From assembly GCA_963933045.1 (NCBI GenBank), contig CAWVTS010000001.1, positions 1,347 to 65,346 of the forward strand: a stretch of DNA of 64,000 nucleotides, in the 5' to 3' direction. Positions within the stretch are counted from its first letter, which is position 1; each line of letters opens with the position of its first letter. Position numbers and translations under genes: made by a program. Of this stretch, positions 1 to 64,000 are shown piece after piece. Source of the DNA: an uncultured Lutibacter sp. (GTDB lineage Bacteria; Bacteroidota; Bacteroidia; Flavobacteriales; Flavobacteriaceae). The notes under the pieces are model-generated. The model worked only from the letters and a program-made list of their open reading frames with translations. It was not told where the DNA came from and did no database searches.

Positions 1-169
1 TCTTATTGAATTTACAAAAAAGATAAATTAAAATCACTGCCAAGAAACAGCGCCACCAAATAGTTACAGGAGGAGGCATTGCAATAAACTTCCCTAATGC
101 ACCTGAAGTGCTTATAAAAAAGGTAGCGAGTGTAAGTTCGAAAAGTTGTTTAGAATGTTGAGATTTCAT
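1..169 (-). CDS. EamA/DMT family transporter, N-terminal part (runs off window edge)
   Basis: Not in ORF track. Manual translation from ATG at 169: MKSQHSKQLFELTLATFFISTSGALGKFIAMPPPVTIWWRCFLAVILIYLFCKFNK, an EamA-type hydrophobic start; the ATG overlaps the mfd stop (TAATG). Confidence 0.75.
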   Translation of the reverse strand, partial: MKSQHSKQLFELTLATFFISTSGALGKFIAMPPPVTIWWRCFLAVILIYLFCKFNK

Positions 170-3100
170 TATATTTTGTTTAACACACTTAAGGCTTTTT
201 CAACAGAGTTAATATGAATAAAGGTAATTAAAAGACGTAAACCGTTTTTGGTTTGCTTCTCTTTCATTACACAAGTTTTAGAATTTTGTTTTAAAGAAGT
301 CAAGACTTTTGTGAAATTTGAAGTTTGATAAAACCCACTTTGTTGATCGGCAATAAAATAACCAATCAATCTATTTTGTTTTAAAATGATGCGCTCTAGT
401 CCTAATTCTTTAGCAACCCATTTAATACGAACACTGTTTAATAAGTCTACAACTTGTGTTGGCATTTCTCCAAATCTATCAATCAATTCGTTTTCAAAAA
501 CATGTAATTCATCTTCAGTTTTCAGTTCACCTAACTTGTTGTATAAACTTAATCGTTCTGAAATAACACTTACATAATCATCAGGAATTAAAATTTCAAA
601 ATCACTATCAATTGCTACTTCTTTGACATACTCTTTTTTCGTTTCGGTGTTGTCATACAACTCTTTAAACTCATTTTCTTTTAACTCCTCAATGGCTTCG
701 TTTAATATTTTTTGATAGGTGTCAAAACCAATGTCGCTAATAAATCCGCTTTGTTCTCCTCCCAGTAAATCTCCTGCACCACGAATCTCTAAATCTTTCA
801 TAGCAATGTTAATTCCGCTTCCTAAATCAGAAAATAATTCAAGGGCTTCAATACGTTTTCTCGCATCAGTTGTCATCATATGGTCTGGAGGTGTAATGAA
901 ATAACAAAATGCTTTTTTGTTAGATCGCCCAACACGTCCACGCATCTGATGCAAATCTGAAAGTCCAAAGTTATTGGCATTATTGATAAAAATTGTATTG
1001 GCATTTGGCACATCTAAACCACTTTCAACAATAGTAGTAGAAACTAAAATATCAAATTCATTATTCATAAATGACAACATCAATCCTTCTAACTTTTTAC
1101 CTTCCATTTGACCGTGACCAATACCAATTTTTGCGTCTGGAATTAATCGCTGTAACATTCCAGCGACTTCTTTAATGTTTTCAATTCTATTATGGATAAA
1201 AAATATTTGACCGCCACGAGATATTTCATATTGAATAGCATCTCGCATTATTTCTTCATTAAATCTGATTACTTGGGTGTCTATTGGATGCCTGTTTGGC
1301 GGAGCGGTATTTATTACTGATAAATCTCTTGCAGCCATTAAACTAAACTGTAAGGTTCTAGGAATAGGAGTAGCAGTTAAAGTTAGTGTATCAACATTAG
1401 CTTTGATAGTTTTCAATTTATCTTTTACCGAAACTCCAAATTTTTGCTCTTCATCTACTATTAAGAGTCCTAAATCTTTAAATTTTATTTTATTACTCAC
1501 AAGTTGATGCGTACCAATAACGATATCTACAGCACCACTTTCTAAACCTTTTAAAACTTCATTTCGTTGTTTAGTAGTTCTAAATCGATTTAGATAATCA
1601 ACAGTTACAGGAAAATCTTTTAATCGCTCAGTAAATGTTTTGAAATGTTGAAATGCTAAAATTGTAGTAGGAACTAAAATTGCTACTTGTTTGCCATTAT
1701 CTACCGCTTTAAAAGCGGCGCGAATCGCAATTTCTGTTTTTCCAAAACCAACATCTCCACAAACCAATCTATCCATTGGTTGTTCATTTTCCATATCCGT
1801 TTTTACATCTTTGGTCGCTGTAAATTGATCTGGAGTATCTTCATACATAAAACTTGCTTCCAATTCATGTTGCATAGAAGTATCAGGACCATATTTGATT
1901 CCTTTTTCCATTTTCCGTTTAGCATACAATTGTATTAAATCATAAGCAATCTTTTTTACTCTAGTTTTGGTTTTTTGTTTTAGTTTTTTCCAAGCACCAG
2001 AACCCAATTTGTACATTTTTGGCGCTTTTCCATCTTTACCATTGTATTTGGATATTTTATGTAACGAGTGAATGCTAATATAAAGCACATCTCTATCTCC
2101 ATACATTAATTTGATGGCTTCTTGCTGATTTCCTTCAACATCTATTTTTTGTAACCCTCCAAATTTTCCAATACCATGATCAATATGAGTCACAAAATCA
2201 CCAATTTCAAGATTATTTAATTCTTTGAGTGAAATCGCTTGCTTTTTTGCATAGCCATTTTTTAGTCTAAACTTGTGGAAGCGCTCAAAAATCTGGTGAT
2301 CTGTATAACAAGCAATATTCGCGTTAATATCTATAAAGCCTTGATATAAAGGAAATACAATAGTTGTATATGTTACTTCTTGATCTACACCTTCAAAAAT
2401 ATCATCAAAACGTTTTGCTTGTTTTTCATTGTCACACAATAAATAATTTTCAATACCATTTTCGGTATTTTCTTGAAGGTTTTCAATCAGTAAATCAAAT
2501 TGTTTATTGAATGAAGGTTGAGGTTTTGTTTTGAATTCTAAACTGTGTTTCTCAACGTTAGAATTATTTATTTCTACTAATGAAAAATCTTCTAATTGAG
2601 ATTGAATTAACACTCCATTACAAAATAATTCATCAGGTTTTCCGTGCTTTATTTCAGCTGAAAGGATTTTAAAAGCACTTTCAGCTTTTTCGAATAACGT
2701 ATCTAATCTGTTCGAAATCAGATTAGTGTTTTTTGCAAATACGACTGTTTTTGAATGAATATATTTTAAAAAACTTTCACGATTTTCATCTAATAACTTA
2801 TTTTCAACATTAGGCATAATGTTGATTTTAGTTAATTTTTCAGAAGACAGTTGAGTTTCAATATCAAAAGTTCTAATGCTATCAACTTCATTTCCAAAAA
2901 ACTCTATTCTGTAAGGTTCATCATTGGAAAAAGAAAAGACATCTATAATTCCACCACGAACAGAGAATTCTCCAGGTTCGGTCACAAAATCTGAACGTTT
3001 AAAATTATATTCAAACAACATTTCGTTTACAAAATCCAGAGAAACTTCTTCGCCTACAGAAAGTTTTAAGGTGTTTTTTTCAAGTTCGCGTTTTGTGATA

Positions 3101-3495
3101 ACCTGTTCAAATAATGCATCAGGATATGTAACAATAATTGCTGGTTTTTTACGCGAATTGATTCTGTTAAGCACTTCTGCACGCAAAAGAATATTAGCGT
3201 TGTCAGTTTGTTCTATTTGATAGGGTCTTCTGTAAGATCCTGGATAAAAAAGCACATTTTTTTCTCCTACAAGTTGCTCTAAATCATTTAGATAATAAGC
3301 AGCCTCTTCTTTATCATTAAATATTAATAAGAAAGGTTTTTCAGCCTTTTTAAAAGTTGTAGAAATAACAAAAGACAACGATGAGCCGACCAAATTCGAT
3401 ATTTGAAAATGGTTTTTGTCCTGTTGCAATTGTTGAACAAGTTCTTTTATTTTAGTTGATTGTTCGTAAGCGGAAACGATGTTTTGTTTACTCAA
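169..3495 (-). CDS. mfd: Transcription-repair coupling factor
   Basis: 1108 aa; UvrB-homology N-terminus, CarD/RID (HIDHGIGKF), SF2 helicase motifs GDVGFGKT, DEEQKFG, TATPIPRT, QMRGRVGR, C-terminal TRCF domain. Confidence 0.98.
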   Translation of the reverse strand: MSKQNIVSAYEQSTKIKELVQQLQQDKNHFQISNLVGSSLSFVISTTFKKAEKPFLLIFNDKEEAAYYLNDLEQLVGEKNVLFYPGSYRRPYQIEQTDNANILLRAEVLNRINSRKKPAIIVTYPDALFEQVITKRELEKNTLKLSVGEEVSLDFVNEMLFEYNFKRSDFVTEPGEFSVRGGIIDVFSFSNDEPYRIEFFGNEVDSIRTFDIETQLSSEKLTKINIMPNVENKLLDENRESFLKYIHSKTVVFAKNTNLISNRLDTLFEKAESAFKILSAEIKHGKPDELFCNGVLIQSQLEDFSLVEINNSNVEKHSLEFKTKPQPSFNKQFDLLIENLQENTENGIENYLLCDNEKQAKRFDDIFEGVDQEVTYTTIVFPLYQGFIDINANIACYTDHQIFERFHKFRLKNGYAKKQAISLKELNNLEIGDFVTHIDHGIGKFGGLQKIDVEGNQQEAIKLMYGDRDVLYISIHSLHKISKYNGKDGKAPKMYKLGSGAWKKLKQKTKTRVKKIAYDLIQLYAKRKMEKGIKYGPDTSMQHELEASFMYEDTPDQFTATKDVKTDMENEQPMDRLVCGDVGFGKTEIAIRAAFKAVDNGKQVAILVPTTILAFQHFKTFTERLKDFPVTVDYLNRFRTTKQRNEVLKGLESGAVDIVIGTHQLVSNKIKFKDLGLLIVDEEQKFGVSVKDKLKTIKANVDTLTLTATPIPRTLQFSLMAARDLSVINTAPPNRHPIDTQVIRFNEEIMRDAIQYEISRGGQIFFIHNRIENIKEVAGMLQRLIPDAKIGIGHGQMEGKKLEGLMLSFMNNEFDILVSTTIVESGLDVPNANTIFINNANNFGLSDLHQMRGRVGRSNKKAFCYFITPPDHMMTTDARKRIEALELFSDLGSGINIAMKDLEIRGAGDLLGGEQSGFISDIGFDTYQKILNEAIEELKENEFKELYDNTETKKEYVKEVAIDSDFEILIPDDYVSVISERLSLYNKLGELKTEDELHVFENELIDRFGEMPTQVVDLLNSVRIKWVAKELGLERIILKQNRLIGYFIADQQSGFYQTSNFTKVLTSLKQNSKTCVMKEKQTKNGLRLLITFIHINSVEKALSVLNKI

Positions 3496-3511
3496 TTAAT
3501 CATATTTTTAG

Positions 3512-3519
3512 CAAAGATA
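3512..3519 (-). promoter_or_regulatory. Bacteroidota sigma70 -7 element (TATCTTTG) for mfd
   Basis: caaagata on + strand = TATCTTTG on - strand, 17 nt upstream of the mfd start; matches TAnnTTTG. Confidence 0.6.
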
Positions 3520-3572
3520 TACTTTCGATATAAAAAGGTGTATGAATAATTTAAAAATTTAGTTCGTTTAAG

Positions 3573-3580
3573 TATCTTTG
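3573..3580 (+). promoter_or_regulatory. Bacteroidota -7 element (TATCTTTG) for the TerB-like gene
   Basis: Exact TAnnTTTG match 21 nt upstream of ATG 3602; divergent from the mfd promoter. Confidence 0.6.
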
Positions 3581-3601
3581 CAATTCAAAAACAAAAAAAA
3601 C

Positions 3602-4036
3602 ATGTCATTTTCAGATTTATATTCTACAGGAGCACACAAAAGAAACATTGGCCATTTTGCTGACATCGTTAAGTTGGCTTTATTTGATGGGAAAATAGAA
3701 AAAGCAGAAGAAAATTTATTAGAAAGGTTAGCCAATATTTTAGGAATTACTGATGATGAATACAAAAGTATTTTAAAAACCCCAAATGATTACCCAACAA
3801 GTTCGGCATCAAATTATGAGGAACGCTTGGAGAGTTTATATTACTCAACAAGAATGTTGTTAATTGACGGTAGAGTTTCTGAACAGGGAGTTAGCGTATT
3901 AACTAAAATTGCAATTGGTTTAGGTTTTGATGATAAAAGAGCAGATGTTATTGTTGAAAATGCAATCAAAATGTTTTTGCGAATTCCAGACTTGGAAGAT
4001 TTCACTAAAGAAATTAAAAGAGTAAACAAAGACTAA
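3602..4036 (+). CDS. TerB family (tellurite resistance/DjlA-N-like) protein
   Basis: MSFSDLYSTGAHKRNIGHFADIVKLALFDGKIEKAEENLLERLA: TerB-like A..DG.I...E motif. Start moved to ATG 3602 because the track start lies at the promoter. Confidence 0.7.
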   Translation: MSFSDLYSTGAHKRNIGHFADIVKLALFDGKIEKAEENLLERLANILGITDDEYKSILKTPNDYPTSSASNYEERLESLYYSTRMLLIDGRVSEQGVSVLTKIAIGLGFDDKRADVIVENAIKMFLRIPDLEDFTKEIKRVNKD

Positions 4037-4060
4037 AGAAGTTAATTAAAACAGTATTAT

Positions 4061-4092
4061 AAAGCCGTTCATAAAGATGAATGGCTTTTTTA
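4061..4092 (+). terminator. Rho-independent terminator
   Basis: aaagccgttcat-aaag-atgaatggcttt hairpin followed by a T run, just after the TerB-like gene. Confidence 0.75.
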
Positions 4093-4332
4093 TTTTTATC
4101 CAAAAATCAGAATCTCCATTTAACAATTATAGTTTGAGCGGCTATTTAATCACCAAAAAAAGGAAAACTTTAATTTTCAGTTATATGCACAATCATTTTA
4201 AAGACTCGGGTTCGAAAATGAAAGAACAATTACATCAGAAACTAAAAATGATTCACGATAATTATTAATTAGATTCGTTTTGAATATTTTTTTCGTTAAT
4301 TAGCAGAACTATTTAACCCTAAAAGTATTGTT

Positions 4333-4953
4333 ATGAACTTCTTACCCCAAAAAAAAGCAGTGGTCTTTGCTTTTTTAATTTTATTTTTTTTTCAAACTTC
4401 ATTTTCACAAGACGAGCAAAATAAATGGATTGTTGGTATTGGTGTCAATGCTGTTGATTTCTTTCCTACTGGCGAACCATCTGAGTTTACTGGCAATAAT
4501 GGAGTTTTTTTTAGTGGAATATCCAACGCCAAAGAGCATTGGAATGTATCTGCTCCATCAATTAATATTACACGTCACTTAAAAAATCATTTTTCTGCAG
4601 ATGTATCAATCTCTATAAATAACATAACAAAAGTTGGCGCTTTTGAAACCAAAAGCCTTTCTTATTTTAGTGTAGACACTTCATTACAATACAGTATTTT
4701 AGAGAATTCAAGCAAGTTTGCACCTTATGTATTTGTAGGGGGAGGTTATACATGGATTAATTCTAAAGGTTGGGGAACATTCAATGCTGGACTCGGAACT
4801 AATTACTGGTTTAGTGATAAATTTGGCGCCAAAATTCAAGGCGCATATAAACATTCTGGAGATAAAGATTTCAATGTACTTTCACATTTTCAATATTCTC
4901 TAAGTGCAATTTTAAAATTGAATTCTAAAAGGGGAAAGTTTCTCTGTAATTAA
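4333..4953 (+). CDS. Outer-membrane beta-barrel protein, barrel-only paralogue of the OmpA at 8345
   Basis: Signal peptide; shares GIGVNAVDFFPT / GLGINAVDFYPT and VGGGYTWINSKG.GT.N.GLGTN.W with the downstream OmpA; lacks the TSP3 and OmpA_C domains. Confidence 0.75.
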   Translation: MNFLPQKKAVVFAFLILFFFQTSFSQDEQNKWIVGIGVNAVDFFPTGEPSEFTGNNGVFFSGISNAKEHWNVSAPSINITRHLKNHFSADVSISINNITKVGAFETKSLSYFSVDTSLQYSILENSSKFAPYVFVGGGYTWINSKGWGTFNAGLGTNYWFSDKFGAKIQGAYKHSGDKDFNVLSHFQYSLSAILKLNSKRGKFLCN

Positions 4954-4991
4954 CTCTAAGGTTTGAGAACTTGCATTATATTTGATTGCCA

Positions 4992-7900
4992 ATGCAAGAA
5001 TCTACATCATTTCAAGTTTATAACGCTTCAGCTGGAAGCGGTAAGACATTTACACTCGTAAAAGAATACTTAAAAATCTTACTTTTTACAGGTAATAATT
5101 TCAGTCCCTATCGCTTTCAAAACATTTTAGCGATTACATTTACCAATAAAGCTGCTGCTGAAATGAAAGAACGAGTTCTGAAAAATTTAAAAGATTTTTC
5201 AGAAGGTAAGCAAGTAGATATGTTTCTTATAATCAAAGAAGAAACAGCCCTTTCATCAGAAGATATTCAACAACGATCAAAACAAGTTTTGAATAACATT
5301 TTACAGAATTATTCAGCATTTAATATTACTACTATTGACGCTTTTACACATAGAATTATTAGAAATTTTTCTTTTGATTTAGGGCTTTCCTTAAATTTTG
5401 AAGTAGAAATGGACTCTAATCAATTATTAGCTGAAGCTGTTGATTTATTGATTTCAAAAATCGGGTTAGATAAGGAACTAACACAAGTTTTAATAGATTA
5501 TTCTTTAGAAAAAACAGATGATGATAAGTCTTGGGATATTTCAAACGACTTAAGAGATTTTGCGAAAGTTTTATTAAATGAAAATGACGTAAATCAATTA
5601 AAAAAATTAGATAAAAACTCTATTCAAGATTTCATTGATTTAAAGAAGCGCTTAAAAAGGAAAAATATAGATATTGAAAGTCAATTTAAGAGTGTAGGTG
5701 AAAAAGCATTGAATATTTTAGAAGAAAACAATCTAAATGATGGTGTGTATCGAGGTTCTTATTTTCCAAATCACTTTATGAATTTGCATATTGATTTTTC
5801 TAAAGCAAAATTCTTTGATCAAAGTAAGTTGAAATTTAATATTGAAAACGGAAAAATATATAATAAGAGTGCTGACAGCATAAAAGGCTTATTGAGTAGT
5901 ATTGAACCTTTTTTAGAAGACTTATATCGTAAATCTGAAAGATTATATGAAGAATATACTCGAAATAATTTAGTCTTAAAAAGTTTAATTCCTTTAGCGG
6001 TTTTAAAACACATTAATGTGTCCCTAAATGAAATAAAAGAGCAAAACAACATACGTTTAAATGCTGAATTTAATCAAATAATTTCTGATCAAATTAAAGG
6101 GGAGCCTGCACCTTTTATCTATGAACGTATAGGGGAGAAATTTCAATATTATTTCATTGATGAAATGCAAGACACTTCTGAATTGCAGTGGAAAAATTTG
6201 ATTCCATTGATAGAAAATGCCTTAGTTTCAGAAACGACAGATGGTGATAAGGGAAGTTTAATGCTAGTTGGAGATGCAAAACAAGCGATTTATCGCTGGC
6301 GAGGTGGAAAAGCAGAGCAATTTATAGAGTTAACAGCAGAGAACAATCCGTTTACAGTTTCTAAAAAGAGTAAGAACTTAGATACTAATTATAGAAGTTA
6401 CTCTCAAGTAATTGATTTCAACAATCAATTTTTTACCCACGTTTCTGATTTTTTTGACAATGAGAAGTATAAAGAATTGTATGCGATTGGAAATCATCAA
6501 AAAAAGACAAATAAAGAGGGTGGTTTTGTGCAAATCTCATTTGTAAAAAAAGAGAAAGAAGATGAAGAAAAAGAATTGGTATTTGCTAAAAAAACACTAG
6601 AAATAATTCAAAAATTAGATTCAAACTTTGAATTAGGAGAGATCTGTATATTGGTTCGGAAAAAAAAGGAAGGAATAGCGGTTGCGAATTATTTAAGCGA
6701 ACAAAAAATCGACATTATTTCTTCTGAAACACTATTGCTAAAAAACAATGAAACTGTTGATTTTATTATCAATTTAATCTCTTTTTTAAATATAAATGAA
6801 GACAAAGAAGCGCTTTCAAATGCATTGTATTTTTTAAGTAATAAAATTGATAATCAGAAGGATAAACACGGTTTTATTCATGAATTGATTCATAAAACAA
6901 ATGGTGAAATATTTGAAACATTAAATAGGTATAATTTTGACTTTAATGAAAATGAATTCTCAAGTCTACCTTTTTATGACTCAATAGAGTATGTACTCAG
7001 AAGCTTTAATTTGGTTGATGATTCAAGTGCATATATATTTTCTTTTTTAGACACAGTTTTTGAATATCAACAAAGAAGAGGTTCAGGGTTAAATGATTTT
7101 TTAGAGTATTGGGAGCAGAAGAAGGAAGGGTTATGTATTTCAATTCCTGAAGGTAAGAATGCGGTTAGAATTATGACGATTCATAAATCAAAAGGATTAG
7201 AGTTTCCAGTTGTTATTTACCCCTATGATTTAGATATTTACAGAGAGATAAAGCCAAAAGTTTGGTATGAAAATTTAAAAGAATACGCGTTTTTAAACAT
7301 TGAAACTTCACTAATTGAGTATTCAAAAAAGCTATCTTATACAGGGGTTTTTGGACAAAATTTATATAGTTCTAGAAGGGAAGAAATACAGTTAGATAGT
7401 ATGAATTTATTGTATGTTGCTTTGACAAGATCGGCGGAACAATTATATATTATAACCGAAAAGAAAAGTAAAGACAGCACCCTTGATGAAGCGAAATATT
7501 TTTCAGATTTCTTTATTAGTTTTTTGAAAAACAGGTCAGATGAAAATAGCTGGGCTGATACTAAAATGACGTATGACTTTGGAGGTTCAAAAAGAGTTCA
7601 GTCTAGCAAAGAAATTGTTTCAGATAAAAACACTCTTGAGTTGCAAAATTTCATTTCATCTCACTGGAAAAATCATAATATTTCTATTGTAGCCAATTCT
7701 TCAAAGCTTTGGGATACTGATCAAGAACGTTCAATTATTTATGGTAATTTAATTCATGAAATTCTTTCAAAAATAGTTTCTAAAGACGATGTTGAAAGTG
7801 TTCTACAACAATATGTGTTTGAAGGAATTTTAAGTAATAAGGAATCGAAAGAAATACTTAAGAAGATAAACGCAGTAGTCTATCATGCAAGATTAGAAAA

Positions 7901-8156
7901 GTATTTTGACAAAAACTTAAGAATTTTAAACGAGCAAGCACTTATATCCAACGAAAAAGAAATTCAGATTCCAGATAGGATTGTTTTTTATAAAGATAGA
8001 GTGGTAATAATAGATTTTAAGACAGGGGCTCCTATGAAAAAACATCACCATCAACTCAATAAATATGAAAGAGTTATGAAAGAATTAGGCTATAGCGCTA
8101 AAGAGAAGTTATTAGTCTACATTGACTCTAAAGTATTGGTTGATGAGGTGAGCTAA
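4992..8156 (+). CDS. addA: AddA-like UvrD helicase/nuclease
   Basis: ASAGSGKT Walker A, AITFTNKAAAEMKER, IDEMQDT, VGDAKQAIYRWRG, TIHKSKGLEF, LYVALTRS, C-terminal PDR..IIDFKTG nuclease motif. Confidence 0.88.
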   Translation: MQESTSFQVYNASAGSGKTFTLVKEYLKILLFTGNNFSPYRFQNILAITFTNKAAAEMKERVLKNLKDFSEGKQVDMFLIIKEETALSSEDIQQRSKQVLNNILQNYSAFNITTIDAFTHRIIRNFSFDLGLSLNFEVEMDSNQLLAEAVDLLISKIGLDKELTQVLIDYSLEKTDDDKSWDISNDLRDFAKVLLNENDVNQLKKLDKNSIQDFIDLKKRLKRKNIDIESQFKSVGEKALNILEENNLNDGVYRGSYFPNHFMNLHIDFSKAKFFDQSKLKFNIENGKIYNKSADSIKGLLSSIEPFLEDLYRKSERLYEEYTRNNLVLKSLIPLAVLKHINVSLNEIKEQNNIRLNAEFNQIISDQIKGEPAPFIYERIGEKFQYYFIDEMQDTSELQWKNLIPLIENALVSETTDGDKGSLMLVGDAKQAIYRWRGGKAEQFIELTAENNPFTVSKKSKNLDTNYRSYSQVIDFNNQFFTHVSDFFDNEKYKELYAIGNHQKKTNKEGGFVQISFVKKEKEDEEKELVFAKKTLEIIQKLDSNFELGEICILVRKKKEGIAVANYLSEQKIDIISSETLLLKNNETVDFIINLISFLNINEDKEALSNALYFLSNKIDNQKDKHGFIHELIHKTNGEIFETLNRYNFDFNENEFSSLPFYDSIEYVLRSFNLVDDSSAYIFSFLDTVFEYQQRRGSGLNDFLEYWEQKKEGLCISIPEGKNAVRIMTIHKSKGLEFPVVIYPYDLDIYREIKPKVWYENLKEYAFLNIETSLIEYSKKLSYTGVFGQNLYSSRREEIQLDSMNLLYVALTRSAEQLYIITEKKSKDSTLDEAKYFSDFFISFLKNRSDENSWADTKMTYDFGGSKRVQSSKEIVSDKNTLELQNFISSHWKNHNISIVANSSKLWDTDQERSIIYGNLIHEILSKIVSKDDVESVLQQYVFEGILSNKESKEILKKINAVVYHARLEKYFDKNLRILNEQALISNEKEIQIPDRIVFYKDRVVIIDFKTGAPMKKHHHQLNKYERVMKELGYSAKEKLLVYIDSKVLVDEVS

Positions 8157-8300
8157 CTCTTTGATTTTTTGATAAAAGGCGCTAATTATTGAGTGTTTAG
8201 ACAAGTTCATTTTAAATTAATGTTTTACAAAATATTTTAAATTTTTAGGTTTTTTGATAATATTTTGTAGATTTGTTCTTGGATTTAAGCATTTACAGCT

Positions 8301-8308
8301 TATCTTTG
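8301..8308 (+). promoter_or_regulatory. Bacteroidota -7 element (TATCTTTG) for ompA
   Basis: Exact TAnnTTTG upstream of ATG 8345; lies inside the track's extended ORF start, so the TTG start at 8273 is unlikely. Confidence 0.6.
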
Positions 8309-8344
8309 TATAAAAAAAATAGGAAACAATTTAAATTAAAAAAA

Positions 8345-9733
8345 ATGAAAAATTTAAGAATAGCTTTAGTGGCTTTACTTTTAGTTGCTGGATTTGGCAA
8401 CGCTAATGCTCAGGATGATAACAATCCATGGGCGCTAGGTCTAGGTATCAATGCCGTAGATTTTTACCCAACAAATGATGCGTCGATTGTAGACGAAACA
8501 GGAAACCGTACTGGATGGTTTGATGAATTTGCAAATGGATCAGATCATTACAACATTATCCCTGCATTATCAAGAATCTATGTTGGAAGATATTTAGATG
8601 ATGGTTTTTCTTTTGAATTAGGAGGGTCTATAAACAGAATTTCTAAAGTAGGAGAAATGTCTGCTTCAGAATTAACTTATTATGGAGTTGATGGAGCAAT
8701 TAAGTATGACTTAAATTCTCTTATCAAATCTGATTGGTTTGATCCTTATGCATCTGTAGGAGGTGGATATACTTGGATTAACTCTAAAGGGGCTGGAACA
8801 GTTAATGGAGGCTTAGGTACTAATTTTTGGGTTAGTGAGAGTTTTGGATTCCATATTCAAACGACATACAAACATGCTTTTGAAGATGGTAATGTTTTAC
8901 CTCATTTTCAACATGCTGCAGGATTACAAATTAGATTTGGTGGAACAGATACTGACGGAGATGGTATCTACGATAAAGATGACGCTTGCCCAGAAGTATT
9001 TGGATTAGAAGAGTACAACGGTTGTCCTGACACAGATGGTGATGGAGTAATTGACTCTGAAGATTCTTGTCCTGATGTTGCTGGTTTAGCTGAATTAAAC
9101 GGTTGTCCAGATGCAGATAGCGATGGAATTACTGATGGAGATGATTCTTGTCCAAATGAAAAAGGATCTAAAGCAAACAACGGATGTCCAGATTCTGATG
9201 GTGACGGAGTTGTTGATGGAAAAGATAAATGTCCAAATGTAGCAGGACCTGTTGCAAACAATGGATGTCCTTGGCCTGATACTGACGGTGACGGTGTCTT
9301 AGACAAAGATGATAACTGTGTTGAAGTTGTTGGAGTTGCCTCTAACAATGGATGTCCAGAAGTAATTGACCCTTCAGTAGAAGTTATGGCTACTTTAAAC
9401 AGTTATGCTAGAACTATTTTATTTAATAGTGGTAAATCTAGTTTCCAACAAGAAACATATTCAGTATTAACTACAATTGCTGCAATTTTAATAGAATATC
9501 CTAAAGCTGACTTCTCAATTGGAGGTCATACAGATAGTACAGGTAGCGCTTCTTCTAATCAATTATTATCTGAAAGAAGAGCAAACGCTGTTAGAGATTA
9601 CTTAATCTCTAATGGAATCTCTGCTGATAGATTATCTGCTAAAGGACATGGAGAAGATTCTCCAATTACTACCAACAAAACAAGGTCAGGTAGAAAAAAT
9701 AACAGACGTGTTGAAGTATCTTTAGTAAAATAA
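8345..9733 (+). CDS. ompA: OmpA family outer membrane protein with thrombospondin type-3 Ca-binding repeats
   Basis: Signal peptide MKNLRIALVALLLVAGFGNANA, beta-barrel, repeated CPDxDGDG(V/I)xDxxDxCP, C-terminal OmpA domain (GHTDSTG, NQLLSERRA, NRRVE). Confidence 0.92.
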   Translation: MKNLRIALVALLLVAGFGNANAQDDNNPWALGLGINAVDFYPTNDASIVDETGNRTGWFDEFANGSDHYNIIPALSRIYVGRYLDDGFSFELGGSINRISKVGEMSASELTYYGVDGAIKYDLNSLIKSDWFDPYASVGGGYTWINSKGAGTVNGGLGTNFWVSESFGFHIQTTYKHAFEDGNVLPHFQHAAGLQIRFGGTDTDGDGIYDKDDACPEVFGLEEYNGCPDTDGDGVIDSEDSCPDVAGLAELNGCPDADSDGITDGDDSCPNEKGSKANNGCPDSDGDGVVDGKDKCPNVAGPVANNGCPWPDTDGDGVLDKDDNCVEVVGVASNNGCPEVIDPSVEVMATLNSYARTILFNSGKSSFQQETYSVLTTIAAILIEYPKADFSIGGHTDSTGSASSNQLLSERRANAVRDYLISNGISADRLSAKGHGEDSPITTNKTRSGRKNNRRVEVSLVK

Positions 9734-9759
9734 GATTTTTAACACTTATCAAATAAGTT

Positions 9760-9792
9760 AAAAAACGCTTCGAATTTTCGAAGCGTTTTTTT
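9760..9792 (+). terminator. Rho-independent (bidirectional-type) terminator
   Basis: AAAAAACGCTTCGA-attt-TCGAAGCGTTTTTT perfect 14-bp stem after ompA. Confidence 0.85.
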
Positions 9793-9819
9793 ATTTTTAT
9801 ATAATTTAAAAATTGTTTT

Positions 9820-12558
9820 ATGAATACTTTTTTGTCTAGAGTTGTTAGTGATGTGCTTCTTAAAAAGAAAGTTGAAAATGAAAATTTAATTTTTGTTTTA
9901 CCTAGTCAAAGAGCAAGTGTTTTTTTAAAAAACGAAATCATAAAACAAATTTCTACTGCTAGTTTTTTACCTCAAATTAAAAGTATTGAAAATTACATTC
10001 AAGAGTTATCAGAAATAAAACAACTAGACACAATTCAATTGCTATTTGAATTTTATTCAATTTATAAAATCCATACTGAAAAAAGTGAGATAGATTCATT
10101 TGATGTTTTCTCACAATGGGCGACAATAGTCTTACAAGATTTTAATGAAGTTGATAGAAACTTGTTGGATTCTAAAGATTTGTTTACCTACTTGAGAGAT
10201 ATAAATAGACTGAAAGATTGGACGCCTGTAACTTTTATTTCAAAAAAGTACTTTTCGTTTTTCGAGAAATTACACCTATATTATAAAGAGTTTTATAAGT
10301 ACTTAATTTCAAAGAAACAAGGCTATCAAGGACTAATCTATCGAGAAGCAGAAAGTAATATACATCACTATATAAATAACAATTTAGAGAAGCACATCGT
10401 TTTCGTCGGGTTTAACGCGCTAAATATTGCTGAAGAGAAAATAGTACAAGAACTCCTTGAGAATCGAATAGCGTCTATTTATTGGGACGCAGACAGCAGA
10501 TACATTAATACTTCAAAAGAAACTGGATTTTTTTTAAGAAACTATAAGGATAATTGGAAGTATTATCAAGAAAACCCTTTTAATTGGACAGATGATTATT
10601 TAGATATCAATAAGAATATTAACTTTATTAATGCTACAAAAAACACGAGTCAATTAAAGTATGTTGGTAGTCTGTTACAACAGAAATCAGAGCATAATAA
10701 CACCGCATTAGTTTTGGCAGATGAATCTCTTCTTTCATTGACACTAAATTCATTACCCAAAAATATTGAGAAGATTAATATTACCATGGGTTTTCCATTA
10801 AATGAAATCCCATTAACTGAATTTTTTAATTCAGTTTTCAAATTATATATACATCAAGTAAAGTTTGAAAATACAAGTAAGAACTATTATTATTATAAAG
10901 ACATATTAAGTTTATTTAACCATCCATATTTAAGAAAATTAACGATTAACGAGGGGAAAAGCTATTTTTCAAATATTAGAAAAAACAATCGAATATTCTT
11001 ATCTGAAAAGCAAATTTCAGAACTATTTAATGAAAAAGAACAACCCACTTTAGAAAAAATAAAACCTCTTTTTTTTCAAGATAGTTATGAAGTGAAAAAT
11101 GTAATACAAAACTGTATTATTATTTGTAAAAATTTAAAAGAATCAGTAGTTGGAATAGAGAAAGAATATGTGTTTAGATTTTACACAATATTTCAGCAAT
11201 TGAATACATTAAACAACGATTTTGGATATATAACAAACATCAAAACATTACATCAGTTTTTTACTCAATTTGTTAATAACGAAAAACTTTCTTTTCAAGG
11301 TGAGCCACTTGAGGGATTACAATTGATGGGGATGCTTGAAACAAGAGTCATTGATTTCGAAACAGTAATAATAACATCAGCAAATGAAGGTGTGTTACCT
11401 ATGTCAAAATCAGAAAAGTCATTTATTCCTTTAGATGTTAAAAAACATTTTGGGCTGCCTACATACAAAGAAAAAGACGCAATTTTTTCTTATCATTTTC
11501 ACAGGTTACTGCATAGAGCAAAAAACATCTATTTGGTTTATAATACAGAAGGGGATGCATTTGGAACAGGAGAAAAAAGTAGATTTTTAAATCAATTAGA
11601 AATAGAAAGAAACGATATAAAATATAAAATACTAACACCAAAAACAACGATTAATAATAAACGATTAATCGAAATTAAAAAATCAGAGAGTTTAATGAAT
11701 TCTTTACGCGAACTTGCTAAAAAGGGTGTTTCTCCATCAGCATTAGCAACATATATTTATAATCCAATTGATTTTTATTATCAAAAGGTATTGAAAATTA
11801 AAGATGTTGATGAAGTTGAAGAAACAGTTGCTGTAAATACAATGGGAACCGTAATTCATGAAACGTTAGAAGAATTATACAAGCCTTATGTAAATAAAGT
11901 TTTAACGAAAGATTGCATCAAAAAGATGAATAGTCAATCAGAATTGATAGTTGAAAAAACGTTTCAAAATATTTATCTGAATGGTGAAATAGATACGGGT
12001 AAAAATAAATTAATTTTTGAGGTTTCAAAGAAATATATTGACAGATTTTTACAATTAGAGTTGGAAGATATTATTGATGGAAAACAAATAAAAATTATTG
12101 CTTTAGAAAAGCCATTATCTGCACAACTTGAAATAGAAAATTTAGATTTTCCATTAAAACTACATGGAATTATAGATCGAATTGATGAGATGGATGGAGT
12201 GAAAAGAATTGTAGATTATAAAACTGGACTTGTAACTTCCACTCAACTAAAAGCATCGGATTTCAGTTTATTAAGTAGTGATTATAAGTATACAAAGGCT
12301 TTGCAAGTGATGTTGTATACCTATCTATATTCACAAGAAAATAATTTTGATTTTGCAAATCCAATTGAAGCAGGAATCATTTCATTTAAAAATCTTAATA
12401 ATGGGTTTTTAAAAATGAATTTTGCTGATGGAAGGGGTAAAGAGCATTTAATTACTGATGAGAAAATGGGAGAATTCATTGTTGAGTTGAAAAGAATTTT
12501 AATTGAAATTTTTAATCCAGAAATTCCATTTCTAGAAAACAAAGACAAACCATTTTAA
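9820..12558 (+). CDS. addB: AddB-like PD-(D/E)XK nuclease protein
   Basis: 912 aa; degenerate helicase-like N-terminus (FVLPSQRA), SPSALATYIYNP, C-terminal GIIDRID..IVDYKTG nuclease motif. Confidence 0.82.
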   Translation: MNTFLSRVVSDVLLKKKVENENLIFVLPSQRASVFLKNEIIKQISTASFLPQIKSIENYIQELSEIKQLDTIQLLFEFYSIYKIHTEKSEIDSFDVFSQWATIVLQDFNEVDRNLLDSKDLFTYLRDINRLKDWTPVTFISKKYFSFFEKLHLYYKEFYKYLISKKQGYQGLIYREAESNIHHYINNNLEKHIVFVGFNALNIAEEKIVQELLENRIASIYWDADSRYINTSKETGFFLRNYKDNWKYYQENPFNWTDDYLDINKNINFINATKNTSQLKYVGSLLQQKSEHNNTALVLADESLLSLTLNSLPKNIEKINITMGFPLNEIPLTEFFNSVFKLYIHQVKFENTSKNYYYYKDILSLFNHPYLRKLTINEGKSYFSNIRKNNRIFLSEKQISELFNEKEQPTLEKIKPLFFQDSYEVKNVIQNCIIICKNLKESVVGIEKEYVFRFYTIFQQLNTLNNDFGYITNIKTLHQFFTQFVNNEKLSFQGEPLEGLQLMGMLETRVIDFETVIITSANEGVLPMSKSEKSFIPLDVKKHFGLPTYKEKDAIFSYHFHRLLHRAKNIYLVYNTEGDAFGTGEKSRFLNQLEIERNDIKYKILTPKTTINNKRLIEIKKSESLMNSLRELAKKGVSPSALATYIYNPIDFYYQKVLKIKDVDEVEETVAVNTMGTVIHETLEELYKPYVNKVLTKDCIKKMNSQSELIVEKTFQNIYLNGEIDTGKNKLIFEVSKKYIDRFLQLELEDIIDGKQIKIIALEKPLSAQLEIENLDFPLKLHGIIDRIDEMDGVKRIVDYKTGLVTSTQLKASDFSLLSSDYKYTKALQVMLYTYLYSQENNFDFANPIEAGIISFKNLNNGFLKMNFADGRGKEHLITDEKMGEFIVELKRILIEIFNPEIPFLENKDKPF

Positions 12559-12568
12559 AGTAAATTTA

Positions 12569-13414
12569 ATGGAAATAACATCTAATTTTATTGTTAAGAG
12601 TTCTTATCACAGTAAGTCTATACTAACGGATATTTACTACAAACCAAACAATATTCAAAAACCAATTGTTATATTTTGTCATGGTTATAAAGGTTTTAAA
12701 AATTGGGGAGCATGGGATATGATGGCGAAAAAAATGGCAAAGAAGGATATTTTTTTTCTAAAATTTAATTTTTCTCATAACGGTGGAACAATTGAAAATC
12801 CAATAGATTTTTCAGATTTAGAATCTTTTGGAAATAACAATTATAGTATTGAATTAAATGATTTAGAGGATATAATTAATTGGATTTCTAACAATAATAA
12901 ATATAAAGACGAAATAGACCTTCATAATATTACTTTGATTGGGCATTCAAGAGGTGGAGGGATTGTCACTATAAAAGCATCTGAAAACGATAAAATTTCA
13001 AAGGTTATTTCTTGGAATGGAGTTTCAGATTACGATTCTAGATTTGTAAAAGGAGAAGAATTAGTGAAATGGAAAAGTACAGGAGTTAGATATGTTACCA
13101 ATTCTCGGACGAAACAACAGATGCCTCATTTTTATCAATTTTTTGAAAATTTTGAATTGAATAAAGAGCGGTTATCTATTAAAAAAGCAGTTGAAAGACT
13201 TCAAATTCCATACTTAATTATTACAGGAGAAAAAGATACCGCAGTAAAGCCATTTGAAGGAGAAAACATGCATCAATGGAATTCTAAAAGCCAATTAGTT
13301 TGTATTGAAGGTATGAATCACACTTTAGGCGCAAAACACCCTTGGAATGAAGAAAATTTACCGATGCATTTAGACAAGGTAATTCAATTGAGTATAGATT
13401 TTATTAAAAGTTGA
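12569..13414 (+). CDS. Alpha/beta hydrolase
   Basis: FCHGYKG, GHSRGGG nucleophile elbow, GEKD and NH(T) for the rest of the catalytic triad. Confidence 0.85.
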   Translation: MEITSNFIVKSSYHSKSILTDIYYKPNNIQKPIVIFCHGYKGFKNWGAWDMMAKKMAKKDIFFLKFNFSHNGGTIENPIDFSDLESFGNNNYSIELNDLEDIINWISNNNKYKDEIDLHNITLIGHSRGGGIVTIKASENDKISKVISWNGVSDYDSRFVKGEELVKWKSTGVRYVTNSRTKQQMPHFYQFFENFELNKERLSIKKAVERLQIPYLIITGEKDTAVKPFEGENMHQWNSKSQLVCIEGMNHTLGAKHPWNEENLPMHLDKVIQLSIDFIKS

Positions 13415-13432
13415 TTTTGAATAAAACGAACA

Positions 13433-14767
13433 ATGTATAAAGCCTCAAATTTAACATTTAAAGGGATTAATAGATTGGCAATTCCTGCAATTATTTCTGG
13501 AATTGCAGAGCCTCTTCTTTCAATTACCGATACTGCCATTGTTGGAAACATAGAATTAAATTCAGTAGAATCATTAGCTGCTGTTGGAATTGCAGGGTCT
13601 TTCATTTCTGCGTTAGTATGGATTTTAGCACAAACTCGATCAGCAATTTCAGCAATTGTCGGTAGATATTTAGGAGCAAAAAAGTTAGATGAAATTGCAA
13701 CCTTACCTTCGCAAATTATCTTTATCAATCTTATAATAAGTATTGTTTTATATTTTGTTTCAAGTTATTTTGCAACAGAAATATTCAAATTATATAATGC
13801 AGAAGGTTTAATCTTAAACTATTCAGTTTCCTATTACAAAATTCGAATTATTGGCTTTCCATTAACGTTATTCATTTTTTCAGTATTTGGTGTTTTTAGA
13901 GGATTACAAAACACCTTTTGGCCAATGATTATTAGTATTGTTGGAGTGAGTATTAATGTTGTACTTGACATAATTTTAGTCTATGGTATTGATGGATATT
14001 TAGAGCCTATGAATATTAGTGGCGCTGCGTGGGCAAGCGTAATTTCGCAAGGGGTTATGGCTTTATTAGCATTAATTTTACTGCTAAAGAAAACGCCGTT
14101 TAGTTTAAAGTTTTCGTTGCCATTTAATAAAGAGATTGGTAATATACTTTCAATAAGTTTTAACCTAATTATTAGAGCCATAGCATTGAATGTAGCGCTG
14201 TTTATGGCAAATGCATATGCAACTAAATATGGAGACAATTTTATTGCTGCTCAAACAATTGCATTTCAAATTTGGCTCTTTTTCGCTTTCTTTATTGATG
14301 GGTATTCCAGTGTTGGAAATATTGTTTCAGGAAAATTATTGGGCGAAAAAGATTATAAAAGTATGTGGAAATTGAGTATAAAACTTAGTAAGTATACCGT
14401 AATTATTTCAATAATAATGGTTGCTTTATGTGCTGTTTTTTATGTTCCAATAGGAAGTCTATTCTCTAAAGATGCGTTTGTTTTGCAGTCATTTTATAGT
14501 GTCTTTTGGATTGTTTTATTGATGCAGCCAATAAATGCTATAGCGTTTGTATTTGACGGCATATTTAAAGGGCTGGCTGAGGCTGCAATTTTAAGAAATT
14601 TATTATTGATTGCTACATTTTTAGGATTTGTTCCAGCACTTTTAATTGGAGACTATTTTGGATTAAAATTAACAGGTATTTGGATTGCTTTTACAATTTG
14701 GATGCTGTTAAGAGCAGGAATATTAGTTGTTAAATTTAGAAAAAAATATTTGACTAAAAACACGTAA
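13433..14767 (+). CDS. MATE family efflux transporter (DinF-like)
   Basis: 444 aa, about 12 TM segments, LAIPAIISGIAEPLLSITDTAIVG, GVFRGLQNT. Confidence 0.9.
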   Translation: MYKASNLTFKGINRLAIPAIISGIAEPLLSITDTAIVGNIELNSVESLAAVGIAGSFISALVWILAQTRSAISAIVGRYLGAKKLDEIATLPSQIIFINLIISIVLYFVSSYFATEIFKLYNAEGLILNYSVSYYKIRIIGFPLTLFIFSVFGVFRGLQNTFWPMIISIVGVSINVVLDIILVYGIDGYLEPMNISGAAWASVISQGVMALLALILLLKKTPFSLKFSLPFNKEIGNILSISFNLIIRAIALNVALFMANAYATKYGDNFIAAQTIAFQIWLFFAFFIDGYSSVGNIVSGKLLGEKDYKSMWKLSIKLSKYTVIISIIMVALCAVFYVPIGSLFSKDAFVLQSFYSVFWIVLLMQPINAIAFVFDGIFKGLAEAAILRNLLLIATFLGFVPALLIGDYFGLKLTGIWIAFTIWMLLRAGILVVKFRKKYLTKNT

Positions 14768-14857
14768 CTTTGACCTATGAAAAATGCGCAGAAAGAAGTA
14801 CTAATTTTGTGTTCCTAGAATTCTTTAAAATACGTTAAATAAATTTAAAAAATAATT

Positions 14858-15307
14858 ATGAGTAACATTCGAATTACTAAGCAATTTGATTTTGAAACAG
14901 GTCATGCCCTATATGGATATGACGGAAAGTGTAAAAATGTCCATGGCCATAGTTATAAACTATCAGTAACGGTTATTGGAACTCCAATTTCTGACAATAA
15001 TAACGTCAAATTTGGAATGGTGATTGACTTTGGAGATTTAAAAAAAATAGTAAATGAAGAAATTGTAGATAAGTTTGATCACGCAACGGTGTTTAATAAG
15101 AATACACCTCATGTCGAGCTTGCTCATGAATTAGCAACACGCGGACACAATGTAATATTAGTTGATTATCAGCCTACAAGTGAGATGATGATTATTGATT
15201 TTGCTAAAAAGATTAAAAGTAAATTACCAGAGGATGTCAAGTTGCATTCTTTAAAATTACAAGAAACAGGGACTTCTCATGCTGAGTGGTTTGCGGCGGA
15301 TAATTAA
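14858..15307 (+). CDS. queD: 6-carboxytetrahydropterin synthase (PTPS family)
   Basis: FETGHAL..GKCKNVHGHSYKL metal-binding motif, IDFGDLK, C-terminal LQET. Confidence 0.9.
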   Translation: MSNIRITKQFDFETGHALYGYDGKCKNVHGHSYKLSVTVIGTPISDNNNVKFGMVIDFGDLKKIVNEEIVDKFDHATVFNKNTPHVELAHELATRGHNVILVDYQPTSEMMIIDFAKKIKSKLPEDVKLHSLKLQETGTSHAEWFAADN

Positions 15308-15309
15308 AA

Positions 15310-15936
15310 CTACTTCCCGTTAAAAGTGCTCATTGTATTTGCCATTCCTTCAGTTCCAAATGAAGTGATCAGATTGCAGGCAACAGGAATTCGCTCTATT
15401 AATTCACTTATTTCTTCTTTAGACCATTCGCTCAATACAAAACCTACTTGCCGTCCTTTTGAATAATTTGCGCCAACACCAAATCTAAATCTTGGATACT
15501 TAGAGGTATTTAGTTTGTCTTGAATATCTTTCAAACCATTATGACCTCCAGCACTTCCTTTTCCTTTTAATCGAATGGTTCCGAAGTCAATATTCAAATC
15601 ATCAGTTACAATCAAAAGATTTTCTACAGAAATGTTTTCTTTAGTCATCCAATATTTAACCGCTTTTCCACTTAAGTTCATATAGGTACTAGGCTTTAAT
15701 AAAATAAATGTTCTTCCTTTAAAACGAAATTGAGTGATATCTCCTAATTTATCTGTTTCAAAAGTAACATCATGGTCTTTTGCTAATCCATCTAAAATTT
15801 TAAAACCAATATTATGACGCGTCTCGTTATATCTTTCACCAATATTTCCTAATCCGACTATAAGGTATTTTTTCATAGGGTCAATAGTTTCAGTTTCTTT
15901 AAAAAAGATATTTTTGAAAAACGAAATGATATTCAT
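15310..15936 (-). CDS. pth: Peptidyl-tRNA hydrolase
   Basis: LIVGLGNIG..Y..TRHNIGF, KPSTYMNLSG, GSAGGHNGLK. Confidence 0.97.
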   Translation of the reverse strand: MNIISFFKNIFFKETETIDPMKKYLIVGLGNIGERYNETRHNIGFKILDGLAKDHDVTFETDKLGDITQFRFKGRTFILLKPSTYMNLSGKAVKYWMTKENISVENLLIVTDDLNIDFGTIRLKGKGSAGGHNGLKDIQDKLNTSKYPRFRFGVGANYSKGRQVGFVLSEWSKEEISELIERIPVACNLITSFGTEGMANTMSTFNGK

Positions 15937-15944
15937 TTCGTAAA

Positions 15945-15978
15945 AATAAAAAAAGCGCTACAGTTTAGTAGCGCTTTT
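15945..15978 (-). terminator. Rho-independent terminator after rplY
   Basis: aaaagcgctac-agttta-gtagcgctttt inverted repeat with a T-tract on the minus strand. Confidence 0.8.
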
Positions 15979-15999
15979 AAATATAATTTTAGAAAAAAT

Positions 16000-16635
16000 T
16001 TATTCTGCAGCTGGAGCAGCTTCAGCATTTTCTCCTTCAGTTCCTTCAGTTCCTTCTTCACCTTCTTCATCTTCTTCATCTTCAGCAGCGTTACGAGACA
16101 TTCTAACTTGTGCCACAACAGTATTGTCTGGATGTAAAAAAGTACAGTTATTATTGTCAAGATCAGTTACAAATATTTTACTTCCAATTTTTAATGCTGA
16201 AATATCAGCATTAAAAAAGTCAGGTAGGTTATCAGGTAAACCTTTAACTCTTAATTTACGCTTTGGAAAACGTAAAGAACCACCATTCAATACTCCAGGA
16301 GCATTTCCAATAAGATTTACAGGAATACTCATCGTTACTTCCTTATCACTAAATATTTGGAAGAAGTCTATATGTATGATTTTGTCAGTTACTGGGTGAA
16401 ATTGAATATCTTGTAAAATTGCACTGAATTTTTCACCACTTTCAAGTTCAATCATTGCAGTATATACATTTGATGTGTACACTAATTTTTTGAATGCTAA
16501 TTCATTCGCTGAAAAGTGCAAAGCTTGTTCACCTCCGTATAATACGCAAGGTACCTTTCCAGCATTACGTAAGGCTTTAGTTGATACTTTACCTACGCTT
16601 TCTCTTTTTGATCCTTTGATTGTAATCGATTTCAT
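16000..16635 (-). CDS. rplY: 50S ribosomal protein L25/Ctc
   Basis: [27 protein letters not shown], acidic C-terminal tail. Confidence 0.96.
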
Positions 16636-16651
16636 TTTTATTGTTTATTTG

Positions 16652-17593
16652 TTACATTATAAATTTATCACTAATGGATGTGTTGTTTTGAACATTCTTC
16701 ATCACATCAGCAAATAAAGGGGCGCAAGTTACAATTTTTATTTTAGAAGAACTTGTTTTTGTAGGAATTGTATCTGAAATAATTAACTCAGTTAATTTTG
16801 AATTTTCTATACGCTCTACAGCGTTTCCAGTAAGCAATCCATGTGTTGTAATTGCACGTACACTTATGGCTCCTCTTTCCATCATTAAATTTGCTGCTGC
16901 CGTTAGTGTTCCTGCTGTATCGACCATATCGTCAACAAGTATAACATTTTTACCGCTTACGTCTCCAATTAACTCCATGTGTGAGATAATATTGGCTTTT
17001 AAACGTTGTTTGTAGCAAATAACAACTTCACATTTTAGATGTTTTGAATATGCATATGCTCTTTTTGAACCACCCATATCTGGAGAAGCAATCATCAAAT
17101 TATCTAGATTTAAACTTTTGATATAAGGCATAAAAATAGTCGAAGCATATAAGTGATCTACAGGTCTTTCAAAAAAGCCTTGAATTTGATCCGCATGTAA
17201 ATCCATTGTAACAATTCGTGTTGCGCCGGCTGATTCTAGCATTTTAGCAACCAATTTGGCGGTAATTGGAACTCTAGGTTTGTCTTTTCTGTCTTGCCTT
17301 GCCCAACCAAAATAAGGTATTACAGCAGTAATATGCCTTGCTGATGCTCTTTTAGCAGCATCAATGATCATTAGCATCTCCATTAAATTATCTGCATTAG
17401 GAAAAGTAGAGCCGATAATGAAAATTCGTCTTCCCCTTACTGATTCTTCTAGTGCAGGCTGGAACTCACCATCACTATATTCAGAAAAGTTAACGTTTCC
17501 TAGTTCTGCACCATATTCTTTTACGATTTTTGCAGCTAGTTCTGGGCTTTGTCTGCACGCAAAGAACTTAGGTTCAATGGTATTTTTTGTCAT
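16652..17593 (-). CDS. prs: Ribose-phosphate pyrophosphokinase
   Basis: YSDGE, PYFGWARQDRK, MDLHADQIQGFF, VDDMVDTAGT. Start set to ATG 17593 because a TACTTTTG -7 element sits at 17620-17627 on the minus strand. Confidence 0.97.
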   Translation of the reverse strand: MTKNTIEPKFFACRQSPELAAKIVKEYGAELGNVNFSEYSDGEFQPALEESVRGRRIFIIGSTFPNADNLMEMLMIIDAAKRASARHITAVIPYFGWARQDRKDKPRVPITAKLVAKMLESAGATRIVTMDLHADQIQGFFERPVDHLYASTIFMPYIKSLNLDNLMIASPDMGGSKRAYAYSKHLKCEVVICYKQRLKANIISHMELIGDVSGKNVILVDDMVDTAGTLTAAANLMMERGAISVRAITTHGLLTGNAVERIENSKLTELIISDTIPTKTSSSKIKIVTCAPLFADVMKNVQNNTSISDKFIM

Positions 17594-17670
17594 TTTAAAA
17601 GATATTTTGTGTTGTGTCACAAAAGTAAAATAAAATAGTTGGGATTGTATGATATAAAATAAATTATTTT

Positions 17671-17679
17671 ATAGATTTG
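17671..17679 (+). promoter_or_regulatory. Bacteroidota -7 element (TAGATTTG) for tRNA-Leu
   Basis: atagatttg about 20 nt upstream of the tRNA 5' end. Confidence 0.6.
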
Positions 17680-17698
17680 CACACACTTTTACAACTAT

Positions 17699-17780
17699 GC
17701 TCAAGTGGCGGAATTGGTAGACGCGCTGGATTCAAAATCCAGTAACTTTGGTTGTGTGGGTTCGATTCCCACCTTGAGTA
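17699..17780 (+). tRNA. tRNA-Leu (anticodon CAA)
   Basis: Acceptor GCTCAAG/CTTGAGT, D-arm GGCGGAATTGGTAGACGC, anticodon stem CTGGA-TTCAAAA-TCCAG, long variable arm, GGTTCGATTCC T-loop, discriminator A; CCA not encoded. Confidence 0.97.
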
Positions 17781-17781
17781 C

Positions 17782-17860
17782 AAAATAAAACCTCATAATA
17801 TTGATTATCAATAAGTTGAGGTTTTTTATTTTAAAAAATAACAACTATTTGACAACTACT
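17782..17860 (+). repeat. Post-tRNA hairpin with inner palindrome and direct repeats (terminator / att-site-like)
   Basis: aaaataaaacctca...tgaggttttttatttt outer stem enclosing TATTGAT-T-ATCAATA, followed by tandem ACAACTATTT-G-ACAACTACT. Confidence 0.6.
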
Positions 17861-17902
17861 TAAGAAAAACCCCTCTTTATGGTGTTACAAACAACCTATT
17901 TG

Positions 17903-18019
17903 TCATTTTATGAAAACAGATGAATAGAATTCCATTATTGGATTAATTTCATTGAGATCACAAGCAAAAGTAAAAGCCGAAATCAGAATTGTTAATACTG
18001 TCAGGATTCGTTTTTTCAT
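17903..18019 (-). pseudogene. 38-codon lipoprotein-signal ORF, probably truncated
   Basis: Manual translation MKKRILTVLTILISAFTFACDLNEINPIMEFYSSVFIK*: SPII signal with Cys20 and almost no mature domain. Confidence 0.45.
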
Positions 18020-18149
18020 ATTTATACCTAAAATTTTAATTTTGGGATTATATTTTATAGTATTTAATTCTTTATTTATGTTGGGATGTCAATTTTAATA
18101 GGAATAAAAATTTTCATGGTGCTGTGCTAAATATTAAACAGTTAAATAT

Positions 18150-19262
18150 TTAGTTTTTACCAGTAATCATATTTACAGTTGCAACAGTTCTAAATCCTAA
18201 ATGATCGGATCCAGAATCTTTGCTAGTTGACATTCTTGCCGATATTCTATAACTGGCGCAGTATGAATCGTGACATAAATATGAACCTCCTTTCATTACC
18301 ATTTCAATTTGATATGGATTTTGAGGATTATAATATTCTTTAGATCCTGTTGGATTTATTATTATTTTAGAGGTATACAACTCTTTATAATAATTTGAAT
18401 CATAGATATCACTTGTCCACTCCCAAACGTTACCTATCATATCATATAAGCCTATACTATTTGGAGGGTAAGATTTTATAGGGGCTATATACTCAAACCC
18501 ATCTTTAGATTGATTTTTAATTGGAAATTTACCTTGCCATGTGTTGGCGTTATTATTTAAGGTTTCTGGGTTATCTCCCCAGGTAAATATAGCTTTAGTT
18601 TGGTTGCCTTGAGCAGCAGATTCCCATTCTGCTTCAGTAGGTAAACGTCTATTAGTCCATTTGCAATAAGCCTGTGCATCTTCATAAGCTACATGCACTA
18701 CGGGATAATTATCCTTACCTTCAATAGAACTTCCCACACCGTTTGGTAGTTTCCAGTTAGCACCAATTTTCCAGGTCCACCACTGGTTATAATTAGTCAT
18801 ATTAACTTCAGCATTTACTGCTTTATTAAAGGTCAAGCATCCTGGTTGTAGAATAGAATCATGAGGTTTTTTTGTATTTTTTGGAAGTTCTTTTTTCATC
18901 TCCTCCCAATTTATAAGTCGTTCTGCAACAGTTATATAATTTGTAGCTTTTACGAAGGTTTTAAATTGTTTGTTTGTAACCTCTGTAGCGTCTATAAAAA
19001 AACCATCTACTGTAACTAAATGAGCTGGTTTTTCTTTCATCACAGCAAATTTGTCATTAGATTTTGCTCCTTGTAAAAATGTTTTTCCTTTAACCCAAAT
19101 CATTCCTTCAGGAACTTTTAGGTTAGAAGGCTTTTCTTTTAAAATCTCGTAAGTCTTTTCTTTTTTCGCTTGCACCTTCTTCTTTGTTTCAGTTTTACAA
19201 TTGAAACACATTAGTATTACAGTAAGAATGAGCAGCTTTTGGATTTTTAATTGAAATTTCAT
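18150..19262 (-). CDS. Formylglycine-generating enzyme (SUMF1/FGE-sulfatase family), lipoprotein signal
   Basis: FFIDATEVTN.QF, YPVVHVAYEDAQAYC, RRLPTEAEWE, GLYDMIGNVWEW, KGGSYLCHDSYC (CxxxxC active site), HLGFRT; N-terminal LMCFNCK lipobox-like. Confidence 0.88.
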   Translation of the reverse strand: MKFQLKIQKLLILTVILMCFNCKTETKKKVQAKKEKTYEILKEKPSNLKVPEGMIWVKGKTFLQGAKSNDKFAVMKEKPAHLVTVDGFFIDATEVTNKQFKTFVKATNYITVAERLINWEEMKKELPKNTKKPHDSILQPGCLTFNKAVNAEVNMTNYNQWWTWKIGANWKLPNGVGSSIEGKDNYPVVHVAYEDAQAYCKWTNRRLPTEAEWESAAQGNQTKAIFTWGDNPETLNNNANTWQGKFPIKNQSKDGFEYIAPIKSYPPNSIGLYDMIGNVWEWTSDIYDSNYYKELYTSKIIINPTGSKEYYNPQNPYQIEMVMKGGSYLCHDSYCASYRISARMSTSKDSGSDHLGFRTVATVNMITGKN

Positions 19263-19458
19263 TAAGCAGTTTTTAATTACATTCAATTCTCAAAACTAAA
19301 CAAATTATAGATATTGAAGTTAAATACTTTTATATTATTCATATTTTCTTCTTATCGGAGTACTATTTTATATGTAAAAAAACTCAACATATATAATTTT
19401 TCACTTTATTAAATAATAAAATTTATCTTTATCACCACGTTAAATATAATTATATACA

Positions 19459-22400
19459 TTGAAGCTAATAACAAACATATTTTGTAGTGTATTTTTACTT
19501 TTTTTTAATGTGATTTTTTCACAAGAAAATATTGAATTTCAACAACTATCAGGTGAAAATGTTTCAACACAAAGTATTACTTATGCAATAAAACAAGATA
19601 GTATTGGAAATGTTTGGATTGCTTCTGAAGAAGGAGTTTTAAAGCACAACTCTAAATATTATAAAGTTTATAATACTTATAATGGATTGCCAGAGTCGGT
19701 TAGTAATCGTACAACACAACTTTTTATTGATTCTAAACAACGTGTTTGGATTGGTCTTGAAAATGGTGTTTGTTTATATGACGAGGTATTTGATAAGTTC
19801 AATTTAATAAAGAATAAAACAGATATTAATCCATCTTTAATTACTTCTATTACTGAGAGTTTGAATGAGAATATTTGGATTGGAGGTTATAATGGATTAT
19901 GGAAATATGACCCAAATGTTTCTAATAGTTCTATGACGCGAGTGTTAAATAATCATTCTATTCAGGCATTATATAGTTTTAAAAACAATATCATTTTTGG
20001 AACATCTAAAGGTTTATTTGTATATAACTTAATTAATAATAGTTTAGTTGAACTTAAATTAAGTGAGGACTTAAAAAATATAAGTGCAATAGGAATGTTT
20101 AATAATCGCCTATTGATAGGAACTAAATCTGGAGAGGTTTTTGAAATGGATTTTAATTTTAAGGAAATGAAATCAATTAATTTTGAAAAGAAAACTTTAA
20201 ATAAAATTAATGATTTTGAAGTAGACTCTTCCAATAATCTATATATCGCTACCGATGGAGATGGAATTTATTATATAAATAAAAGATACAAGATTCTGTA
20301 TCATTTCACAGAAGATGTTGACAATCCAAAGTCTATCTCTAGTAATGGTATTTATGATATAGAAATTGGACGTGAGGGTATTTTTTGGGTTGCAACTTAT
20401 GGAGGAGGAGTAAACTTTTATAGTTCAAATAGACTCCCTTTTCAGAAAATACAACATCAAATAAATAATCCAAATAGTTTAGTCTCAAATTTTACCAGAT
20501 CTATAGCTGTTGATAAGAATGATAATTTATGGTTTGGAACTAAAAAAGGAGTAAGTATTTGGAATACAAAAAAAAATGAATGGAAACATATAAGTACTTC
20601 ATCAAAAAATAAAAAACAAGATATTGTTCTTGCCTTAGCTTCTGATAATGATTTTATGTGGGTTGGAACTTACAATAATGGATTTTATAAAATAAATATC
20701 AATAGTTATAAGTCTGTAAATTATAATTCAAATACAGATAAATCAATAGTTAAAAAAGTCTATTCTATTTTTGAAGATAATAATAATATCTGGCTGGGAG
20801 GTATTGAAGGAGACTTGACGGTTATACGTCCTAATAAAAAAATTGATACTTATCCTATAAATCAAATAAAATTTATTACAAAATCTAGTTCTGGAAATAT
20901 CTTAATTGCCGGTAAAAATGGAGTTTACGAAATTGATGATGCAAAAAAAGAGTTTAAGCTTATTGAAAAGTTAAAGCCTAATAAAAACAACTTAGCATAT
21001 TCAACAGTAAATTCTATTTGTCAAACTAATGATGATAATTTGATTATTGCAACAAACGGTGCTGGCTTAGTGTTTTATGATTATAAGAACAACAGTATTA
21101 GAAAATTAACAGTTAATTCTGGGATGCCTTCAGATATTGTACAAGGAGTATTAGCAATTAATAACTCCGACATTTGGGCAAGTACTACAAAGGGGTTAGC
21201 ACATATTGTAACATCATCAAGAGATACAATTATTACTATTTTTGATAAACGAGATGGATTAGCAAGCACAGAATATAATTATGGGAGTTTTGCCAAGTTA
21301 AATAATAAATTATATGCTTTTGGAGGTGTAAATGGTGTTACTCTTTTTAATCCTGATAAAATACAGGACTCTAATTATAAACCCAAAATAAGTTTTGATG
21401 AATTTATATTGTTTGACAAAACTATTGAACCTGGATCTAAAATTTTAAAAAAACATATTAACTTAACTGATAATATTATACTTCAAAGTAATGAAAATTC
21501 AATTGAATTTAAGTTTACTGGTGTACTACAGAATTATTCTTCTAAAATAAAATATACATTTAGATTAGATGGCTTTAATGATGATTGGTCAGAGCCTAGT
21601 TTAAATAATTTCGCAACCTATACTAATCTAAATTCTGGTGATTATAGATTTAGAGTCAAGGCATTATATAAAAATAGAGATTTCGGAAAAGAACGTTTTG
21701 TAAATATCAAAATTGAATCCCCATGGTATGCTACCAAAACAGCTTTTTTATTCTACATCTTGCTTATAATAGGAATTATATATCTTATTATTCATTTTAC
21801 TAGTGTAATTATAAATAAGAAAAATGCTGATGAACAAATAAACTTTTTTAATAATATAACACACGAAATAAAAACGCCTCTCGCTATATTGATTTCATCA
21901 TTAGATGCTGTGACAGAAAAAATAGAATCAAATAATAAGTCAAAAGAAAGAATTAAAACTACTGTAAAAAGAATTAATTCGTTGTTTGAGCAAATGCTTA
22001 ACTTCCATAAAATCACATCACAAAACAGTATAAGTCAAGACGTCACAAAAATTAATTTAAACAAACTTATTGAACAAAGAGCACTTGATTTTCAGCCACT
22101 TAGCGAAGATAGAAATTTAGAAATAATTATTAATAATCGTTGGAATGATGATGTTTTTTATCATGATAAAGATATTTTTGATAAAATCTTATTAAACCTC
22201 ATTTCAAACTCAATTAAATACTCTTTTGACAATGGAAAAATTTATATCAATACATATAAAACAAAGCAAGGAGATTTAAAAATTGAATTTATTGACAAGG
22301 GGTTAGGGATCCCAAAAGATCAACAAAAATTTATTTTAAATAAATATTATAGAGCAAGAAACGTAATTAATAGCCAAAGACCTGGTACGGGATTAGGATT

Positions 22401-23358
22401 AGTAATGGTTAAAAAATTAATTGAGAAAGTTGGTGGCTCAATAAGTTTTATAAGTGAAGAAAATAAAGGAACGACATTCTCGATTTCACTTAAAAATTTA
22501 ATTAATGAATACACAAAGCAAACAATATCTAACGAAAATACAATTACTGTAGTAAAAAATCAATTAGAAGAATACTCTAATTTTGATGAGTTTAGTGATA
22601 GTAAAATTTTAATTGTTGAAGATAACGATGAATTAAGAGAAATCCTTGTGAACTCTCTTGGAGTTTATTTTCGAATTTATGAAGCAAAAAACGGAAAAGA
22701 GGGTATAGAAGTTGTGAGTCATGTATTTCCAGATATTATTCTTACAGATTTAATAATGCCTGAAATGGATGGAATGCAAATGTCTAAAAAAATAAAAGAG
22801 GATATCAACTTAAATCATATTCCAGTATTTATGCTAACAGTTTTACAAAACTCAACTCAAAAATTAGAAAGCATAGAAACCGGTATTGCAGCCTATATTG
22901 AAAAGCCAATTGACATGAAGTTTTTATTAGCTAAAATAACAAACACATTAAAATATCAAAGAAAGTTACGTAAGAAATATATTCAAGAAAGCGATACGGA
23001 TAATGCTACACTTTTTAGAAATAAAAATGATCAAGAATTTTTAAAAAAACTAGAAGAAAATATAATTAAAAATATTGAAGATAATTCTTTTTCTGTTTTA
23101 AATTTATCAGAAAATTTTGGCATGAGTAGAACTTCACTATATATGAAATTAAAAAATTTAGTTGATTTATCTCCCCAAGATTTTATAATTCACAACAAAT
23201 TAAAATATTCAAAGAAATTACTTATCAAGGGTGAAATGAGCATTAAAGAAATTGCTTATAGCTCGGGGTTTTCAAATCCAAAATATTTTAGTACTTCTTT
23301 TAAAAAATTCTACGGAATAACTCCTAGTGGTTTTTTAGAAAGTATCTTTAAGGAATAA
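19459..23358 (+). CDS. Hybrid two-component sensor/regulator (HTCS)
   Basis: Beta-propeller sensor repeats (DSIGNVWIAS, GIFWVATYGGG), Y_Y_Y domain, TM, HisKA FFNNITHEIKTPL, HATPase GTGLGL, REC TDLIMPEMDG, AraC HTH (IAYSSGFSNPKYFSTSFKK). Confidence 0.95.
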   Translation: MKLITNIFCSVFLLFFNVIFSQENIEFQQLSGENVSTQSITYAIKQDSIGNVWIASEEGVLKHNSKYYKVYNTYNGLPESVSNRTTQLFIDSKQRVWIGLENGVCLYDEVFDKFNLIKNKTDINPSLITSITESLNENIWIGGYNGLWKYDPNVSNSSMTRVLNNHSIQALYSFKNNIIFGTSKGLFVYNLINNSLVELKLSEDLKNISAIGMFNNRLLIGTKSGEVFEMDFNFKEMKSINFEKKTLNKINDFEVDSSNNLYIATDGDGIYYINKRYKILYHFTEDVDNPKSISSNGIYDIEIGREGIFWVATYGGGVNFYSSNRLPFQKIQHQINNPNSLVSNFTRSIAVDKNDNLWFGTKKGVSIWNTKKNEWKHISTSSKNKKQDIVLALASDNDFMWVGTYNNGFYKININSYKSVNYNSNTDKSIVKKVYSIFEDNNNIWLGGIEGDLTVIRPNKKIDTYPINQIKFITKSSSGNILIAGKNGVYEIDDAKKEFKLIEKLKPNKNNLAYSTVNSICQTNDDNLIIATNGAGLVFYDYKNNSIRKLTVNSGMPSDIVQGVLAINNSDIWASTTKGLAHIVTSSRDTIITIFDKRDGLASTEYNYGSFAKLNNKLYAFGGVNGVTLFNPDKIQDSNYKPKISFDEFILFDKTIEPGSKILKKHINLTDNIILQSNENSIEFKFTGVLQNYSSKIKYTFRLDGFNDDWSEPSLNNFATYTNLNSGDYRFRVKALYKNRDFGKERFVNIKIESPWYATKTAFLFYILLIIGIIYLIIHFTSVIINKKNADEQINFFNNITHEIKTPLAILISSLDAVTEKIESNNKSKERIKTTVKRINSLFEQMLNFHKITSQNSISQDVTKINLNKLIEQRALDFQPLSEDRNLEIIINNRWNDDVFYHDKDIFDKILLNLISNSIKYSFDNGKIYINTYKTKQGDLKIEFIDKGLGIPKDQQKFILNKYYRARNVINSQRPGTGLGLVMVKKLIEKVGGSISFISEENKGTTFSISLKNLINEYTKQTISNENTITVVKNQLEEYSNFDEFSDSKILIVEDNDELREILVNSLGVYFRIYEAKNGKEGIEVVSHVFPDIILTDLIMPEMDGMQMSKKIKEDINLNHIPVFMLTVLQNSTQKLESIETGIAAYIEKPIDMKFLLAKITNTLKYQRKLRKKYIQESDTDNATLFRNKNDQEFLKKLEENIIKNIEDNSFSVLNLSENFGMSRTSLYMKLKNLVDLSPQDFIIHNKLKYSKKLLIKGEMSIKEIAYSSGFSNPKYFSTSFKKFYGITPSGFLESIFKE

Positions 23359-23505
23359 AAACTTCACGTACTGTGTTGTAAATAAATTATTTAAATTTTT
23401 AATTCCTCTTTTTTTTAATTTCTTTTTTTTTAAACAAAAATGAGTTTTGACAATAAATATACCTTTTATGATGTTTTTTAACACTCAGAAATAGGATTAT
23501 AGGTG

Positions 23506-23525
23506 TAATTTCGTTGTAACGAAAT
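23506..23525 (+). promoter_or_regulatory. susC promoter -7-like element (TAATTTCG) overlapped by an 8-bp palindrome
   Basis: TAATTTCG at 23506-23513; ATTTCGTT-gt-AACGAAAT at 23508-23525, 8 nt before the ATG. Confidence 0.45.
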
Positions 23526-23533
23526 AAAATACC

Positions 23534-26500
23534 ATGAAGCAAATCAAACATTTATTTTTAATAACATTTCTGTTTCCTTTAATTATGTCTGCACAAAATA
23601 CAGTAGATGGAATTGTTCTAGATGAAAACAATTTTCCAATTCCAGGTGCATTTATTATTATAAAAGGAACTGATAAAGGAAAAATTACTGACTTTGATGG
23701 AAATTTTTCCATTGTCTTAGATAAATTCCCAAGTATATTAATCGTTAGTTTTTTAGGTTATGCTACTCAAGAAATTGTAATAGAAAACCAGCAAAAACTA
23801 ACGATAACCCTTAAAGAGGATAGTCAAAAATTAGATGAGGTTGTAATTATTGGTTATGGTGAGGTAAAGAGAAAAGATGTAACTGGTTCAATTACTTCAA
23901 TAAAGCCTTTAAGAAATTCTGTCGCACAAGCACAAGGTGTGGAAAACTTATTGCAAGGTAGAGCGGCAGGAGTTTTAGTAAGCGCTAATAGTAATGAGCC
24001 TGGAGCTACAGTAAGTGTAAAAATAAGAGGGACAAATAGTTTGACAGGAAATACTGAGCCGCTATATGTTATTGATGGTATTATTATGGATTCGGCAACA
24101 GAGGATGTTGTTGATCCGCTTCAAGGAAGTAATAGTTCTTTATCATCACAAAACGGAATCACTGGGGTTAATCCTAGAGATATTGAAAATATTGAAATAT
24201 TAAAAGATGCTTCAGCGACTGCTATTTATGGATCTCGAGGCGCTAATGGAGTAGTATTAATTACTACAAAAAAAGGAGAAAAAGGAGAAGCAAAATTTAA
24301 TTATGCTACCACAACTAGAATTGGTAAGGTAAGCAAGGAAATAGATATATTAGAGGCTGGTGAATATGTGAATTACTTCAATGATATTCAAGCAGTAAAT
24401 GGTAATCTACCACGTTTTTTTGTTTATTCTGATGGAAGTATTGCGGAGTTTGATACTAGTGAAGAATTCATGATTGAAAATTCAGGTGATATTGCGAGAT
24501 TAGACCCTATCAACTGGAATGATGATACTTATAAGACATCAGTGACTCAAAACCATCGTGTCACAACATCAGGAGGGGGAGATAATGGTGATTACTATTT
24601 CGGATTAGGATATGCAAAGAATGAAGGAGTTATTCCAAATGCTTTTGCAAAGAGTGTTGATTTTACAATGAAATTAAATAATGACTTGTCTGAAAAACTA
24701 AAATTATCAACAAAAGTATCTGCATATTATGGTGATTATTCTGCTTCAAAAGGAACTGAAGATCTTGGAGGAACAAATAGTAATTTAGTAAGACAAATTG
24801 TGACTGGAGCGCCTGTTTTAAATCTAAGTGATAATTTCTTTGGGTTAGAAGGCGATTTCTCTGAAGGTTTAGATGGTCCTAGAGTATGGATTAAAGATTA
24901 TGATGATCTCTCAAGAGAGGTGCGTATATTAGGATCTGTGTCATTAGATTATAAACTCTCTAAAGTATTTACTTATAATATTAGAATAGGTACTGATTAT
25001 AGAAATAAACAAAGAAAAGTATGGTATGGAACTTCTATTTTTAGAGGATCTAATGTTAATGGTGAAGCAGGTATTGCGACACTATCTAGATTTAGATACA
25101 ATATTGATAATACCTTAAGATTTAGAAAATCATTTAACAAAAATCATAGAATTAATGGTACAATAGGTGCTGTAATAGATCAAAGATTTTTACAACAAAT
25201 TGCAAATACTGGGTCAGGATTCGCAGTAAAAGATTTAAGAGCTGATGGGATAAGTAACGCAGAAGTAACACAGCCTAGCGTATTACTTCGTGAAAATGAA
25301 TCATTACTTTCATTTTTAGGTCGTTTCAATTATACATTCAAGAATAGATATCTTTTCACCGCAACTTATAGAGCTGACGGAAGTAGTCGTTTTGCGCCAG
25401 GAAATAGATGGGGTCATTTTCCAGCAGTTGCCTTGGCGTGGAAAATGGATAAAGAACCGTTTTTAAAAGATGTTGAGAGCATTGACGAGTTGAAACTAAG
25501 AGTTGGATGGGGACTTACTGGTAATCAAGCAATTCCAAATTATAGATTTTACACATTGATGACTGGATCAAATCTACCACCTTATGGTGATGTTTCTAAT
25601 GGATCTATAAATGGTTTGGTTCAACCTTTTCTTTCTAACCCAGATTTATTATGGGAAACTTCAGATCAGTATAACGCAGGTATTGATTTATCATTATGGG
25701 ATCGTGTTAACTTTACTGGAGATGTCTTTTATAAAGAAGTTACCGATTTACTTCAAAATAGAGAAATTCCTCCATCAAATGGTTTTACTCAGGTTTTTGT
25801 TAATGAAGGAACATTGATTAATAAAGGGATAGAATTAAGTTTAAATGCAGATGTGATTGATAATGAAAAATTCAAATGGAATGTGTTTGGTAATATTTCA
25901 TTCATAAAAAATAGAATAGAAAATTTAGGAATTCCACCTGCACCTTATGGTAGCGAGACTTATAGTGCTTATTTTGGGCGTATAGTTTCTGGAGGGAACC
26001 ATTTTAAAGTTCCCGCAAACATTTTTATCGAAGGTGAAGCTCCTGGATTATTCTTTGGTTTTGAAACTGATGGAATTATTAATGACCAAACAGAATTAGA
26101 TAATTCGCCCTCATTTCAAGGGGTTGCTCCTCAACTCGGCGATGTTAAATTGGTCGACCTAACTGGAGATGGAAATATTACTGATGCTGATAGAACCATA
26201 ATAGGAGATCCTAACCCAGATTTTAACTATGGATTTGGTTCTAGTTTTGAATATAAAGGACTTTCCCTAAGTTTTTTCTTTAACGGTGTTCAAGGAAATG
26301 ATATTGTTAATGGAAACTTACTTAGAGAAGGCTATGCAAGTGGTAGAAACTCAGACAATATTAGAGCGGTTGCTTATAATAATGCATGGTCTCCAGAGAA
26401 CCCTAACGGCACATATCCTAGATTAGGTTATGACTTAGAAACTACTACAGGACTTACAGATAGAATTGTTGAAGATGGTAGTTTATTGAGGCTTAACTAT

Positions 26501-26716
26501 GTGACATTGGGATATGATATACCTATGGGAGAAAAAAGTTTCTTTGATAATGCCTATGTATCAGTTTCTGGTCAAAATTTATGGTTAATAACTAATTACA
26601 GCGGCTATGATCCTGAGGTGAATAGTTTTGCATATGATCCATCACGAGTTGGTGTCGATTGGAACTCTTTTCCAAATCAAAAGTCATATTCAATGTCATT
26701 AAACTTAAGCTTCTAA
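23534..26716 (+). CDS. susC: SusC/RagA TonB-dependent transporter
   Basis: CarboxypepD-like N-terminus, LDEVVIIGYG, plug motifs PLYVIDG and ILKDASATAIYGSRGANGVVLITTK, C-terminal aromatic residue (NLSF). Confidence 0.97.
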   Translation: MKQIKHLFLITFLFPLIMSAQNTVDGIVLDENNFPIPGAFIIIKGTDKGKITDFDGNFSIVLDKFPSILIVSFLGYATQEIVIENQQKLTITLKEDSQKLDEVVIIGYGEVKRKDVTGSITSIKPLRNSVAQAQGVENLLQGRAAGVLVSANSNEPGATVSVKIRGTNSLTGNTEPLYVIDGIIMDSATEDVVDPLQGSNSSLSSQNGITGVNPRDIENIEILKDASATAIYGSRGANGVVLITTKKGEKGEAKFNYATTTRIGKVSKEIDILEAGEYVNYFNDIQAVNGNLPRFFVYSDGSIAEFDTSEEFMIENSGDIARLDPINWNDDTYKTSVTQNHRVTTSGGGDNGDYYFGLGYAKNEGVIPNAFAKSVDFTMKLNNDLSEKLKLSTKVSAYYGDYSASKGTEDLGGTNSNLVRQIVTGAPVLNLSDNFFGLEGDFSEGLDGPRVWIKDYDDLSREVRILGSVSLDYKLSKVFTYNIRIGTDYRNKQRKVWYGTSIFRGSNVNGEAGIATLSRFRYNIDNTLRFRKSFNKNHRINGTIGAVIDQRFLQQIANTGSGFAVKDLRADGISNAEVTQPSVLLRENESLLSFLGRFNYTFKNRYLFTATYRADGSSRFAPGNRWGHFPAVALAWKMDKEPFLKDVESIDELKLRVGWGLTGNQAIPNYRFYTLMTGSNLPPYGDVSNGSINGLVQPFLSNPDLLWETSDQYNAGIDLSLWDRVNFTGDVFYKEVTDLLQNREIPPSNGFTQVFVNEGTLINKGIELSLNADVIDNEKFKWNVFGNISFIKNRIENLGIPPAPYGSETYSAYFGRIVSGGNHFKVPANIFIEGEAPGLFFGFETDGIINDQTELDNSPSFQGVAPQLGDVKLVDLTGDGNITDADRTIIGDPNPDFNYGFGSSFEYKGLSLSFFFNGVQGNDIVNGNLLREGYASGRNSDNIRAVAYNNAWSPENPNGTYPRLGYDLETTTGLTDRIVEDGSLLRLNYVTLGYDIPMGEKSFFDNAYVSVSGQNLWLITNYSGYDPEVNSFAYDPSRVGVDWNSFPNQKSYSMSLNLSF

Positions 26717-26728
26717 AAACAATATATT

Positions 26729-28261
26729 ATGAAAAATAACATTATTAAAATTTTATTAGTTGGCTGCTTAATTTTTACACAAAGTTGTGATAATTATCTA
26801 ACTGAGGAGCCCGTAACTGATTTTTTTACAGAACAAATATTTGCAACAGAAAGTGCTGTAGAATCTGCAGTTGCTGGAATGTACATCCAGTTCTCTAGTT
26901 TTGAACATCATGGTTCAGGAGCCTTAAACCTCCTCATGCCAATGTCTGGTAAGTTTTGGTCAAGTCAAGGTGCTAATGTTGATGCTACAAGTCTTAATTG
27001 TACACCGTCAAACATTAATTTAAACCAATTGTGGAGTGGTATGTATTCAACAATAAATGCATGTAATGTCGTTATTGACAACTTAAATAATAGTTCAGCT
27101 GAATTAAGTAATCGAGATGTTTCACTTGGTCAAGCCTATTTATTAAGAGGAATCACTTATTTTGATTTGGTTAGGCTCTGGGGAGATGTGCCAATTAAAA
27201 CTTCTATGGCTACAGTAGATGATTTACACACTCCAAGAAACGCGAAAGAGGATGTTTATGATTTGATTATGTCAGATTTTGAATTGGCAAAAGAATTATT
27301 ACCATTGCCTGGAGAATATAATGCTGCAAGGCCTGCAAAATATGTAGCCAATGCGTATTTAGCAAAAGTATATATGCAACTGGCTGGTGAAGATGGAGGA
27401 GATGCTAGTTTGTGGCAAAGTGCTTACGATGAAGCTATACAAGTTTATCAGAAATATTCTTTAGTATCAACTTATGCTGATCTTTTTGATATCGAGAATG
27501 AAAATTCAACCGAATCGATGTTTGAAATACAATATACCACAGCAGGTGGAACAAGAAGTTCAGATGCAATAAGAATGTTTAACCCAAACAATGTTTATGC
27601 AAATTTAAATACATTTGGTAGAATTCGTCCAAACAAGGAAGTATTTGATCAACATATTAATCAGTATTCTGAATTAGATCCAAGATTAGATGCAACATTT
27701 TATTATGGAAGCTATATAAAATCGAATGGTACCAGTCAAAACTTATATCCAACGATAATAGATAATAATAATGGTTTTGCTTGTATAGAAAAATACACTG
27801 ACCCGAGTTATAATGGAACAACTTCTGCTAGAAACTTCTTGAAATTACGATATGCAGATGTATTGTTAATGCTTGCCGAAATTGAAAATGAATTGAACGG
27901 TCCAGGAAGCGCCTATCAATACGTCAATGAAGTTTTATCAAGAGCTAGAAATACATCAAGTGGAGTTGTCGCAGAACCAGCCGAGTGGATGGGAATGTCT
28001 CTAGACGAATTTAGATTTCGAATCATGAGAGAACGCCAATTTGAGTTGCTAGGTGAAGGGCATGCATGGTATGATACTAGACGTAGAGGTTACGAATACT
28101 TTTTAGAAGAAGTTGTTGAAACACATAACAATCAACCTAACCCCGGAAATAGGGATTATATATATCCTGTAATAGTGAAAAATATGTTAATGCCTATTCC
28201 TTCGAATGAGATAAATAGTAATCAAGCAATTTCTCAAGCAGATCAAAATCCAGGATACTAA
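26729..28261 (+). CDS. susD: SusD/RagB glycan-binding lipoprotein
   Basis: Lipobox TQSC, GQAYLLRGITYFDLVRLWGDVP, RYADVLLMLAE, RERQFELLGEG, QNPGY C-terminus. Confidence 0.96.
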   Translation: MKNNIIKILLVGCLIFTQSCDNYLTEEPVTDFFTEQIFATESAVESAVAGMYIQFSSFEHHGSGALNLLMPMSGKFWSSQGANVDATSLNCTPSNINLNQLWSGMYSTINACNVVIDNLNNSSAELSNRDVSLGQAYLLRGITYFDLVRLWGDVPIKTSMATVDDLHTPRNAKEDVYDLIMSDFELAKELLPLPGEYNAARPAKYVANAYLAKVYMQLAGEDGGDASLWQSAYDEAIQVYQKYSLVSTYADLFDIENENSTESMFEIQYTTAGGTRSSDAIRMFNPNNVYANLNTFGRIRPNKEVFDQHINQYSELDPRLDATFYYGSYIKSNGTSQNLYPTIIDNNNGFACIEKYTDPSYNGTTSARNFLKLRYADVLLMLAEIENELNGPGSAYQYVNEVLSRARNTSSGVVAEPAEWMGMSLDEFRFRIMRERQFELLGEGHAWYDTRRRGYEYFLEEVVETHNNQPNPGNRDYIYPVIVKNMLMPIPSNEINSNQAISQADQNPGY

Positions 28262-28276
28262 TACAAGCGGCAATAA

Positions 28277-30667
28277 ATGAAAATCATTAAATCACACTCT
28301 AAATTATTTTTAAGCGTAGTTATTCTTTTAACTTTGGTTGTAATTTCTTTTAAAGACAGCAGTAAAAAGATATTAGATAAAGAAAACCTTACATACTTAG
28401 ATGCATCTGCTTCTATAGATAATCGCATCAATGACCTTATGTCTCGTATGACATTAGAAGATAAAGTCTACCAAATGTGTCAATACGTAGGTTTAGAGCA
28501 TATGAAAGTAGCCGAGGCAAAAATTTCTCCGAAGGAACTAGAGAAAAATGATGCTCTTGGATTTTATCCAGGAGTGCGAAGTGATAGTGTAGGTAAACTG
28601 GCTGAAGCAGGTAAGATAGGATCTTTTTTACATGTAGTAACACCAGAAGAAGCAAATCATTTACAAAAATTAGCGCAAAAAGCACCTTTAAAAATTCCAT
28701 TACTTATAGGTATTGATGCCATACATGGTAATGGTTTAGTAAGAGGATCTACAATTTACCCATCGCCTATTTCACAAGCAGCAACTTTTGCAGACGATTT
28801 AATTCTGGAAGGAAGTAAACAAACGGCTATAGAAATGAGAGCAAATGGAATGCATTGGTCTTTCACTCCAAATATTGATGTGTTACGTGATCCTCGTTGG
28901 GGAAGAACAGGAGAAACCTTTGGAGAAGATCCATATCTAGTAGGTAATATGGGAGTTGCAACTATTAAAGGACTGCAATCTGATGATTTTACTGGAGATA
29001 AAAATGTTATTGCATGTGCAAAACACTTAATAGCTGGAAGTTCTTCAATAAATGGATTAAATGCATCGCCAACAGATGTGTCAAAGCGGACATTGTTTGA
29101 AATATTTTTACCGCCTTATCGTAGAGCTGTGCAGGAAGCTAATTTATTTTCTATAATGGCAGCGCACAATGAAGTTGCAGGAATGCCTGGTCATATGGAT
29201 AAATTTATGATGAACGATTTAATGCGTGATCGTTGGGGGTTTGATGGGTTTTATGTTAGTGATTGGAATGATATTTCAAGAATAGATATTTGGCATCATG
29301 TTGCAAAAGACTTTAAACAATCTATTGAGTTTTCTGTAAATGCAGGAATGGATATGAATATGCACGGTATTTTATTTGATACATTGTTAACAGAGCTAGT
29401 TAATGAAGGAAAAGTAGACGAAGCACGTGTAGACTTTGCTTGTCGTAAAATTTTAGAAGTAAAGTTTAGATTAGGATTATTTGAAAACCCATATGTAGAT
29501 GTTGAAAAATCTAAAGAAGTAAATTTCTCAGAGGCACACCAAAAAAATGCATTAGAACAATCAAGACGTTCAATTGTACTCCAAAAAAATAAACAAAACT
29601 TTTTACCTTTATCTAATAAAGGAAATGCTAAAACAATCTTTATTACAGGCCCCAATGCTGATAACCAAACAACGCTTGGTGATTGGGTTTCGCCTCAACC
29701 AGAAGATAATATTATTACAATGGTTGAAGGCATTACTTTAATTGGAGAAGAAAATGGTTATAAGGTTAATTATTTTGATTCTGGAGACCGTTCAAAAGAA
29801 ATTACACCAGAAAATATAAATAAAGCAGCGCAACAAGCAAGAAATGCTGATATGATTGTGTTGGTTTTAGGAGAAAATTCATTTCGCCACGATTGGAAAC
29901 GTAAAACAACTGGCGAAAACATAGACAGAGCAACATTAAAATTATCTGGTAATCAAATGAAGCTGGCAGACAAGATGTTTGAACTCAATAAACCAGTAAT
30001 AGTTGTTTATGTAAGCGGAAGCCCAATTGCAGAACCATGTCTAGAACAACGCGCAAAGGCAGTTGTTAATACTTGGGAAAGTGGTGCATATGCTGGTCAA
30101 GCAACGGCAGAAATTCTCTTCGGAAAAACAAATCCTTCGGGAAAATTGCCATTGACTATTCCAAGAAGTGTTGGTCAATTGCAAATGGTATATAATCACA
30201 AACCAACAGCATATATTCATAAATATAATACGGAGAAGAAAAAACCATTGCATCCTTTTGGATTTGGGCTAAGTTATTCAAAATTTCATTTATCAGTACC
30301 TAAAGTGTCGAAAGCAGAGTTTGGAGGAATTGACGATACTATTACAGTATCTGTTAACGTAAAAAATGCAAGTGATATAGATGGAGAAGAAGTTGTTCAG
30401 TTATATATAAGAGACAATGTTAGTTCATACACAAGACCAGTTAAGGAACTTAAAGGTTATAAGCGTGTATTTGTAAAAGCGAATGAGACAAAAACTGTAA
30501 AAATTTCTATTTCTGCTGAAAGCTTAGCTATGTATGACAAAGATTTCAACTTTGTAGTTGAACCTGGAGAATTTACTATTATGACAGGAAACTCTTCCGC
30601 AGATAAATCATTAAAGAAAACGACCATTTCTGTAAAAAACGGAATCACATTAGATAAAGTAAATTAA
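28277..30667 (+). CDS. Glycoside hydrolase family 3 (beta-glucosidase/xylosidase type) with Fn3 domain
   Basis: IDAIHG, RDPRWGRTGETFGEDP, ACAKH, nucleophile VSDW, KTNPSGKLP, GEEVVQLY..RPVKELKG. Confidence 0.95.
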   Translation: MKIIKSHSKLFLSVVILLTLVVISFKDSSKKILDKENLTYLDASASIDNRINDLMSRMTLEDKVYQMCQYVGLEHMKVAEAKISPKELEKNDALGFYPGVRSDSVGKLAEAGKIGSFLHVVTPEEANHLQKLAQKAPLKIPLLIGIDAIHGNGLVRGSTIYPSPISQAATFADDLILEGSKQTAIEMRANGMHWSFTPNIDVLRDPRWGRTGETFGEDPYLVGNMGVATIKGLQSDDFTGDKNVIACAKHLIAGSSSINGLNASPTDVSKRTLFEIFLPPYRRAVQEANLFSIMAAHNEVAGMPGHMDKFMMNDLMRDRWGFDGFYVSDWNDISRIDIWHHVAKDFKQSIEFSVNAGMDMNMHGILFDTLLTELVNEGKVDEARVDFACRKILEVKFRLGLFENPYVDVEKSKEVNFSEAHQKNALEQSRRSIVLQKNKQNFLPLSNKGNAKTIFITGPNADNQTTLGDWVSPQPEDNIITMVEGITLIGEENGYKVNYFDSGDRSKEITPENINKAAQQARNADMIVLVLGENSFRHDWKRKTTGENIDRATLKLSGNQMKLADKMFELNKPVIVVYVSGSPIAEPCLEQRAKAVVNTWESGAYAGQATAEILFGKTNPSGKLPLTIPRSVGQLQMVYNHKPTAYIHKYNTEKKKPLHPFGFGLSYSKFHLSVPKVSKAEFGGIDDTITVSVNVKNASDIDGEEVVQLYIRDNVSSYTRPVKELKGYKRVFVKANETKTVKISISAESLAMYDKDFNFVVEPGEFTIMTGNSSADKSLKKTTISVKNGITLDKVN

Positions 30668-30668
30668 T

Positions 30669-32309
30669 ATGTTTAAGATACTAAAATACAGTTTTGCTTG
30701 TGCATTTCTTATGGTTTCTTGTAAAGAAACTAAACAAAATCAAGCGTTAAATTCTACTGAATCTGAAAAGATACATAAACCAAACATCATCTATATTATG
30801 GCAGATGATTTAACCACGCAAGCCATTAGTGCTTATGGAGGTATTTATAAAGATATTGCACCTACGCCTAATATAGACCGTATAGCATCAGAAGGAATGC
30901 TCTTTCAAGATGTCTTATGTACTAATGCTATTTGTGGACCAAGTAGAGCTGCTATTCTTACAGGTAATTATAGCAATTTAAATGGCTATTATAAAAATGA
31001 AAGTGGCGGGAAATTTGATAAAACACAATGGACTTTTCCACAGGAATTTCAAAAAAACGGATACCAAACCTCACTCTTCGGAAAATGGCATTTAGGGACA
31101 GAGCCTCAAGGGTTTGATGTGTTTAAATACCATAACTCCGCAGGACAGCAAGGGCACTATTGGAATCCTAAATATAATATTAACGGTACTGATGAAAAAG
31201 TAGAAGGCTATTCTACTAACCTAAGTACTAATTTTGCAATGAATTGGTTAGAGTCTGAAAGAAAACAAGACGATCCTTTTTTAATGATTTTGCAATACAA
31301 AGCGCCTCATAGACCATGGCAACCTGATACTAAGTACGAAAAATTGTGGGATGATGTAGAATTTCCTTATCCATCAACATTTAACGATGATTATAAAGGT
31401 CGTGAGTTAACTGCTGGTGATACAGAAATGACAATGGAATATTTCTCACGTAGAGATATGAAGTTTGAAGAGCCTACTAATTTAAAAGGAAAAGAGAAAA
31501 TAAAATGGGCGTTTTATGGTGCAAAGCCAGGAGAAGTTGTGCAACCAGAAGGTATGACTGAAGAAGAAGGTAGGAGATGGAGATACCAAACGTATATTAA
31601 AGATTACTTAGCTTGTGTAAAATCGGTAGATGATAATATTGGTCGTGTATTAAAATATTTAGATGATAATGGTTTAACAGATAATACGATTATTGTATTA
31701 ACATCAGATCAAGGATTTTATCTTGGCGATCATGGGTTCTTCGATAAACGTTTTATCTATGAAGAATCTATTAGAATGCCATTTATGGTAAAATACCCTA
31801 AAGTGGTAAAAGCGGGTTCTGTTAATGAAGACATTATCACAAATGTTGATTTTGCACCAACCTTATTAGATTTAGCCAATATTGATACAAATCAAAAAAT
31901 GCAAGGCCAAAGTTTTAAGTCAGTTTTAAAAGGTAATACACCTGCAGATTGGCAAAAAGGAATGTATTACCATTATTATGAATTCCCTTATTGGCATCAC
32001 GTACAACCACATTACGGAATTAGAACGCAAAAATATACATTGGCACATTTCTACTATAATATAGATATTTGGGAACTATATGATTTAGAAAAAGACCCAA
32101 AACAAATAAATAATATTATTGCAGACCCACAATATGCCAATACGATATCAAATTTAAAAATACAATTAAAAGAACTAATGAAAAAATCTGAAAACAATAA
32201 ATCGCTTGCAGATTTTAGAATGATTACAGATACAGATTTTGGTTCAATAGTTGATAAAAAAGATAGTGAAACCTCAGTTCAAGACGTGTTAACGGGAAAT
32301 ACAAAATAA
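30669..32309 (+). CDS. Cys-type S1 sulfatase, resembling subfamily S1_11 (6-O-sulfatase type)
   Basis: Lipobox MVSC; NIIYIMADDLTTQAISAYGG, CGPSR, GKWHLG, SDQG..HGFFDKRFIYEES. The subfamily call rests on recalled similarity to the DDHTTQA..YGG motif of S1_11. Confidence 0.85.
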   Translation: MFKILKYSFACAFLMVSCKETKQNQALNSTESEKIHKPNIIYIMADDLTTQAISAYGGIYKDIAPTPNIDRIASEGMLFQDVLCTNAICGPSRAAILTGNYSNLNGYYKNESGGKFDKTQWTFPQEFQKNGYQTSLFGKWHLGTEPQGFDVFKYHNSAGQQGHYWNPKYNINGTDEKVEGYSTNLSTNFAMNWLESERKQDDPFLMILQYKAPHRPWQPDTKYEKLWDDVEFPYPSTFNDDYKGRELTAGDTEMTMEYFSRRDMKFEEPTNLKGKEKIKWAFYGAKPGEVVQPEGMTEEEGRRWRYQTYIKDYLACVKSVDDNIGRVLKYLDDNGLTDNTIIVLTSDQGFYLGDHGFFDKRFIYEESIRMPFMVKYPKVVKAGSVNEDIITNVDFAPTLLDLANIDTNQKMQGQSFKSVLKGNTPADWQKGMYYHYYEFPYWHHVQPHYGIRTQKYTLAHFYYNIDIWELYDLEKDPKQINNIIADPQYANTISNLKIQLKELMKKSENNKSLADFRMITDTDFGSIVDKKDSETSVQDVLTGNTK

Positions 32310-33910
32310 TGAAAAGAATATATTTAATAGCATCCATTATTACTGTCGTTATTATAACAGCATTTAATGCTAACAAGCCTTTTAGTGAAAAGTCATCACA
32401 AGCAAAAGTAAAAGGCGTGGTAAATGTTTCAAATGTAGAAAAGAAGAATATTCTTTTCCTCTCTATTGACGATTTAAAACCATTACTTTCTAATTATGGA
32501 GAATCTCAAATGTACACACCAAATTTTGACCGCTTAGCAAAAATGGGAATGACCTTTACTAACGCACACGTGCAGTATGCTGTTTGTGGCCCATCTCGTG
32601 CAAGCGTAATGACAGGAACTAACCCAGATAAAACAAAGGTTTGGGATTTACATACAAATTTTAGAGAATCTGCACCAGATTTAATATCAATGCCAGAATA
32701 TTTAATTTCTCGTGGATACCAATCTACGGGCGTAGGTAAAATTTATCATAAAAACTCTTCTTCGTCAGGTCATGATGGTAAGAGTTGGAGCATACCTCAT
32801 AGACTTCCTAAAAATTTTGATCCAGTTTATGGAAATGCAGCATTAAATAACTATCAAAGTATCGAAACTAAAAAGGAAGTAAAACGACTTGCTGCTGAAG
32901 CTAGAGATAAAGGAATTAGTAAAAAAGGTAAAATTCAAAACTATATAAAAAAACGTATCAAGCCAAGTACAGAAAGTGCTGATGTTTCAGATGAAGCGTA
33001 TTTAGATGGAATTTACACTCAAACCGCTTTAAAACAAATAGATGAATTAGAGAAGTCAGCAAATCCATGGTTTTTGGCTGTAGGTTATCAAAGACCACAT
33101 TTACCTTTTGTAGCACCAAAAAAGTATTGGGGTTTATACGACAGAGATAAAATTGAATTAGCAAAATTTCAAGATTTAGCAAATGGAACACCAAGTTATG
33201 CTTACCATTCTTATGGAGAATTAAGATCTTATTCAGACATAGATAGTAAATTAAATATAGGTGATAAATTACCTGAGGTCAAGCAACGTGAATTAATTCA
33301 TGGTTACATGGCTTGTATCTCATATATAGATGCACAATTAGGTAAACTTTTTGATGAGTTAGAAAAAAGGGAAATTCTTGAGGATACAGTAATTGTACTT
33401 TGGGGAGATCACGGGTTTCATTTAGGAGATCATACAGAATGGTGTAAACATTCAAATTTTGAGCAAGCAACGCGTATTCCGTTTATGTTTGCTGGCCCTG
33501 GTGTAAAAGAAAACCAAAAGTCACATCATCCTGTAAACTTGGTGGACTTATTTCCAACAGTTTTTGAATTGGCTAATGTAAAGCAAAGTGTTCAAACCGA
33601 TGGAAAATCATTAGTGCCACTTTTAGATAATGATAAATCTACAAATATAGATATGGATTACGCATATCATCAATACAGACGTCAAAAACGAATGGGCTAT
33701 GGGATAAGAACAGACCGTTACCGCTATACCGAGTGGCACGATAACAATTATAGGAGTTATGATATTTATAAAAAGGATAATATAGTTGGACGAGAATTGT
33801 ATGATTATGAAAAAGATCCTTTAGAAACAAGAAATTTGGTTGATGATTTAACGTATGCTTCAGTAGTAAAAGATTTGAAAGTAAAACTCAAATCGCATTT
33901 AACAAAATAA
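32309..33910 (+). CDS. Cys-type S1 sulfatase, iduronate-2-sulfatase-like (S1_7-like)
   Basis: NILFLSIDDLKP, CGPSRAS, GKIYH, RPHLPFVAPKKYW, WGDHGFHLGDH..WCKH. Confidence 0.88.
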   Translation: MKRIYLIASIITVVIITAFNANKPFSEKSSQAKVKGVVNVSNVEKKNILFLSIDDLKPLLSNYGESQMYTPNFDRLAKMGMTFTNAHVQYAVCGPSRASVMTGTNPDKTKVWDLHTNFRESAPDLISMPEYLISRGYQSTGVGKIYHKNSSSSGHDGKSWSIPHRLPKNFDPVYGNAALNNYQSIETKKEVKRLAAEARDKGISKKGKIQNYIKKRIKPSTESADVSDEAYLDGIYTQTALKQIDELEKSANPWFLAVGYQRPHLPFVAPKKYWGLYDRDKIELAKFQDLANGTPSYAYHSYGELRSYSDIDSKLNIGDKLPEVKQRELIHGYMACISYIDAQLGKLFDELEKREILEDTVIVLWGDHGFHLGDHTEWCKHSNFEQATRIPFMFAGPGVKENQKSHHPVNLVDLFPTVFELANVKQSVQTDGKSLVPLLDNDKSTNIDMDYAYHQYRRQKRMGYGIRTDRYRYTEWHDNNYRSYDIYKKDNIVGRELYDYEKDPLETRNLVDDLTYASVVKDLKVKLKSHLTK

Positions 33911-33911
33911 T

Positions 33912-33945
33912 AAAAAAAGTGATAAATTTAATTATCGCTTTTTTT
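33912..33945 (+). terminator. Rho-independent terminator inside the PUL
   Basis: aaaaaagtgataa-attta a-ttatcgctttttt hairpin plus T-tract. Confidence 0.7.
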
Positions 33946-34015
33946 GGCGTAACTTCTGAATTAAACTAGCAGATAATAATAAAGTCTAAACTAAACTTTA
34001 ACTATTAAAATAGAA

Positions 34016-35398
34016 ATGAAAAAAATCAGACTTTTGCTTGCTTTCTGTCTATCTGTCATTGCTTTTGCTCAAGACAAGCCTAACATCCTAATCATCCATA
34101 CAGATGATTTAGGCTTTCATGATTTAAGCATGAATGGTTCGGAAATTTATCAAACGCCAAATATTGATGCTTTAGCAAAAGAATCGATAGTTTTCAATAA
34201 TGCCTACGCTAATTATCCACGTTGTGTGCCTTCACGTTTCGCAATGATGACAGGGAATTATCCAATTCAAAATGGAAATGTGTCAGATGACGGGTTTGAA
34301 ATTAATAGTATTGCAGACAATAAAAACTTTGTAAAAAACATAAAGAATGCTGGTTACCAAACCGCTTACTTCGGAAAATGGCATTTGGGAAGTGAAGAGA
34401 GTTTAAAAGAGTTTGGTTACGACTACAGTTTTGCTGCTGGTGATGCAGGTTCGCCTATTAGTTTCTTGTATCCTTTTAATGTTCTTAAACTCGGAAATGG
34501 TAAATCTAATAAATCACTAATTCCAGATGTAGATGCGGTAAGTAAAGAAGGTGATTACTTGATGGATGTGATGGCAGATAATGTTGCAAAATATATTACT
34601 AATATAGATAAGAATAAACCATTTATGGCAATGTTTTCCTTTTATGCAGTGCATCAACCTTTAGAAGCAAAGCAGGAAGATATTCAACGGAACAAAGAAG
34701 AAATTAAAAAATTTGACTTTGGAATTCAGCCAGAATTCATAAAAGAAGGCACAGGGCGAACCAAAATGCGTCAAAACCACCCTAAATATGCTGCGATGGT
34801 AGAAATTATGGATGAAAACATAGGGAAACTATTGCAACTACTAATAGATTTGAAGATAGATGATAACACTATTGTAATTTTTTCATCAGATCATGGAGGC
34901 CTTTCAAACGAAGGGACAAAACAACGAGACTTAGCAACATCCAATTATCCGCTTCGTGCTGGAAAAGGATGGTTGTATGATGGCGGAATTAAAGTACCTC
35001 TGTTCGTTAAATGGAATAAGAAGTTTCAACCAAAAAAAGATAATGAATCTTTGGTAATGCTAATGGATGTCTTTCCTACAGTTTTAGATATTGTCGCAAA
35101 TAAGTCTTTAGAAACAAATGGGAAAAGCCTGCTTCCGTTGTTAAATAATCAGGAAACTTGGAATGATAGAACTGTATTCTGGCATTCATCAAAAGCAAGA
35201 CCTGTAAATACAGGAGATACAAAATCGTCTGCTATTAGAAAAGGAGATTATAAACTGATTAATTGGTATAAAGAAGGTCGAATAGAATTGTATAATATAG
35301 TTAAAGATCCATTTGAAAGTAACGATATTTCAAAAGACAAAACTCAATTAACGGAACAGTTGTTAAATGAATTAAATAATTGGAAAGTTAATTTTTAA
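34016..35398 (+). CDS. Cys-type S1 sulfatase (arylsulfatase/GALNS-like, subfamily unassigned)
   Basis: PNILIIHTDDLG, CVPSR, GKWHLG, YAVHQP, SSDHGG, PLRAGKGWLYDGGIKVP. Confidence 0.9.
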   Translation: MKKIRLLLAFCLSVIAFAQDKPNILIIHTDDLGFHDLSMNGSEIYQTPNIDALAKESIVFNNAYANYPRCVPSRFAMMTGNYPIQNGNVSDDGFEINSIADNKNFVKNIKNAGYQTAYFGKWHLGSEESLKEFGYDYSFAAGDAGSPISFLYPFNVLKLGNGKSNKSLIPDVDAVSKEGDYLMDVMADNVAKYITNIDKNKPFMAMFSFYAVHQPLEAKQEDIQRNKEEIKKFDFGIQPEFIKEGTGRTKMRQNHPKYAAMVEIMDENIGKLLQLLIDLKIDDNTIVIFSSDHGGLSNEGTKQRDLATSNYPLRAGKGWLYDGGIKVPLFVKWNKKFQPKKDNESLVMLMDVFPTVLDIVANKSLETNGKSLLPLLNNQETWNDRTVFWHSSKARPVNTGDTKSSAIRKGDYKLINWYKEGRIELYNIVKDPFESNDISKDKTQLTEQLLNELNNWKVNF

Positions 35399-35407
35399 GC
35401 CAAGTAA

Positions 35408-37153
35408 ATGAAATTATTTTTTACCATAATCGTTATCCTTTTATTCTTAACTACTTTTGCGCAAAGCGGGCCAAAAGGTGAAAATTTGATAAACCAAAAT
35501 AGGATTAAATTTTTGGGTGCTAAAAATGATTATTCAAGCATAGAAAAATCTAAAGACGAGAATGATCATTTTCAGTTTTTAATTGGGACTAAAATAGAAC
35601 CGAAATTTATATACAATTGTGCCGCAAAAATTCCTATTAATGCTAAAGGAAGTAAAAACGGTACAGTATTTCTATTATCCTTTAAAGCAAGAACCCAAAA
35701 AGCGAGTTTAGAAACGGGTGAAGCCAAAGCACTTTTTATATTTAAACAAACGGCAGATTATAAAGGCAACATTAATTATACTCAAAGTTTCTCTTCAGAG
35801 TGGCAAACCTACTACCTTCCATTTGAAGCGGATAGGTATATTAAGAAAGAAAATTTAGGGATTGTAATGCAATATGGCTATAGTCCGCAATCTTTTTTAA
35901 TTAAAAACATTAAGTTTGAGATTTTTCCTGAAGGCACAAAACTAGAAAGTTTGCCAAAAACCAAAATCACATACTTAGGAATGAAAACTAATGCTCAATG
36001 GAGAAAAGAAGCGAATGAACGCATAGAAGTCATCAGAAAAGGAGATTTTAAATTGGAGTTGACTAAAAATGGTAAAGCAATTGCCAATAAAATCATTAAT
36101 GTTAAATTGATTAATCATGACTTTCTATTTGGTGCTAGAATGGCAGCTGAAGACATTGTAAATAATTCAGATGATTATAAAAATTTCAAAAAAGCCTTTA
36201 ATTGTGTTGTTCTAGGAAACGACTTAAAAATTAAGCATTGGAATCGAGAAGATAAACAGAAGCAAACACTCATAGCATTAGATATCTTAAAAGCAGATGG
36301 CTACCCAGTTAAAGGTCATGTGTTGATTTGGCCAGGATTTAATCATTTGACTAAAACGATAAGACAAAATAAAAATAATCCTGAAAAGGTGGCACAAATT
36401 ATAGAGTCACATATTAATGATATTCTAGATGCTACAAAAGGAAAAGTGACGCATTGGGATGTTGTAAATGAAACTTATACCAACAAAGATTTACAGAAAA
36501 TTACAGGAAGTGAGGAGGTACTTTATAATGGATTTAGAACCATAGCAAAGAAACAACCTAATTTACGTCGCTTTACTAACGAATATGGCATTATTAGTAA
36601 AGGAGGAATTGATACTCAAAAGCAAGAATGGTATTACGGTTTTATAAAACGTATTGACGAAAACACTAACGGTTTAGTTCAAGGAATAGGTATACAAAGC
36701 CATATTGGGAGTGATTTAACACCACCAGAACGGATGCTAGAAATTTTAGATTATTATGCTCAATTAAATAAGAAAATTAGCATTTCAGAATTTACAATGG
36801 ATGTCCAAGATGTAAAGGTAAGAGAACAATACACACGAGATTTTATGATTGCAGCTTTTAGCCACCCTAATGTATCTGAATTTTTGTTTTGGGGAAATAC
36901 AGAAGATGGTCGTAAAAAATCAGATATTTTTACTGTTGATAATGAAATTGGAGTTATGGGAAAAGCCTATTTCTCATTAGTTCATGATGCTTGGAAAACA
37001 AATTTAAACGGAGCGACTTCAGAAGAAGGACTTATTTCAGGTCGTGGATTTTTTGGTACTTACCAATATTCATTTATAGAAGATGGAAAGGTTATTAAAG
37101 GCACTTTTCAACTAAAATCAAGACAACTTGGATCCATTAAAATTAAACTATAA
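35408..37153 (+). CDS. GH10 (endo-xylanase-like) with N-terminal CBM-like domain
   Basis: KGHVLIWPG, acid/base WDVVNE, GIGIQSH, nucleophile SISEFT; N-terminal beta-sandwich (SFKAR..SSEWQTYYLPF) resembling CBM4/22. Confidence 0.82.
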   Translation: MKLFFTIIVILLFLTTFAQSGPKGENLINQNRIKFLGAKNDYSSIEKSKDENDHFQFLIGTKIEPKFIYNCAAKIPINAKGSKNGTVFLLSFKARTQKASLETGEAKALFIFKQTADYKGNINYTQSFSSEWQTYYLPFEADRYIKKENLGIVMQYGYSPQSFLIKNIKFEIFPEGTKLESLPKTKITYLGMKTNAQWRKEANERIEVIRKGDFKLELTKNGKAIANKIINVKLINHDFLFGARMAAEDIVNNSDDYKNFKKAFNCVVLGNDLKIKHWNREDKQKQTLIALDILKADGYPVKGHVLIWPGFNHLTKTIRQNKNNPEKVAQIIESHINDILDATKGKVTHWDVVNETYTNKDLQKITGSEEVLYNGFRTIAKKQPNLRRFTNEYGIISKGGIDTQKQEWYYGFIKRIDENTNGLVQGIGIQSHIGSDLTPPERMLEILDYYAQLNKKISISEFTMDVQDVKVREQYTRDFMIAAFSHPNVSEFLFWGNTEDGRKKSDIFTVDNEIGVMGKAYFSLVHDAWKTNLNGATSEEGLISGRGFFGTYQYSFIEDGKVIKGTFQLKSRQLGSIKIKL

Positions 37154-37157
37154 TATC

Positions 37158-38828
37158 ATGAAAAATTCACTCATCATTCTTATTTTGTTATCATGTTATT
37201 CACAGTCTAAAAATGAAACTCAAAAAACTATTAAAAAAACACAACCTAATATTTTATGGATTGTTACAGAAGATATAAGCCCTGTTTTTTCATTTTATGG
37301 TGATAATACTGCAAAAACACCAAACTTGGATACGTTGGCAAAAGAAAGTGTAGTTTATGACAATGCTTTTGCTGTAGTTGGCGTTTGTGGACCTAGTCGT
37401 TCGGCGATTATTACTGGGATGTATCCAACAACTATTGGTACTATGCATATGCGTACAGGACAAGATGTAATGTCTTGGGGAAAGCGCAAGTATAAAGATT
37501 CAGCATCTACAGGGAGAGACGATGTTAACGGAACACCAATTAGGCAGTATTCTGCAGTAATTCCCAAACAGATAAAATGCTTTACTGAATATCTACGCAC
37601 TGCAGGTTACTATTGTACGAATAATGAAAAAACAGATTATCAATTTGCAGCACCTGTATCTGCTTGGGATCAAAACAACAAAAAAGCACATTGGAGAAAT
37701 AGGCCAAAAAACAAGCCTTTCTTTTCGGTATTTAATATTGGTACAACGCATGAAAGTCGCCTTTGGAAAAATGAAAATTCACCTTTAACTGTAAAACCAG
37801 AAGATGTTTCTGTACCACCATATTTACCAGATAACGAAGCCACGAGAGAAACCATTGCACGTCATTATAGTAATGTAGAATTAATGGATGCTGAAGTAGG
37901 TGCTTTCATAAAACAACTTAAAGAGGATGGTTTGTACGATAATACCATTGTTTTCTTTTACAGTGATCATGGTGGACCGTTGCCAAGACAGAAACGTGAG
38001 ATCTACGATTCTGGTTTAAAAGTACCATTTATGATTAAAGGTATTAATGCTGAAAGTGGACGAACAGACCGTATGATTTCTTTTGTAGATTTAGCACCAA
38101 CTATCTTAAGTTTGACTGGTGTTAAACTTCCTGAGTATTTAGAAGGAAAAGCCTTTTTAGGTAAATTTGATGCGAAAAAGCGTAATTATATTTTTGGAGC
38201 TTCAGATCGCTTTGATGGATATACAGACAGAACAAGAGCTATTAGAAACAAACAGTTTTTATACTTACGAAACGATTTTCCTGAACTCACAAAATATAAA
38301 GATGTTGATTATAGAAAAAATGTACCAATGATGTCTGTATTTTTAGAACTTGAAAAAGAAAATAAATTAAATGATATACAAGAGATTTGGTTTGATTCAA
38401 AAACCAATGAAGAGTTATACGATTGCGCAGCAGATCCACATAATATAAATAATCTTGCAGAAGATACTCAATACGCTTCTGTTTTAACTAAAATGCGCCA
38501 AACTTTAAAAATTCATTTTAATAATAGACCAGATTTAGGCTTACAACCAGAGGCTGAATTGCTAAATAGAATGTGGCCAAATTATGAACAGCCAATCACT
38601 ACTTCTGTAGATTTGGATATTGTAGAGGGCTTAGCAAGACTAACTTCGAAAACTAAAGGTGCTTCTATTGCTTACATTATTTCTGATAAATCAAATAAAA
38701 AACTCGATTTGAATTGTCCTTGGCAATTATATAAAGAGCCAATTTCAGTTGAAAAAGGAAAAGTACTTTACACTATAGCACAACGTATTGGATATAAAGA
38801 AAGTAAAATAACAATTAAGAAGATTTAA
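37158..38828 (+). CDS. Cys-type S1 sulfatase, SGSH/S1_8-like, with small C-terminal beta domain
   Basis: PNILWIVTEDISP, CGPSRSAIITG, TNNEKTDYQF, SDHGGPLPRQKR. Start set at ATG 37158 (signal MKNSLIILILLSC). Confidence 0.88.
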   Translation: MKNSLIILILLSCYSQSKNETQKTIKKTQPNILWIVTEDISPVFSFYGDNTAKTPNLDTLAKESVVYDNAFAVVGVCGPSRSAIITGMYPTTIGTMHMRTGQDVMSWGKRKYKDSASTGRDDVNGTPIRQYSAVIPKQIKCFTEYLRTAGYYCTNNEKTDYQFAAPVSAWDQNNKKAHWRNRPKNKPFFSVFNIGTTHESRLWKNENSPLTVKPEDVSVPPYLPDNEATRETIARHYSNVELMDAEVGAFIKQLKEDGLYDNTIVFFYSDHGGPLPRQKREIYDSGLKVPFMIKGINAESGRTDRMISFVDLAPTILSLTGVKLPEYLEGKAFLGKFDAKKRNYIFGASDRFDGYTDRTRAIRNKQFLYLRNDFPELTKYKDVDYRKNVPMMSVFLELEKENKLNDIQEIWFDSKTNEELYDCAADPHNINNLAEDTQYASVLTKMRQTLKIHFNNRPDLGLQPEAELLNRMWPNYEQPITTSVDLDIVEGLARLTSKTKGASIAYIISDKSNKKLDLNCPWQLYKEPISVEKGKVLYTIAQRIGYKESKITIKKI

Positions 38829-39003
38829 TAGTGCAGTTTAGAAAGACTATTCAAAAAACAACTATTTTCACACAATACTTCCTGAAAAGCAATATAATAA
38901 GCCAATAATTACGTAAAGCAAACATTATCTGACTATAATGAAACCTTAAAATTGTATTTTTTTAGGAATTTTGTAATTCAATAAATCAAAAGAACTGTTT
39001 TTT

Positions 39004-40722
39004 ATGAAACTCAAAACTTATTTTTTAACTTTTATTTTAGTTGTTGCTTTCGCTTGTTGTGAAGATGAAAATAATGATACAGCTGGAACCGGAATTATTG
39101 ATTTTAAAATTTCTGAAATTTCTGAAGTGGAAAATGCAACTAATTCACTTACACTTAATATTGGTATTGACAACTATAATCATTCTGGAGGAAGTGTTGA
39201 TGTTTCAATTTCAGGTGCAATCTATGGAGCTGACTATGAAACTAGTACTGGAAATTCATCTTTTACATTAGAAATTTCTGAAAACACATTAGTTTCTGGA
39301 TTTTCAATTATCCCCATAGATAATAATATATTAGATGGTAATAAAACCCTTACAATAACTTTATCAAATGCAGTTGGAGCTCTAGAGTTAGGAGAAAACA
39401 TTACGTTTAATTATCACATTATTGACAACGAAGAACCAATAATCTCTATTCTTAATTTTCAAAATACTGTATATGAAATTCAAGAAAATGATGCTAATAC
39501 AACAATGATAAATGTTGATTTTGATTTACCAACAACAGATGGAGGAACTATTGATGTAACCTCTTCAGGTGATGCTGTTTTTGGAACAGACTTTGCGATT
39601 GATGGTCAAACTTCTAGCAATTTTACTATTACGGTTCCTGCTGGAGCTACAAGTACTAGTTTTGATATTTCACCAATTGATAATGCTGATTTTGCAGCAA
39701 ATAAATCGGTAATTTTTACATTATTAAGTGTAGATGGAGGTTTAAGTCTTGGCGCGTTAGTTGAGACAGAAGTGACAGTAATAAATGATGATGCTTCGCC
39801 ATCAAAATTGATAGATTTTAACACAGGAAATGTTATAAGTATAAATGAAGATGCTGGAATGCTTACTGTAACTTTTGATCTTTCAGGAGTCACAATAGAT
39901 GATGCAACGGTAGAACTCACAGCAACTGGAACGGCAACTTCTGGAAGTGACTATACATTTGATGGTTCTTCAACAAACCCATATACATTTACTGTTTTAG
40001 CAGGAAGTTCAACAGCAACACTAGAAATTCCAATTACTGATGATACTGATATTGAATCAGATGAAACGGTAACTTTAGAGTTAACAAACGCTACTGGTGG
40101 ATTGGAAGTTGGAGTAAACAATACTCAATATATTTTTACAATTACTGATAATGATTTTATGCCATTTAATTATGTTGAAACATTTGAAACCGCATCAGAT
40201 TTAGCAGGTATTGGCTATGAAATATTATTTGCAACTCAAAACTTACCTACAAGCAGATTATTAAAGTACAATAATAACGCTGGAAAATATAGTGATGTAG
40301 ATGATGTGAATGCAGATTCGGATAGTGGGATAGTAATATTTTATAAAAACGATTTTGATGGAAATGGAGTTATCGATAATATGTTAGTCTCTCCAATTAT
40401 GGGGGTTACAGGCGATGTTACCGTATCATTTGATGTTGCTTTTGAACAAACTTCAACCTTTAATAATGCCGATGTGAAGTTTTACTATTCTGAAACTTAT
40501 AATGGATCTGAGACATGGACAGCATCAGACTGGATAGAAATGGGTTCTGAGACAGCACTACTTATGGAAGGAGAAGGCTTCGGTATAGGAGATTATAAAA
40601 GGAAAGAAATGAGTATTAATCCTACAGCAAGTTTTTATGTTGCAGTTAGGGTAAATCAAACAATTGATGATACTTATTGGAAAACACAATGGCGTTTTGA
40701 TAACATAAAAGTGTTAAACTAA
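39004..40722 (+). CDS. Surface lipoprotein with three Calx-beta-like repeats and a C-terminal beta-sandwich
   Basis: Lipobox FACC; three repeats with G.A..G.DY/F...T.T..AG.....F.I..IDN/DD...E..K....TL...GGL..G. Confidence 0.75.
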   Translation: MKLKTYFLTFILVVAFACCEDENNDTAGTGIIDFKISEISEVENATNSLTLNIGIDNYNHSGGSVDVSISGAIYGADYETSTGNSSFTLEISENTLVSGFSIIPIDNNILDGNKTLTITLSNAVGALELGENITFNYHIIDNEEPIISILNFQNTVYEIQENDANTTMINVDFDLPTTDGGTIDVTSSGDAVFGTDFAIDGQTSSNFTITVPAGATSTSFDISPIDNADFAANKSVIFTLLSVDGGLSLGALVETEVTVINDDASPSKLIDFNTGNVISINEDAGMLTVTFDLSGVTIDDATVELTATGTATSGSDYTFDGSSTNPYTFTVLAGSSTATLEIPITDDTDIESDETVTLELTNATGGLEVGVNNTQYIFTITDNDFMPFNYVETFETASDLAGIGYEILFATQNLPTSRLLKYNNNAGKYSDVDDVNADSDSGIVIFYKNDFDGNGVIDNMLVSPIMGVTGDVTVSFDVAFEQTSTFNNADVKFYYSETYNGSETWTASDWIEMGSETALLMEGEGFGIGDYKRKEMSINPTASFYVAVRVNQTIDDTYWKTQWRFDNIKVLN

Positions 40723-40753
40723 CTAAATAATTTTAAATCTAAATAATTAAAAA

Positions 40754-41092
40754 ATGAAAAAAATAATTTTTACAGCAATATTACTTATTGGATTTGCAGT
40801 TTCAGGATTTGCACAGTCAGATAAAATGAAAGAAAAAGCAAAAGAAAAAGTTGAGCAAATAAATACTCAAATAACTACTTCTGATAAATCTCTAGCCTTA
40901 ACTGATGAGCAGAGAGAGCAAATTTTTATTGTTCAAATTAATATGATGAAAGAAGTAAAAGTATTGCGAAAAGAAAAAGCAGAAAAAAATGCTATTAAAG
41001 CAGTTTATAAAAAATACGGTCAAAAAATATTTAAAGAGATTTTGACCAAAGAACAGATGAAAGCTCGTAAAATATCAAGAGAGAATAAATAA
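40754..41092 (+). CDS. Small secreted helical protein with LTxxQ-type motifs (Spy/CpxP-like)
   Basis: Signal peptide ending FA-Q; LALTDEQREQI and ILTKEQMK; Lys/Glu-rich. Confidence 0.55.
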   Translation: MKKIIFTAILLIGFAVSGFAQSDKMKEKAKEKVEQINTQITTSDKSLALTDEQREQIFIVQINMMKEVKVLRKEKAEKNAIKAVYKKYGQKIFKEILTKEQMKARKISRENK

Positions 41093-41097
41093 TTTCA

Positions 41098-42957
41098 ATG
41101 AAATATTTACTATACATAATACTATTTGCTTTTATCTCTTTAGAAACTATTGCCCAAATTACACCACAACAAATGGTTAGTAAAATGGGTCGAGGAATTA
41201 ATTTAGGTAATGTAATGAGCGCTCCTGAGGAAGGTGATTGGGCTCCAGAATTTCAAGAAACATATTTTCAAGATGTTGCAGATGCTGGTTTTACAACAGT
41301 TAGAATACCTATTCGTTTTGACACTCAAACCACTCCCTTATCAAGTGTAACATATACAGATGGGAACGGTGATTACATTGGCTCACCAAGTGATTATAAT
41401 GTAAACACAAGTTATTTAGATAGAATAGAGCTGATAACAGGTTGGGCTATTAGTAAAGACATGGTTGCAATAATAGATGTTCATGGTGATCATTGGTATT
41501 GGGAAAGTTATGATTCTGGATCCGACTATTATAAAACAGGAAATGATAGGCTTGCTGCGGAAGATCGTTTTAGGGCTATTTGGATAGCGATTTCAAATCG
41601 ATTTCAAAATAAATCAGAAGATTTACTTTTCGAAATTATGAATGAAGCCTATTTTAGCATGTCAGCTTCTGAAGTTGATATTGTTAATGCGGATATTCTT
41701 TCAATAATAAGACAAACTAACCTAACGAGAAATGTCATTGTAAATGGAGGCGGATTAGGTTCATGGGAAGCACCTTTGCAAATGTCACCAAGTTTTATAA
41801 ATAGTGATCCCTACCTTATTGCAACATTTCATTATTATAAACCTTTCAGTTTTACAAGTTCATCAAAAGAACAATATAATGATTTTGATTGGGGAACCCC
41901 TATGGATAAAACATCAATAGATACTCACTTTGATGCAGTATTAGAATTGTCTGAAACTTATGATATACCTATTCTTTTAGGTGAATTTGGAGCTGATAAC
42001 GAAGGAGGTTATAATTATTTTAATGAAACTTACGGAGCTTTTGGCGGTCCAGACAACGCCTCACGAGTTGCTTATCATAAATATTTGGCAGAAGGCGCAA
42101 TTAGCAGAGGCTTTGCTTTTACAGCTTGGGATGCAGGTGAGAAATCTAATAAAGCCATCTACAAAGTTTCAGATAGAACTTGGGTAGAAGATGTTAGAGA
42201 TGCTTTGTTAGGTACAACAGCAACCTGCACAACATCAGGAATTATTTTAAATGCAGATGTGGAATGTGGTTTTGATCAAGATTGGAATTTTTTAGTGCAA
42301 ACTCCAGCCGCAGCAACTAACTCTGCTTCAGGAGTTCTAGATGCGAATAATGGTGGCATTGCTATGCAAATAGATGTTACTGTATCAGATGCGCTTCACA
42401 AAGTTTTATTGCGTAATGTAGAAGTAACAGATTCAGCATTGGCAGAAAAAACATTTACCTTTAGTTTATATGCTAAAGGAAGTGCAAATACCGAAGAATT
42501 TAAAATACGATTAAAAGCAACAGATAATGTTGGTGAAGAATCATTTAATGCGTCACCAATATTCACACTGACTTCAAGTTATCAGTTGTTTGAATTTGAA
42601 TATACAGTTGCTGCTAATACTTCTTCCTTAGAGTTTCAAATAATTTGCGGTAATAAAACGGGAACCTATTATTTTGATGATTTTTCTGTAACAGAAGAGA
42701 CATTAAGTATATCAGACTTTAATGCTGAAAATAAAATTGTAGTTTATCCAAACCCAGCGAGTAATTACATAACAATTAATGCTCAAGAAAATATTAAAAA
42801 AATTGAATTATATGATATTAAAGGAATGTCATATAAAATAAACCTTACTAATAACTCAATTAAATTGCCAAATGTTGATAATGGTATATATTTTATTAAA
42901 ATCATATTTAATAATAATAAAACGAGATATAAAAAATTACTAATTCACAATAACTAA
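41098..42957 (+). CDS. GH5 endo-glycanase + CBM-like domain + T9SS C-terminal domain
   Basis: MGRGINLGN, VRIPIRF, IIDVH, acid/base FEIMNE, ATFHYY, nucleophile LLGEFG; CBM4/9-like module; CTD VYPNPASN..GIYFIKI. Confidence 0.9.
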   Translation: MKYLLYIILFAFISLETIAQITPQQMVSKMGRGINLGNVMSAPEEGDWAPEFQETYFQDVADAGFTTVRIPIRFDTQTTPLSSVTYTDGNGDYIGSPSDYNVNTSYLDRIELITGWAISKDMVAIIDVHGDHWYWESYDSGSDYYKTGNDRLAAEDRFRAIWIAISNRFQNKSEDLLFEIMNEAYFSMSASEVDIVNADILSIIRQTNLTRNVIVNGGGLGSWEAPLQMSPSFINSDPYLIATFHYYKPFSFTSSSKEQYNDFDWGTPMDKTSIDTHFDAVLELSETYDIPILLGEFGADNEGGYNYFNETYGAFGGPDNASRVAYHKYLAEGAISRGFAFTAWDAGEKSNKAIYKVSDRTWVEDVRDALLGTTATCTTSGIILNADVECGFDQDWNFLVQTPAAATNSASGVLDANNGGIAMQIDVTVSDALHKVLLRNVEVTDSALAEKTFTFSLYAKGSANTEEFKIRLKATDNVGEESFNASPIFTLTSSYQLFEFEYTVAANTSSLEFQIICGNKTGTYYFDDFSVTEETLSISDFNAENKIVVYPNPASNYITINAQENIKKIELYDIKGMSYKINLTNNSIKLPNVDNGIYFIKIIFNNNKTRYKKLLIHNN

Positions 42958-42980
42958 ATATTAACTTTAAATTAAATATA

Positions 42981-44270
42981 ATGAAGAAAATTACTTTACT
43001 CGTATTACTAATTTCAACTGTCTTTACAGGATTTGCACAAGATGTTGAGTACAACTTTAATACTGATGGAGATAACGAAGGGTGGGAGGCATCTGGAGTT
43101 AATCTTACAACTGCTAGTGGAATTATGAATGTAGAAATTATTTCTCCTACTAATGGATTCCAAGGAACAAGAAGCTCTGACGCTTTGGCATTAGCAGAAG
43201 CCAATTATTTAACGTTAAGAATTGTTGTAGAAAACAATGTTTTACTTGTAGATGGTACAACTCCTGTAACTGCTTTTCAGATTATTAATTATGATACTGG
43301 TTCTACTAGTATTGGAGATGCAGTAAAAACAGATGTAACTATACCTGCTGGCGGTTATAATACAATGGATATAATGATACCAAGCAATCCAGATAATAGT
43401 GGTACTATAGATAGATTAGGACTTAGAATAAAGTCAGGGGCAAATACATTAGATGCATCATCAAATTTTAATTTAGATTCAGCTATTATTCTTTTTTCAG
43501 GTACAGTAACTTCAACGTTTAGCGGATTTGTTCAAAACCCATGTTTTGAAAATGTTACAGGTGATATTGCCCCTTGGGTAGTTACAGGTGATGGTACTAG
43601 TTCACTTTCTACAGATGCAAGTGTTGGTGCACAAGCAGTAAAAGTTGATTTAACAGGAACTTCAAATACATTTTTGGAAAATGGTTATACTTGGGCTTTT
43701 GATTCTCCTCAAGTTGTTGCTTCTACTGGTGACCAAGTAACAATTACTTGGGATATGAAATCGAATAGTACTGCTCTTAAAGTTGCTGGGAGATTTATTT
43801 TAGGAGGGGCAGAAAATCAAGTTTTGGTTACTGCTGCAAAGAGTGTCACTGTTGCTGACACATATGAATCATTTAGTGTTACAAAAGTATTAGATGCACA
43901 AGATGGAAATTTTTATGATAATATCAATTCATTAAGTTTTAGAATTCAACTTGGTGAAGTAGGTGATTATGTATTTATTGACAATGTTACTACAACTGTT
44001 ACTATTAATGGTGCAGTTCTTAATGTTGAAAAGAATGGTTTAGAATCTTTTACAATGTATCCAAACCCAGTAAATGACATTTTGAATATTATTAGTGTAA
44101 ATGATATAAATGAAATTAAAATATTTGATATGACAGGTAAAAATGTATATGCTAGAAATGAAATTGCTAATAATCAAATTAATGTATCATCATTAAATCC
44201 TGGAATTTATTTTATAAAAATAAAAGACATTAATAATTCAATATCAACAAAAAAATTAATTAAAAATTAA
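42981..44270 (+). CDS. T9SS-secreted non-catalytic protein with CBM-like domains
   Basis: Signal peptide; YNFNTDGDNEGW, QNPCFEN..WVV (CBM-like starts); CTD FTMYPNPVND..GIYFIKI; no catalytic motif recognised. Confidence 0.7.
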   Translation: MKKITLLVLLISTVFTGFAQDVEYNFNTDGDNEGWEASGVNLTTASGIMNVEIISPTNGFQGTRSSDALALAEANYLTLRIVVENNVLLVDGTTPVTAFQIINYDTGSTSIGDAVKTDVTIPAGGYNTMDIMIPSNPDNSGTIDRLGLRIKSGANTLDASSNFNLDSAIILFSGTVTSTFSGFVQNPCFENVTGDIAPWVVTGDGTSSLSTDASVGAQAVKVDLTGTSNTFLENGYTWAFDSPQVVASTGDQVTITWDMKSNSTALKVAGRFILGGAENQVLVTAAKSVTVADTYESFSVTKVLDAQDGNFYDNINSLSFRIQLGEVGDYVFIDNVTTTVTINGAVLNVEKNGLESFTMYPNPVNDILNIISVNDINEIKIFDMTGKNVYARNEIANNQINVSSLNPGIYFIKIKDINNSISTKKLIKN

Positions 44271-44310
44271 TTTTTTTTGCTAGGAATTTAATGTATATTC
44301 TAAATAACAT

Positions 44311-44346
44311 AAAACTTCCTCTTTTTTACTAAAAGGAAGTTTTTTT
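44311..44346 (+). terminator. Rho-independent terminator
   Basis: aaaacttcct...aggaagtttt hairpin plus T-tract after the T9SS gene. Confidence 0.7.
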
Positions 44347-44378
44347 GTTAAAAATAATAACTAATCTATATTTTAATT

Positions 44379-45827
44379 ATGAGTAGCACATCAAACAAAA
44401 AAATAAACATCTATTTTATAACTATTGCAATTACACTTGGCGGTCTCCTTTTTGGTTATGATACAGGCGTAATTAATGGCACGCAATTTTTCTTCTCAAA
44501 GTATTTTGAATTAACAGGTTTTATAAAAGGTTTTATTGTAAGTAGTGCGCTCTTAGGAGCTTTAGTTGGTGCTGCAGGTTCAGGTGTCTTAAGTAAATCT
44601 ATAGGGAGAAAAAGTTCATTAATAATAGCAGCAGTTTTATTTGCTGTTTCGGCTTGGGGTTCTGGCTTGCCTAGTTTTATGGGAGATTCTATTAATTTAT
44701 TGGTATTCTTTAGAATATTGGGAGGTATTGCTATTGGTATTGCATCAATGAATGCGCCAATGTATATTGCTGAAATTGCGCCAGCTGAAAAAAGAGGAAC
44801 TCTTGTGACTTTTTATCAGTTAGCCATAGTAATTGGTTTCTTTGTAGTTTTTTTAGCGACCTATTTTATTGGAAATAATTTAACTGAAGCTCAAAACATT
44901 GAATATGGTTGGCGACAAATGTTTTGGTCAGAGTTAATCCCAGCTTTATTATTTTTAGCTCTTTTATTTTTTGTCCCAAAAAGTCCAAGATGGCTAATGG
45001 TTAAGGGTAGAGAAGATGAAGCTTTAAATATATTAACAAGAATCCATGGCGAAGATATTGCAAATAAAGAAATAGTAGAAATTAGAAATTCTATACAAAG
45101 TGAAAAGTCTAAAATTAAAGCCTCTATTTATGTAAAGCCTCTACTTGGAATTGTTGTAATTGGTACAATACTTTCAGCCTTGCAGCAATTTACAGGGATA
45201 AATGCAGTTTTATATTATGGTGCAGATATTTTTGAACAAGCTTTGGGTTTTGGTAAAGATGATGTTTTGAAACAACAAATTTTATTGGCATCCGTAAACT
45301 TAGTTTTTACCTTTATTGCCATGTTTACAGTCGATAAGTTAGGAAGGAAACCATTGTTAATTATTGGAGGTTTTGGAATGCTTATTGGTTTTCTATTGAT
45401 GGGATTCACTTTATATTTTAGTGATTATTCTAACATAAATGCTGCTGGTCTTCCCGCTTTATCTTCTTCCGAAGGAGTCGTTAGTTTAATAGGAGTACTT
45501 ATTTTTATTGCGTCTTTTGCTATGTCAATGGGTCCAGTTGTTTGGGTTATTCTTTCTGAAATATTTCCTAATAGAATTAGAAGTGTTGCTATGTCCATTG
45601 CTGTTGCGGTTCAATGGTTGGCTAATTATTTTGTATCCCAAACATTCCCTGTAATTGTAGAAAGCGATGCAAACAAGTTACAACTTGATGGGGGAACTTG
45701 GAATAATGCACTTCCATATTTTATTTTTTCAACTTTTATAATCATAATAATCCTTTTTGTTTGGAAATATATCCCAGAAACTAAAGGTAAAACTTTAGAA
45801 GAAATGGAAACCTTATTTGAAAAATAA
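44379..45827 (+). CDS. xylE: Sugar porter MFS transporter (XylE-like)
   Basis: LGGLLFGYDTGVING, PMYIAEIAP, FVPKSPRWL, QQFTGINAVLYY, SMGPVVWVILSEIFP, PETKGKTLEE. The substrate is not certain. Confidence 0.85.
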   Translation: MSSTSNKKINIYFITIAITLGGLLFGYDTGVINGTQFFFSKYFELTGFIKGFIVSSALLGALVGAAGSGVLSKSIGRKSSLIIAAVLFAVSAWGSGLPSFMGDSINLLVFFRILGGIAIGIASMNAPMYIAEIAPAEKRGTLVTFYQLAIVIGFFVVFLATYFIGNNLTEAQNIEYGWRQMFWSELIPALLFLALLFFVPKSPRWLMVKGREDEALNILTRIHGEDIANKEIVEIRNSIQSEKSKIKASIYVKPLLGIVVIGTILSALQQFTGINAVLYYGADIFEQALGFGKDDVLKQQILLASVNLVFTFIAMFTVDKLGRKPLLIIGGFGMLIGFLLMGFTLYFSDYSNINAAGLPALSSSEGVVSLIGVLIFIASFAMSMGPVVWVILSEIFPNRIRSVAMSIAVAVQWLANYFVSQTFPVIVESDANKLQLDGGTWNNALPYFIFSTFIIIIILFVWKYIPETKGKTLEEMETLFEK

Positions 45828-45847
45828 TACTAAAACAGAAATTAATA

Positions 45848-46092
45848 ATGAAATTTAAAAAGTAAAAGAAGTATACCTGTTTTTAACAATCAATTTAATG
45901 ATAGTGAAGGAAGAGATGTTGCCATAACTTGGATATAAAGAATTTTGTTGAGATGGATAATAACGATGGAAGTGTTAAAAAAGAATATGAAGAAATTGAT
46001 GGTGAAGTTAGTTGGGTAATATGGTGGGCGAATTGGATGAGATAATATTGAGTATTGATAGACAATTTTGGAGAGTTAACATTGCTAAGTAA
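45848..46092 (+). pseudogene. Multiply frameshifted coding-like remnant
   Basis: Purine-rich GAA/GAT codon runs can be joined across about three 1-nt shifts: MKFK/SKRSIPVFNNQFNDSEGRDVAITW/KNFVEMDNNDGSVKKEYEEIDGEVSW/GNMVGELDEIILSIDRQFWRVNIAK*. Confidence 0.35.
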
Positions 46093-46633
46093 AGAATAAG
46101 AGCACATATAAATAATAGAAGTAAAATTACGTTTGTTTACCCCTATACTATTTTATATGCCGGGTTTAATTGACAAGACATTATAGATGGTTCTGGCCTT
46201 TTTCTTTACCATATCTAAATCAGCCCTAAGAAAACGCCCCCTTAATTTTTAGGTCATTTATAACAAAATTTTTATTAAGCATATGTTTTTTGAAGTATGG
46301 GGTATATGTGAAATCAAATGTTTCACACAAATAATAATTAGTTAGGCAATAGTTATTTGTATTTCGGTACCAATGCGATTTTGGACTTATATTTATTTTA
46401 TCTTCTCCATATTGGGCACAATGGTGATATTTTTATTCGGCAGTTATTTAATAAATAATTGAATTCAAAACACTTTGTCAAAAGAATGTTTTTTATATTT
46501 TTGTTTCTTTGTATGTTATTATAACTTAGATATAATTACTGAAGGATTGATTTTTTATAGGTCTGAAAAATAAATTTTGTTAAAAATTTAACTATTAAAC
46601 ACGAGATTCTATCTATCTTCGTACGGTTAAAAA

Positions 46634-47059
46634 TTGATGAAGAAACAAGAAAAATACGATAAAGCATATATAAAAATGGCTCAGGAGTGGGCCAAGTTAT
46701 CATATTGTGAAAGGAAAAAAGTTGGAGCTTTAATAGTAAAGGGAAGAATGATTATTTCTGACGGATTTAATGGAGCGCCAACCGGCTTTGATAATTGCTG
46801 TGAAGATAAAGAAGGAAACACTAATTGGTATGTTTTACATGCCGAGGCAAATGCAATTTTAAAAGTAGCTAGTTCGACACAATCATGTAAAGGAGCTACA
46901 TTATATATTACACTTTCTCCATGTACAGAATGCAGTAAGTTGATTCATCAATCTGGAATAAAAAGAGTTGTCTATTCAAGAGCATATAAGGACTCTACAG
47001 GACTAAAATTTTTGGAAAAAGCAGGTGTTGAATTGACATATTTAAATACAGAGAAATGA
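46634..47059 (+). CDS. dCMP deaminase family protein
   Basis: Zn motifs HAEANA and SPCTEC; VGALIVK..ISDGFNG. Confidence 0.93.
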   Translation: MMKKQEKYDKAYIKMAQEWAKLSYCERKKVGALIVKGRMIISDGFNGAPTGFDNCCEDKEGNTNWYVLHAEANAILKVASSTQSCKGATLYITLSPCTECSKLIHQSGIKRVVYSRAYKDSTGLKFLEKAGVELTYLNTEK

Positions 47060-48645
47060 AAGTGAAGTCATATTTACCAATTTATTTAGGAGTTGCGATT
47101 GCAATTGGAATTTTGATTGGGAGTTTTTTTAATTTTAAAAATAGAACAAATTCAATTTTTAAGTCTAATAGTGAAGAGGCTAAAATAAAGAGACTAATTG
47201 ATTACATACAGTATGATTATGTAGATGATGTAAATACAGAAAACTTATTAGATGGTGCAATTGATCAAATTGTAAATAAGTTAGATCCTCACTCACATTA
47301 TTTTAGCAAACAAGATTTTGAAAGGGATAATGAACAAATGCAAGGAAATTTTCATGGAATTGGAGTTCAATTTGTTATTCATAATGATTCTGTTGTGATT
47401 ACTAAAATATTGGATGGGGGGCCTAGTAAAAAGGTTGGGTTACAAGCTGGAGATAGAATTTTAAAGGCCGATAACGATTCATTGTCTGGGGTTAAAATCA
47501 CAAGTGAAGATGTTATGAAAATTTTGAAAGGCGATATAGAGACTAAAGTTAATTTATCTGTTTATAGACATGTTGAAGATAAATTTTTAGATTTTGAAAT
47601 AGTTAGAGGAGAAGTTCCAATAAGCAGTGTTTCTGCGAGTTATATGTTGAGTGATAAAATTGGTTTTATTAAAGTAGATAGGTTTGCGAGAACAACATAC
47701 AATGAATTTAAAATTGCACTAGATGGTTTAATTAGTAAAGGGATGGAAAAGTTAGTCTTGGATTTACGAGACAATCCTGGTGGCTTTATGGACATTGCTA
47801 ATAAAATTGCAGATGAATTTTTAGAAGACGATAAATTAATTGTGTTTACAAAAAACAAAAAAGGAGAAATAGATAAAGATTTTGCTACAGATAAAGGAGA
47901 GTTTGAAAATGGGCAAGTTTATATTTTGATTAATGAAAATTCTGCATCAGCATCAGAAATAGTTGCAGGCGCTCTTCAAGACAACGATAAAGGAACTATA
48001 ATTGGTCGTAGATCTTTTGGGAAAGGCTTAGTTCAACAAACTATGGGGCTAGGTGACGGTTCGGCTATTAGACTGACCACAGCGAGGTATTACACTCCTA
48101 CAGGAAGGTCGATTCAAAAACCATATGACTTAAATCACAATAAAGAATATAGAGAAAGTTTTAATAAGCGATTTGAAAATGGAGAGTTAGTTTCAAAAGA
48201 TAGTATCAAAGTAAATGACTCTTTAAAATACACAACACCAAAAGGAAGAGTTGTTTATGGGGGTGGAGGAATTGTCCCTGACGTTTTTGTTGCAATAGAT
48301 ACAACTCAATTCATTGAAAATAAATATGTAAATTCAAATTTATTAAATAGATTTTCTTTTGAATATGTAGATACGAATAGAAAAGTATTAAAAAATATTG
48401 TTTTGCAAGATTTTATTTCTTCATTTGATCAAGAAGAAGAGGTTTTAAATGAGTATTTTAAAAGAATGGATATTGTTTTGCCAATATCAAACACTAAAAG
48501 ACAGGTTGTAAAAAGATATTTAAAAGCCAGTATAGCTCAAAACCTATTTGATGATAATGGTTTTTACAAAGCGATTCAAGCAAATGATAAAATGATTGAA
48601 AAAGTATTCTTTTTGGACAGTATCAATGATGAGCATTCAAACTAA
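47056..48645 (+). CDS. S41 C-terminal processing protease (PDZ)
   Basis: LDPHSHY, PDZ GIGVQF, LDLRDNPGG, SASASEIVAGALQD, GRRSFGKGLVQ. Confidence 0.95.
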   Translation: MKVKSYLPIYLGVAIAIGILIGSFFNFKNRTNSIFKSNSEEAKIKRLIDYIQYDYVDDVNTENLLDGAIDQIVNKLDPHSHYFSKQDFERDNEQMQGNFHGIGVQFVIHNDSVVITKILDGGPSKKVGLQAGDRILKADNDSLSGVKITSEDVMKILKGDIETKVNLSVYRHVEDKFLDFEIVRGEVPISSVSASYMLSDKIGFIKVDRFARTTYNEFKIALDGLISKGMEKLVLDLRDNPGGFMDIANKIADEFLEDDKLIVFTKNKKGEIDKDFATDKGEFENGQVYILINENSASASEIVAGALQDNDKGTIIGRRSFGKGLVQQTMGLGDGSAIRLTTARYYTPTGRSIQKPYDLNHNKEYRESFNKRFENGELVSKDSIKVNDSLKYTTPKGRVVYGGGGIVPDVFVAIDTTQFIENKYVNSNLLNRFSFEYVDTNRKVLKNIVLQDFISSFDQEEEVLNEYFKRMDIVLPISNTKRQVVKRYLKASIAQNLFDDNGFYKAIQANDKMIEKVFFLDSINDEHSN

Positions 48646-49381
48646 AATATACTTCGCTTCAGATCAACATCTAGGAGCTCCAACTGCAAAAGACAGTCTA
48701 GAAAGGGAACAAAAGTTTATCCGCTGGTTAGATATTGTTAAAGAAGATGCCGAGGCAATTTTTTTATTGGGCGATTTATTTGATTTTTGGTTCGAATATA
48801 AATCCGTTGTTCCTAAAGGATTTATTAGAGTTTTAGGTAAATTAGCTGAAATAAGAGACAGTGGAATTCAAATTCATTTTTTTGTTGGTAATCATGATTT
48901 ATGGATGAGAGACTACTTTCAGTCAGAATTGAATATTCCAGTATATCATCAACCAAAAGAATTTATATTCCACAACAAAACCTTTTTGATTGGTCATGGA
49001 GATGGATTGGGTCCTGGAGACAAAGGATATAAAAGAATGAAGAAGGTTTTCATAAATCCCATATCGAAATGGCTTTATAGATGGCTTCATCCAGATATTG
49101 GTGTGAAACTAGCACAATACTTATCTGTAAAAAACAAACTCATTTCTGGTGAAGAAGACGTTCTTTTTTTAGGAGAAGATCAAGAGTGGTTGGTGCAATA
49201 CGCCAAACGAAAATTAGAAGACAAACACTATGATTATTTTTTATTTGGTCATCGGCATTTACCAATGGAAATATCTGTTGGAGAAAATTCAAAATACATC
49301 AATACAGGAGATTGGATTACTCATTTCACCTATGCGGTTTTTGATTCAGAAGAACTTACCCTTAATACCTTTGAAGAATAG
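48626..49381 (+). CDS. lpxH: UDP-2,3-diacylglucosamine diphosphatase
   Basis: Metallophosphoesterase motifs ASDQHLG, LLGDLFDFW, VGNHD, HGDG, GHRH, NTGDW. Confidence 0.85.
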   Translation: MMSIQTKIYFASDQHLGAPTAKDSLEREQKFIRWLDIVKEDAEAIFLLGDLFDFWFEYKSVVPKGFIRVLGKLAEIRDSGIQIHFFVGNHDLWMRDYFQSELNIPVYHQPKEFIFHNKTFLIGHGDGLGPGDKGYKRMKKVFINPISKWLYRWLHPDIGVKLAQYLSVKNKLISGEEDVLFLGEDQEWLVQYAKRKLEDKHYDYFLFGHRHLPMEISVGENSKYINTGDWITHFTYAVFDSEELTLNTFEE

Positions 49382-49496
49382 CTGTTTTTAAAGGATTTTA
49401 AACATTTTTTAACCAATTTTTAACAACAAAAAATAAAATAATTGTGCTTCTTGCAATCTCAAATAAAGCATAGTATATTCACGCGTTTAAATATTA

Positions 49497-50507
49497 ATGA
49501 TGATAGAAGAAAATAATACAACAGTAGACATTAGAGCAATCAATGAAAAGATAGAAAAGGAAAGTGCTTTTGTTGATTTGTTAGTTATGGAAATGAATAA
49601 AGTAATTATTGGTCAGAAACATATGATCGAACGATTATTAATTGGATTATTAGGAAACGGACATATATTGCTAGAAGGGGTTCCTGGATTGGCAAAAACG
49701 TTGGCAATTAACACATTGTCTAAAGCCGTAAAAGGAGATTTTAGTAGAGTACAGTTCACACCAGATTTATTACCTGCAGATGTTGTTGGAACGATGATTT
49801 ATAACATGAAGGATAATGAGTTTTCTATCAAAAAAGGACCAATTTTCGCCAATTTTGTGTTGGCAGATGAAATAAATAGAGCGCCAGCAAAAGTGCAATC
49901 TGCATTATTAGAAGCAATGCAAGAGCGTCAAATTACTATTGGTGATACTACTTTTAAATTGGATGATCCGTTTTTAGTAATGGCAACTCAAAATCCAGTA
50001 GAACAAGAAGGAACATATCCTTTACCAGAAGCACAAATGGATAGATTTATGCTGAAAGTAGTGATTGACTATCCGAAAATTGAAGATGAACAGTTGATAA
50101 TGCGTCAAAACTTAAAAGGAGGTTTTGATAAAGTAAATGCAGTTGTTTCGTTGGCACAAATTAATAAAGCAAGAGAAGCCGCAAAAGAAGTCTATATGGA
50201 CGAGAAAATTGAGAAATATATACTTGATATTATTTTTGCTACTCGTTATCCAGAAAAATATAACTTACCAGATTTAAAGAATTTAATCAGTTTTGGAGCG
50301 TCTCCAAGAGGGAGTATTAATTTAGCAATTGCTGCAAAATGCTATGCCTTTATTAAGCGAAGAGGATATGTGATTCCTGAAGATGTTAGAGCAGTTGTGC
50401 AAGATGTTTTACGTCACAGAATTGGAATAACATACGAAGCTGAAGCTGAGAATATAACTTCAATAGATATTATCAATAAGATTGTAAACGAAGTAGAAGT
50501 ACCTTAA
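49497..50507 (+). CDS. moxR: MoxR family AAA+ ATPase
   Basis: GVPGLAKT, RVQFTPDLLPAD, LADEINRAPAKVQSALLEAM, ATQNPVEQEGTYPLPEAQMDRF. Confidence 0.96.
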   Translation: MMIEENNTTVDIRAINEKIEKESAFVDLLVMEMNKVIIGQKHMIERLLIGLLGNGHILLEGVPGLAKTLAINTLSKAVKGDFSRVQFTPDLLPADVVGTMIYNMKDNEFSIKKGPIFANFVLADEINRAPAKVQSALLEAMQERQITIGDTTFKLDDPFLVMATQNPVEQEGTYPLPEAQMDRFMLKVVIDYPKIEDEQLIMRQNLKGGFDKVNAVVSLAQINKAREAAKEVYMDEKIEKYILDIIFATRYPEKYNLPDLKNLISFGASPRGSINLAIAAKCYAFIKRRGYVIPEDVRAVVQDVLRHRIGITYEAEAENITSIDIINKIVNEVEVP

Positions 50508-50511
50508 AAAA

Positions 50512-50594
50512 TTGTCATTCCTGCGAAGGCAGGAATCTCTTGGAATAAAACTCAAGTCACGATTAAAAGATTCCTGCCTTCGCAGGAATGACAA
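50512..50594. repeat. REP-like doublet: perfect 27-bp inverted repeat, each arm itself a hairpin
   Basis: TTGTCATTCCTGCGAAGGCAGGAATCT (50512-50538) and its exact reverse complement (50568-50594), 29-nt spacer. Confidence 0.85.
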
Positions 50595-50605
50595 AAAACT
50601 AAAAT

Positions 50606-51475
50606 TTGGACACTAAAGAATTACTTAAGAAAGTACGTAAGATTGAGATTAAGACAAAACGTTTGTCTAATCACATCTTTTCTGGCGAATATCACAGTTC
50701 GTTTAAGGGAAGAGGAATGACGTTTTCTGAAGTTCGCCAATACCAATATGGTGATGATATTCGAGCTATTGATTGGAATGTTACAGCACGTTATAATGAC
50801 ACTCACATCAAAGTTTTTGAAGAAGAACGAGAATTGACAATGGTTTTAATGGTGGATATTTCTGGCTCTGAATTTTTTGGAACTACCGAGCAATTTAAAA
50901 GAGATACAATTACAGAAATTGCAGCAACACTCGCTTTTTCTGCAACTCAAAATAATGATAAAGTTGGTTTGGTTTTATTTTCTGACGATATCGAATTGTT
51001 TATTCCTCCTAAAAAAGGAAAAAGTCATGTTTTAAGAATTATTAGAGAGTTAATTGAGTTTAAACCAAAAAGCAATAAAACGAATATTGGGGAGGCTTTG
51101 AAATATTTATCGAATGTGATGAAGAAAAAAGCGATTGTTTTTGTTTTGTCAGATTTTATGGATACAGATTATGATCATTCTCTTAAAATACTTGGGAACA
51201 AACATGATGTTACTGGAATTAGAGTTTATGATAAGCATGATGAAGAAATTCCAAATCTTGGAATGTTGCCAGTAAAAGATGCCGAAAGCGGGAAAGTTTT
51301 ACTCGTAAATACGATGTCTAAGAAAGTAAGAAATTCTTATAAAGCAAACTATTTAGAGTCTTTAGATTATTTTGAAAAATCATTTAGTAAAAGTGGTTCA
51401 GGAGCTATAAATACAAGAATTGACGAGAGTTACGTAAAAAAATTATTAGGATATTTTAAACGAAAAGGAGCATAA
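50606..51475 (+). CDS. DUF58 protein (bat operon)
   Basis: GEYHSSFKGRGMTFSEVRQYQYGDDIRAIDWNVTAR, MVDISGS. Confidence 0.93.
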   Translation: MDTKELLKKVRKIEIKTKRLSNHIFSGEYHSSFKGRGMTFSEVRQYQYGDDIRAIDWNVTARYNDTHIKVFEEERELTMVLMVDISGSEFFGTTEQFKRDTITEIAATLAFSATQNNDKVGLVLFSDDIELFIPPKKGKSHVLRIIRELIEFKPKSNKTNIGEALKYLSNVMKKKAIVFVLSDFMDTDYDHSLKILGNKHDVTGIRVYDKHDEEIPNLGMLPVKDAESGKVLLVNTMSKKVRNSYKANYLESLDYFEKSFSKSGSGAINTRIDESYVKKLLGYFKRKGA

Positions 51476-51478
51476 AAC

Positions 51479-52393
51479 GTGAGTAGAATTATTACATATC
51501 TTATATTTCTTTGTGGCGGATTATTATTTGCTCAAAGCCCTATTGAAACTATTGTTGATACAACGAGTATCAGAATTGGAGAACAAATAGAATATAAAAT
51601 ATCTGTTGATAAAACGGATAATGTTGTCTTTCCTAAACTGATTTTAGATAGTTTAAAAAAAGTGGAGTTAGTCGAAGAATTAAAGATTGATTCTACGCCT
51701 ACCCAATATATCAAAAAATATTTACTGACTAGTTTTGATAGCGGACAATATCTTATTCCGCGTCAATTCGTACTAATAAACAACAAAAAATATAGTACCG
51801 ACTCTTTATTGATTGATGTTGCTACTGTTAAAGTAGACACTTTAAAACAAAAATTATTTCCAATAAAAGCAGTTAAAAACCAACCAATTATTTTTGATGA
51901 TTACAAAAATTATGTTTGGATTGGTTTAGCAATATTAGCACTGATTCTAGCCTTCATATTGTATCTAATTTTTAGAAAAAAGAAAGAAAAGATAGAGTTA
52001 GAAAATTTGATTCAGCCATATGATTTGGCTATGCAAAGGTTAGGTCAATTGGATGAAAAATTCTTATGGCAAGCAGGAAAAGTAAAACAATATTATATCG
52101 AATTAACGGATATTATAAGAACCTATATAGAGCGTGAATTAAATATTCCAGCATTAGAATCTACAACAGATGAGTTAATGGAAACCATTAAAGATTTTAA
52201 TAAAATAAAGACACTTGATTTACCAAAAGAAACGGTTAATAATCTTCAAAAATTATTGCGTGAAGCTGATTTAGTGAAGTTTGCTAAGCACAAACCAAAT
52301 GAAAAAGATATAGAAGGACATCGTGGTGATACGGAAAGTATTATTAATGATTTGCAACCAAAAAATATAGAAGAAGATGACGATGTGGAGTAA
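51479..52393 (+). CDS. Conserved bat-operon membrane protein (BatD-like N-terminus, one TM)
   Basis: Signal peptide, TM helix, YYIELTDIIRTYIERE..ALESTTDE, ADLVKFAK; usual position between DUF58 and batA. Confidence 0.75.
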   Translation: MSRIITYLIFLCGGLLFAQSPIETIVDTTSIRIGEQIEYKISVDKTDNVVFPKLILDSLKKVELVEELKIDSTPTQYIKKYLLTSFDSGQYLIPRQFVLINNKKYSTDSLLIDVATVKVDTLKQKLFPIKAVKNQPIIFDDYKNYVWIGLAILALILAFILYLIFRKKKEKIELENLIQPYDLAMQRLGQLDEKFLWQAGKVKQYYIELTDIIRTYIERELNIPALESTTDELMETIKDFNKIKTLDLPKETVNNLQKLLREADLVKFAKHKPNEKDIEGHRGDTESIINDLQPKNIEEDDDVE

Positions 52394-53378
52394 TTTTGAG
52401 TTTACACAGCCACATTTTTTGTGGTTATTACTTATTGTCCCTTTATTGGCAATAAGATATTTATTTGTGCGTAAAAAAGATAGCGCAACGTTGACTTTGT
52501 CAAGTACAAGATCTTTCAAGCCAACTATTTTATCTCGTTTAAAACCGCTATTACATATTTTAAGGTTATTGGCAATCTCAGCATTAATAGTTGCATTGGC
52601 AAGACCAAGAAATGTATCTGTAAGTTCAAGAGTAAATACAAACAAAGGAATTGATATTGTGATGGCTATTGATGTTTCAGCAAGTATGTTGGCAAAAGAT
52701 TTAAAGCCAAATCGTTTAGAGGCTTTAAAAGTAGTAGCGATAGATTTTGTAAATAAACGGCCAAATGACAGAATTGGAATTGTAGTATATGCTGGAGAAA
52801 GCTTTACACAAACTCCAATTACCAGTGATAAAAGAATTGTGAAGAATACAATTAGAAAGATTAAATGGGGACAAATGGATGGTGGAACAGCCATTGGAAT
52901 GGGACTTGGCTCTGCAGTAAACAGATTAAAAGACAGTAAGGCAAAAAGTAAAGTAATTATTTTATTAACAGATGGTGTAAATAATACAGGGTTTGTTGAT
53001 CCAAAAACTGCTACTGAACTCGCTAAAGGACTTGGAATAAAAACCTATACAATTGGAATTGGTACTAATGGAACAGCTCCATTCCCTGTTGCAAAAGACA
53101 TGAGTGGAAAGCTGATTTTTCAAGATGCAAAAGTTGAAATTGATGAAGAATTGCTAAAATATATTGCTCAAGAAACAGGAGGGAAATATTTTAGAGCAAC
53201 TGATAATTCTAAGTTAAAGGCAATTTATGCAGAAATTAACAAATTAGAAAAAACAGAAATTGAAGAGTATAAATATTATAATTATGACGAAAAATATCGT
53301 TCTTTAGTATTGCTTGCAGGACTATTATTAATGATAGAACTGTTATTGAGATTCACAGTTTATAGAAGTTTTATATAA
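52377..53378 (+). CDS. batA: BatA VWA-domain protein
   Basis: N-terminal BatA TM, MIDAS DVSASM, GTAIGMGL, ILLTDGVNN. Confidence 0.93.
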   Translation: MTMWSNFEFTQPHFLWLLLIVPLLAIRYLFVRKKDSATLTLSSTRSFKPTILSRLKPLLHILRLLAISALIVALARPRNVSVSSRVNTNKGIDIVMAIDVSASMLAKDLKPNRLEALKVVAIDFVNKRPNDRIGIVVYAGESFTQTPITSDKRIVKNTIRKIKWGQMDGGTAIGMGLGSAVNRLKDSKAKSKVIILLTDGVNNTGFVDPKTATELAKGLGIKTYTIGIGTNGTAPFPVAKDMSGKLIFQDAKVEIDEELLKYIAQETGGKYFRATDNSKLKAIYAEINKLEKTEIEEYKYYNYDEKYRSLVLLAGLLLMIELLLRFTVYRSFI

Positions 53379-53383
53379 GAAAA

Positions 53384-54415
53384 ATGTATCAAATAGAGGA
53401 ACCGACATATTTTATTTACTTAGTAGCAATACCAATATTGTTTATGGCATTTTTGCTTGTTTTTTGGTGGAAAAAAAGAGCACAAAAGAACTTTGCTAAA
53501 ATTGGACTGTTAGATAAGTTAAGCCCTGAGAAATCAACATTTAAGTACTTTTTAAAAATGACGCTTTTCTTACTTGGTTTAACCTTTTTAATCATTTCCC
53601 TTACAAACCCTAAAATGGGAACTAAGTTAGAAACAGTGAAACGTCAAGGTGTAGATATTGTTTTTGCATTAGATGTTTCAAAAAGTATGTTAGCAGAAGA
53701 CATTGCACCAAACAGATTGGAAAAAGCGAAGCAAATTATCTCTAAGATCATTGATAAATTGGGAAGTGATAGAATTGGAATAATTATTTATGCCGGTAAT
53801 TCATACCCATTATTGCCAATTACAACGGATCATGGTGCTGCAAAAATGTTCTTACAAAGTGCAAATCCTGATATGGTTTCTAGTCAAGGAACAGCAATAA
53901 ATGAAGCGATTAAATTGGCGAGTTCTTATTACAATAATGATGAACAAACCAATCGTTTCTTATTCATCATTTCTGATGGTGAAGATCATCAAGAAGATGC
54001 TTCAAGTGCCATTGCACAAGCCACAAAAGATGGAATAAAAACATACACCATTGGAGTTGGAACAGAAAAAGGAGGACCAATACCAACAAAGTATAAAGGA
54101 CAGTTAGAAGGTTATAAAAAAGATAGTAAAGGTGAAGTTGTCATTACTAAATTGAATTCAGAAACCCTTAAGGAGATTGCAGAAGCAGGAAACGGAAAAT
54201 ATATTGTTGGGAATAAGACGCAACAAACAGTAGACTATGTAGAAAATTTATTAGTAAAAGCAGAGAAAAGTGAATTTGAAACAACAAAGTTTTCTGACTA
54301 TAAAGATCAATTTCAATGGTTTATTGGATTTGCTTTATTGTTCTTAGTGATTGATACTTTGATGCTAGAAAAGAAAACAAAATGGATTCAGAAATTAAAT
54401 CTATTTACCAAATAA
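53384..54415 (+). CDS. batB: BatB VWA-domain protein
   Basis: ALDVSKSMLAED, LPITTD, ISDGEDH; follows batA. Confidence 0.92.
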   Translation: MYQIEEPTYFIYLVAIPILFMAFLLVFWWKKRAQKNFAKIGLLDKLSPEKSTFKYFLKMTLFLLGLTFLIISLTNPKMGTKLETVKRQGVDIVFALDVSKSMLAEDIAPNRLEKAKQIISKIIDKLGSDRIGIIIYAGNSYPLLPITTDHGAAKMFLQSANPDMVSSQGTAINEAIKLASSYYNNDEQTNRFLFIISDGEDHQEDASSAIAQATKDGIKTYTIGVGTEKGGPIPTKYKGQLEGYKKDSKGEVVITKLNSETLKEIAEAGNGKYIVGNKTQQTVDYVENLLVKAEKSEFETTKFSDYKDQFQWFIGFALLFLVIDTLMLEKKTKWIQKLNLFTK

Positions 54416-55200
54416 TGAAAAAAATAGCATTCATATTACTTTTTTTACCATTGGCAATTTTTGCGCAACAAGATAAAGCTGATAAGGCTGTACTTGAAAA
54501 AGAAGCACGAAAATTTGTGCGTGATGGAAATGAATTATACAACCAATTAGAATTTGCGGATGCTGAAGTTGCTTATAAGAAAGCAATAGCTAAAAGTTCA
54601 GATTATGAAACTGCTATTTATAATTTAGGAAATGCTTTGTCACAACAAAATAGAGGGAAAGAAGCAATCGAACAATATGTATTAGTTGCTAAAATGTCTA
54701 AAGACAAAATGACTATAGCATCTTCTATGCACAATATTGGAAATGCTCATTTTCAAGAGAAAGAGTATCAAAAAGCTGTTGATTCTTACAAGAATTCTTT
54801 AAGAGCCAACCCTAAAGATGATGAAACAAGATACAATTTGGCTTTGGCTCAAGAAATGTTGAAAAATCAACAAGAAAATCAAGACGATAAGAAGGACGAC
54901 AAAGACAATAAGGATAATAAAGATAAGGATCAAGAGAATAAAGATCAGGATAAAAAGGACGATGAAAAAGATGAAGATGAAGAAGAAAAGAAGGACGATA
55001 AAAAAGATGAGGATAAAAAAGATTCTAAAGACGATAAAAAAGACGATAAGAAAGAACAGAAGCCTCAACCTGGAAAGTTGTCTCCTCAGCAGATAAAACA
55101 ATTGCTAGAAGCAATGAATAATGAAGAGAAGAAAACTCAAGAGAAAATGAATGCTAAGAAAGAAAGAGGTAAGAAAGTAAAACAAGAAAAAGATTGGTAA
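54415..55200 (+). CDS. batC: BatC TPR protein with D/K/E-rich linker
   Basis: TPR motifs YNLGNA, HNIGNA, RYNLALA; low-complexity linker; QLLEAMNNEEK..KQEKDW end. Confidence 0.9.
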   Translation: MKKIAFILLFLPLAIFAQQDKADKAVLEKEARKFVRDGNELYNQLEFADAEVAYKKAIAKSSDYETAIYNLGNALSQQNRGKEAIEQYVLVAKMSKDKMTIASSMHNIGNAHFQEKEYQKAVDSYKNSLRANPKDDETRYNLALAQEMLKNQQENQDDKKDDKDNKDNKDKDQENKDQDKKDDEKDEDEEEKKDDKKDEDKKDSKDDKKDDKKEQKPQPGKLSPQQIKQLLEAMNNEEKKTQEKMNAKKERGKKVKQEKDW

Positions 55201-55209
55201 ATTTGAAGA

Positions 55210-56976
55210 ATGAGTTTTAAAAAAATCTCCATATTATTTTTTGCGCTTTTTTCAATTGCGACAGTTCTTGCTCAAGAAGTAGAATTAAAAACGACAGTGA
55301 GTAAAAATAAGTTGGGAGTCAGCCAACGCTTGCGAATTGAGTTTATGGTAAATAAACAAGGCGCAGATAACTTTGAAGCTCCAGATTTTAAAAATTTTAA
55401 AGTTGTTGGAGGACCAAGTTCTTCCATAAATCAATCTTGGGTTAATGGAAAGGCATCTTATTCACAAGCATATATTTATATTATTAAACCTAAAAGAGTT
55501 GGAACATTTACAATTCCATCTGCTACTATTGAATACAAAGGAAAAAAAGTAACTTCTAACACAGTAAAAGTAATTGTTGTAAGTGCTTCAGAAGTTCCAG
55601 AAAACCCAAATGACCCATCATATATAGCGAGCCAAAACGTTCATTTAACTACCGAGATTTCTAAAGGAAGTCCATATGTTGGTGAAGGAATTTACGTGGT
55701 TTATAAACTATATTTTAGTGAAAAAGTTGGCTTGAGTGATTGGAGAATGAATGAGGTTCCACAATACAATGGATTTTGGAATCAAGACATTGAAGTGCCA
55801 AAGATAGAGGCTAAAAATGTAGAGTATCAAGGGAAGAAATACCGTTCTATAATTTTAAAGAAAGCATTATTGATTCCTCAAAAATCAGGAAAACTTTCTA
55901 TAGATCCAATTGATATGGATATTACGGTGAATGTACCAACAGGACGAGGTGATTTTTTTGGAAATGCAATTACACGTAGAGTTAATTATTCTACAGGTTC
56001 TTCAAAAAGAAATGTGAATGTAAAGGACTTACCAATTCTTGGAAAACCAGAAAGTTTTACTGGTGCAGTTGGAGAATATGACTTTAGTGTTTCTGCTTCA
56101 AAAGATGTCTTGAGAGCCAATGAAACAACTCAAATAAATGTTCAAGTGAGCGGTAAAGGAAACATTAAGTTATTTAAAATTCCGAAGATAATTACACCGA
56201 ATGAATTAGAGGTGTATACTCCTGAACGAAAAGAAAAAGTTCGTACAAACTCAAAAGGATTATTAGGTAAAATTTCTGATTCTTATACTGTTGTTCCTGA
56301 ATATAAAGGAAAGTATAAAATTCCAGAAGTTGAGTTTTCTTATTTTGATCCAAATCAAGAAAAGTATATCACTATAACTTCAGAACCTTTGATTATTGAT
56401 GTTGTTCAAGGAAAATCTCTTCCTAATCAAAATCAAACAGATATTCCTTCAAAACAAACAACAGTTACTGCTACAAATAACTTTAGGTATATTCAGCATA
56501 AAACAAGTTTTGAGTCAATGAAGAAACAAGATTTTTTCAAGTCTAATTTATTTTATATGTTGTTGTTATTGCCATTTTTAGCAATTCCGATAGGGATTTT
56601 TATTGGGAAGAAAAAAGCCGAAAGAGATAGTGATGTTACAGGAAATAGATTGAGAAAAGCCGATAAATTGGCGCGTAAATATTTATCACAAGCAAAGAAA
56701 GAATTAGGGAAAAAAGAAACCTTTTATCTTGCTTTAGAAAAAGCACTACATAATTTTTTAAAAGCACGATTGAATATTGAAACAACAGATATCAGTAAAG
56801 AAAGAATTACCGAAATACTACAGCAAAGAAATGTAGATGAAACGACAATAAATGAATTTGTTGAGGTGCTGAATGATTGTGATTTTGCAAGGTATACGCC
56901 AACGACCAATGTAATGATGCAAAAAGAGTTTGACAAGGCAAAAAAGGTTATTACTAAAATTGATAAACAAGTATAA
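55210..56976 (+). CDS. batD: BatD
   Basis: FKVVGGPSSSINQSWVNGK, PESFTGAVG, C-terminal TM and FARY motif. Confidence 0.92.
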   Translation: MSFKKISILFFALFSIATVLAQEVELKTTVSKNKLGVSQRLRIEFMVNKQGADNFEAPDFKNFKVVGGPSSSINQSWVNGKASYSQAYIYIIKPKRVGTFTIPSATIEYKGKKVTSNTVKVIVVSASEVPENPNDPSYIASQNVHLTTEISKGSPYVGEGIYVVYKLYFSEKVGLSDWRMNEVPQYNGFWNQDIEVPKIEAKNVEYQGKKYRSIILKKALLIPQKSGKLSIDPIDMDITVNVPTGRGDFFGNAITRRVNYSTGSSKRNVNVKDLPILGKPESFTGAVGEYDFSVSASKDVLRANETTQINVQVSGKGNIKLFKIPKIITPNELEVYTPERKEKVRTNSKGLLGKISDSYTVVPEYKGKYKIPEVEFSYFDPNQEKYITITSEPLIIDVVQGKSLPNQNQTDIPSKQTTVTATNNFRYIQHKTSFESMKKQDFFKSNLFYMLLLLPFLAIPIGIFIGKKKAERDSDVTGNRLRKADKLARKYLSQAKKELGKKETFYLALEKALHNFLKARLNIETTDISKERITEILQQRNVDETTINEFVEVLNDCDFARYTPTTNVMMQKEFDKAKKVITKIDKQV

Positions 56977-57729
56977 ATGAAGAAACTCGTACTCATATTA
57001 TGTGTCTTTTTTACCTCGTTTGGATTCAGCCAAACGGAAGGCGAGTTGTTTTTTCAAGCCAATAATTTATATAAAAACGGAAGTTATACTGAAGCCGAAG
57101 AGTTGTATAAAAAGATTGAAGATTTAGGTCAAGAATCTGATGATTTATATTACAATTTAGGAAACACTTATTATAAGTTAAATAAGATTGCTCCTTCAAT
57201 TTATTATTACGAAAAGGCTTTAAAACTGAATCCTATAAACGAAGATGTAATAACAAATTTAGCCTTTGCAAAGCGTATGAAAATTGATGCAATCGAAGTA
57301 ATGCCTAAAACTTTTTTGCAAAAATTCTCTGAGAAATATATTTATAAATTGCATTATGATACTTGGGCTTGGATAGCGGTTGTACTATCTTTTATTGGTG
57401 CACTATTATTCTTGTTATATCACTTTTCTTATTCTAGCGCAAAGAAATTATTGTATTTCAATACCAGTATTTTAAGTGCTTTATTATTGATTATTAGTGT
57501 TGTGTTTGCCTATAAATCATATAACCATGAAAAGAATACCAAGCATGCTATTATATTCAAGCAATCAACAGAGATTAAAAACGCACCAACATTGAATAGT
57601 GATACAACCTTTGAATTACACGAAGGCACAAAAGTATTGGTCTTAGATGTCATTGATGATTGGAAAAAAATCAAATTGGCTGACGGTAAAATTGGCTGGA
57701 TTCTGGCTGATGATTTGAGAGAGATTTAA
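56977..57729 (+). CDS. batE: BatE (TPR + SH3)
   Basis: YYNLGNTYY TPR, two TM helices, FELHEGTKV..GWI SH3 domain. Confidence 0.92.
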   Translation: MKKLVLILCVFFTSFGFSQTEGELFFQANNLYKNGSYTEAEELYKKIEDLGQESDDLYYNLGNTYYKLNKIAPSIYYYEKALKLNPINEDVITNLAFAKRMKIDAIEVMPKTFLQKFSEKYIYKLHYDTWAWIAVVLSFIGALLFLLYHFSYSSAKKLLYFNTSILSALLLIISVVFAYKSYNHEKNTKHAIIFKQSTEIKNAPTLNSDTTFELHEGTKVLVLDVIDDWKKIKLADGKIGWILADDLREI

Positions 57730-58679
57730 GAATTTTTTTGAAAATAAGTAGCACTAAAACTTTCTACTCTTCCACTAGTTCTAACAAAAGCATAAGAGAA
57801 CAGTTTCTTTCCGTCAATTGTATTTGACTCTATCAATTCTTGTCGCTGTTTTTGAGTTAGTGACATGCGCTCAGAAACTCCTGCGTAACTTTTAAAAGGG
57901 CTTTCTACATCAAATAATTCTATATGCATCAATGACGCAATAATTTTGAAATAGGCAATTACTGAGGTTTTTAAAAAGTTTTCTTTAGTTGTTATTTCAT
58001 GAATTCCTCCATCAGAAGTATCACAGTAATAAGGGTCTTTTTTAAGAATATCTCCAATCCTTTTTTTCAATTCTTTAGCCTTTTTAGGAGTTGTGTTTCC
58101 TAAATAATCTATAAAACCATTCGTAGTTTTCCCATCATTAGAGAGTTCTTTGAGCCAATTCCACCAATCAGCAGCATTATCAACATATTTACTATCTACT
58201 GTTGTTTTCATTGCATCATCAGCACGTAAAATAAAATCGATACAACACAATTTGTGTGGATTAACTTCAGAAATTGCAGAGTCTATTTCAATTCCCATTT
58301 TTTCAAACAAGGCAATAATAAAATGTACAGTCCCAAATGGGTATTTTGTTTTATACGAACTGTTTGGCAGGTGAAATCTTGGATTTAATAAATTCGGATT
58401 TATCTTATTTGAATTCTTCTCTAGTAGGTTATGATGTTGCTCATTTACTGAAATAATATGCTGATCTATTGTTATCGTATCAGGATTGGTAATAAAAATA
58501 TCTACAAAACACAATTCAGAATAATCATCACATAAACGTTCGTTGAGCCAAACCGTATCTGCACTATTGGTAAACCCAACAATAGAACAATTCAAGTATT
58601 TTTTGAGCAATAAACCGCTCATAATTCCATCTAAATCAGAATTGATTACAATAGGTTTGTTTCGAAGTTTTTCTAGCAT
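57726..58679 (-). CDS. Uncharacterised DHH-phosphoesterase-like protein (DQH variant)
   Basis: Ordered motifs NSDLDGIMS (DxDG..S), LCFVD, ITIDQH, LRADD resemble DHH motifs I-IV; 22 nt downstream of the methyltransferase stop. Confidence 0.55.
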   Translation of the reverse strand: MLEKLRNKPIVINSDLDGIMSGLLLKKYLNCSIVGFTNSADTVWLNERLCDDYSELCFVDIFITNPDTITIDQHIISVNEQHHNLLEKNSNKINPNLLNPRFHLPNSSYKTKYPFGTVHFIIALFEKMGIEIDSAISEVNPHKLCCIDFILRADDAMKTTVDSKYVDNAADWWNWLKELSNDGKTTNGFIDYLGNTTPKKAKELKKRIGDILKKDPYYCDTSDGGIHEITTKENFLKTSVIAYFKIIASLMHIELFDVESPFKSYAGVSERMSLTQKQRQELIESNTIDGKKLFSYAFVRTSGRVESFSATYFQKNS

Positions 58680-58701
58680 TTTTGGTGTTCAAACCAACAA
58701 T

Positions 58702-59916
58702 TTAAGCAAATTCTTTTAAAACGATTTCAAAAATTTTCTGAATAACAGTAATATTCACTGAATTTCCAAGTTGCTTCATTGCTATAGTATTTGAATCCGA
58801 AAGTTGGTATTCTTCAGGAAATGATTGAAGACGCTTAGACTCATCTATAGTCAATCTACGTTTATATTTCCCGATTATTTGCTGATGATTCATCGCGACA
58901 AGAGTAGAGAACTTATCTGGACGCTTAACTCTAACTCCAGAGGGTCTAAACTGGATTAAACATTCAAAAATACTTTCGTAATCTTTTCCTGCTTGCCACT
59001 CCATTTTTCGTTGAGTATTCGTGTACCCTTCAAGGTTGTCATGTTTTGCAAGCCAACGATCGATAAACTTCTTATTGCGAGTATATAAATCTATATTTTT
59101 CTGAATAAATTTTGCTTTCCATAACGGAAACTCATTTAATAAACCTTGATGCTTAAAATATTCCATCCAAATAGGAAAACCGATAACTTTTAAATCAACA
59201 CCTTTATAAAATTCATCCCACATTTTTAAAACTTTGAGTTCATGGGGCGTAATTTTACTTTTAATAGAAGCGTCTAAAATTGTATCAATTGAAGCAACAT
59301 TTTTAGTATATTGTTTTTCTAATTCAGTTTTAATATTTTTGATTTTTTCAGCGTTATTTCCAGCAACATCTTTTCGAACACAGGGGATATAAACTCTGGG
59401 TCTTAAGATTGGAATCCCAAATTTATCAGGAGAAATAATCAAAGGTTCGTTAGGAAGGTAATATCCTAATTCGTCAAGATTTTTAATAATGGTCAAATAG
59501 GTATTTCCATTATCATGAGAAACCATATTGGCAACATTTTCTAAAAATAAATATTTAGGTTGATGCTTTTCAATGATTTCACATAAATCAAAAAAGAGCG
59601 TTCCTCTTGTATCTTCAAAACCGTTTCTAAATCCGCCTTTTGAAAAAGGTTGACACGGAAAACCAGCACATAAAACATCAAATTCTTCAGGAATTGCATT
59701 TTTTGTTTCAGTCTTTGTAATATCTCCATAAGGAAGTGCTCCAAAGTTATTTTCATACGTTTTTTGAGCCTTTGCATCCCATTCTGATGTAAACACACAC
59801 TTTCCTCCTAAGTTTTGAAGAGCAATGTGAAAACCACCAATTCCAGCAAACAAATCAATGAAAGTAAAGGTGTGATTTTCTGGTGAAGGAAAAGGAATGT
59901 TTTTTTTATCGGCCAT
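58702..59916 (-). CDS. DNA (cytosine-5)-methyltransferase, M.AluI-like variable region
   Basis: Motif I FIDLFAGIGGF, IV GFPCQPFS, VI LENV, VIII RPRVY, IX RRLT..RLQSFP, X QLGNSV. TRD segments GFPIW, RKMEWQAG, IQFRPSGVRVKRP recall M.AluI (from memory). Confidence 0.92.
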   Translation of the reverse strand: MADKKNIPFPSPENHTFTFIDLFAGIGGFHIALQNLGGKCVFTSEWDAKAQKTYENNFGALPYGDITKTETKNAIPEEFDVLCAGFPCQPFSKGGFRNGFEDTRGTLFFDLCEIIEKHQPKYLFLENVANMVSHDNGNTYLTIIKNLDELGYYLPNEPLIISPDKFGIPILRPRVYIPCVRKDVAGNNAEKIKNIKTELEKQYTKNVASIDTILDASIKSKITPHELKVLKMWDEFYKGVDLKVIGFPIWMEYFKHQGLLNEFPLWKAKFIQKNIDLYTRNKKFIDRWLAKHDNLEGYTNTQRKMEWQAGKDYESIFECLIQFRPSGVRVKRPDKFSTLVAMNHQQIIGKYKRRLTIDESKRLQSFPEEYQLSDSNTIAMKQLGNSVNITVIQKIFEIVLKEFA

Positions 59917-59973
59917 AAAATGTATCATCAACAATGATTTTGCTAAAGTAATTTATTTTTAAGAAAGTCTTAC

Positions 59974-59981
59974 TATTTTTG
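59974..59981 (+). promoter_or_regulatory. -7 element (TATTTTTG) 4 nt before the ATG (probable leaderless transcript)
   Basis: TATTTTTG-cacc-ATG. Confidence 0.5.
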
Positions 59982-59985
59982 CACC

Positions 59986-60597
59986 ATGACTATTTTTGAT
60001 TTATTAGACTTTATTGGGACTTCTGTTTTTGCTATTTCTGGTGCTTTAGCAGCAATGAGAAGAAAATTTGACTCGTTTGGAGTTTTAATCTTAGCAGCAG
60101 TTACCGCAATTGGAGGCGGTAGTTTACGTGATGTTTTAATAGGAAATACTCCTGTTGGTTGGATGGTGCATTGGGAGTATTTAATTATCATTATTTGCTC
60201 AACACTTATTGCAGCTCTATTCAGAAAAAGATTAGCCTATTTTAGAAAAACCATGTTTTTGTTTGATGCGATTGGTTTAGGAATTTTTACAATTATTGGT
60301 TTTGAAACAGGGATGGCAGTAAATTTACATCCAATTATTTGTGTGATACTAGGAACATTAAGCGCCTCTTTTGGGGGTGTTTTAAGAGATGTTTTATGTA
60401 ATGAAGTGCCTTTGATTTTTCATAAAGAAGTCTATGCATCACTAAGTATTATTGGAGCAATTGTATTTTATGGATTACTACAAACACCTTTAGACATTAA
60501 TATTAATTATGTGATTACAAGTGCTTTGGTAGTTGTTTTAAGAATACTAGCCGTAAAATATGAATGGGTTTTACCCAAAATTTATAGAGAGTTGTAA
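59986..60597 (+). CDS. Trimeric intracellular cation channel (UPF0126/YadS) family protein
   Basis: GTSVFAISGALAA, TAIGGGSLRDVL, FDAIGLG, SFGGVLRDVL duplicated repeat. Confidence 0.92.
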   Translation: MTIFDLLDFIGTSVFAISGALAAMRRKFDSFGVLILAAVTAIGGGSLRDVLIGNTPVGWMVHWEYLIIIICSTLIAALFRKRLAYFRKTMFLFDAIGLGIFTIIGFETGMAVNLHPIICVILGTLSASFGGVLRDVLCNEVPLIFHKEVYASLSIIGAIVFYGLLQTPLDININYVITSALVVVLRILAVKYEWVLPKIYREL

Positions 60598-61095
60598 TTA
60601 TTCTGTATCCTCTTCAACGTTTAAGAAGTCAGGAAATATCATAGGAGCCAAACCTTTCAAGGGTTCATATAAGACTGAGTCTTCAGTATTCTCTTTATTC
60701 ACAAACGGTATTGTGCTATTTAGTTTATCAAAAACGATTAAAAGAACACTCAAAATCAACCCAATCTTTACTGCTCCAAAAACGCCTCCAAGCAGTTTGT
60801 TTAGAATTCCGAGTGCTGCAAAATTCGCGATTTTAGTAAACAACTTTCCTAATAAAGAAATAACGATCACAATCACAATAAATGTTACAGCAAAGGCAAC
60901 AATTGATATATATCTTTCGTCCCAATCAACACTGTCTTTCAAAAAATCTCCAATAAAATAAGAAAAGTGAATAGCGCCATACACACCAACGATTAAAGAT
61001 AAAAGTGATGCTAGTTCTACAAAGAGACCTTTTAATAAACCTCTAATAAAACCAAATAATAAAAGTGCTGTTAGAATGATGTCAAATGTGTTCAT
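60598..61095 (-). CDS. cvpA: CvpA family (colicin V production) membrane protein
   Basis: MNTFDII..GFIRGLLKGLFVEL..LNKLLGGVFG. Confidence 0.88.
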   Translation of the reverse strand: MNTFDIILTALLLFGFIRGLLKGLFVELASLLSLIVGVYGAIHFSYFIGDFLKDSVDWDERYISIVAFAVTFIVIVIVISLLGKLFTKIANFAALGILNKLLGGVFGAVKIGLILSVLLIVFDKLNSTIPFVNKENTEDSVLYEPLKGLAPMIFPDFLNVEEDTE

Positions 61096-61171
61096 GAAAA
61101 TAGATTTTTGGTAAATATAAAAAATACCAAGAAACAATTCAACAAATAAAGATTACACTATCTTTACGGTT

Positions 61172-61525
61172 ATGATTGGAGATCAAAATTTAAAAGAAAA
61201 TTGGGAGCAAGTTGTTAGTATTATTTCAGAGAAGTTTGCCGATGGCGATCGACTTGATCTAGATGCAATAATTTATTTAATAGGTGTTCAGGAGCTTGGA
61301 GTAGGCGCTAAAAAGTTCAAGAAAGATGAGAAATTGAATTTAATGCATATTGCTATTTGTAGGTTGTTGGAGCCTTATGGATATTATGAATTTGATTTTT
61401 TTGATGATGACGGTTGGCCACATTATAAAACCAAAGAAGAATTACCAACATTAAAACCAGGCGAACAGTCTATTTTAATGAAAGAATCTATTGTACAGTA
61501 CTTTAAGGAGAAAGAGTTGATTTAA
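61172..61525 (+). CDS. Conserved hypothetical protein
   Basis: 117 aa, natural coding composition (LDLDAIIYLIGVQELG, MHIAICRLLEPYGYY, DGWPHY). Confidence 0.75.
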   Translation: MIGDQNLKENWEQVVSIISEKFADGDRLDLDAIIYLIGVQELGVGAKKFKKDEKLNLMHIAICRLLEPYGYYEFDFFDDDGWPHYKTKEELPTLKPGEQSILMKESIVQYFKEKELI

Positions 61526-62316
61526 GTAACATTCACTTTTCTCACCAACTTTGCCAAAATACTTGGAAAAAAACGTTTTAAATACACACTTCCAGTTTCT
61601 TTAAAACCACCAATTACAACTTCCTTTTTACGTTTTTTAATTGCACGTATCATTCTTTTTGAAAAGACATCTGCAGGAATTCCGTTTTTAGTTGCTGTAT
61701 CCATCGAGTTTTGTTTCGTCCCATTTCCAGTAAGTGCATTCATAGAAACGTTTGTCTGTACATATCCAGGACAAACTAGAGTTACATCAATATTGTGCTT
61801 GTGAATTTCTGCCCTTAGGCTATCAAAAAAGCCATGTAGCGCATGTTTTGAGGCAGAATAAGAAGAACGCAAAGGTGTTGCGACTTTACCAACAACACTT
61901 GTAGTAATTACATAATGTCCAGAATTATTGCTAATAAAATGCGGTAAAAGGGCTTTGGATAAAGCAACAGTTCCAGTGTAATTGATATCCATTATTAGTT
62001 TGTCAACTTCGATAGTTGTATCAATTGCAAGAGAGCGTTGGCTTATACCTCCATTATTTACGAGAATGTCAATTTTGCCAAAAAAAGATATTGCTTCGGA
62101 AACAGTTTTATCAAATTTTGAGTAGTCTTCAAGATCCAGTGGTAAGATTTTTATAGTTTCAGGATTTTCACATAAAGTCTTCACTTCATTTAAAGTTGAT
62201 TCATTTCGTGACGAAAGGATTAATTTGGTGTCTAATTTAGAAAGTGCTATTGCAAGCGATTTACCAATTCCAGATGAAGCGCCAGTAATCCAAATTATTT
62301 TGTTTTTAAGATTCAT
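61522..62316 (-). CDS. SDR family oxidoreductase
   Basis: ITGASSGIG, LVNNGG, YSASK (YxxxK), VCPGYVQT. Confidence 0.93.
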   Translation of the reverse strand: MNLKNKIIWITGASSGIGKSLAIALSKLDTKLILSSRNESTLNEVKTLCENPETIKILPLDLEDYSKFDKTVSEAISFFGKIDILVNNGGISQRSLAIDTTIEVDKLIMDINYTGTVALSKALLPHFISNNSGHYVITTSVVGKVATPLRSSYSASKHALHGFFDSLRAEIHKHNIDVTLVCPGYVQTNVSMNALTGNGTKQNSMDTATKNGIPADVFSKRMIRAIKKRKKEVVIGGFKETGSVYLKRFFPSILAKLVRKVNVT

Positions 62317-62401
62317 AAATAAACTAATTTTTAGCAAAATAATCAATTATAGCGTACTTTTGATTTAATTGTTGAAATGAAAATTATAAAGAGATAAACA
62401 A

Positions 62402-63739
62402 ATGAAAAAAATAGTATTAGTTGCCTTGTTAATACTGTCATTTACGGTAAAATCACAAGACACTATCCGAGTAAAAATGACGCCAAATGAAGGTTACAAA
62501 TGGTTGATGTTGTATAAGATAAATGGTGCAAAGCAACAGTATATTTCAAAAGCAACAATTGAAAATAACGAGTTTAAATTACCTGTTTCAAAAGGAAACG
62601 CAACAGGAATGTATCGTTTGTATTACGATATGGAGAATGGTGGGTATTTTGATTTTATCTACAATCAAGAGTCAATTTCTGTAAGTTTTAATCCAAACTT
62701 ACCTGAGCAAACTGCTGAGTTCAAAAAATCAGAAGAAAATAAACTATTACAATCTTATTTCAATTCAATTCTTAAAAAACAAGCGAAAATTGATTCGGTT
62801 CAAATAGCATATTTTGACGCTGTAGATAAAAAACCATTGCAAAAAATGTATGTAGACGGGCTAAAGGAATTGAATAGTATGCAGGAATATTTCGAAAATA
62901 AAACTGAAGGAAAATTTGCAAATTATATTATAAAAGCAACCAAGAAGTACAACAATCCTAAAATAGTAGAAACAGTTGAAAGTTATTTAAAAACGTTGAA
63001 AACACACTTTTTTGATACAATAGATTTTTCAAACAAAGTCTTATTGAACTCTTCAATATTTGTTGATAAAGTTATAGAATACGTGTTTTATATCAACAGT
63101 TCTGAAGATCGAAAAACCGAGAAGAAACTAAGAGAAAGATCTATAAATGACGCAATGTCTATAATTGGTGAGAATAATGAAGTGAAGGCAGAAATTTTAA
63201 GTTCGTTAATTTATGCTTATGCAGGTCAAGAAGAATTAGGAGCGGTAGATTTTCTTAAAAATGGGTATTACAATCAACTACCAGAAGAACTTAAAGATGC
63301 TAAATTTATTTCAAATATTGATCGAATGTTAAGTGTTGCACTTGGAAGAGTTGCGCCAGAAATAACTTGGGCGAAAGATGGTAAAACAAAGAAATTATCA
63401 GAACATGAAGGTGTCGAAAATTATATAATTACTTTTTGGAGTACAACATGTTCTCACTGTTTAGAAGAAATTCCTGATTTGTATAAAGTCACTAAAGACA
63501 ATGAGAATTTAAAGGTAATTGCTGTTGCTTTAGAAGTAGATAAGTTTGGGTTTGAGTACCATACAGAAAAGATGGACAAATGGATACATATTCTTGGATT
63601 GAATAAGTGGAAAAATGAAATAGCAAAAAGGTATGAAGTTAACGTTACGCCAAGTTATTTTGTGTTAGACAAAGATAAAAAAATCATTGCTAAACCAGAA
63701 GAATTAGCAGAATTATTAGAATTGTTGAGTAAGGAGTAA
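62402..63739 (+). CDS. TlpA/ResA-like thioredoxin-domain protein
   Basis: Signal peptide; C-terminal FWSTTCSHC, YEVNVTPSYFVLD; TACTTTTG -7 element at 62355-62362. Confidence 0.85.
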   Translation: MKKIVLVALLILSFTVKSQDTIRVKMTPNEGYKWLMLYKINGAKQQYISKATIENNEFKLPVSKGNATGMYRLYYDMENGGYFDFIYNQESISVSFNPNLPEQTAEFKKSEENKLLQSYFNSILKKQAKIDSVQIAYFDAVDKKPLQKMYVDGLKELNSMQEYFENKTEGKFANYIIKATKKYNNPKIVETVESYLKTLKTHFFDTIDFSNKVLLNSSIFVDKVIEYVFYINSSEDRKTEKKLRERSINDAMSIIGENNEVKAEILSSLIYAYAGQEELGAVDFLKNGYYNQLPEELKDAKFISNIDRMLSVALGRVAPEITWAKDGKTKKLSEHEGVENYIITFWSTTCSHCLEEIPDLYKVTKDNENLKVIAVALEVDKFGFEYHTEKMDKWIHILGLNKWKNEIAKRYEVNVTPSYFVLDKDKKIIAKPEELAELLELLSKE

Positions 63740-63745
63740 AGAATC

Positions 63746-64000
63746 TTAGAAATATAGAAAAGCATCTTCTAAATGCTCAATTTTTGTTTCTTTTTCAGTT
63801 TTTATAATCGCAATAATATCAAACCGAACATCTACATTTAAATCTTTAGAAATTACATATTCATTGATTGCAGATACCGATAATTGTATTTTCTTCGGAT
63901 TCACAAAATCTTGTGGATTACCAAAATAATCACTCGAACGGGTTTTGACTTCTACAACAGCAAGCGTATTTTCTTTTTGAGCAATAATGTCAATTTCAGC
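63746..64000 (-). CDS. YraN (UPF0102) family protein, C-terminal part (starts beyond window)
   Basis: Not in ORF track. Manual translation AEIDIIAQKENTLAVVEVKTRSSDYFGNPQDFVNPKKIQ..VRFDIIAI..HLEDAFLYF*. Confidence 0.9.
   Translation of the reverse strand, partial: AEIDIIAQKENTLAVVEVKTRSSDYFGNPQDFVNPKKIQLSVSAINEYVISKDLNVDVRFDIIAIIKTEKETKIEHLEDAFLYF

What the first reader, a model, noticed from the sequence alone, without database searches (positions are those of the whole stretch)
18150..45827. Self-contained sulfated-glycan PUL with an unusual GH10 + GH5 + GH3 + four-sulfatase set
Seen: HTCS, SusC/D, GH3, four different S1 sulfatases, GH10, GH5-CBM-T9SS and a XylE-like porter. There are no lyases, GH16, rhamnosidases, fucosidases or galactosidases, so it does not look like a standard carrageenan, agar, ulvan, fucoidan or GAG locus. 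Known: GH10/GH5/GH3 act on beta-xylans and beta-glucans; S1_7 and S1_8 members remove xylose sulfates in the Formosa agariphila ulvan pathway; S1_11 acts on 6-O-sulfated gluco-sugars. Inference: the target is a multiply sulfated beta-xylan or xylo-glucan, a poorly characterised marine substrate class.
Basis: partly seen in the sequence, partly recalled or inferred. Interest (0 to 1): 0.72.

Follow-up and report, generated by a model that had tools for sequence, protein, structure and literature searches.

The report
Compact predicted sulfated-xylan utilization locus
This is a real, intact gene cluster that a marine flavobacterium most likely uses to eat a sulfated, xylose-containing algal sugar polymer, but the same cluster type is widespread and was already catalogued (though never tested biochemically) as a "sulfated xylan" locus.

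Summary
Window 18150-45827 carries one same-strand run of HTCS, SusC/D, GH3, four Cys-type S1 sulfatases, GH10, GH5-CBM-T9SS and a XylE-like porter. A divergent FGE sits at its 5' end. All catalytic motifs are intact.

- the FGE;
- a Calx-beta surface lipoprotein;
- a conserved 112-aa basic protein;
- a T9SS protein that folds like a tandem CBM22.

By closest solved structures, the sulfatases fall in S1_11, S1_7, S1_16 and S1_8.

The set is not unusual. The same gene order recurs in all 12 related loci examined, from at least nine Flavobacteriaceae genera. Most of those relatives carry more sulfatases, a second GH10, esterases and sometimes a GH29. Published North Sea PUL catalogues (2018-2020) already describe GH10 + GH3 (+GH5) + sulfatase loci as predicted "sulfated xylan / xylose-containing sulfated polysaccharide" PULs, with SusC/D detected in bloom metaproteomes.

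I found no biochemical characterisation, so the substrate remains inferred. The 6-O-type (S1_11) and 4-O-type (S1_16) sulfatases argue against a plain sulfated beta-1,4-xylan. They fit better with a mixed-linkage or hexose-containing sulfated hemicellulose.

Verdict: a compact new member of a known, still uncharacterised PUL class. Interest is moderate.

The parts
18150..19286 (-). Formylglycine-generating enzyme (FGE/SUMF1-like), divergent from the PUL. It matures the Cys-type sulfatases.
   Evidence: PF03781 at E 7e-72 over the full profile. The motif GGSYLCHDSYC holds both active-site Cys (motif assignment from my knowledge of SUMF1).
19459..23358 (+). Hybrid two-component system regulator: beta-propeller/Y_Y_Y sensor, HisKA, HATPase, receiver and AraC HTH.
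   Evidence: Pfam domains. The start codon is the mechanical ORF start, not verified.
23534..26716 (+). SusC-like TonB-dependent transporter.
   Evidence: CarbopepD_reg_2, Plug and TonB barrel domains. Exact metatranscriptome contigs lie on it.
26729..28261 (+). SusD-like lipoprotein.
   Evidence: SusD_RagB and SusD-like_3 domains. A Cys follows the signal peptide.
28277..30667 (+). GH3 exo-beta-glycosidase; xylosidase versus glucosidase is unresolved.
   Evidence: GH3 N, C and Fn3-like domains. The best PDB hits are beta-xylosidases 7ZB3 and 8C7F, followed by beta-glucosidases. All NCBIfam equivalogs score below cut-off. The nucleophile motif GFYVSDW is present.
30669..32309 (+). Sulfatase A, S1_11-like (6-O-sulfohexose type), lipoprotein.
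   Evidence: Best PDB hits are 5G2V (1e-133), 7P24 and 7LHA. The next subfamily scores only 1e-45. Motif CGPSR is present.
32309..33910 (+). Sulfatase B, S1_7-like (closest to the ulvan xylose-2-sulfatase P18_S1_7).
   Evidence: Best PDB hits are 6HHM (1e-74), then iduronate-2-sulfatase. Motif CGPSR is present.
34016..35398 (+). Sulfatase C, S1_16-like (4-O-sulfate type); moderate confidence in the subfamily.
   Evidence: Best PDB hit is 9FO1, 'k-carrageenan sulfatase S1_16' (8e-71), followed by 6UST, 7STT and 7OZA. Motif CVPSR is present.
35408..37153 (+). GH10 with an N-terminal CBM-like beta-sandwich; a divergent clade.
   Evidence: PF00331 over residues 234-499. Invariant WDVVNE (E355) and ISEF (E461). 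The model has pLDDT 91. The best folds are 8B73 and 7D88 at 22-24% identity, and the CBM22-GH10 and CBM15-GH10 architectures align along the whole length.
37158..38828 (+). Sulfatase D, S1_8-like (2-O-sulfate type), lipoprotein. It starts 4 nt after the GH10 stop.
   Evidence: Best PDB hits are 9BB9, 9BBA and 9BBD, i.e. S1_8A/C/B (1e-74 to 1e-61). Motif CGPSR is present. The junction sequence was read directly.
39004..40722 (+). Lipoprotein with Calx-beta-like repeats and a C-terminal choice-of-anchor-J domain. It is probably surface-exposed and glycan-binding or structural.
   Evidence: Calx-beta is a weak hit. NF038128 scores above cut-off. The N-terminus reads ...AFACCEDENN. It is conserved at 47-49% identity in relatives.
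40754..41092 (+). Small secreted Lys-rich helical protein, 112 aa, mature pI about 9.8, function unknown.
   Evidence: No Pfam hit. It sits in the same position, upstream of the GH5, in 9 relatives at 38-58% identity.
41098..42957 (+). GH5 endo-beta-1,4-glycanase + CBM4_9-like module + T9SS C-terminal sorting domain (secreted or cell-surface).
   Evidence: PF00150, PF02018 and PF18962. The best PDB hit is CtCel5E 4U3A (2e-53), a bifunctional cellulase/xylanase. The NE(183) and GE(296)FG motifs are present.
42981..44270 (+). T9SS-secreted non-catalytic protein: two beta-sandwich (CBM22/CBM4-like) domains plus a sorting domain.
   Evidence: Only PF18962 by sequence. One homologue carries PF02018. 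The model is all-beta with pLDDT 70, and the best fold is the tandem CBM22 of 4XUP (E 7e-10).
44311..44343 (+). Hairpin followed by a T-run between the T9SS protein and the porter; a likely intrinsic terminator.
   Evidence: Sequence AAAACTTCCTCTTTTTTACTAAAAGGAAGTTTTTTTG. Its function is inferred.
44379..45827 (+). MFS sugar porter, XylE-like.
   Evidence: PF00083 at 5e-116. NCBIfam XylE gives 485 bits, below the 608 cut-off. PDB 4GBY scores 4e-111. Of the XylE sugar-contact residues checked, F24, Q168, Q288, Q289, N294, Y298, N325, W392, Q415 and W416 are conserved, and Q175 is replaced by F (residue list from my knowledge of Sun et al. 2012).

Best explanation
The interval is a canonical Bacteroidota polysaccharide utilization locus. 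It is a compact member of the conserved marine-flavobacterial PUL class already predicted to target 'sulfated xylan / xylose-containing sulfated polysaccharide'.

Proposed mechanism. The domain content and motifs are shown; the order of steps and the localisations are inferred.
1. At the cell surface, the T9SS-exported GH5-CBM endo-beta-1,4-glycanase makes the first cuts. The T9SS tandem-CBM22-like protein and the acidic-N-terminus Calx-beta lipoprotein help hold the polymer.
2. SusC/D import sulfated oligosaccharides.
3. In the periplasm, four Cys-type sulfatases strip sulfate esters. The adjacent FGE activates them. Going by their subfamilies, S1_7 and S1_8 take 2-O-sulfate (as on xylose-2-sulfate in ulvan), S1_16 takes 4-O-sulfate and S1_11 takes 6-O-sulfate on a hexose.
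4. The CBM-bearing GH10 then cleaves the exposed beta-xylan-type backbone. GH3 releases monosaccharides from the non-reducing end.
5. The XylE-like porter takes up xylose, or possibly glucose.
6. The HTCS senses an oligosaccharide intermediate and switches the locus on.

Because 6-O- and 4-O-type sulfatases are core genes, the substrate is more likely a heteropolymer than a plain sulfated beta-1,4-xylan. Candidates are sulfated mixed-linkage beta-1,3/1,4-xylan together with, or carrying, sulfated beta-glucose.
For: - Domain content and intact catalytic motifs.
- Subfamily proximity of the sulfatases to solved S1_11, S1_7, S1_16 and S1_8 enzymes.
- Published Xyl-2-sulfatase activity of P18_S1_7 and P32_S1_8 (PMC9096561; PMC8360166). 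Published general 2-O specificity of S1_8 (PMC12549532).
- The GH10 model shows canonical GH10 acid/base and nucleophile residues and a CBM-like N-terminus.
- The closest solved relative of the GH5 is a cellulase/xylanase.
- The T9SS protein resembles tandem CBM22, a module typical of GH10 xylanases.
- The porter is XylE-like.
- Tight same-strand packing.
- The order GH3-S1_11-S1_7-S1_16-GH10-S1_8-Calx-small ORF-GH5 is conserved in 12 loci from Psychroserpens, Algibacter, Aureibaculum, Winogradskyella, Kordia, Polaribacter, Nonlabens, Siansivirga and uncultured Flavobacteriaceae.
- The sulfatases are the best-conserved proteins, at 65-88% identity.
- Published predictions and in situ SusC/D expression exist for this PUL class.
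- Small exact-match contigs in one metatranscriptome cover SusC, GH3, three sulfatases, GH10 and the Calx protein together.
- Red-algal walls are reported to contain sulfated xylans, sulfated mixed-linked xylans and sulfated mixed-linked glucans (PMC12223506).
Against: - No enzyme of this locus type has been assayed. I found no such work.
- The GH10 is only 22-24% identical to any solved xylanase.
- The GH3 cannot be assigned to xylosidase or glucosidase.
- The sulfatase subfamily was inferred from best PDB hits, not from SulfAtlas models. A subfamily does not fix regio- or sugar specificity; for example, S1_7 also contains a Gal-4-sulfatase.
- S1_11 enzymes act on hexose-6-sulfate, which xylose cannot carry.
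- No xylose catabolic genes lie in the window.
- The metatranscriptome evidence consists of low-depth assembled contigs that could include DNA.
- Relatives carry a GH29 fucosidase, acetylesterases and beta-helix proteins, so the family's substrate may be more complex than a xylan.
Confidence: 0.6

Rival explanations
1. The main target is a sulfated beta-glucan, for example the sulfated mixed-linkage glucan of red algae or a 6-sulfated beta-glucan from microalgae. GH5 and GH3 would be the key depolymerases and S1_11 would remove Glc-6-sulfate. The GH10 would act as a glucanase or on a minor xylose component.
For: - The GH5's best hits are endoglucanases.
- GH3 is as close to beta-glucosidases as to xylosidases.
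- S1_11 is a 6-O-sulfohexose subfamily.
- XylE-type sites also bind glucose (my knowledge).
- Sulfated mixed-linked glucans occur in red algae.
Against: - The GH10 with canonical GH10 motifs is the conserved centre of the locus.
- S1_7 and S1_8 are closest to xylose-2-sulfatase-containing subfamilies.
- The tandem CBM22-like protein points to xylan.
- There is no GH16 or GH17 of the kind typical for marine beta-glucan PULs.
Confidence: 0.15
2. The interval is a composite of two functional units. The first is a SusCD-GH3-sulfatase-GH10 module for sulfated oligosaccharides. The second is an independently expressed surface module (Calx lipoprotein, small protein, GH5-CBM, CBM protein, porter) for an unsulfated beta-glycan. 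The 'GH10+GH5+sulfatase set' would then not reflect a single substrate.
For: - A 175-nt gap precedes the Calx gene, and there is a terminator-like hairpin before the porter.
- In the metatranscriptomes, no contigs were seen on GH5 or the CBM protein while the upstream genes were covered.
- Krueger's pattern 1 does not mention GH5.
Against: - The Calx-small ORF-GH5 block follows the GH10/sulfatase block in most relatives, across genera.
- Formosa PUL136 also combines GH10, sulfatases and GH5.
- Zero contig depth is not evidence of no RNA (the tool's own caveat).
Confidence: 0.12
3. The locus targets an animal-type sulfated glycan (glycosaminoglycan or mucin-like). S1_7, S1_8, S1_11 and S1_16 are the subfamilies of iduronate-2-sulfatase, sulfamidase, GlcNAc-6-sulfatase and Gal/GalNAc-4-sulfatases.
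For: The top PDB hits include human IDS, SGSH, and Bacteroides and Akkermansia mucin/GAG sulfatases.
Against: - There is no GAG lyase (PL8/12/13/15/21), no GH88 and no GH20/GH89/GH2.
- The glycoside hydrolases are GH10, GH5 and BglX-type GH3.
- The porter is XylE-like.
- The relatives add acetyl-xylan-type esterases and a second GH10.
Confidence: 0.04

Closest known systems
Predicted 'sulfated xylan / xylose-containing sulfated polysaccharide' PULs of North Sea Flavobacteriia: Formosa sp. Hel3_A1_48 PUL136 (Kappelmann 2018, PMC6298971); pattern 1 of Krueger 2019 (PMC6794258); Polaribacter clades 1-a, 1-b and 3-b (Avci 2020, PMC7242417)
   Same: All have HTCS + SusC/D + GH10 next to a sulfatase + GH3 + further sulfatases. 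PUL136 also lists a GH5 endoglucanase and hypothetical proteins. The ecological setting is the same, namely marine Flavobacteriaceae.
   Different: - In the window, GH10 and the S1_8 sulfatase are separate genes 4 nt apart, not one 'sulfatase domain-containing GH10'.
- The window has no GH30, esterase, PL9 or GH43.
- The window holds only four sulfatases.
- None of these published loci has been characterised biochemically.
Formosa agariphila KMM 3901 ulvan PUL (Reisky 2019; summarised in PMC9096561 and PMC8360166)
   Same: It uses S1_7 (P18, PDB 6HHM) and S1_8 (P32) sulfatases to remove xylose-2-sulfate from oligosaccharides before exo-glycosidases act. Sulfatase B here is closest to 6HHM.
   Different: The ulvan PUL depends on PL28/PL24/PL25 lyases, GH78/GH105/GH88-type enzymes and an S1_25 rhamnose sulfatase. 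None of these is present here.
Unsulfated xylan PULs of Bacteroidota (gut Bacteroides GH10/GH3/GH43 loci; marine Flavimarina sp. Hel_I_48 xylan PULs)
   Same: They share the SusC/D + HTCS + GH10 endo-xylanase + exo-glycosidase + sugar porter logic (cites the B. xylanisolvens parallel).
   Different: - They have no sulfatases or FGE.
- They normally carry GH43/GH67/GH115/CE debranching enzymes, which are absent here.
- The GH10 here belongs to a divergent clade, at most 24% identical to solved xylanases.
Pseudoalteromonas lambda-carrageenan cascade (PMC12549532)
   Same: Its S1_8A/B/C 2-O-sulfohydrolases are the closest solved relatives of sulfatase D. It follows the same exo-sulfatase-then-exo-glycosidase logic.
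   Different: It acts on a galactan substrate with GH150/GH110/GH2 and has no GH10, GH5 or GH3.

Membership tests
Bacteroidota polysaccharide utilization locus (PUL) | Adjacent susC-like and susD-like gene pair | tested here: met
   SusC 23534-26716 and SusD 26729-28261, 12 nt apart.
Bacteroidota polysaccharide utilization locus (PUL) | Co-localised CAZymes and a dedicated regulator | tested here: met
   GH3, GH10 and GH5 lie on the same strand. The HTCS sits immediately upstream.
Published 'sulfated xylan' PUL pattern 1 (Krueger 2019) | GH10 carrying a sulfatase domain | tested here: inconclusive
   GH10 and the S1_8 sulfatase are adjacent but separate: stop at 37153, ATG at 37158. In relatives the two genes abut or overlap by up to 4 nt. 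No GH10-sulfatase fusion was seen among 120 GH10 homologues or 150 S1_8 representatives.
Published 'sulfated xylan' PUL pattern 1 (Krueger 2019) | GH3 plus at least two further sulfatases in the same PUL | tested here: met
   GH3 and three further sulfatases are present.
Published 'sulfated xylan' PUL pattern 1 (Krueger 2019) | Orthology of SusC/D to the published loci (SusC/D tree cluster) | not testable with these tools
   The published sequences (Formosa Hel3_A1_48, the MAGs) could not be fetched.
S1 formylglycine-dependent sulfatases | C/S-x-P-x-R-xxxx-TG signature and the alkaline-phosphatase-like sulfatase fold domain | tested here: met
   All four carry C-[GV]-P-S-R-xxxx-TG at residues 89, 93, 70 and 77. 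PF00884 scores 1e-33 to 6e-58.
S1 formylglycine-dependent sulfatases | A maturation enzyme is available | tested here: met
   An FGE is encoded next door, with both active-site Cys.
SulfAtlas subfamilies S1_11 / S1_7 / S1_16 / S1_8 | Placement by SulfAtlas subfamily HMM or phylogeny | not testable with these tools
   Only a proxy was available, the best-scoring solved structures. The score gaps are clear for S1_11, S1_7 and S1_8. The gap is less clear for S1_16.
GH10 | (beta/alpha)8 barrel with an acid/base Glu in WDVVNE and a nucleophile Glu in the (I/V)TE(L/F)D-type motif | tested here: met
   E355 and E461 are invariant in 33 sequences. The model has pLDDT 91 and matches GH10 structures.
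GH10 | Endo-beta-1,4-xylanase activity | not testable with these tools
   Needs an enzyme assay. Identity to characterised xylanases is only 22-24%.
GH5 (CtCel5E/TmCel5A-like endoglycanases) | Catalytic NE...GE(F/W)G Glu pair and the PF00150 domain | tested here: met
   E183 and E296 are present. PF00150 scores 1e-38. 4U3A scores 2e-53. The CAZy subfamily number was not tested.
D-xylose:H+ symporter XylE | NCBIfam equivalog score above cut-off | tested here: not met
   NF007484 gives 485.5 bits against a cut-off of 608. The sugar-porter subfamily TIGR00879 is met, at 397 against 237.8. So it is XylE-like, not a proven XylE.
D-xylose:H+ symporter XylE | Conservation of the sugar-contact residues of E. 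coli XylE | tested here: met
   Of the contact residues checked, 10 are conserved and 1 differs (Q175 to F) in the alignment to 4GBY. The residue list is from memory, and these residues do not separate xylose from glucose.
T9SS cargo | C-terminal type A sorting domain | tested here: met
   PF18962/TIGR04183 is present on the GH5 (1.5e-10) and on the CBM-like protein (2e-15).

The most novel reading that the evidence does not exclude
The locus family degrades a structurally undescribed sulfated hetero-xylan or xylo-glucan made by cold-water phytoplankton or sea-ice algae. Its core enzymes would have activities new for their families: a GH10 clade that accepts sulfated or mixed-linkage xylan, an S1_11 acting on glucose-6-sulfate, and an S1_16 acting on xylose-4-sulfate. 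The conserved basic 112-aa protein would have a dedicated role with the polyanionic substrate.
Probability: 0.3. Interest if true: 0.7.

Novelty: new member of a known kind. Interest (0 to 1): 0.4.

Why it matters
Predicted sulfated-xylan PULs are among the few recurrent PUL types of bloom-responding marine Bacteroidota, so they bear on algal carbon turnover. Even so, neither the polymer nor any enzyme of the pathway has been defined.

This instance is a stripped-down version: four sulfatases, one from each of four subfamilies, plus one GH10, one GH5 and one GH3. It comes from an uncultured flavobacterium found in Tara and sea-ice metagenomes. That gives a minimal core set to reconstitute in vitro.

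If the positional inferences hold (2-O, 4-O and 6-O desulfation), they would constrain the structure of an uncharacterised marine polysaccharide. The finding does not reveal a new kind of system.

Tried and rejected
1. Source organism. The genome-collection scan found only relatives of 77% identity or less. The exact sequence occurs only in marine, Tara and ice metagenomes, so no species name can be given.
2. Sigma-70 promoter and terminator scan. It was uninformative: 54 promoter-like sites against 56 expected, and Bacteroidota use a different consensus. No exact TAnnTTTG motif lies in the intergenic gaps.
3. Rfam scan of the whole window. It found only tRNA-Leu.
4. A hidden lyase or other enzyme in the unassigned proteins. 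This was rejected. The T9SS protein is an all-beta tandem CBM-like protein. The Calx protein consists of repeats plus a choice-of-anchor-J domain.
5. GH10-sulfatase fusion proteins, sought to tie the window to Krueger's 'sulfatase domain-containing GH10'. None was found among the top hits. Esterase-S1_8 and esterase-GH10 fusions turned up instead.
6. Literature search for a biochemical characterisation or a 'xylan sulfatase'. None was found.
7. Mapping conserved basic residues onto the GH10 cleft. This was not possible, because model coordinates are not exposed.
8. Relatedness of the GH5 CBM to the T9SS protein. It is only marginal (E 0.058).
9. GAG/mucin reading of the sulfatase set. It was considered and rejected for lack of any matching glycosidase or lyase.

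Full report
**What is there.**
The genes are:
- a divergently oriented FGE (18150-19286, minus strand);
- an HTCS regulator, then SusC and SusD;
- a BglX-type GH3;
- three sulfatases, a GH10 and a fourth sulfatase;
- a lipoprotein with Calx-beta-like repeats and a choice-of-anchor-J domain;
- a 112-aa ORF;
- a GH5 with a CBM4_9-like module and a T9SS sorting domain;
- a second T9SS protein;
- an MFS sugar porter.

Fourteen of the fifteen genes share the + strand. The gaps between them run from a 1-nt overlap to 175 nt. The fourth sulfatase really starts at ATG 37158, 4 nt after the GH10 stop, not at the mechanical TTG at 37128.

The flanks are housekeeping genes. Upstream lie L25, PRPP synthetase and tRNA-Leu. 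Downstream lie dCMP deaminase, an S41 peptidase and a MoxR/Bat operon. The locus boundaries are therefore clean, but no xylose catabolic genes lie in the 64-kb window.

**Are the enzymes functional?**
- All four sulfatases carry the Cys-type C-x-P-S-R-xxxx-TG signature.
- The FGE has the GGSYLCHDSYC motif, which holds both catalytic cysteines (motif from my knowledge of SUMF1).
- In the GH10, WDVVNE (E355) and ISEF (E461) are invariant across 33 homologues. So are the GH10-typical N271/K274, H304/W308 and Q430/H432 (residue roles from my knowledge of the GH10 family).
- The GH5 has the NE (E183) and GEFG (E296) motifs. The GH3 has the GFYVSDW nucleophile motif.

**Sulfatase types.**
I could not run SulfAtlas, so I used the closest solved structures as a proxy.
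- Sulfatase A: 5G2V, 7P24 and 7LHA, which are GlcNAc-6- and L-Gal-6-sulfatases of S1_11. E values run from 1e-133 to 1e-102, and the next family scores 1e-45.
- Sulfatase B: 6HHM, the F. agariphila P18_S1_7 xylose-2-sulfatase, at 1e-74, followed by human iduronate-2-sulfatase.
- Sulfatase C: 9FO1, named 'k-carrageenan sulfatase S1_16', at 8e-71. The separation from other families is less sharp.
- Sulfatase D: S1_8A, S1_8C and S1_8B of the lambda-carrageenan cascade, at 1e-74 to 1e-61.

S1_8 enzymes are described as 2-O-sulfohydrolases in general (PMC12549532). The inferred positional repertoire is therefore 2-O (twice), 4-O and 6-O. This is an inference from subfamily membership, not a demonstration.

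**The glycoside hydrolases.**
*GH10.* The GH10 (581 aa) folds with high confidence (pLDDT 91). It has an N-terminal beta-sandwich, a short linker domain, a TIM barrel and C-terminal strands. The nearest structures are AcXyn10A (8B73) and XynA (7D88), at only 22-24% identity. CBM22-GH10 and CBM15-GH10 enzymes align over the full length, which suggests the N-terminus is a CBM-like module. It belongs to a large clade of proteins about 580 aa long. The search gave 388 hits at E<=1e-10. All 120 listed hits are at least 50% identical, and their named sources are all marine Flavobacteriaceae.

*GH5.* Its closest solved relative is CtCel5E, a bifunctional endo-cellulase/endo-xylanase.

*GH3.* It sits between beta-xylosidases (7ZB3, 8C7F) and beta-glucosidases. 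It reaches no NCBIfam equivalog cut-off.

*Porter.* It is XylE-like: 4GBY scores 4e-111 and most sugar-contact residues are kept. It falls below the XylE equivalog cut-off.

**The unassigned proteins.**
The 429-aa T9SS protein has no Pfam hit apart from its sorting domain. With an alignment of 20 homologues it models as two beta-sandwiches plus the sorting domain (pLDDT 70). Its best structural match is the tandem CBM22 of Paenibacillus Xyn10C, and CBM4 and SGBP-B also match. It is therefore a secreted binding protein, not a hidden lyase.

The Calx-beta lipoprotein has a strongly acidic sequence after its lipidated Cys (CCEDENN). I read this, from general knowledge of Bacteroidota lipoprotein export signals, as a sign of surface exposure.

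The 112-aa ORF (40754-41092) encodes a secreted, Lys-rich protein with a mature pI of about 9.8 and no known domain. It is conserved upstream of the GH5 in nine relatives.

**Is the set unusual?**
No. The GH10 scan of one-genome-per-species contigs returned nine loci. Three look-ups of more distant GH10 homologues added Polaribacter sp. SA4-12, Nonlabens sp. YIK11 and Siansivirga zeaxanthinifaciens.

In all twelve loci the GH10 sits among orthologues of the same sulfatases. Wherever the fetched DNA reaches far enough, the order is GH3, S1_11, S1_7, S1_16, GH10, S1_8, Calx protein, small ORF, GH5. The sulfatases are the most conserved proteins (65-88% identity). SusD (42-61%) and the CBM-like protein (30-37%) are the least conserved.

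Most relatives are larger. Depending on the locus they carry:
- seven to eight sulfatases;
- a second short GH10;
- a T9SS protein of about 600 aa;
- SASA- and GDSL-type esterases;
- beta-helix T9SS proteins;
- a GH29 fucosidase with CBM35, in Kordia and one uncultured Flavobacteriaceae genome (L009).

The window therefore holds a reduced core version of the locus.

**What is already published.**
- Kappelmann et al. 2018 list 'PUL136, Formosa sp. [quoted passage not shown] Its genes include a GH10 annotated with a sulfatase, a further sulfatase, an esterase, hypothetical proteins, a GH5 endoglucanase, an AraC-type regulator, SusC/D and GH30. They detected related SusC/D proteins in 2009 bloom metaproteomes.
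- Krueger et al. [quoted passage not shown] It occurs in Formosa, Aurantivirga and Polaribacter MAGs.
- Avci et al. 2020 assign such PULs to Polaribacter clades 1-a, 1-b and 3-b, with in situ expression.

Five full-text searches found no enzymology or defined substrate for this PUL type. Nevertheless the architecture and the inference drawn from it are not new.

**Expression.**
The exact sequence occurs in marine, Tara and sea-ice metagenomes. Two marine metatranscriptomes contain small contigs matching the locus. In run X24, exact-match contigs lie on SusC, GH3, sulfatases A, B and C, GH10 and the Calx gene. This is weak evidence that the glycosidases and sulfatases are transcribed together in situ. 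The contigs are low-depth and could contain DNA, and absence of contigs means nothing.

**What the substrate probably is.**
A linear beta-1,4-xylan offers only O2 and O3 for sulfation. The conserved S1_16-type (4-O) and S1_11-type (6-O, hexose) sulfatases, together with a cellulase-like GH5 and an ambiguous GH3, point to something more complex. One option is beta-1,3/1,4 mixed-linkage xylan, which has a free O4 on its 3-linked residues. The other is a polymer containing 6-sulfated hexose. Red-algal walls are reported to contain sulfated xylans, sulfated mixed-linked xylans and sulfated mixed-linked glucans (PMC12223506). Kappelmann et al. also mention 'sulfated xyloglucans'. The esterases and the fucosidase in relatives imply further decorations in some lineages. 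All of this is inference.

**Verdict.**
The locus is a compact new member of a known, ecologically prominent and biochemically uncharacterised PUL class. My confidence by claim is:
- about 0.95 that it is a sulfated-glycan PUL;
- about 0.85 that it belongs to the published 'sulfated xylan' class;
- about 0.6 that the substrate is a sulfated xylose-containing beta-glycan processed as described.

Noticed in passing
window 40754-41092 (+): A conserved 112-aa secreted, Lys-rich protein (mature pI about 9.8) with no Pfam hit. It always sits between the Calx-beta lipoprotein and the GH5 in nine related loci at 38-58% identity. A basic protein in a polyanion-degrading locus is suggestive, but its function is unknown.
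   Followed up: partly
L003, L006-L012 (relatives); e.g. L007 6780-8567, L009 18577-19449, L003 8905-9990, L010 5863-6996: Orthologous loci in other genera carry extra genes that the window lacks. These are a GH29 fucosidase with CBM35, SASA- and GDSL-type esterases, a second short GH10, a T9SS protein of about 600 aa, large beta-helix T9SS proteins and three to four more sulfatases. The window locus is a reduced core version.
   Followed up: partly
P0029/P0030 (Kordia GH10, 851 aa); P0298, P0246, P0208 (S1_8-type sulfatases): Natural fusions of esterase domains (alpha/beta-hydrolase BD-FAE type, GDSL) to this GH10 clade and to S1_8-type sulfatases. They hint that deacetylation is coupled to desulfation and backbone cleavage in related systems.
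   Followed up: no
window 17699-17781 (+): A tRNA-Leu(CAA) lies directly upstream of the FGE end of the locus. It could mark an insertion hotspot. The flanks in relatives were not compared.
   Followed up: no
window 45828-46633: About 800 nt without a convincing ORF and with no Rfam hit, between the porter and dCMP deaminase. Metatranscriptome contigs cover 45737-46082 and 46565-46937.
   Followed up: partly
window 33911-33950 and 44311-44343: Hairpins followed by T-runs after sulfatase B and after the T9SS CBM-like protein. They may act as an attenuator and a terminator that split the locus into transcription units.
   Followed up: partly
window 49497-57729 (+): A MoxR AAA ATPase, DUF58/VWA, BatA-like VWA proteins, TPR proteins and BatD together form a complete Bacteroides-aerotolerance (Bat)-type operon downstream.
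   Followed up: no
window 57726-59934 (-): A C-5 cytosine DNA methyltransferase (58702-59934) sits next to a 317-aa protein with no Pfam hit (57726-58679). This may be a restriction-modification pair.
   Followed up: no
window 4986-12558 (+): A UvrD-type helicase and a PD-(D/E)XK nuclease form an AddAB-like pair. They are separated by an OmpA-family protein with thrombospondin type 3 repeats (8273-9733).
   Followed up: no
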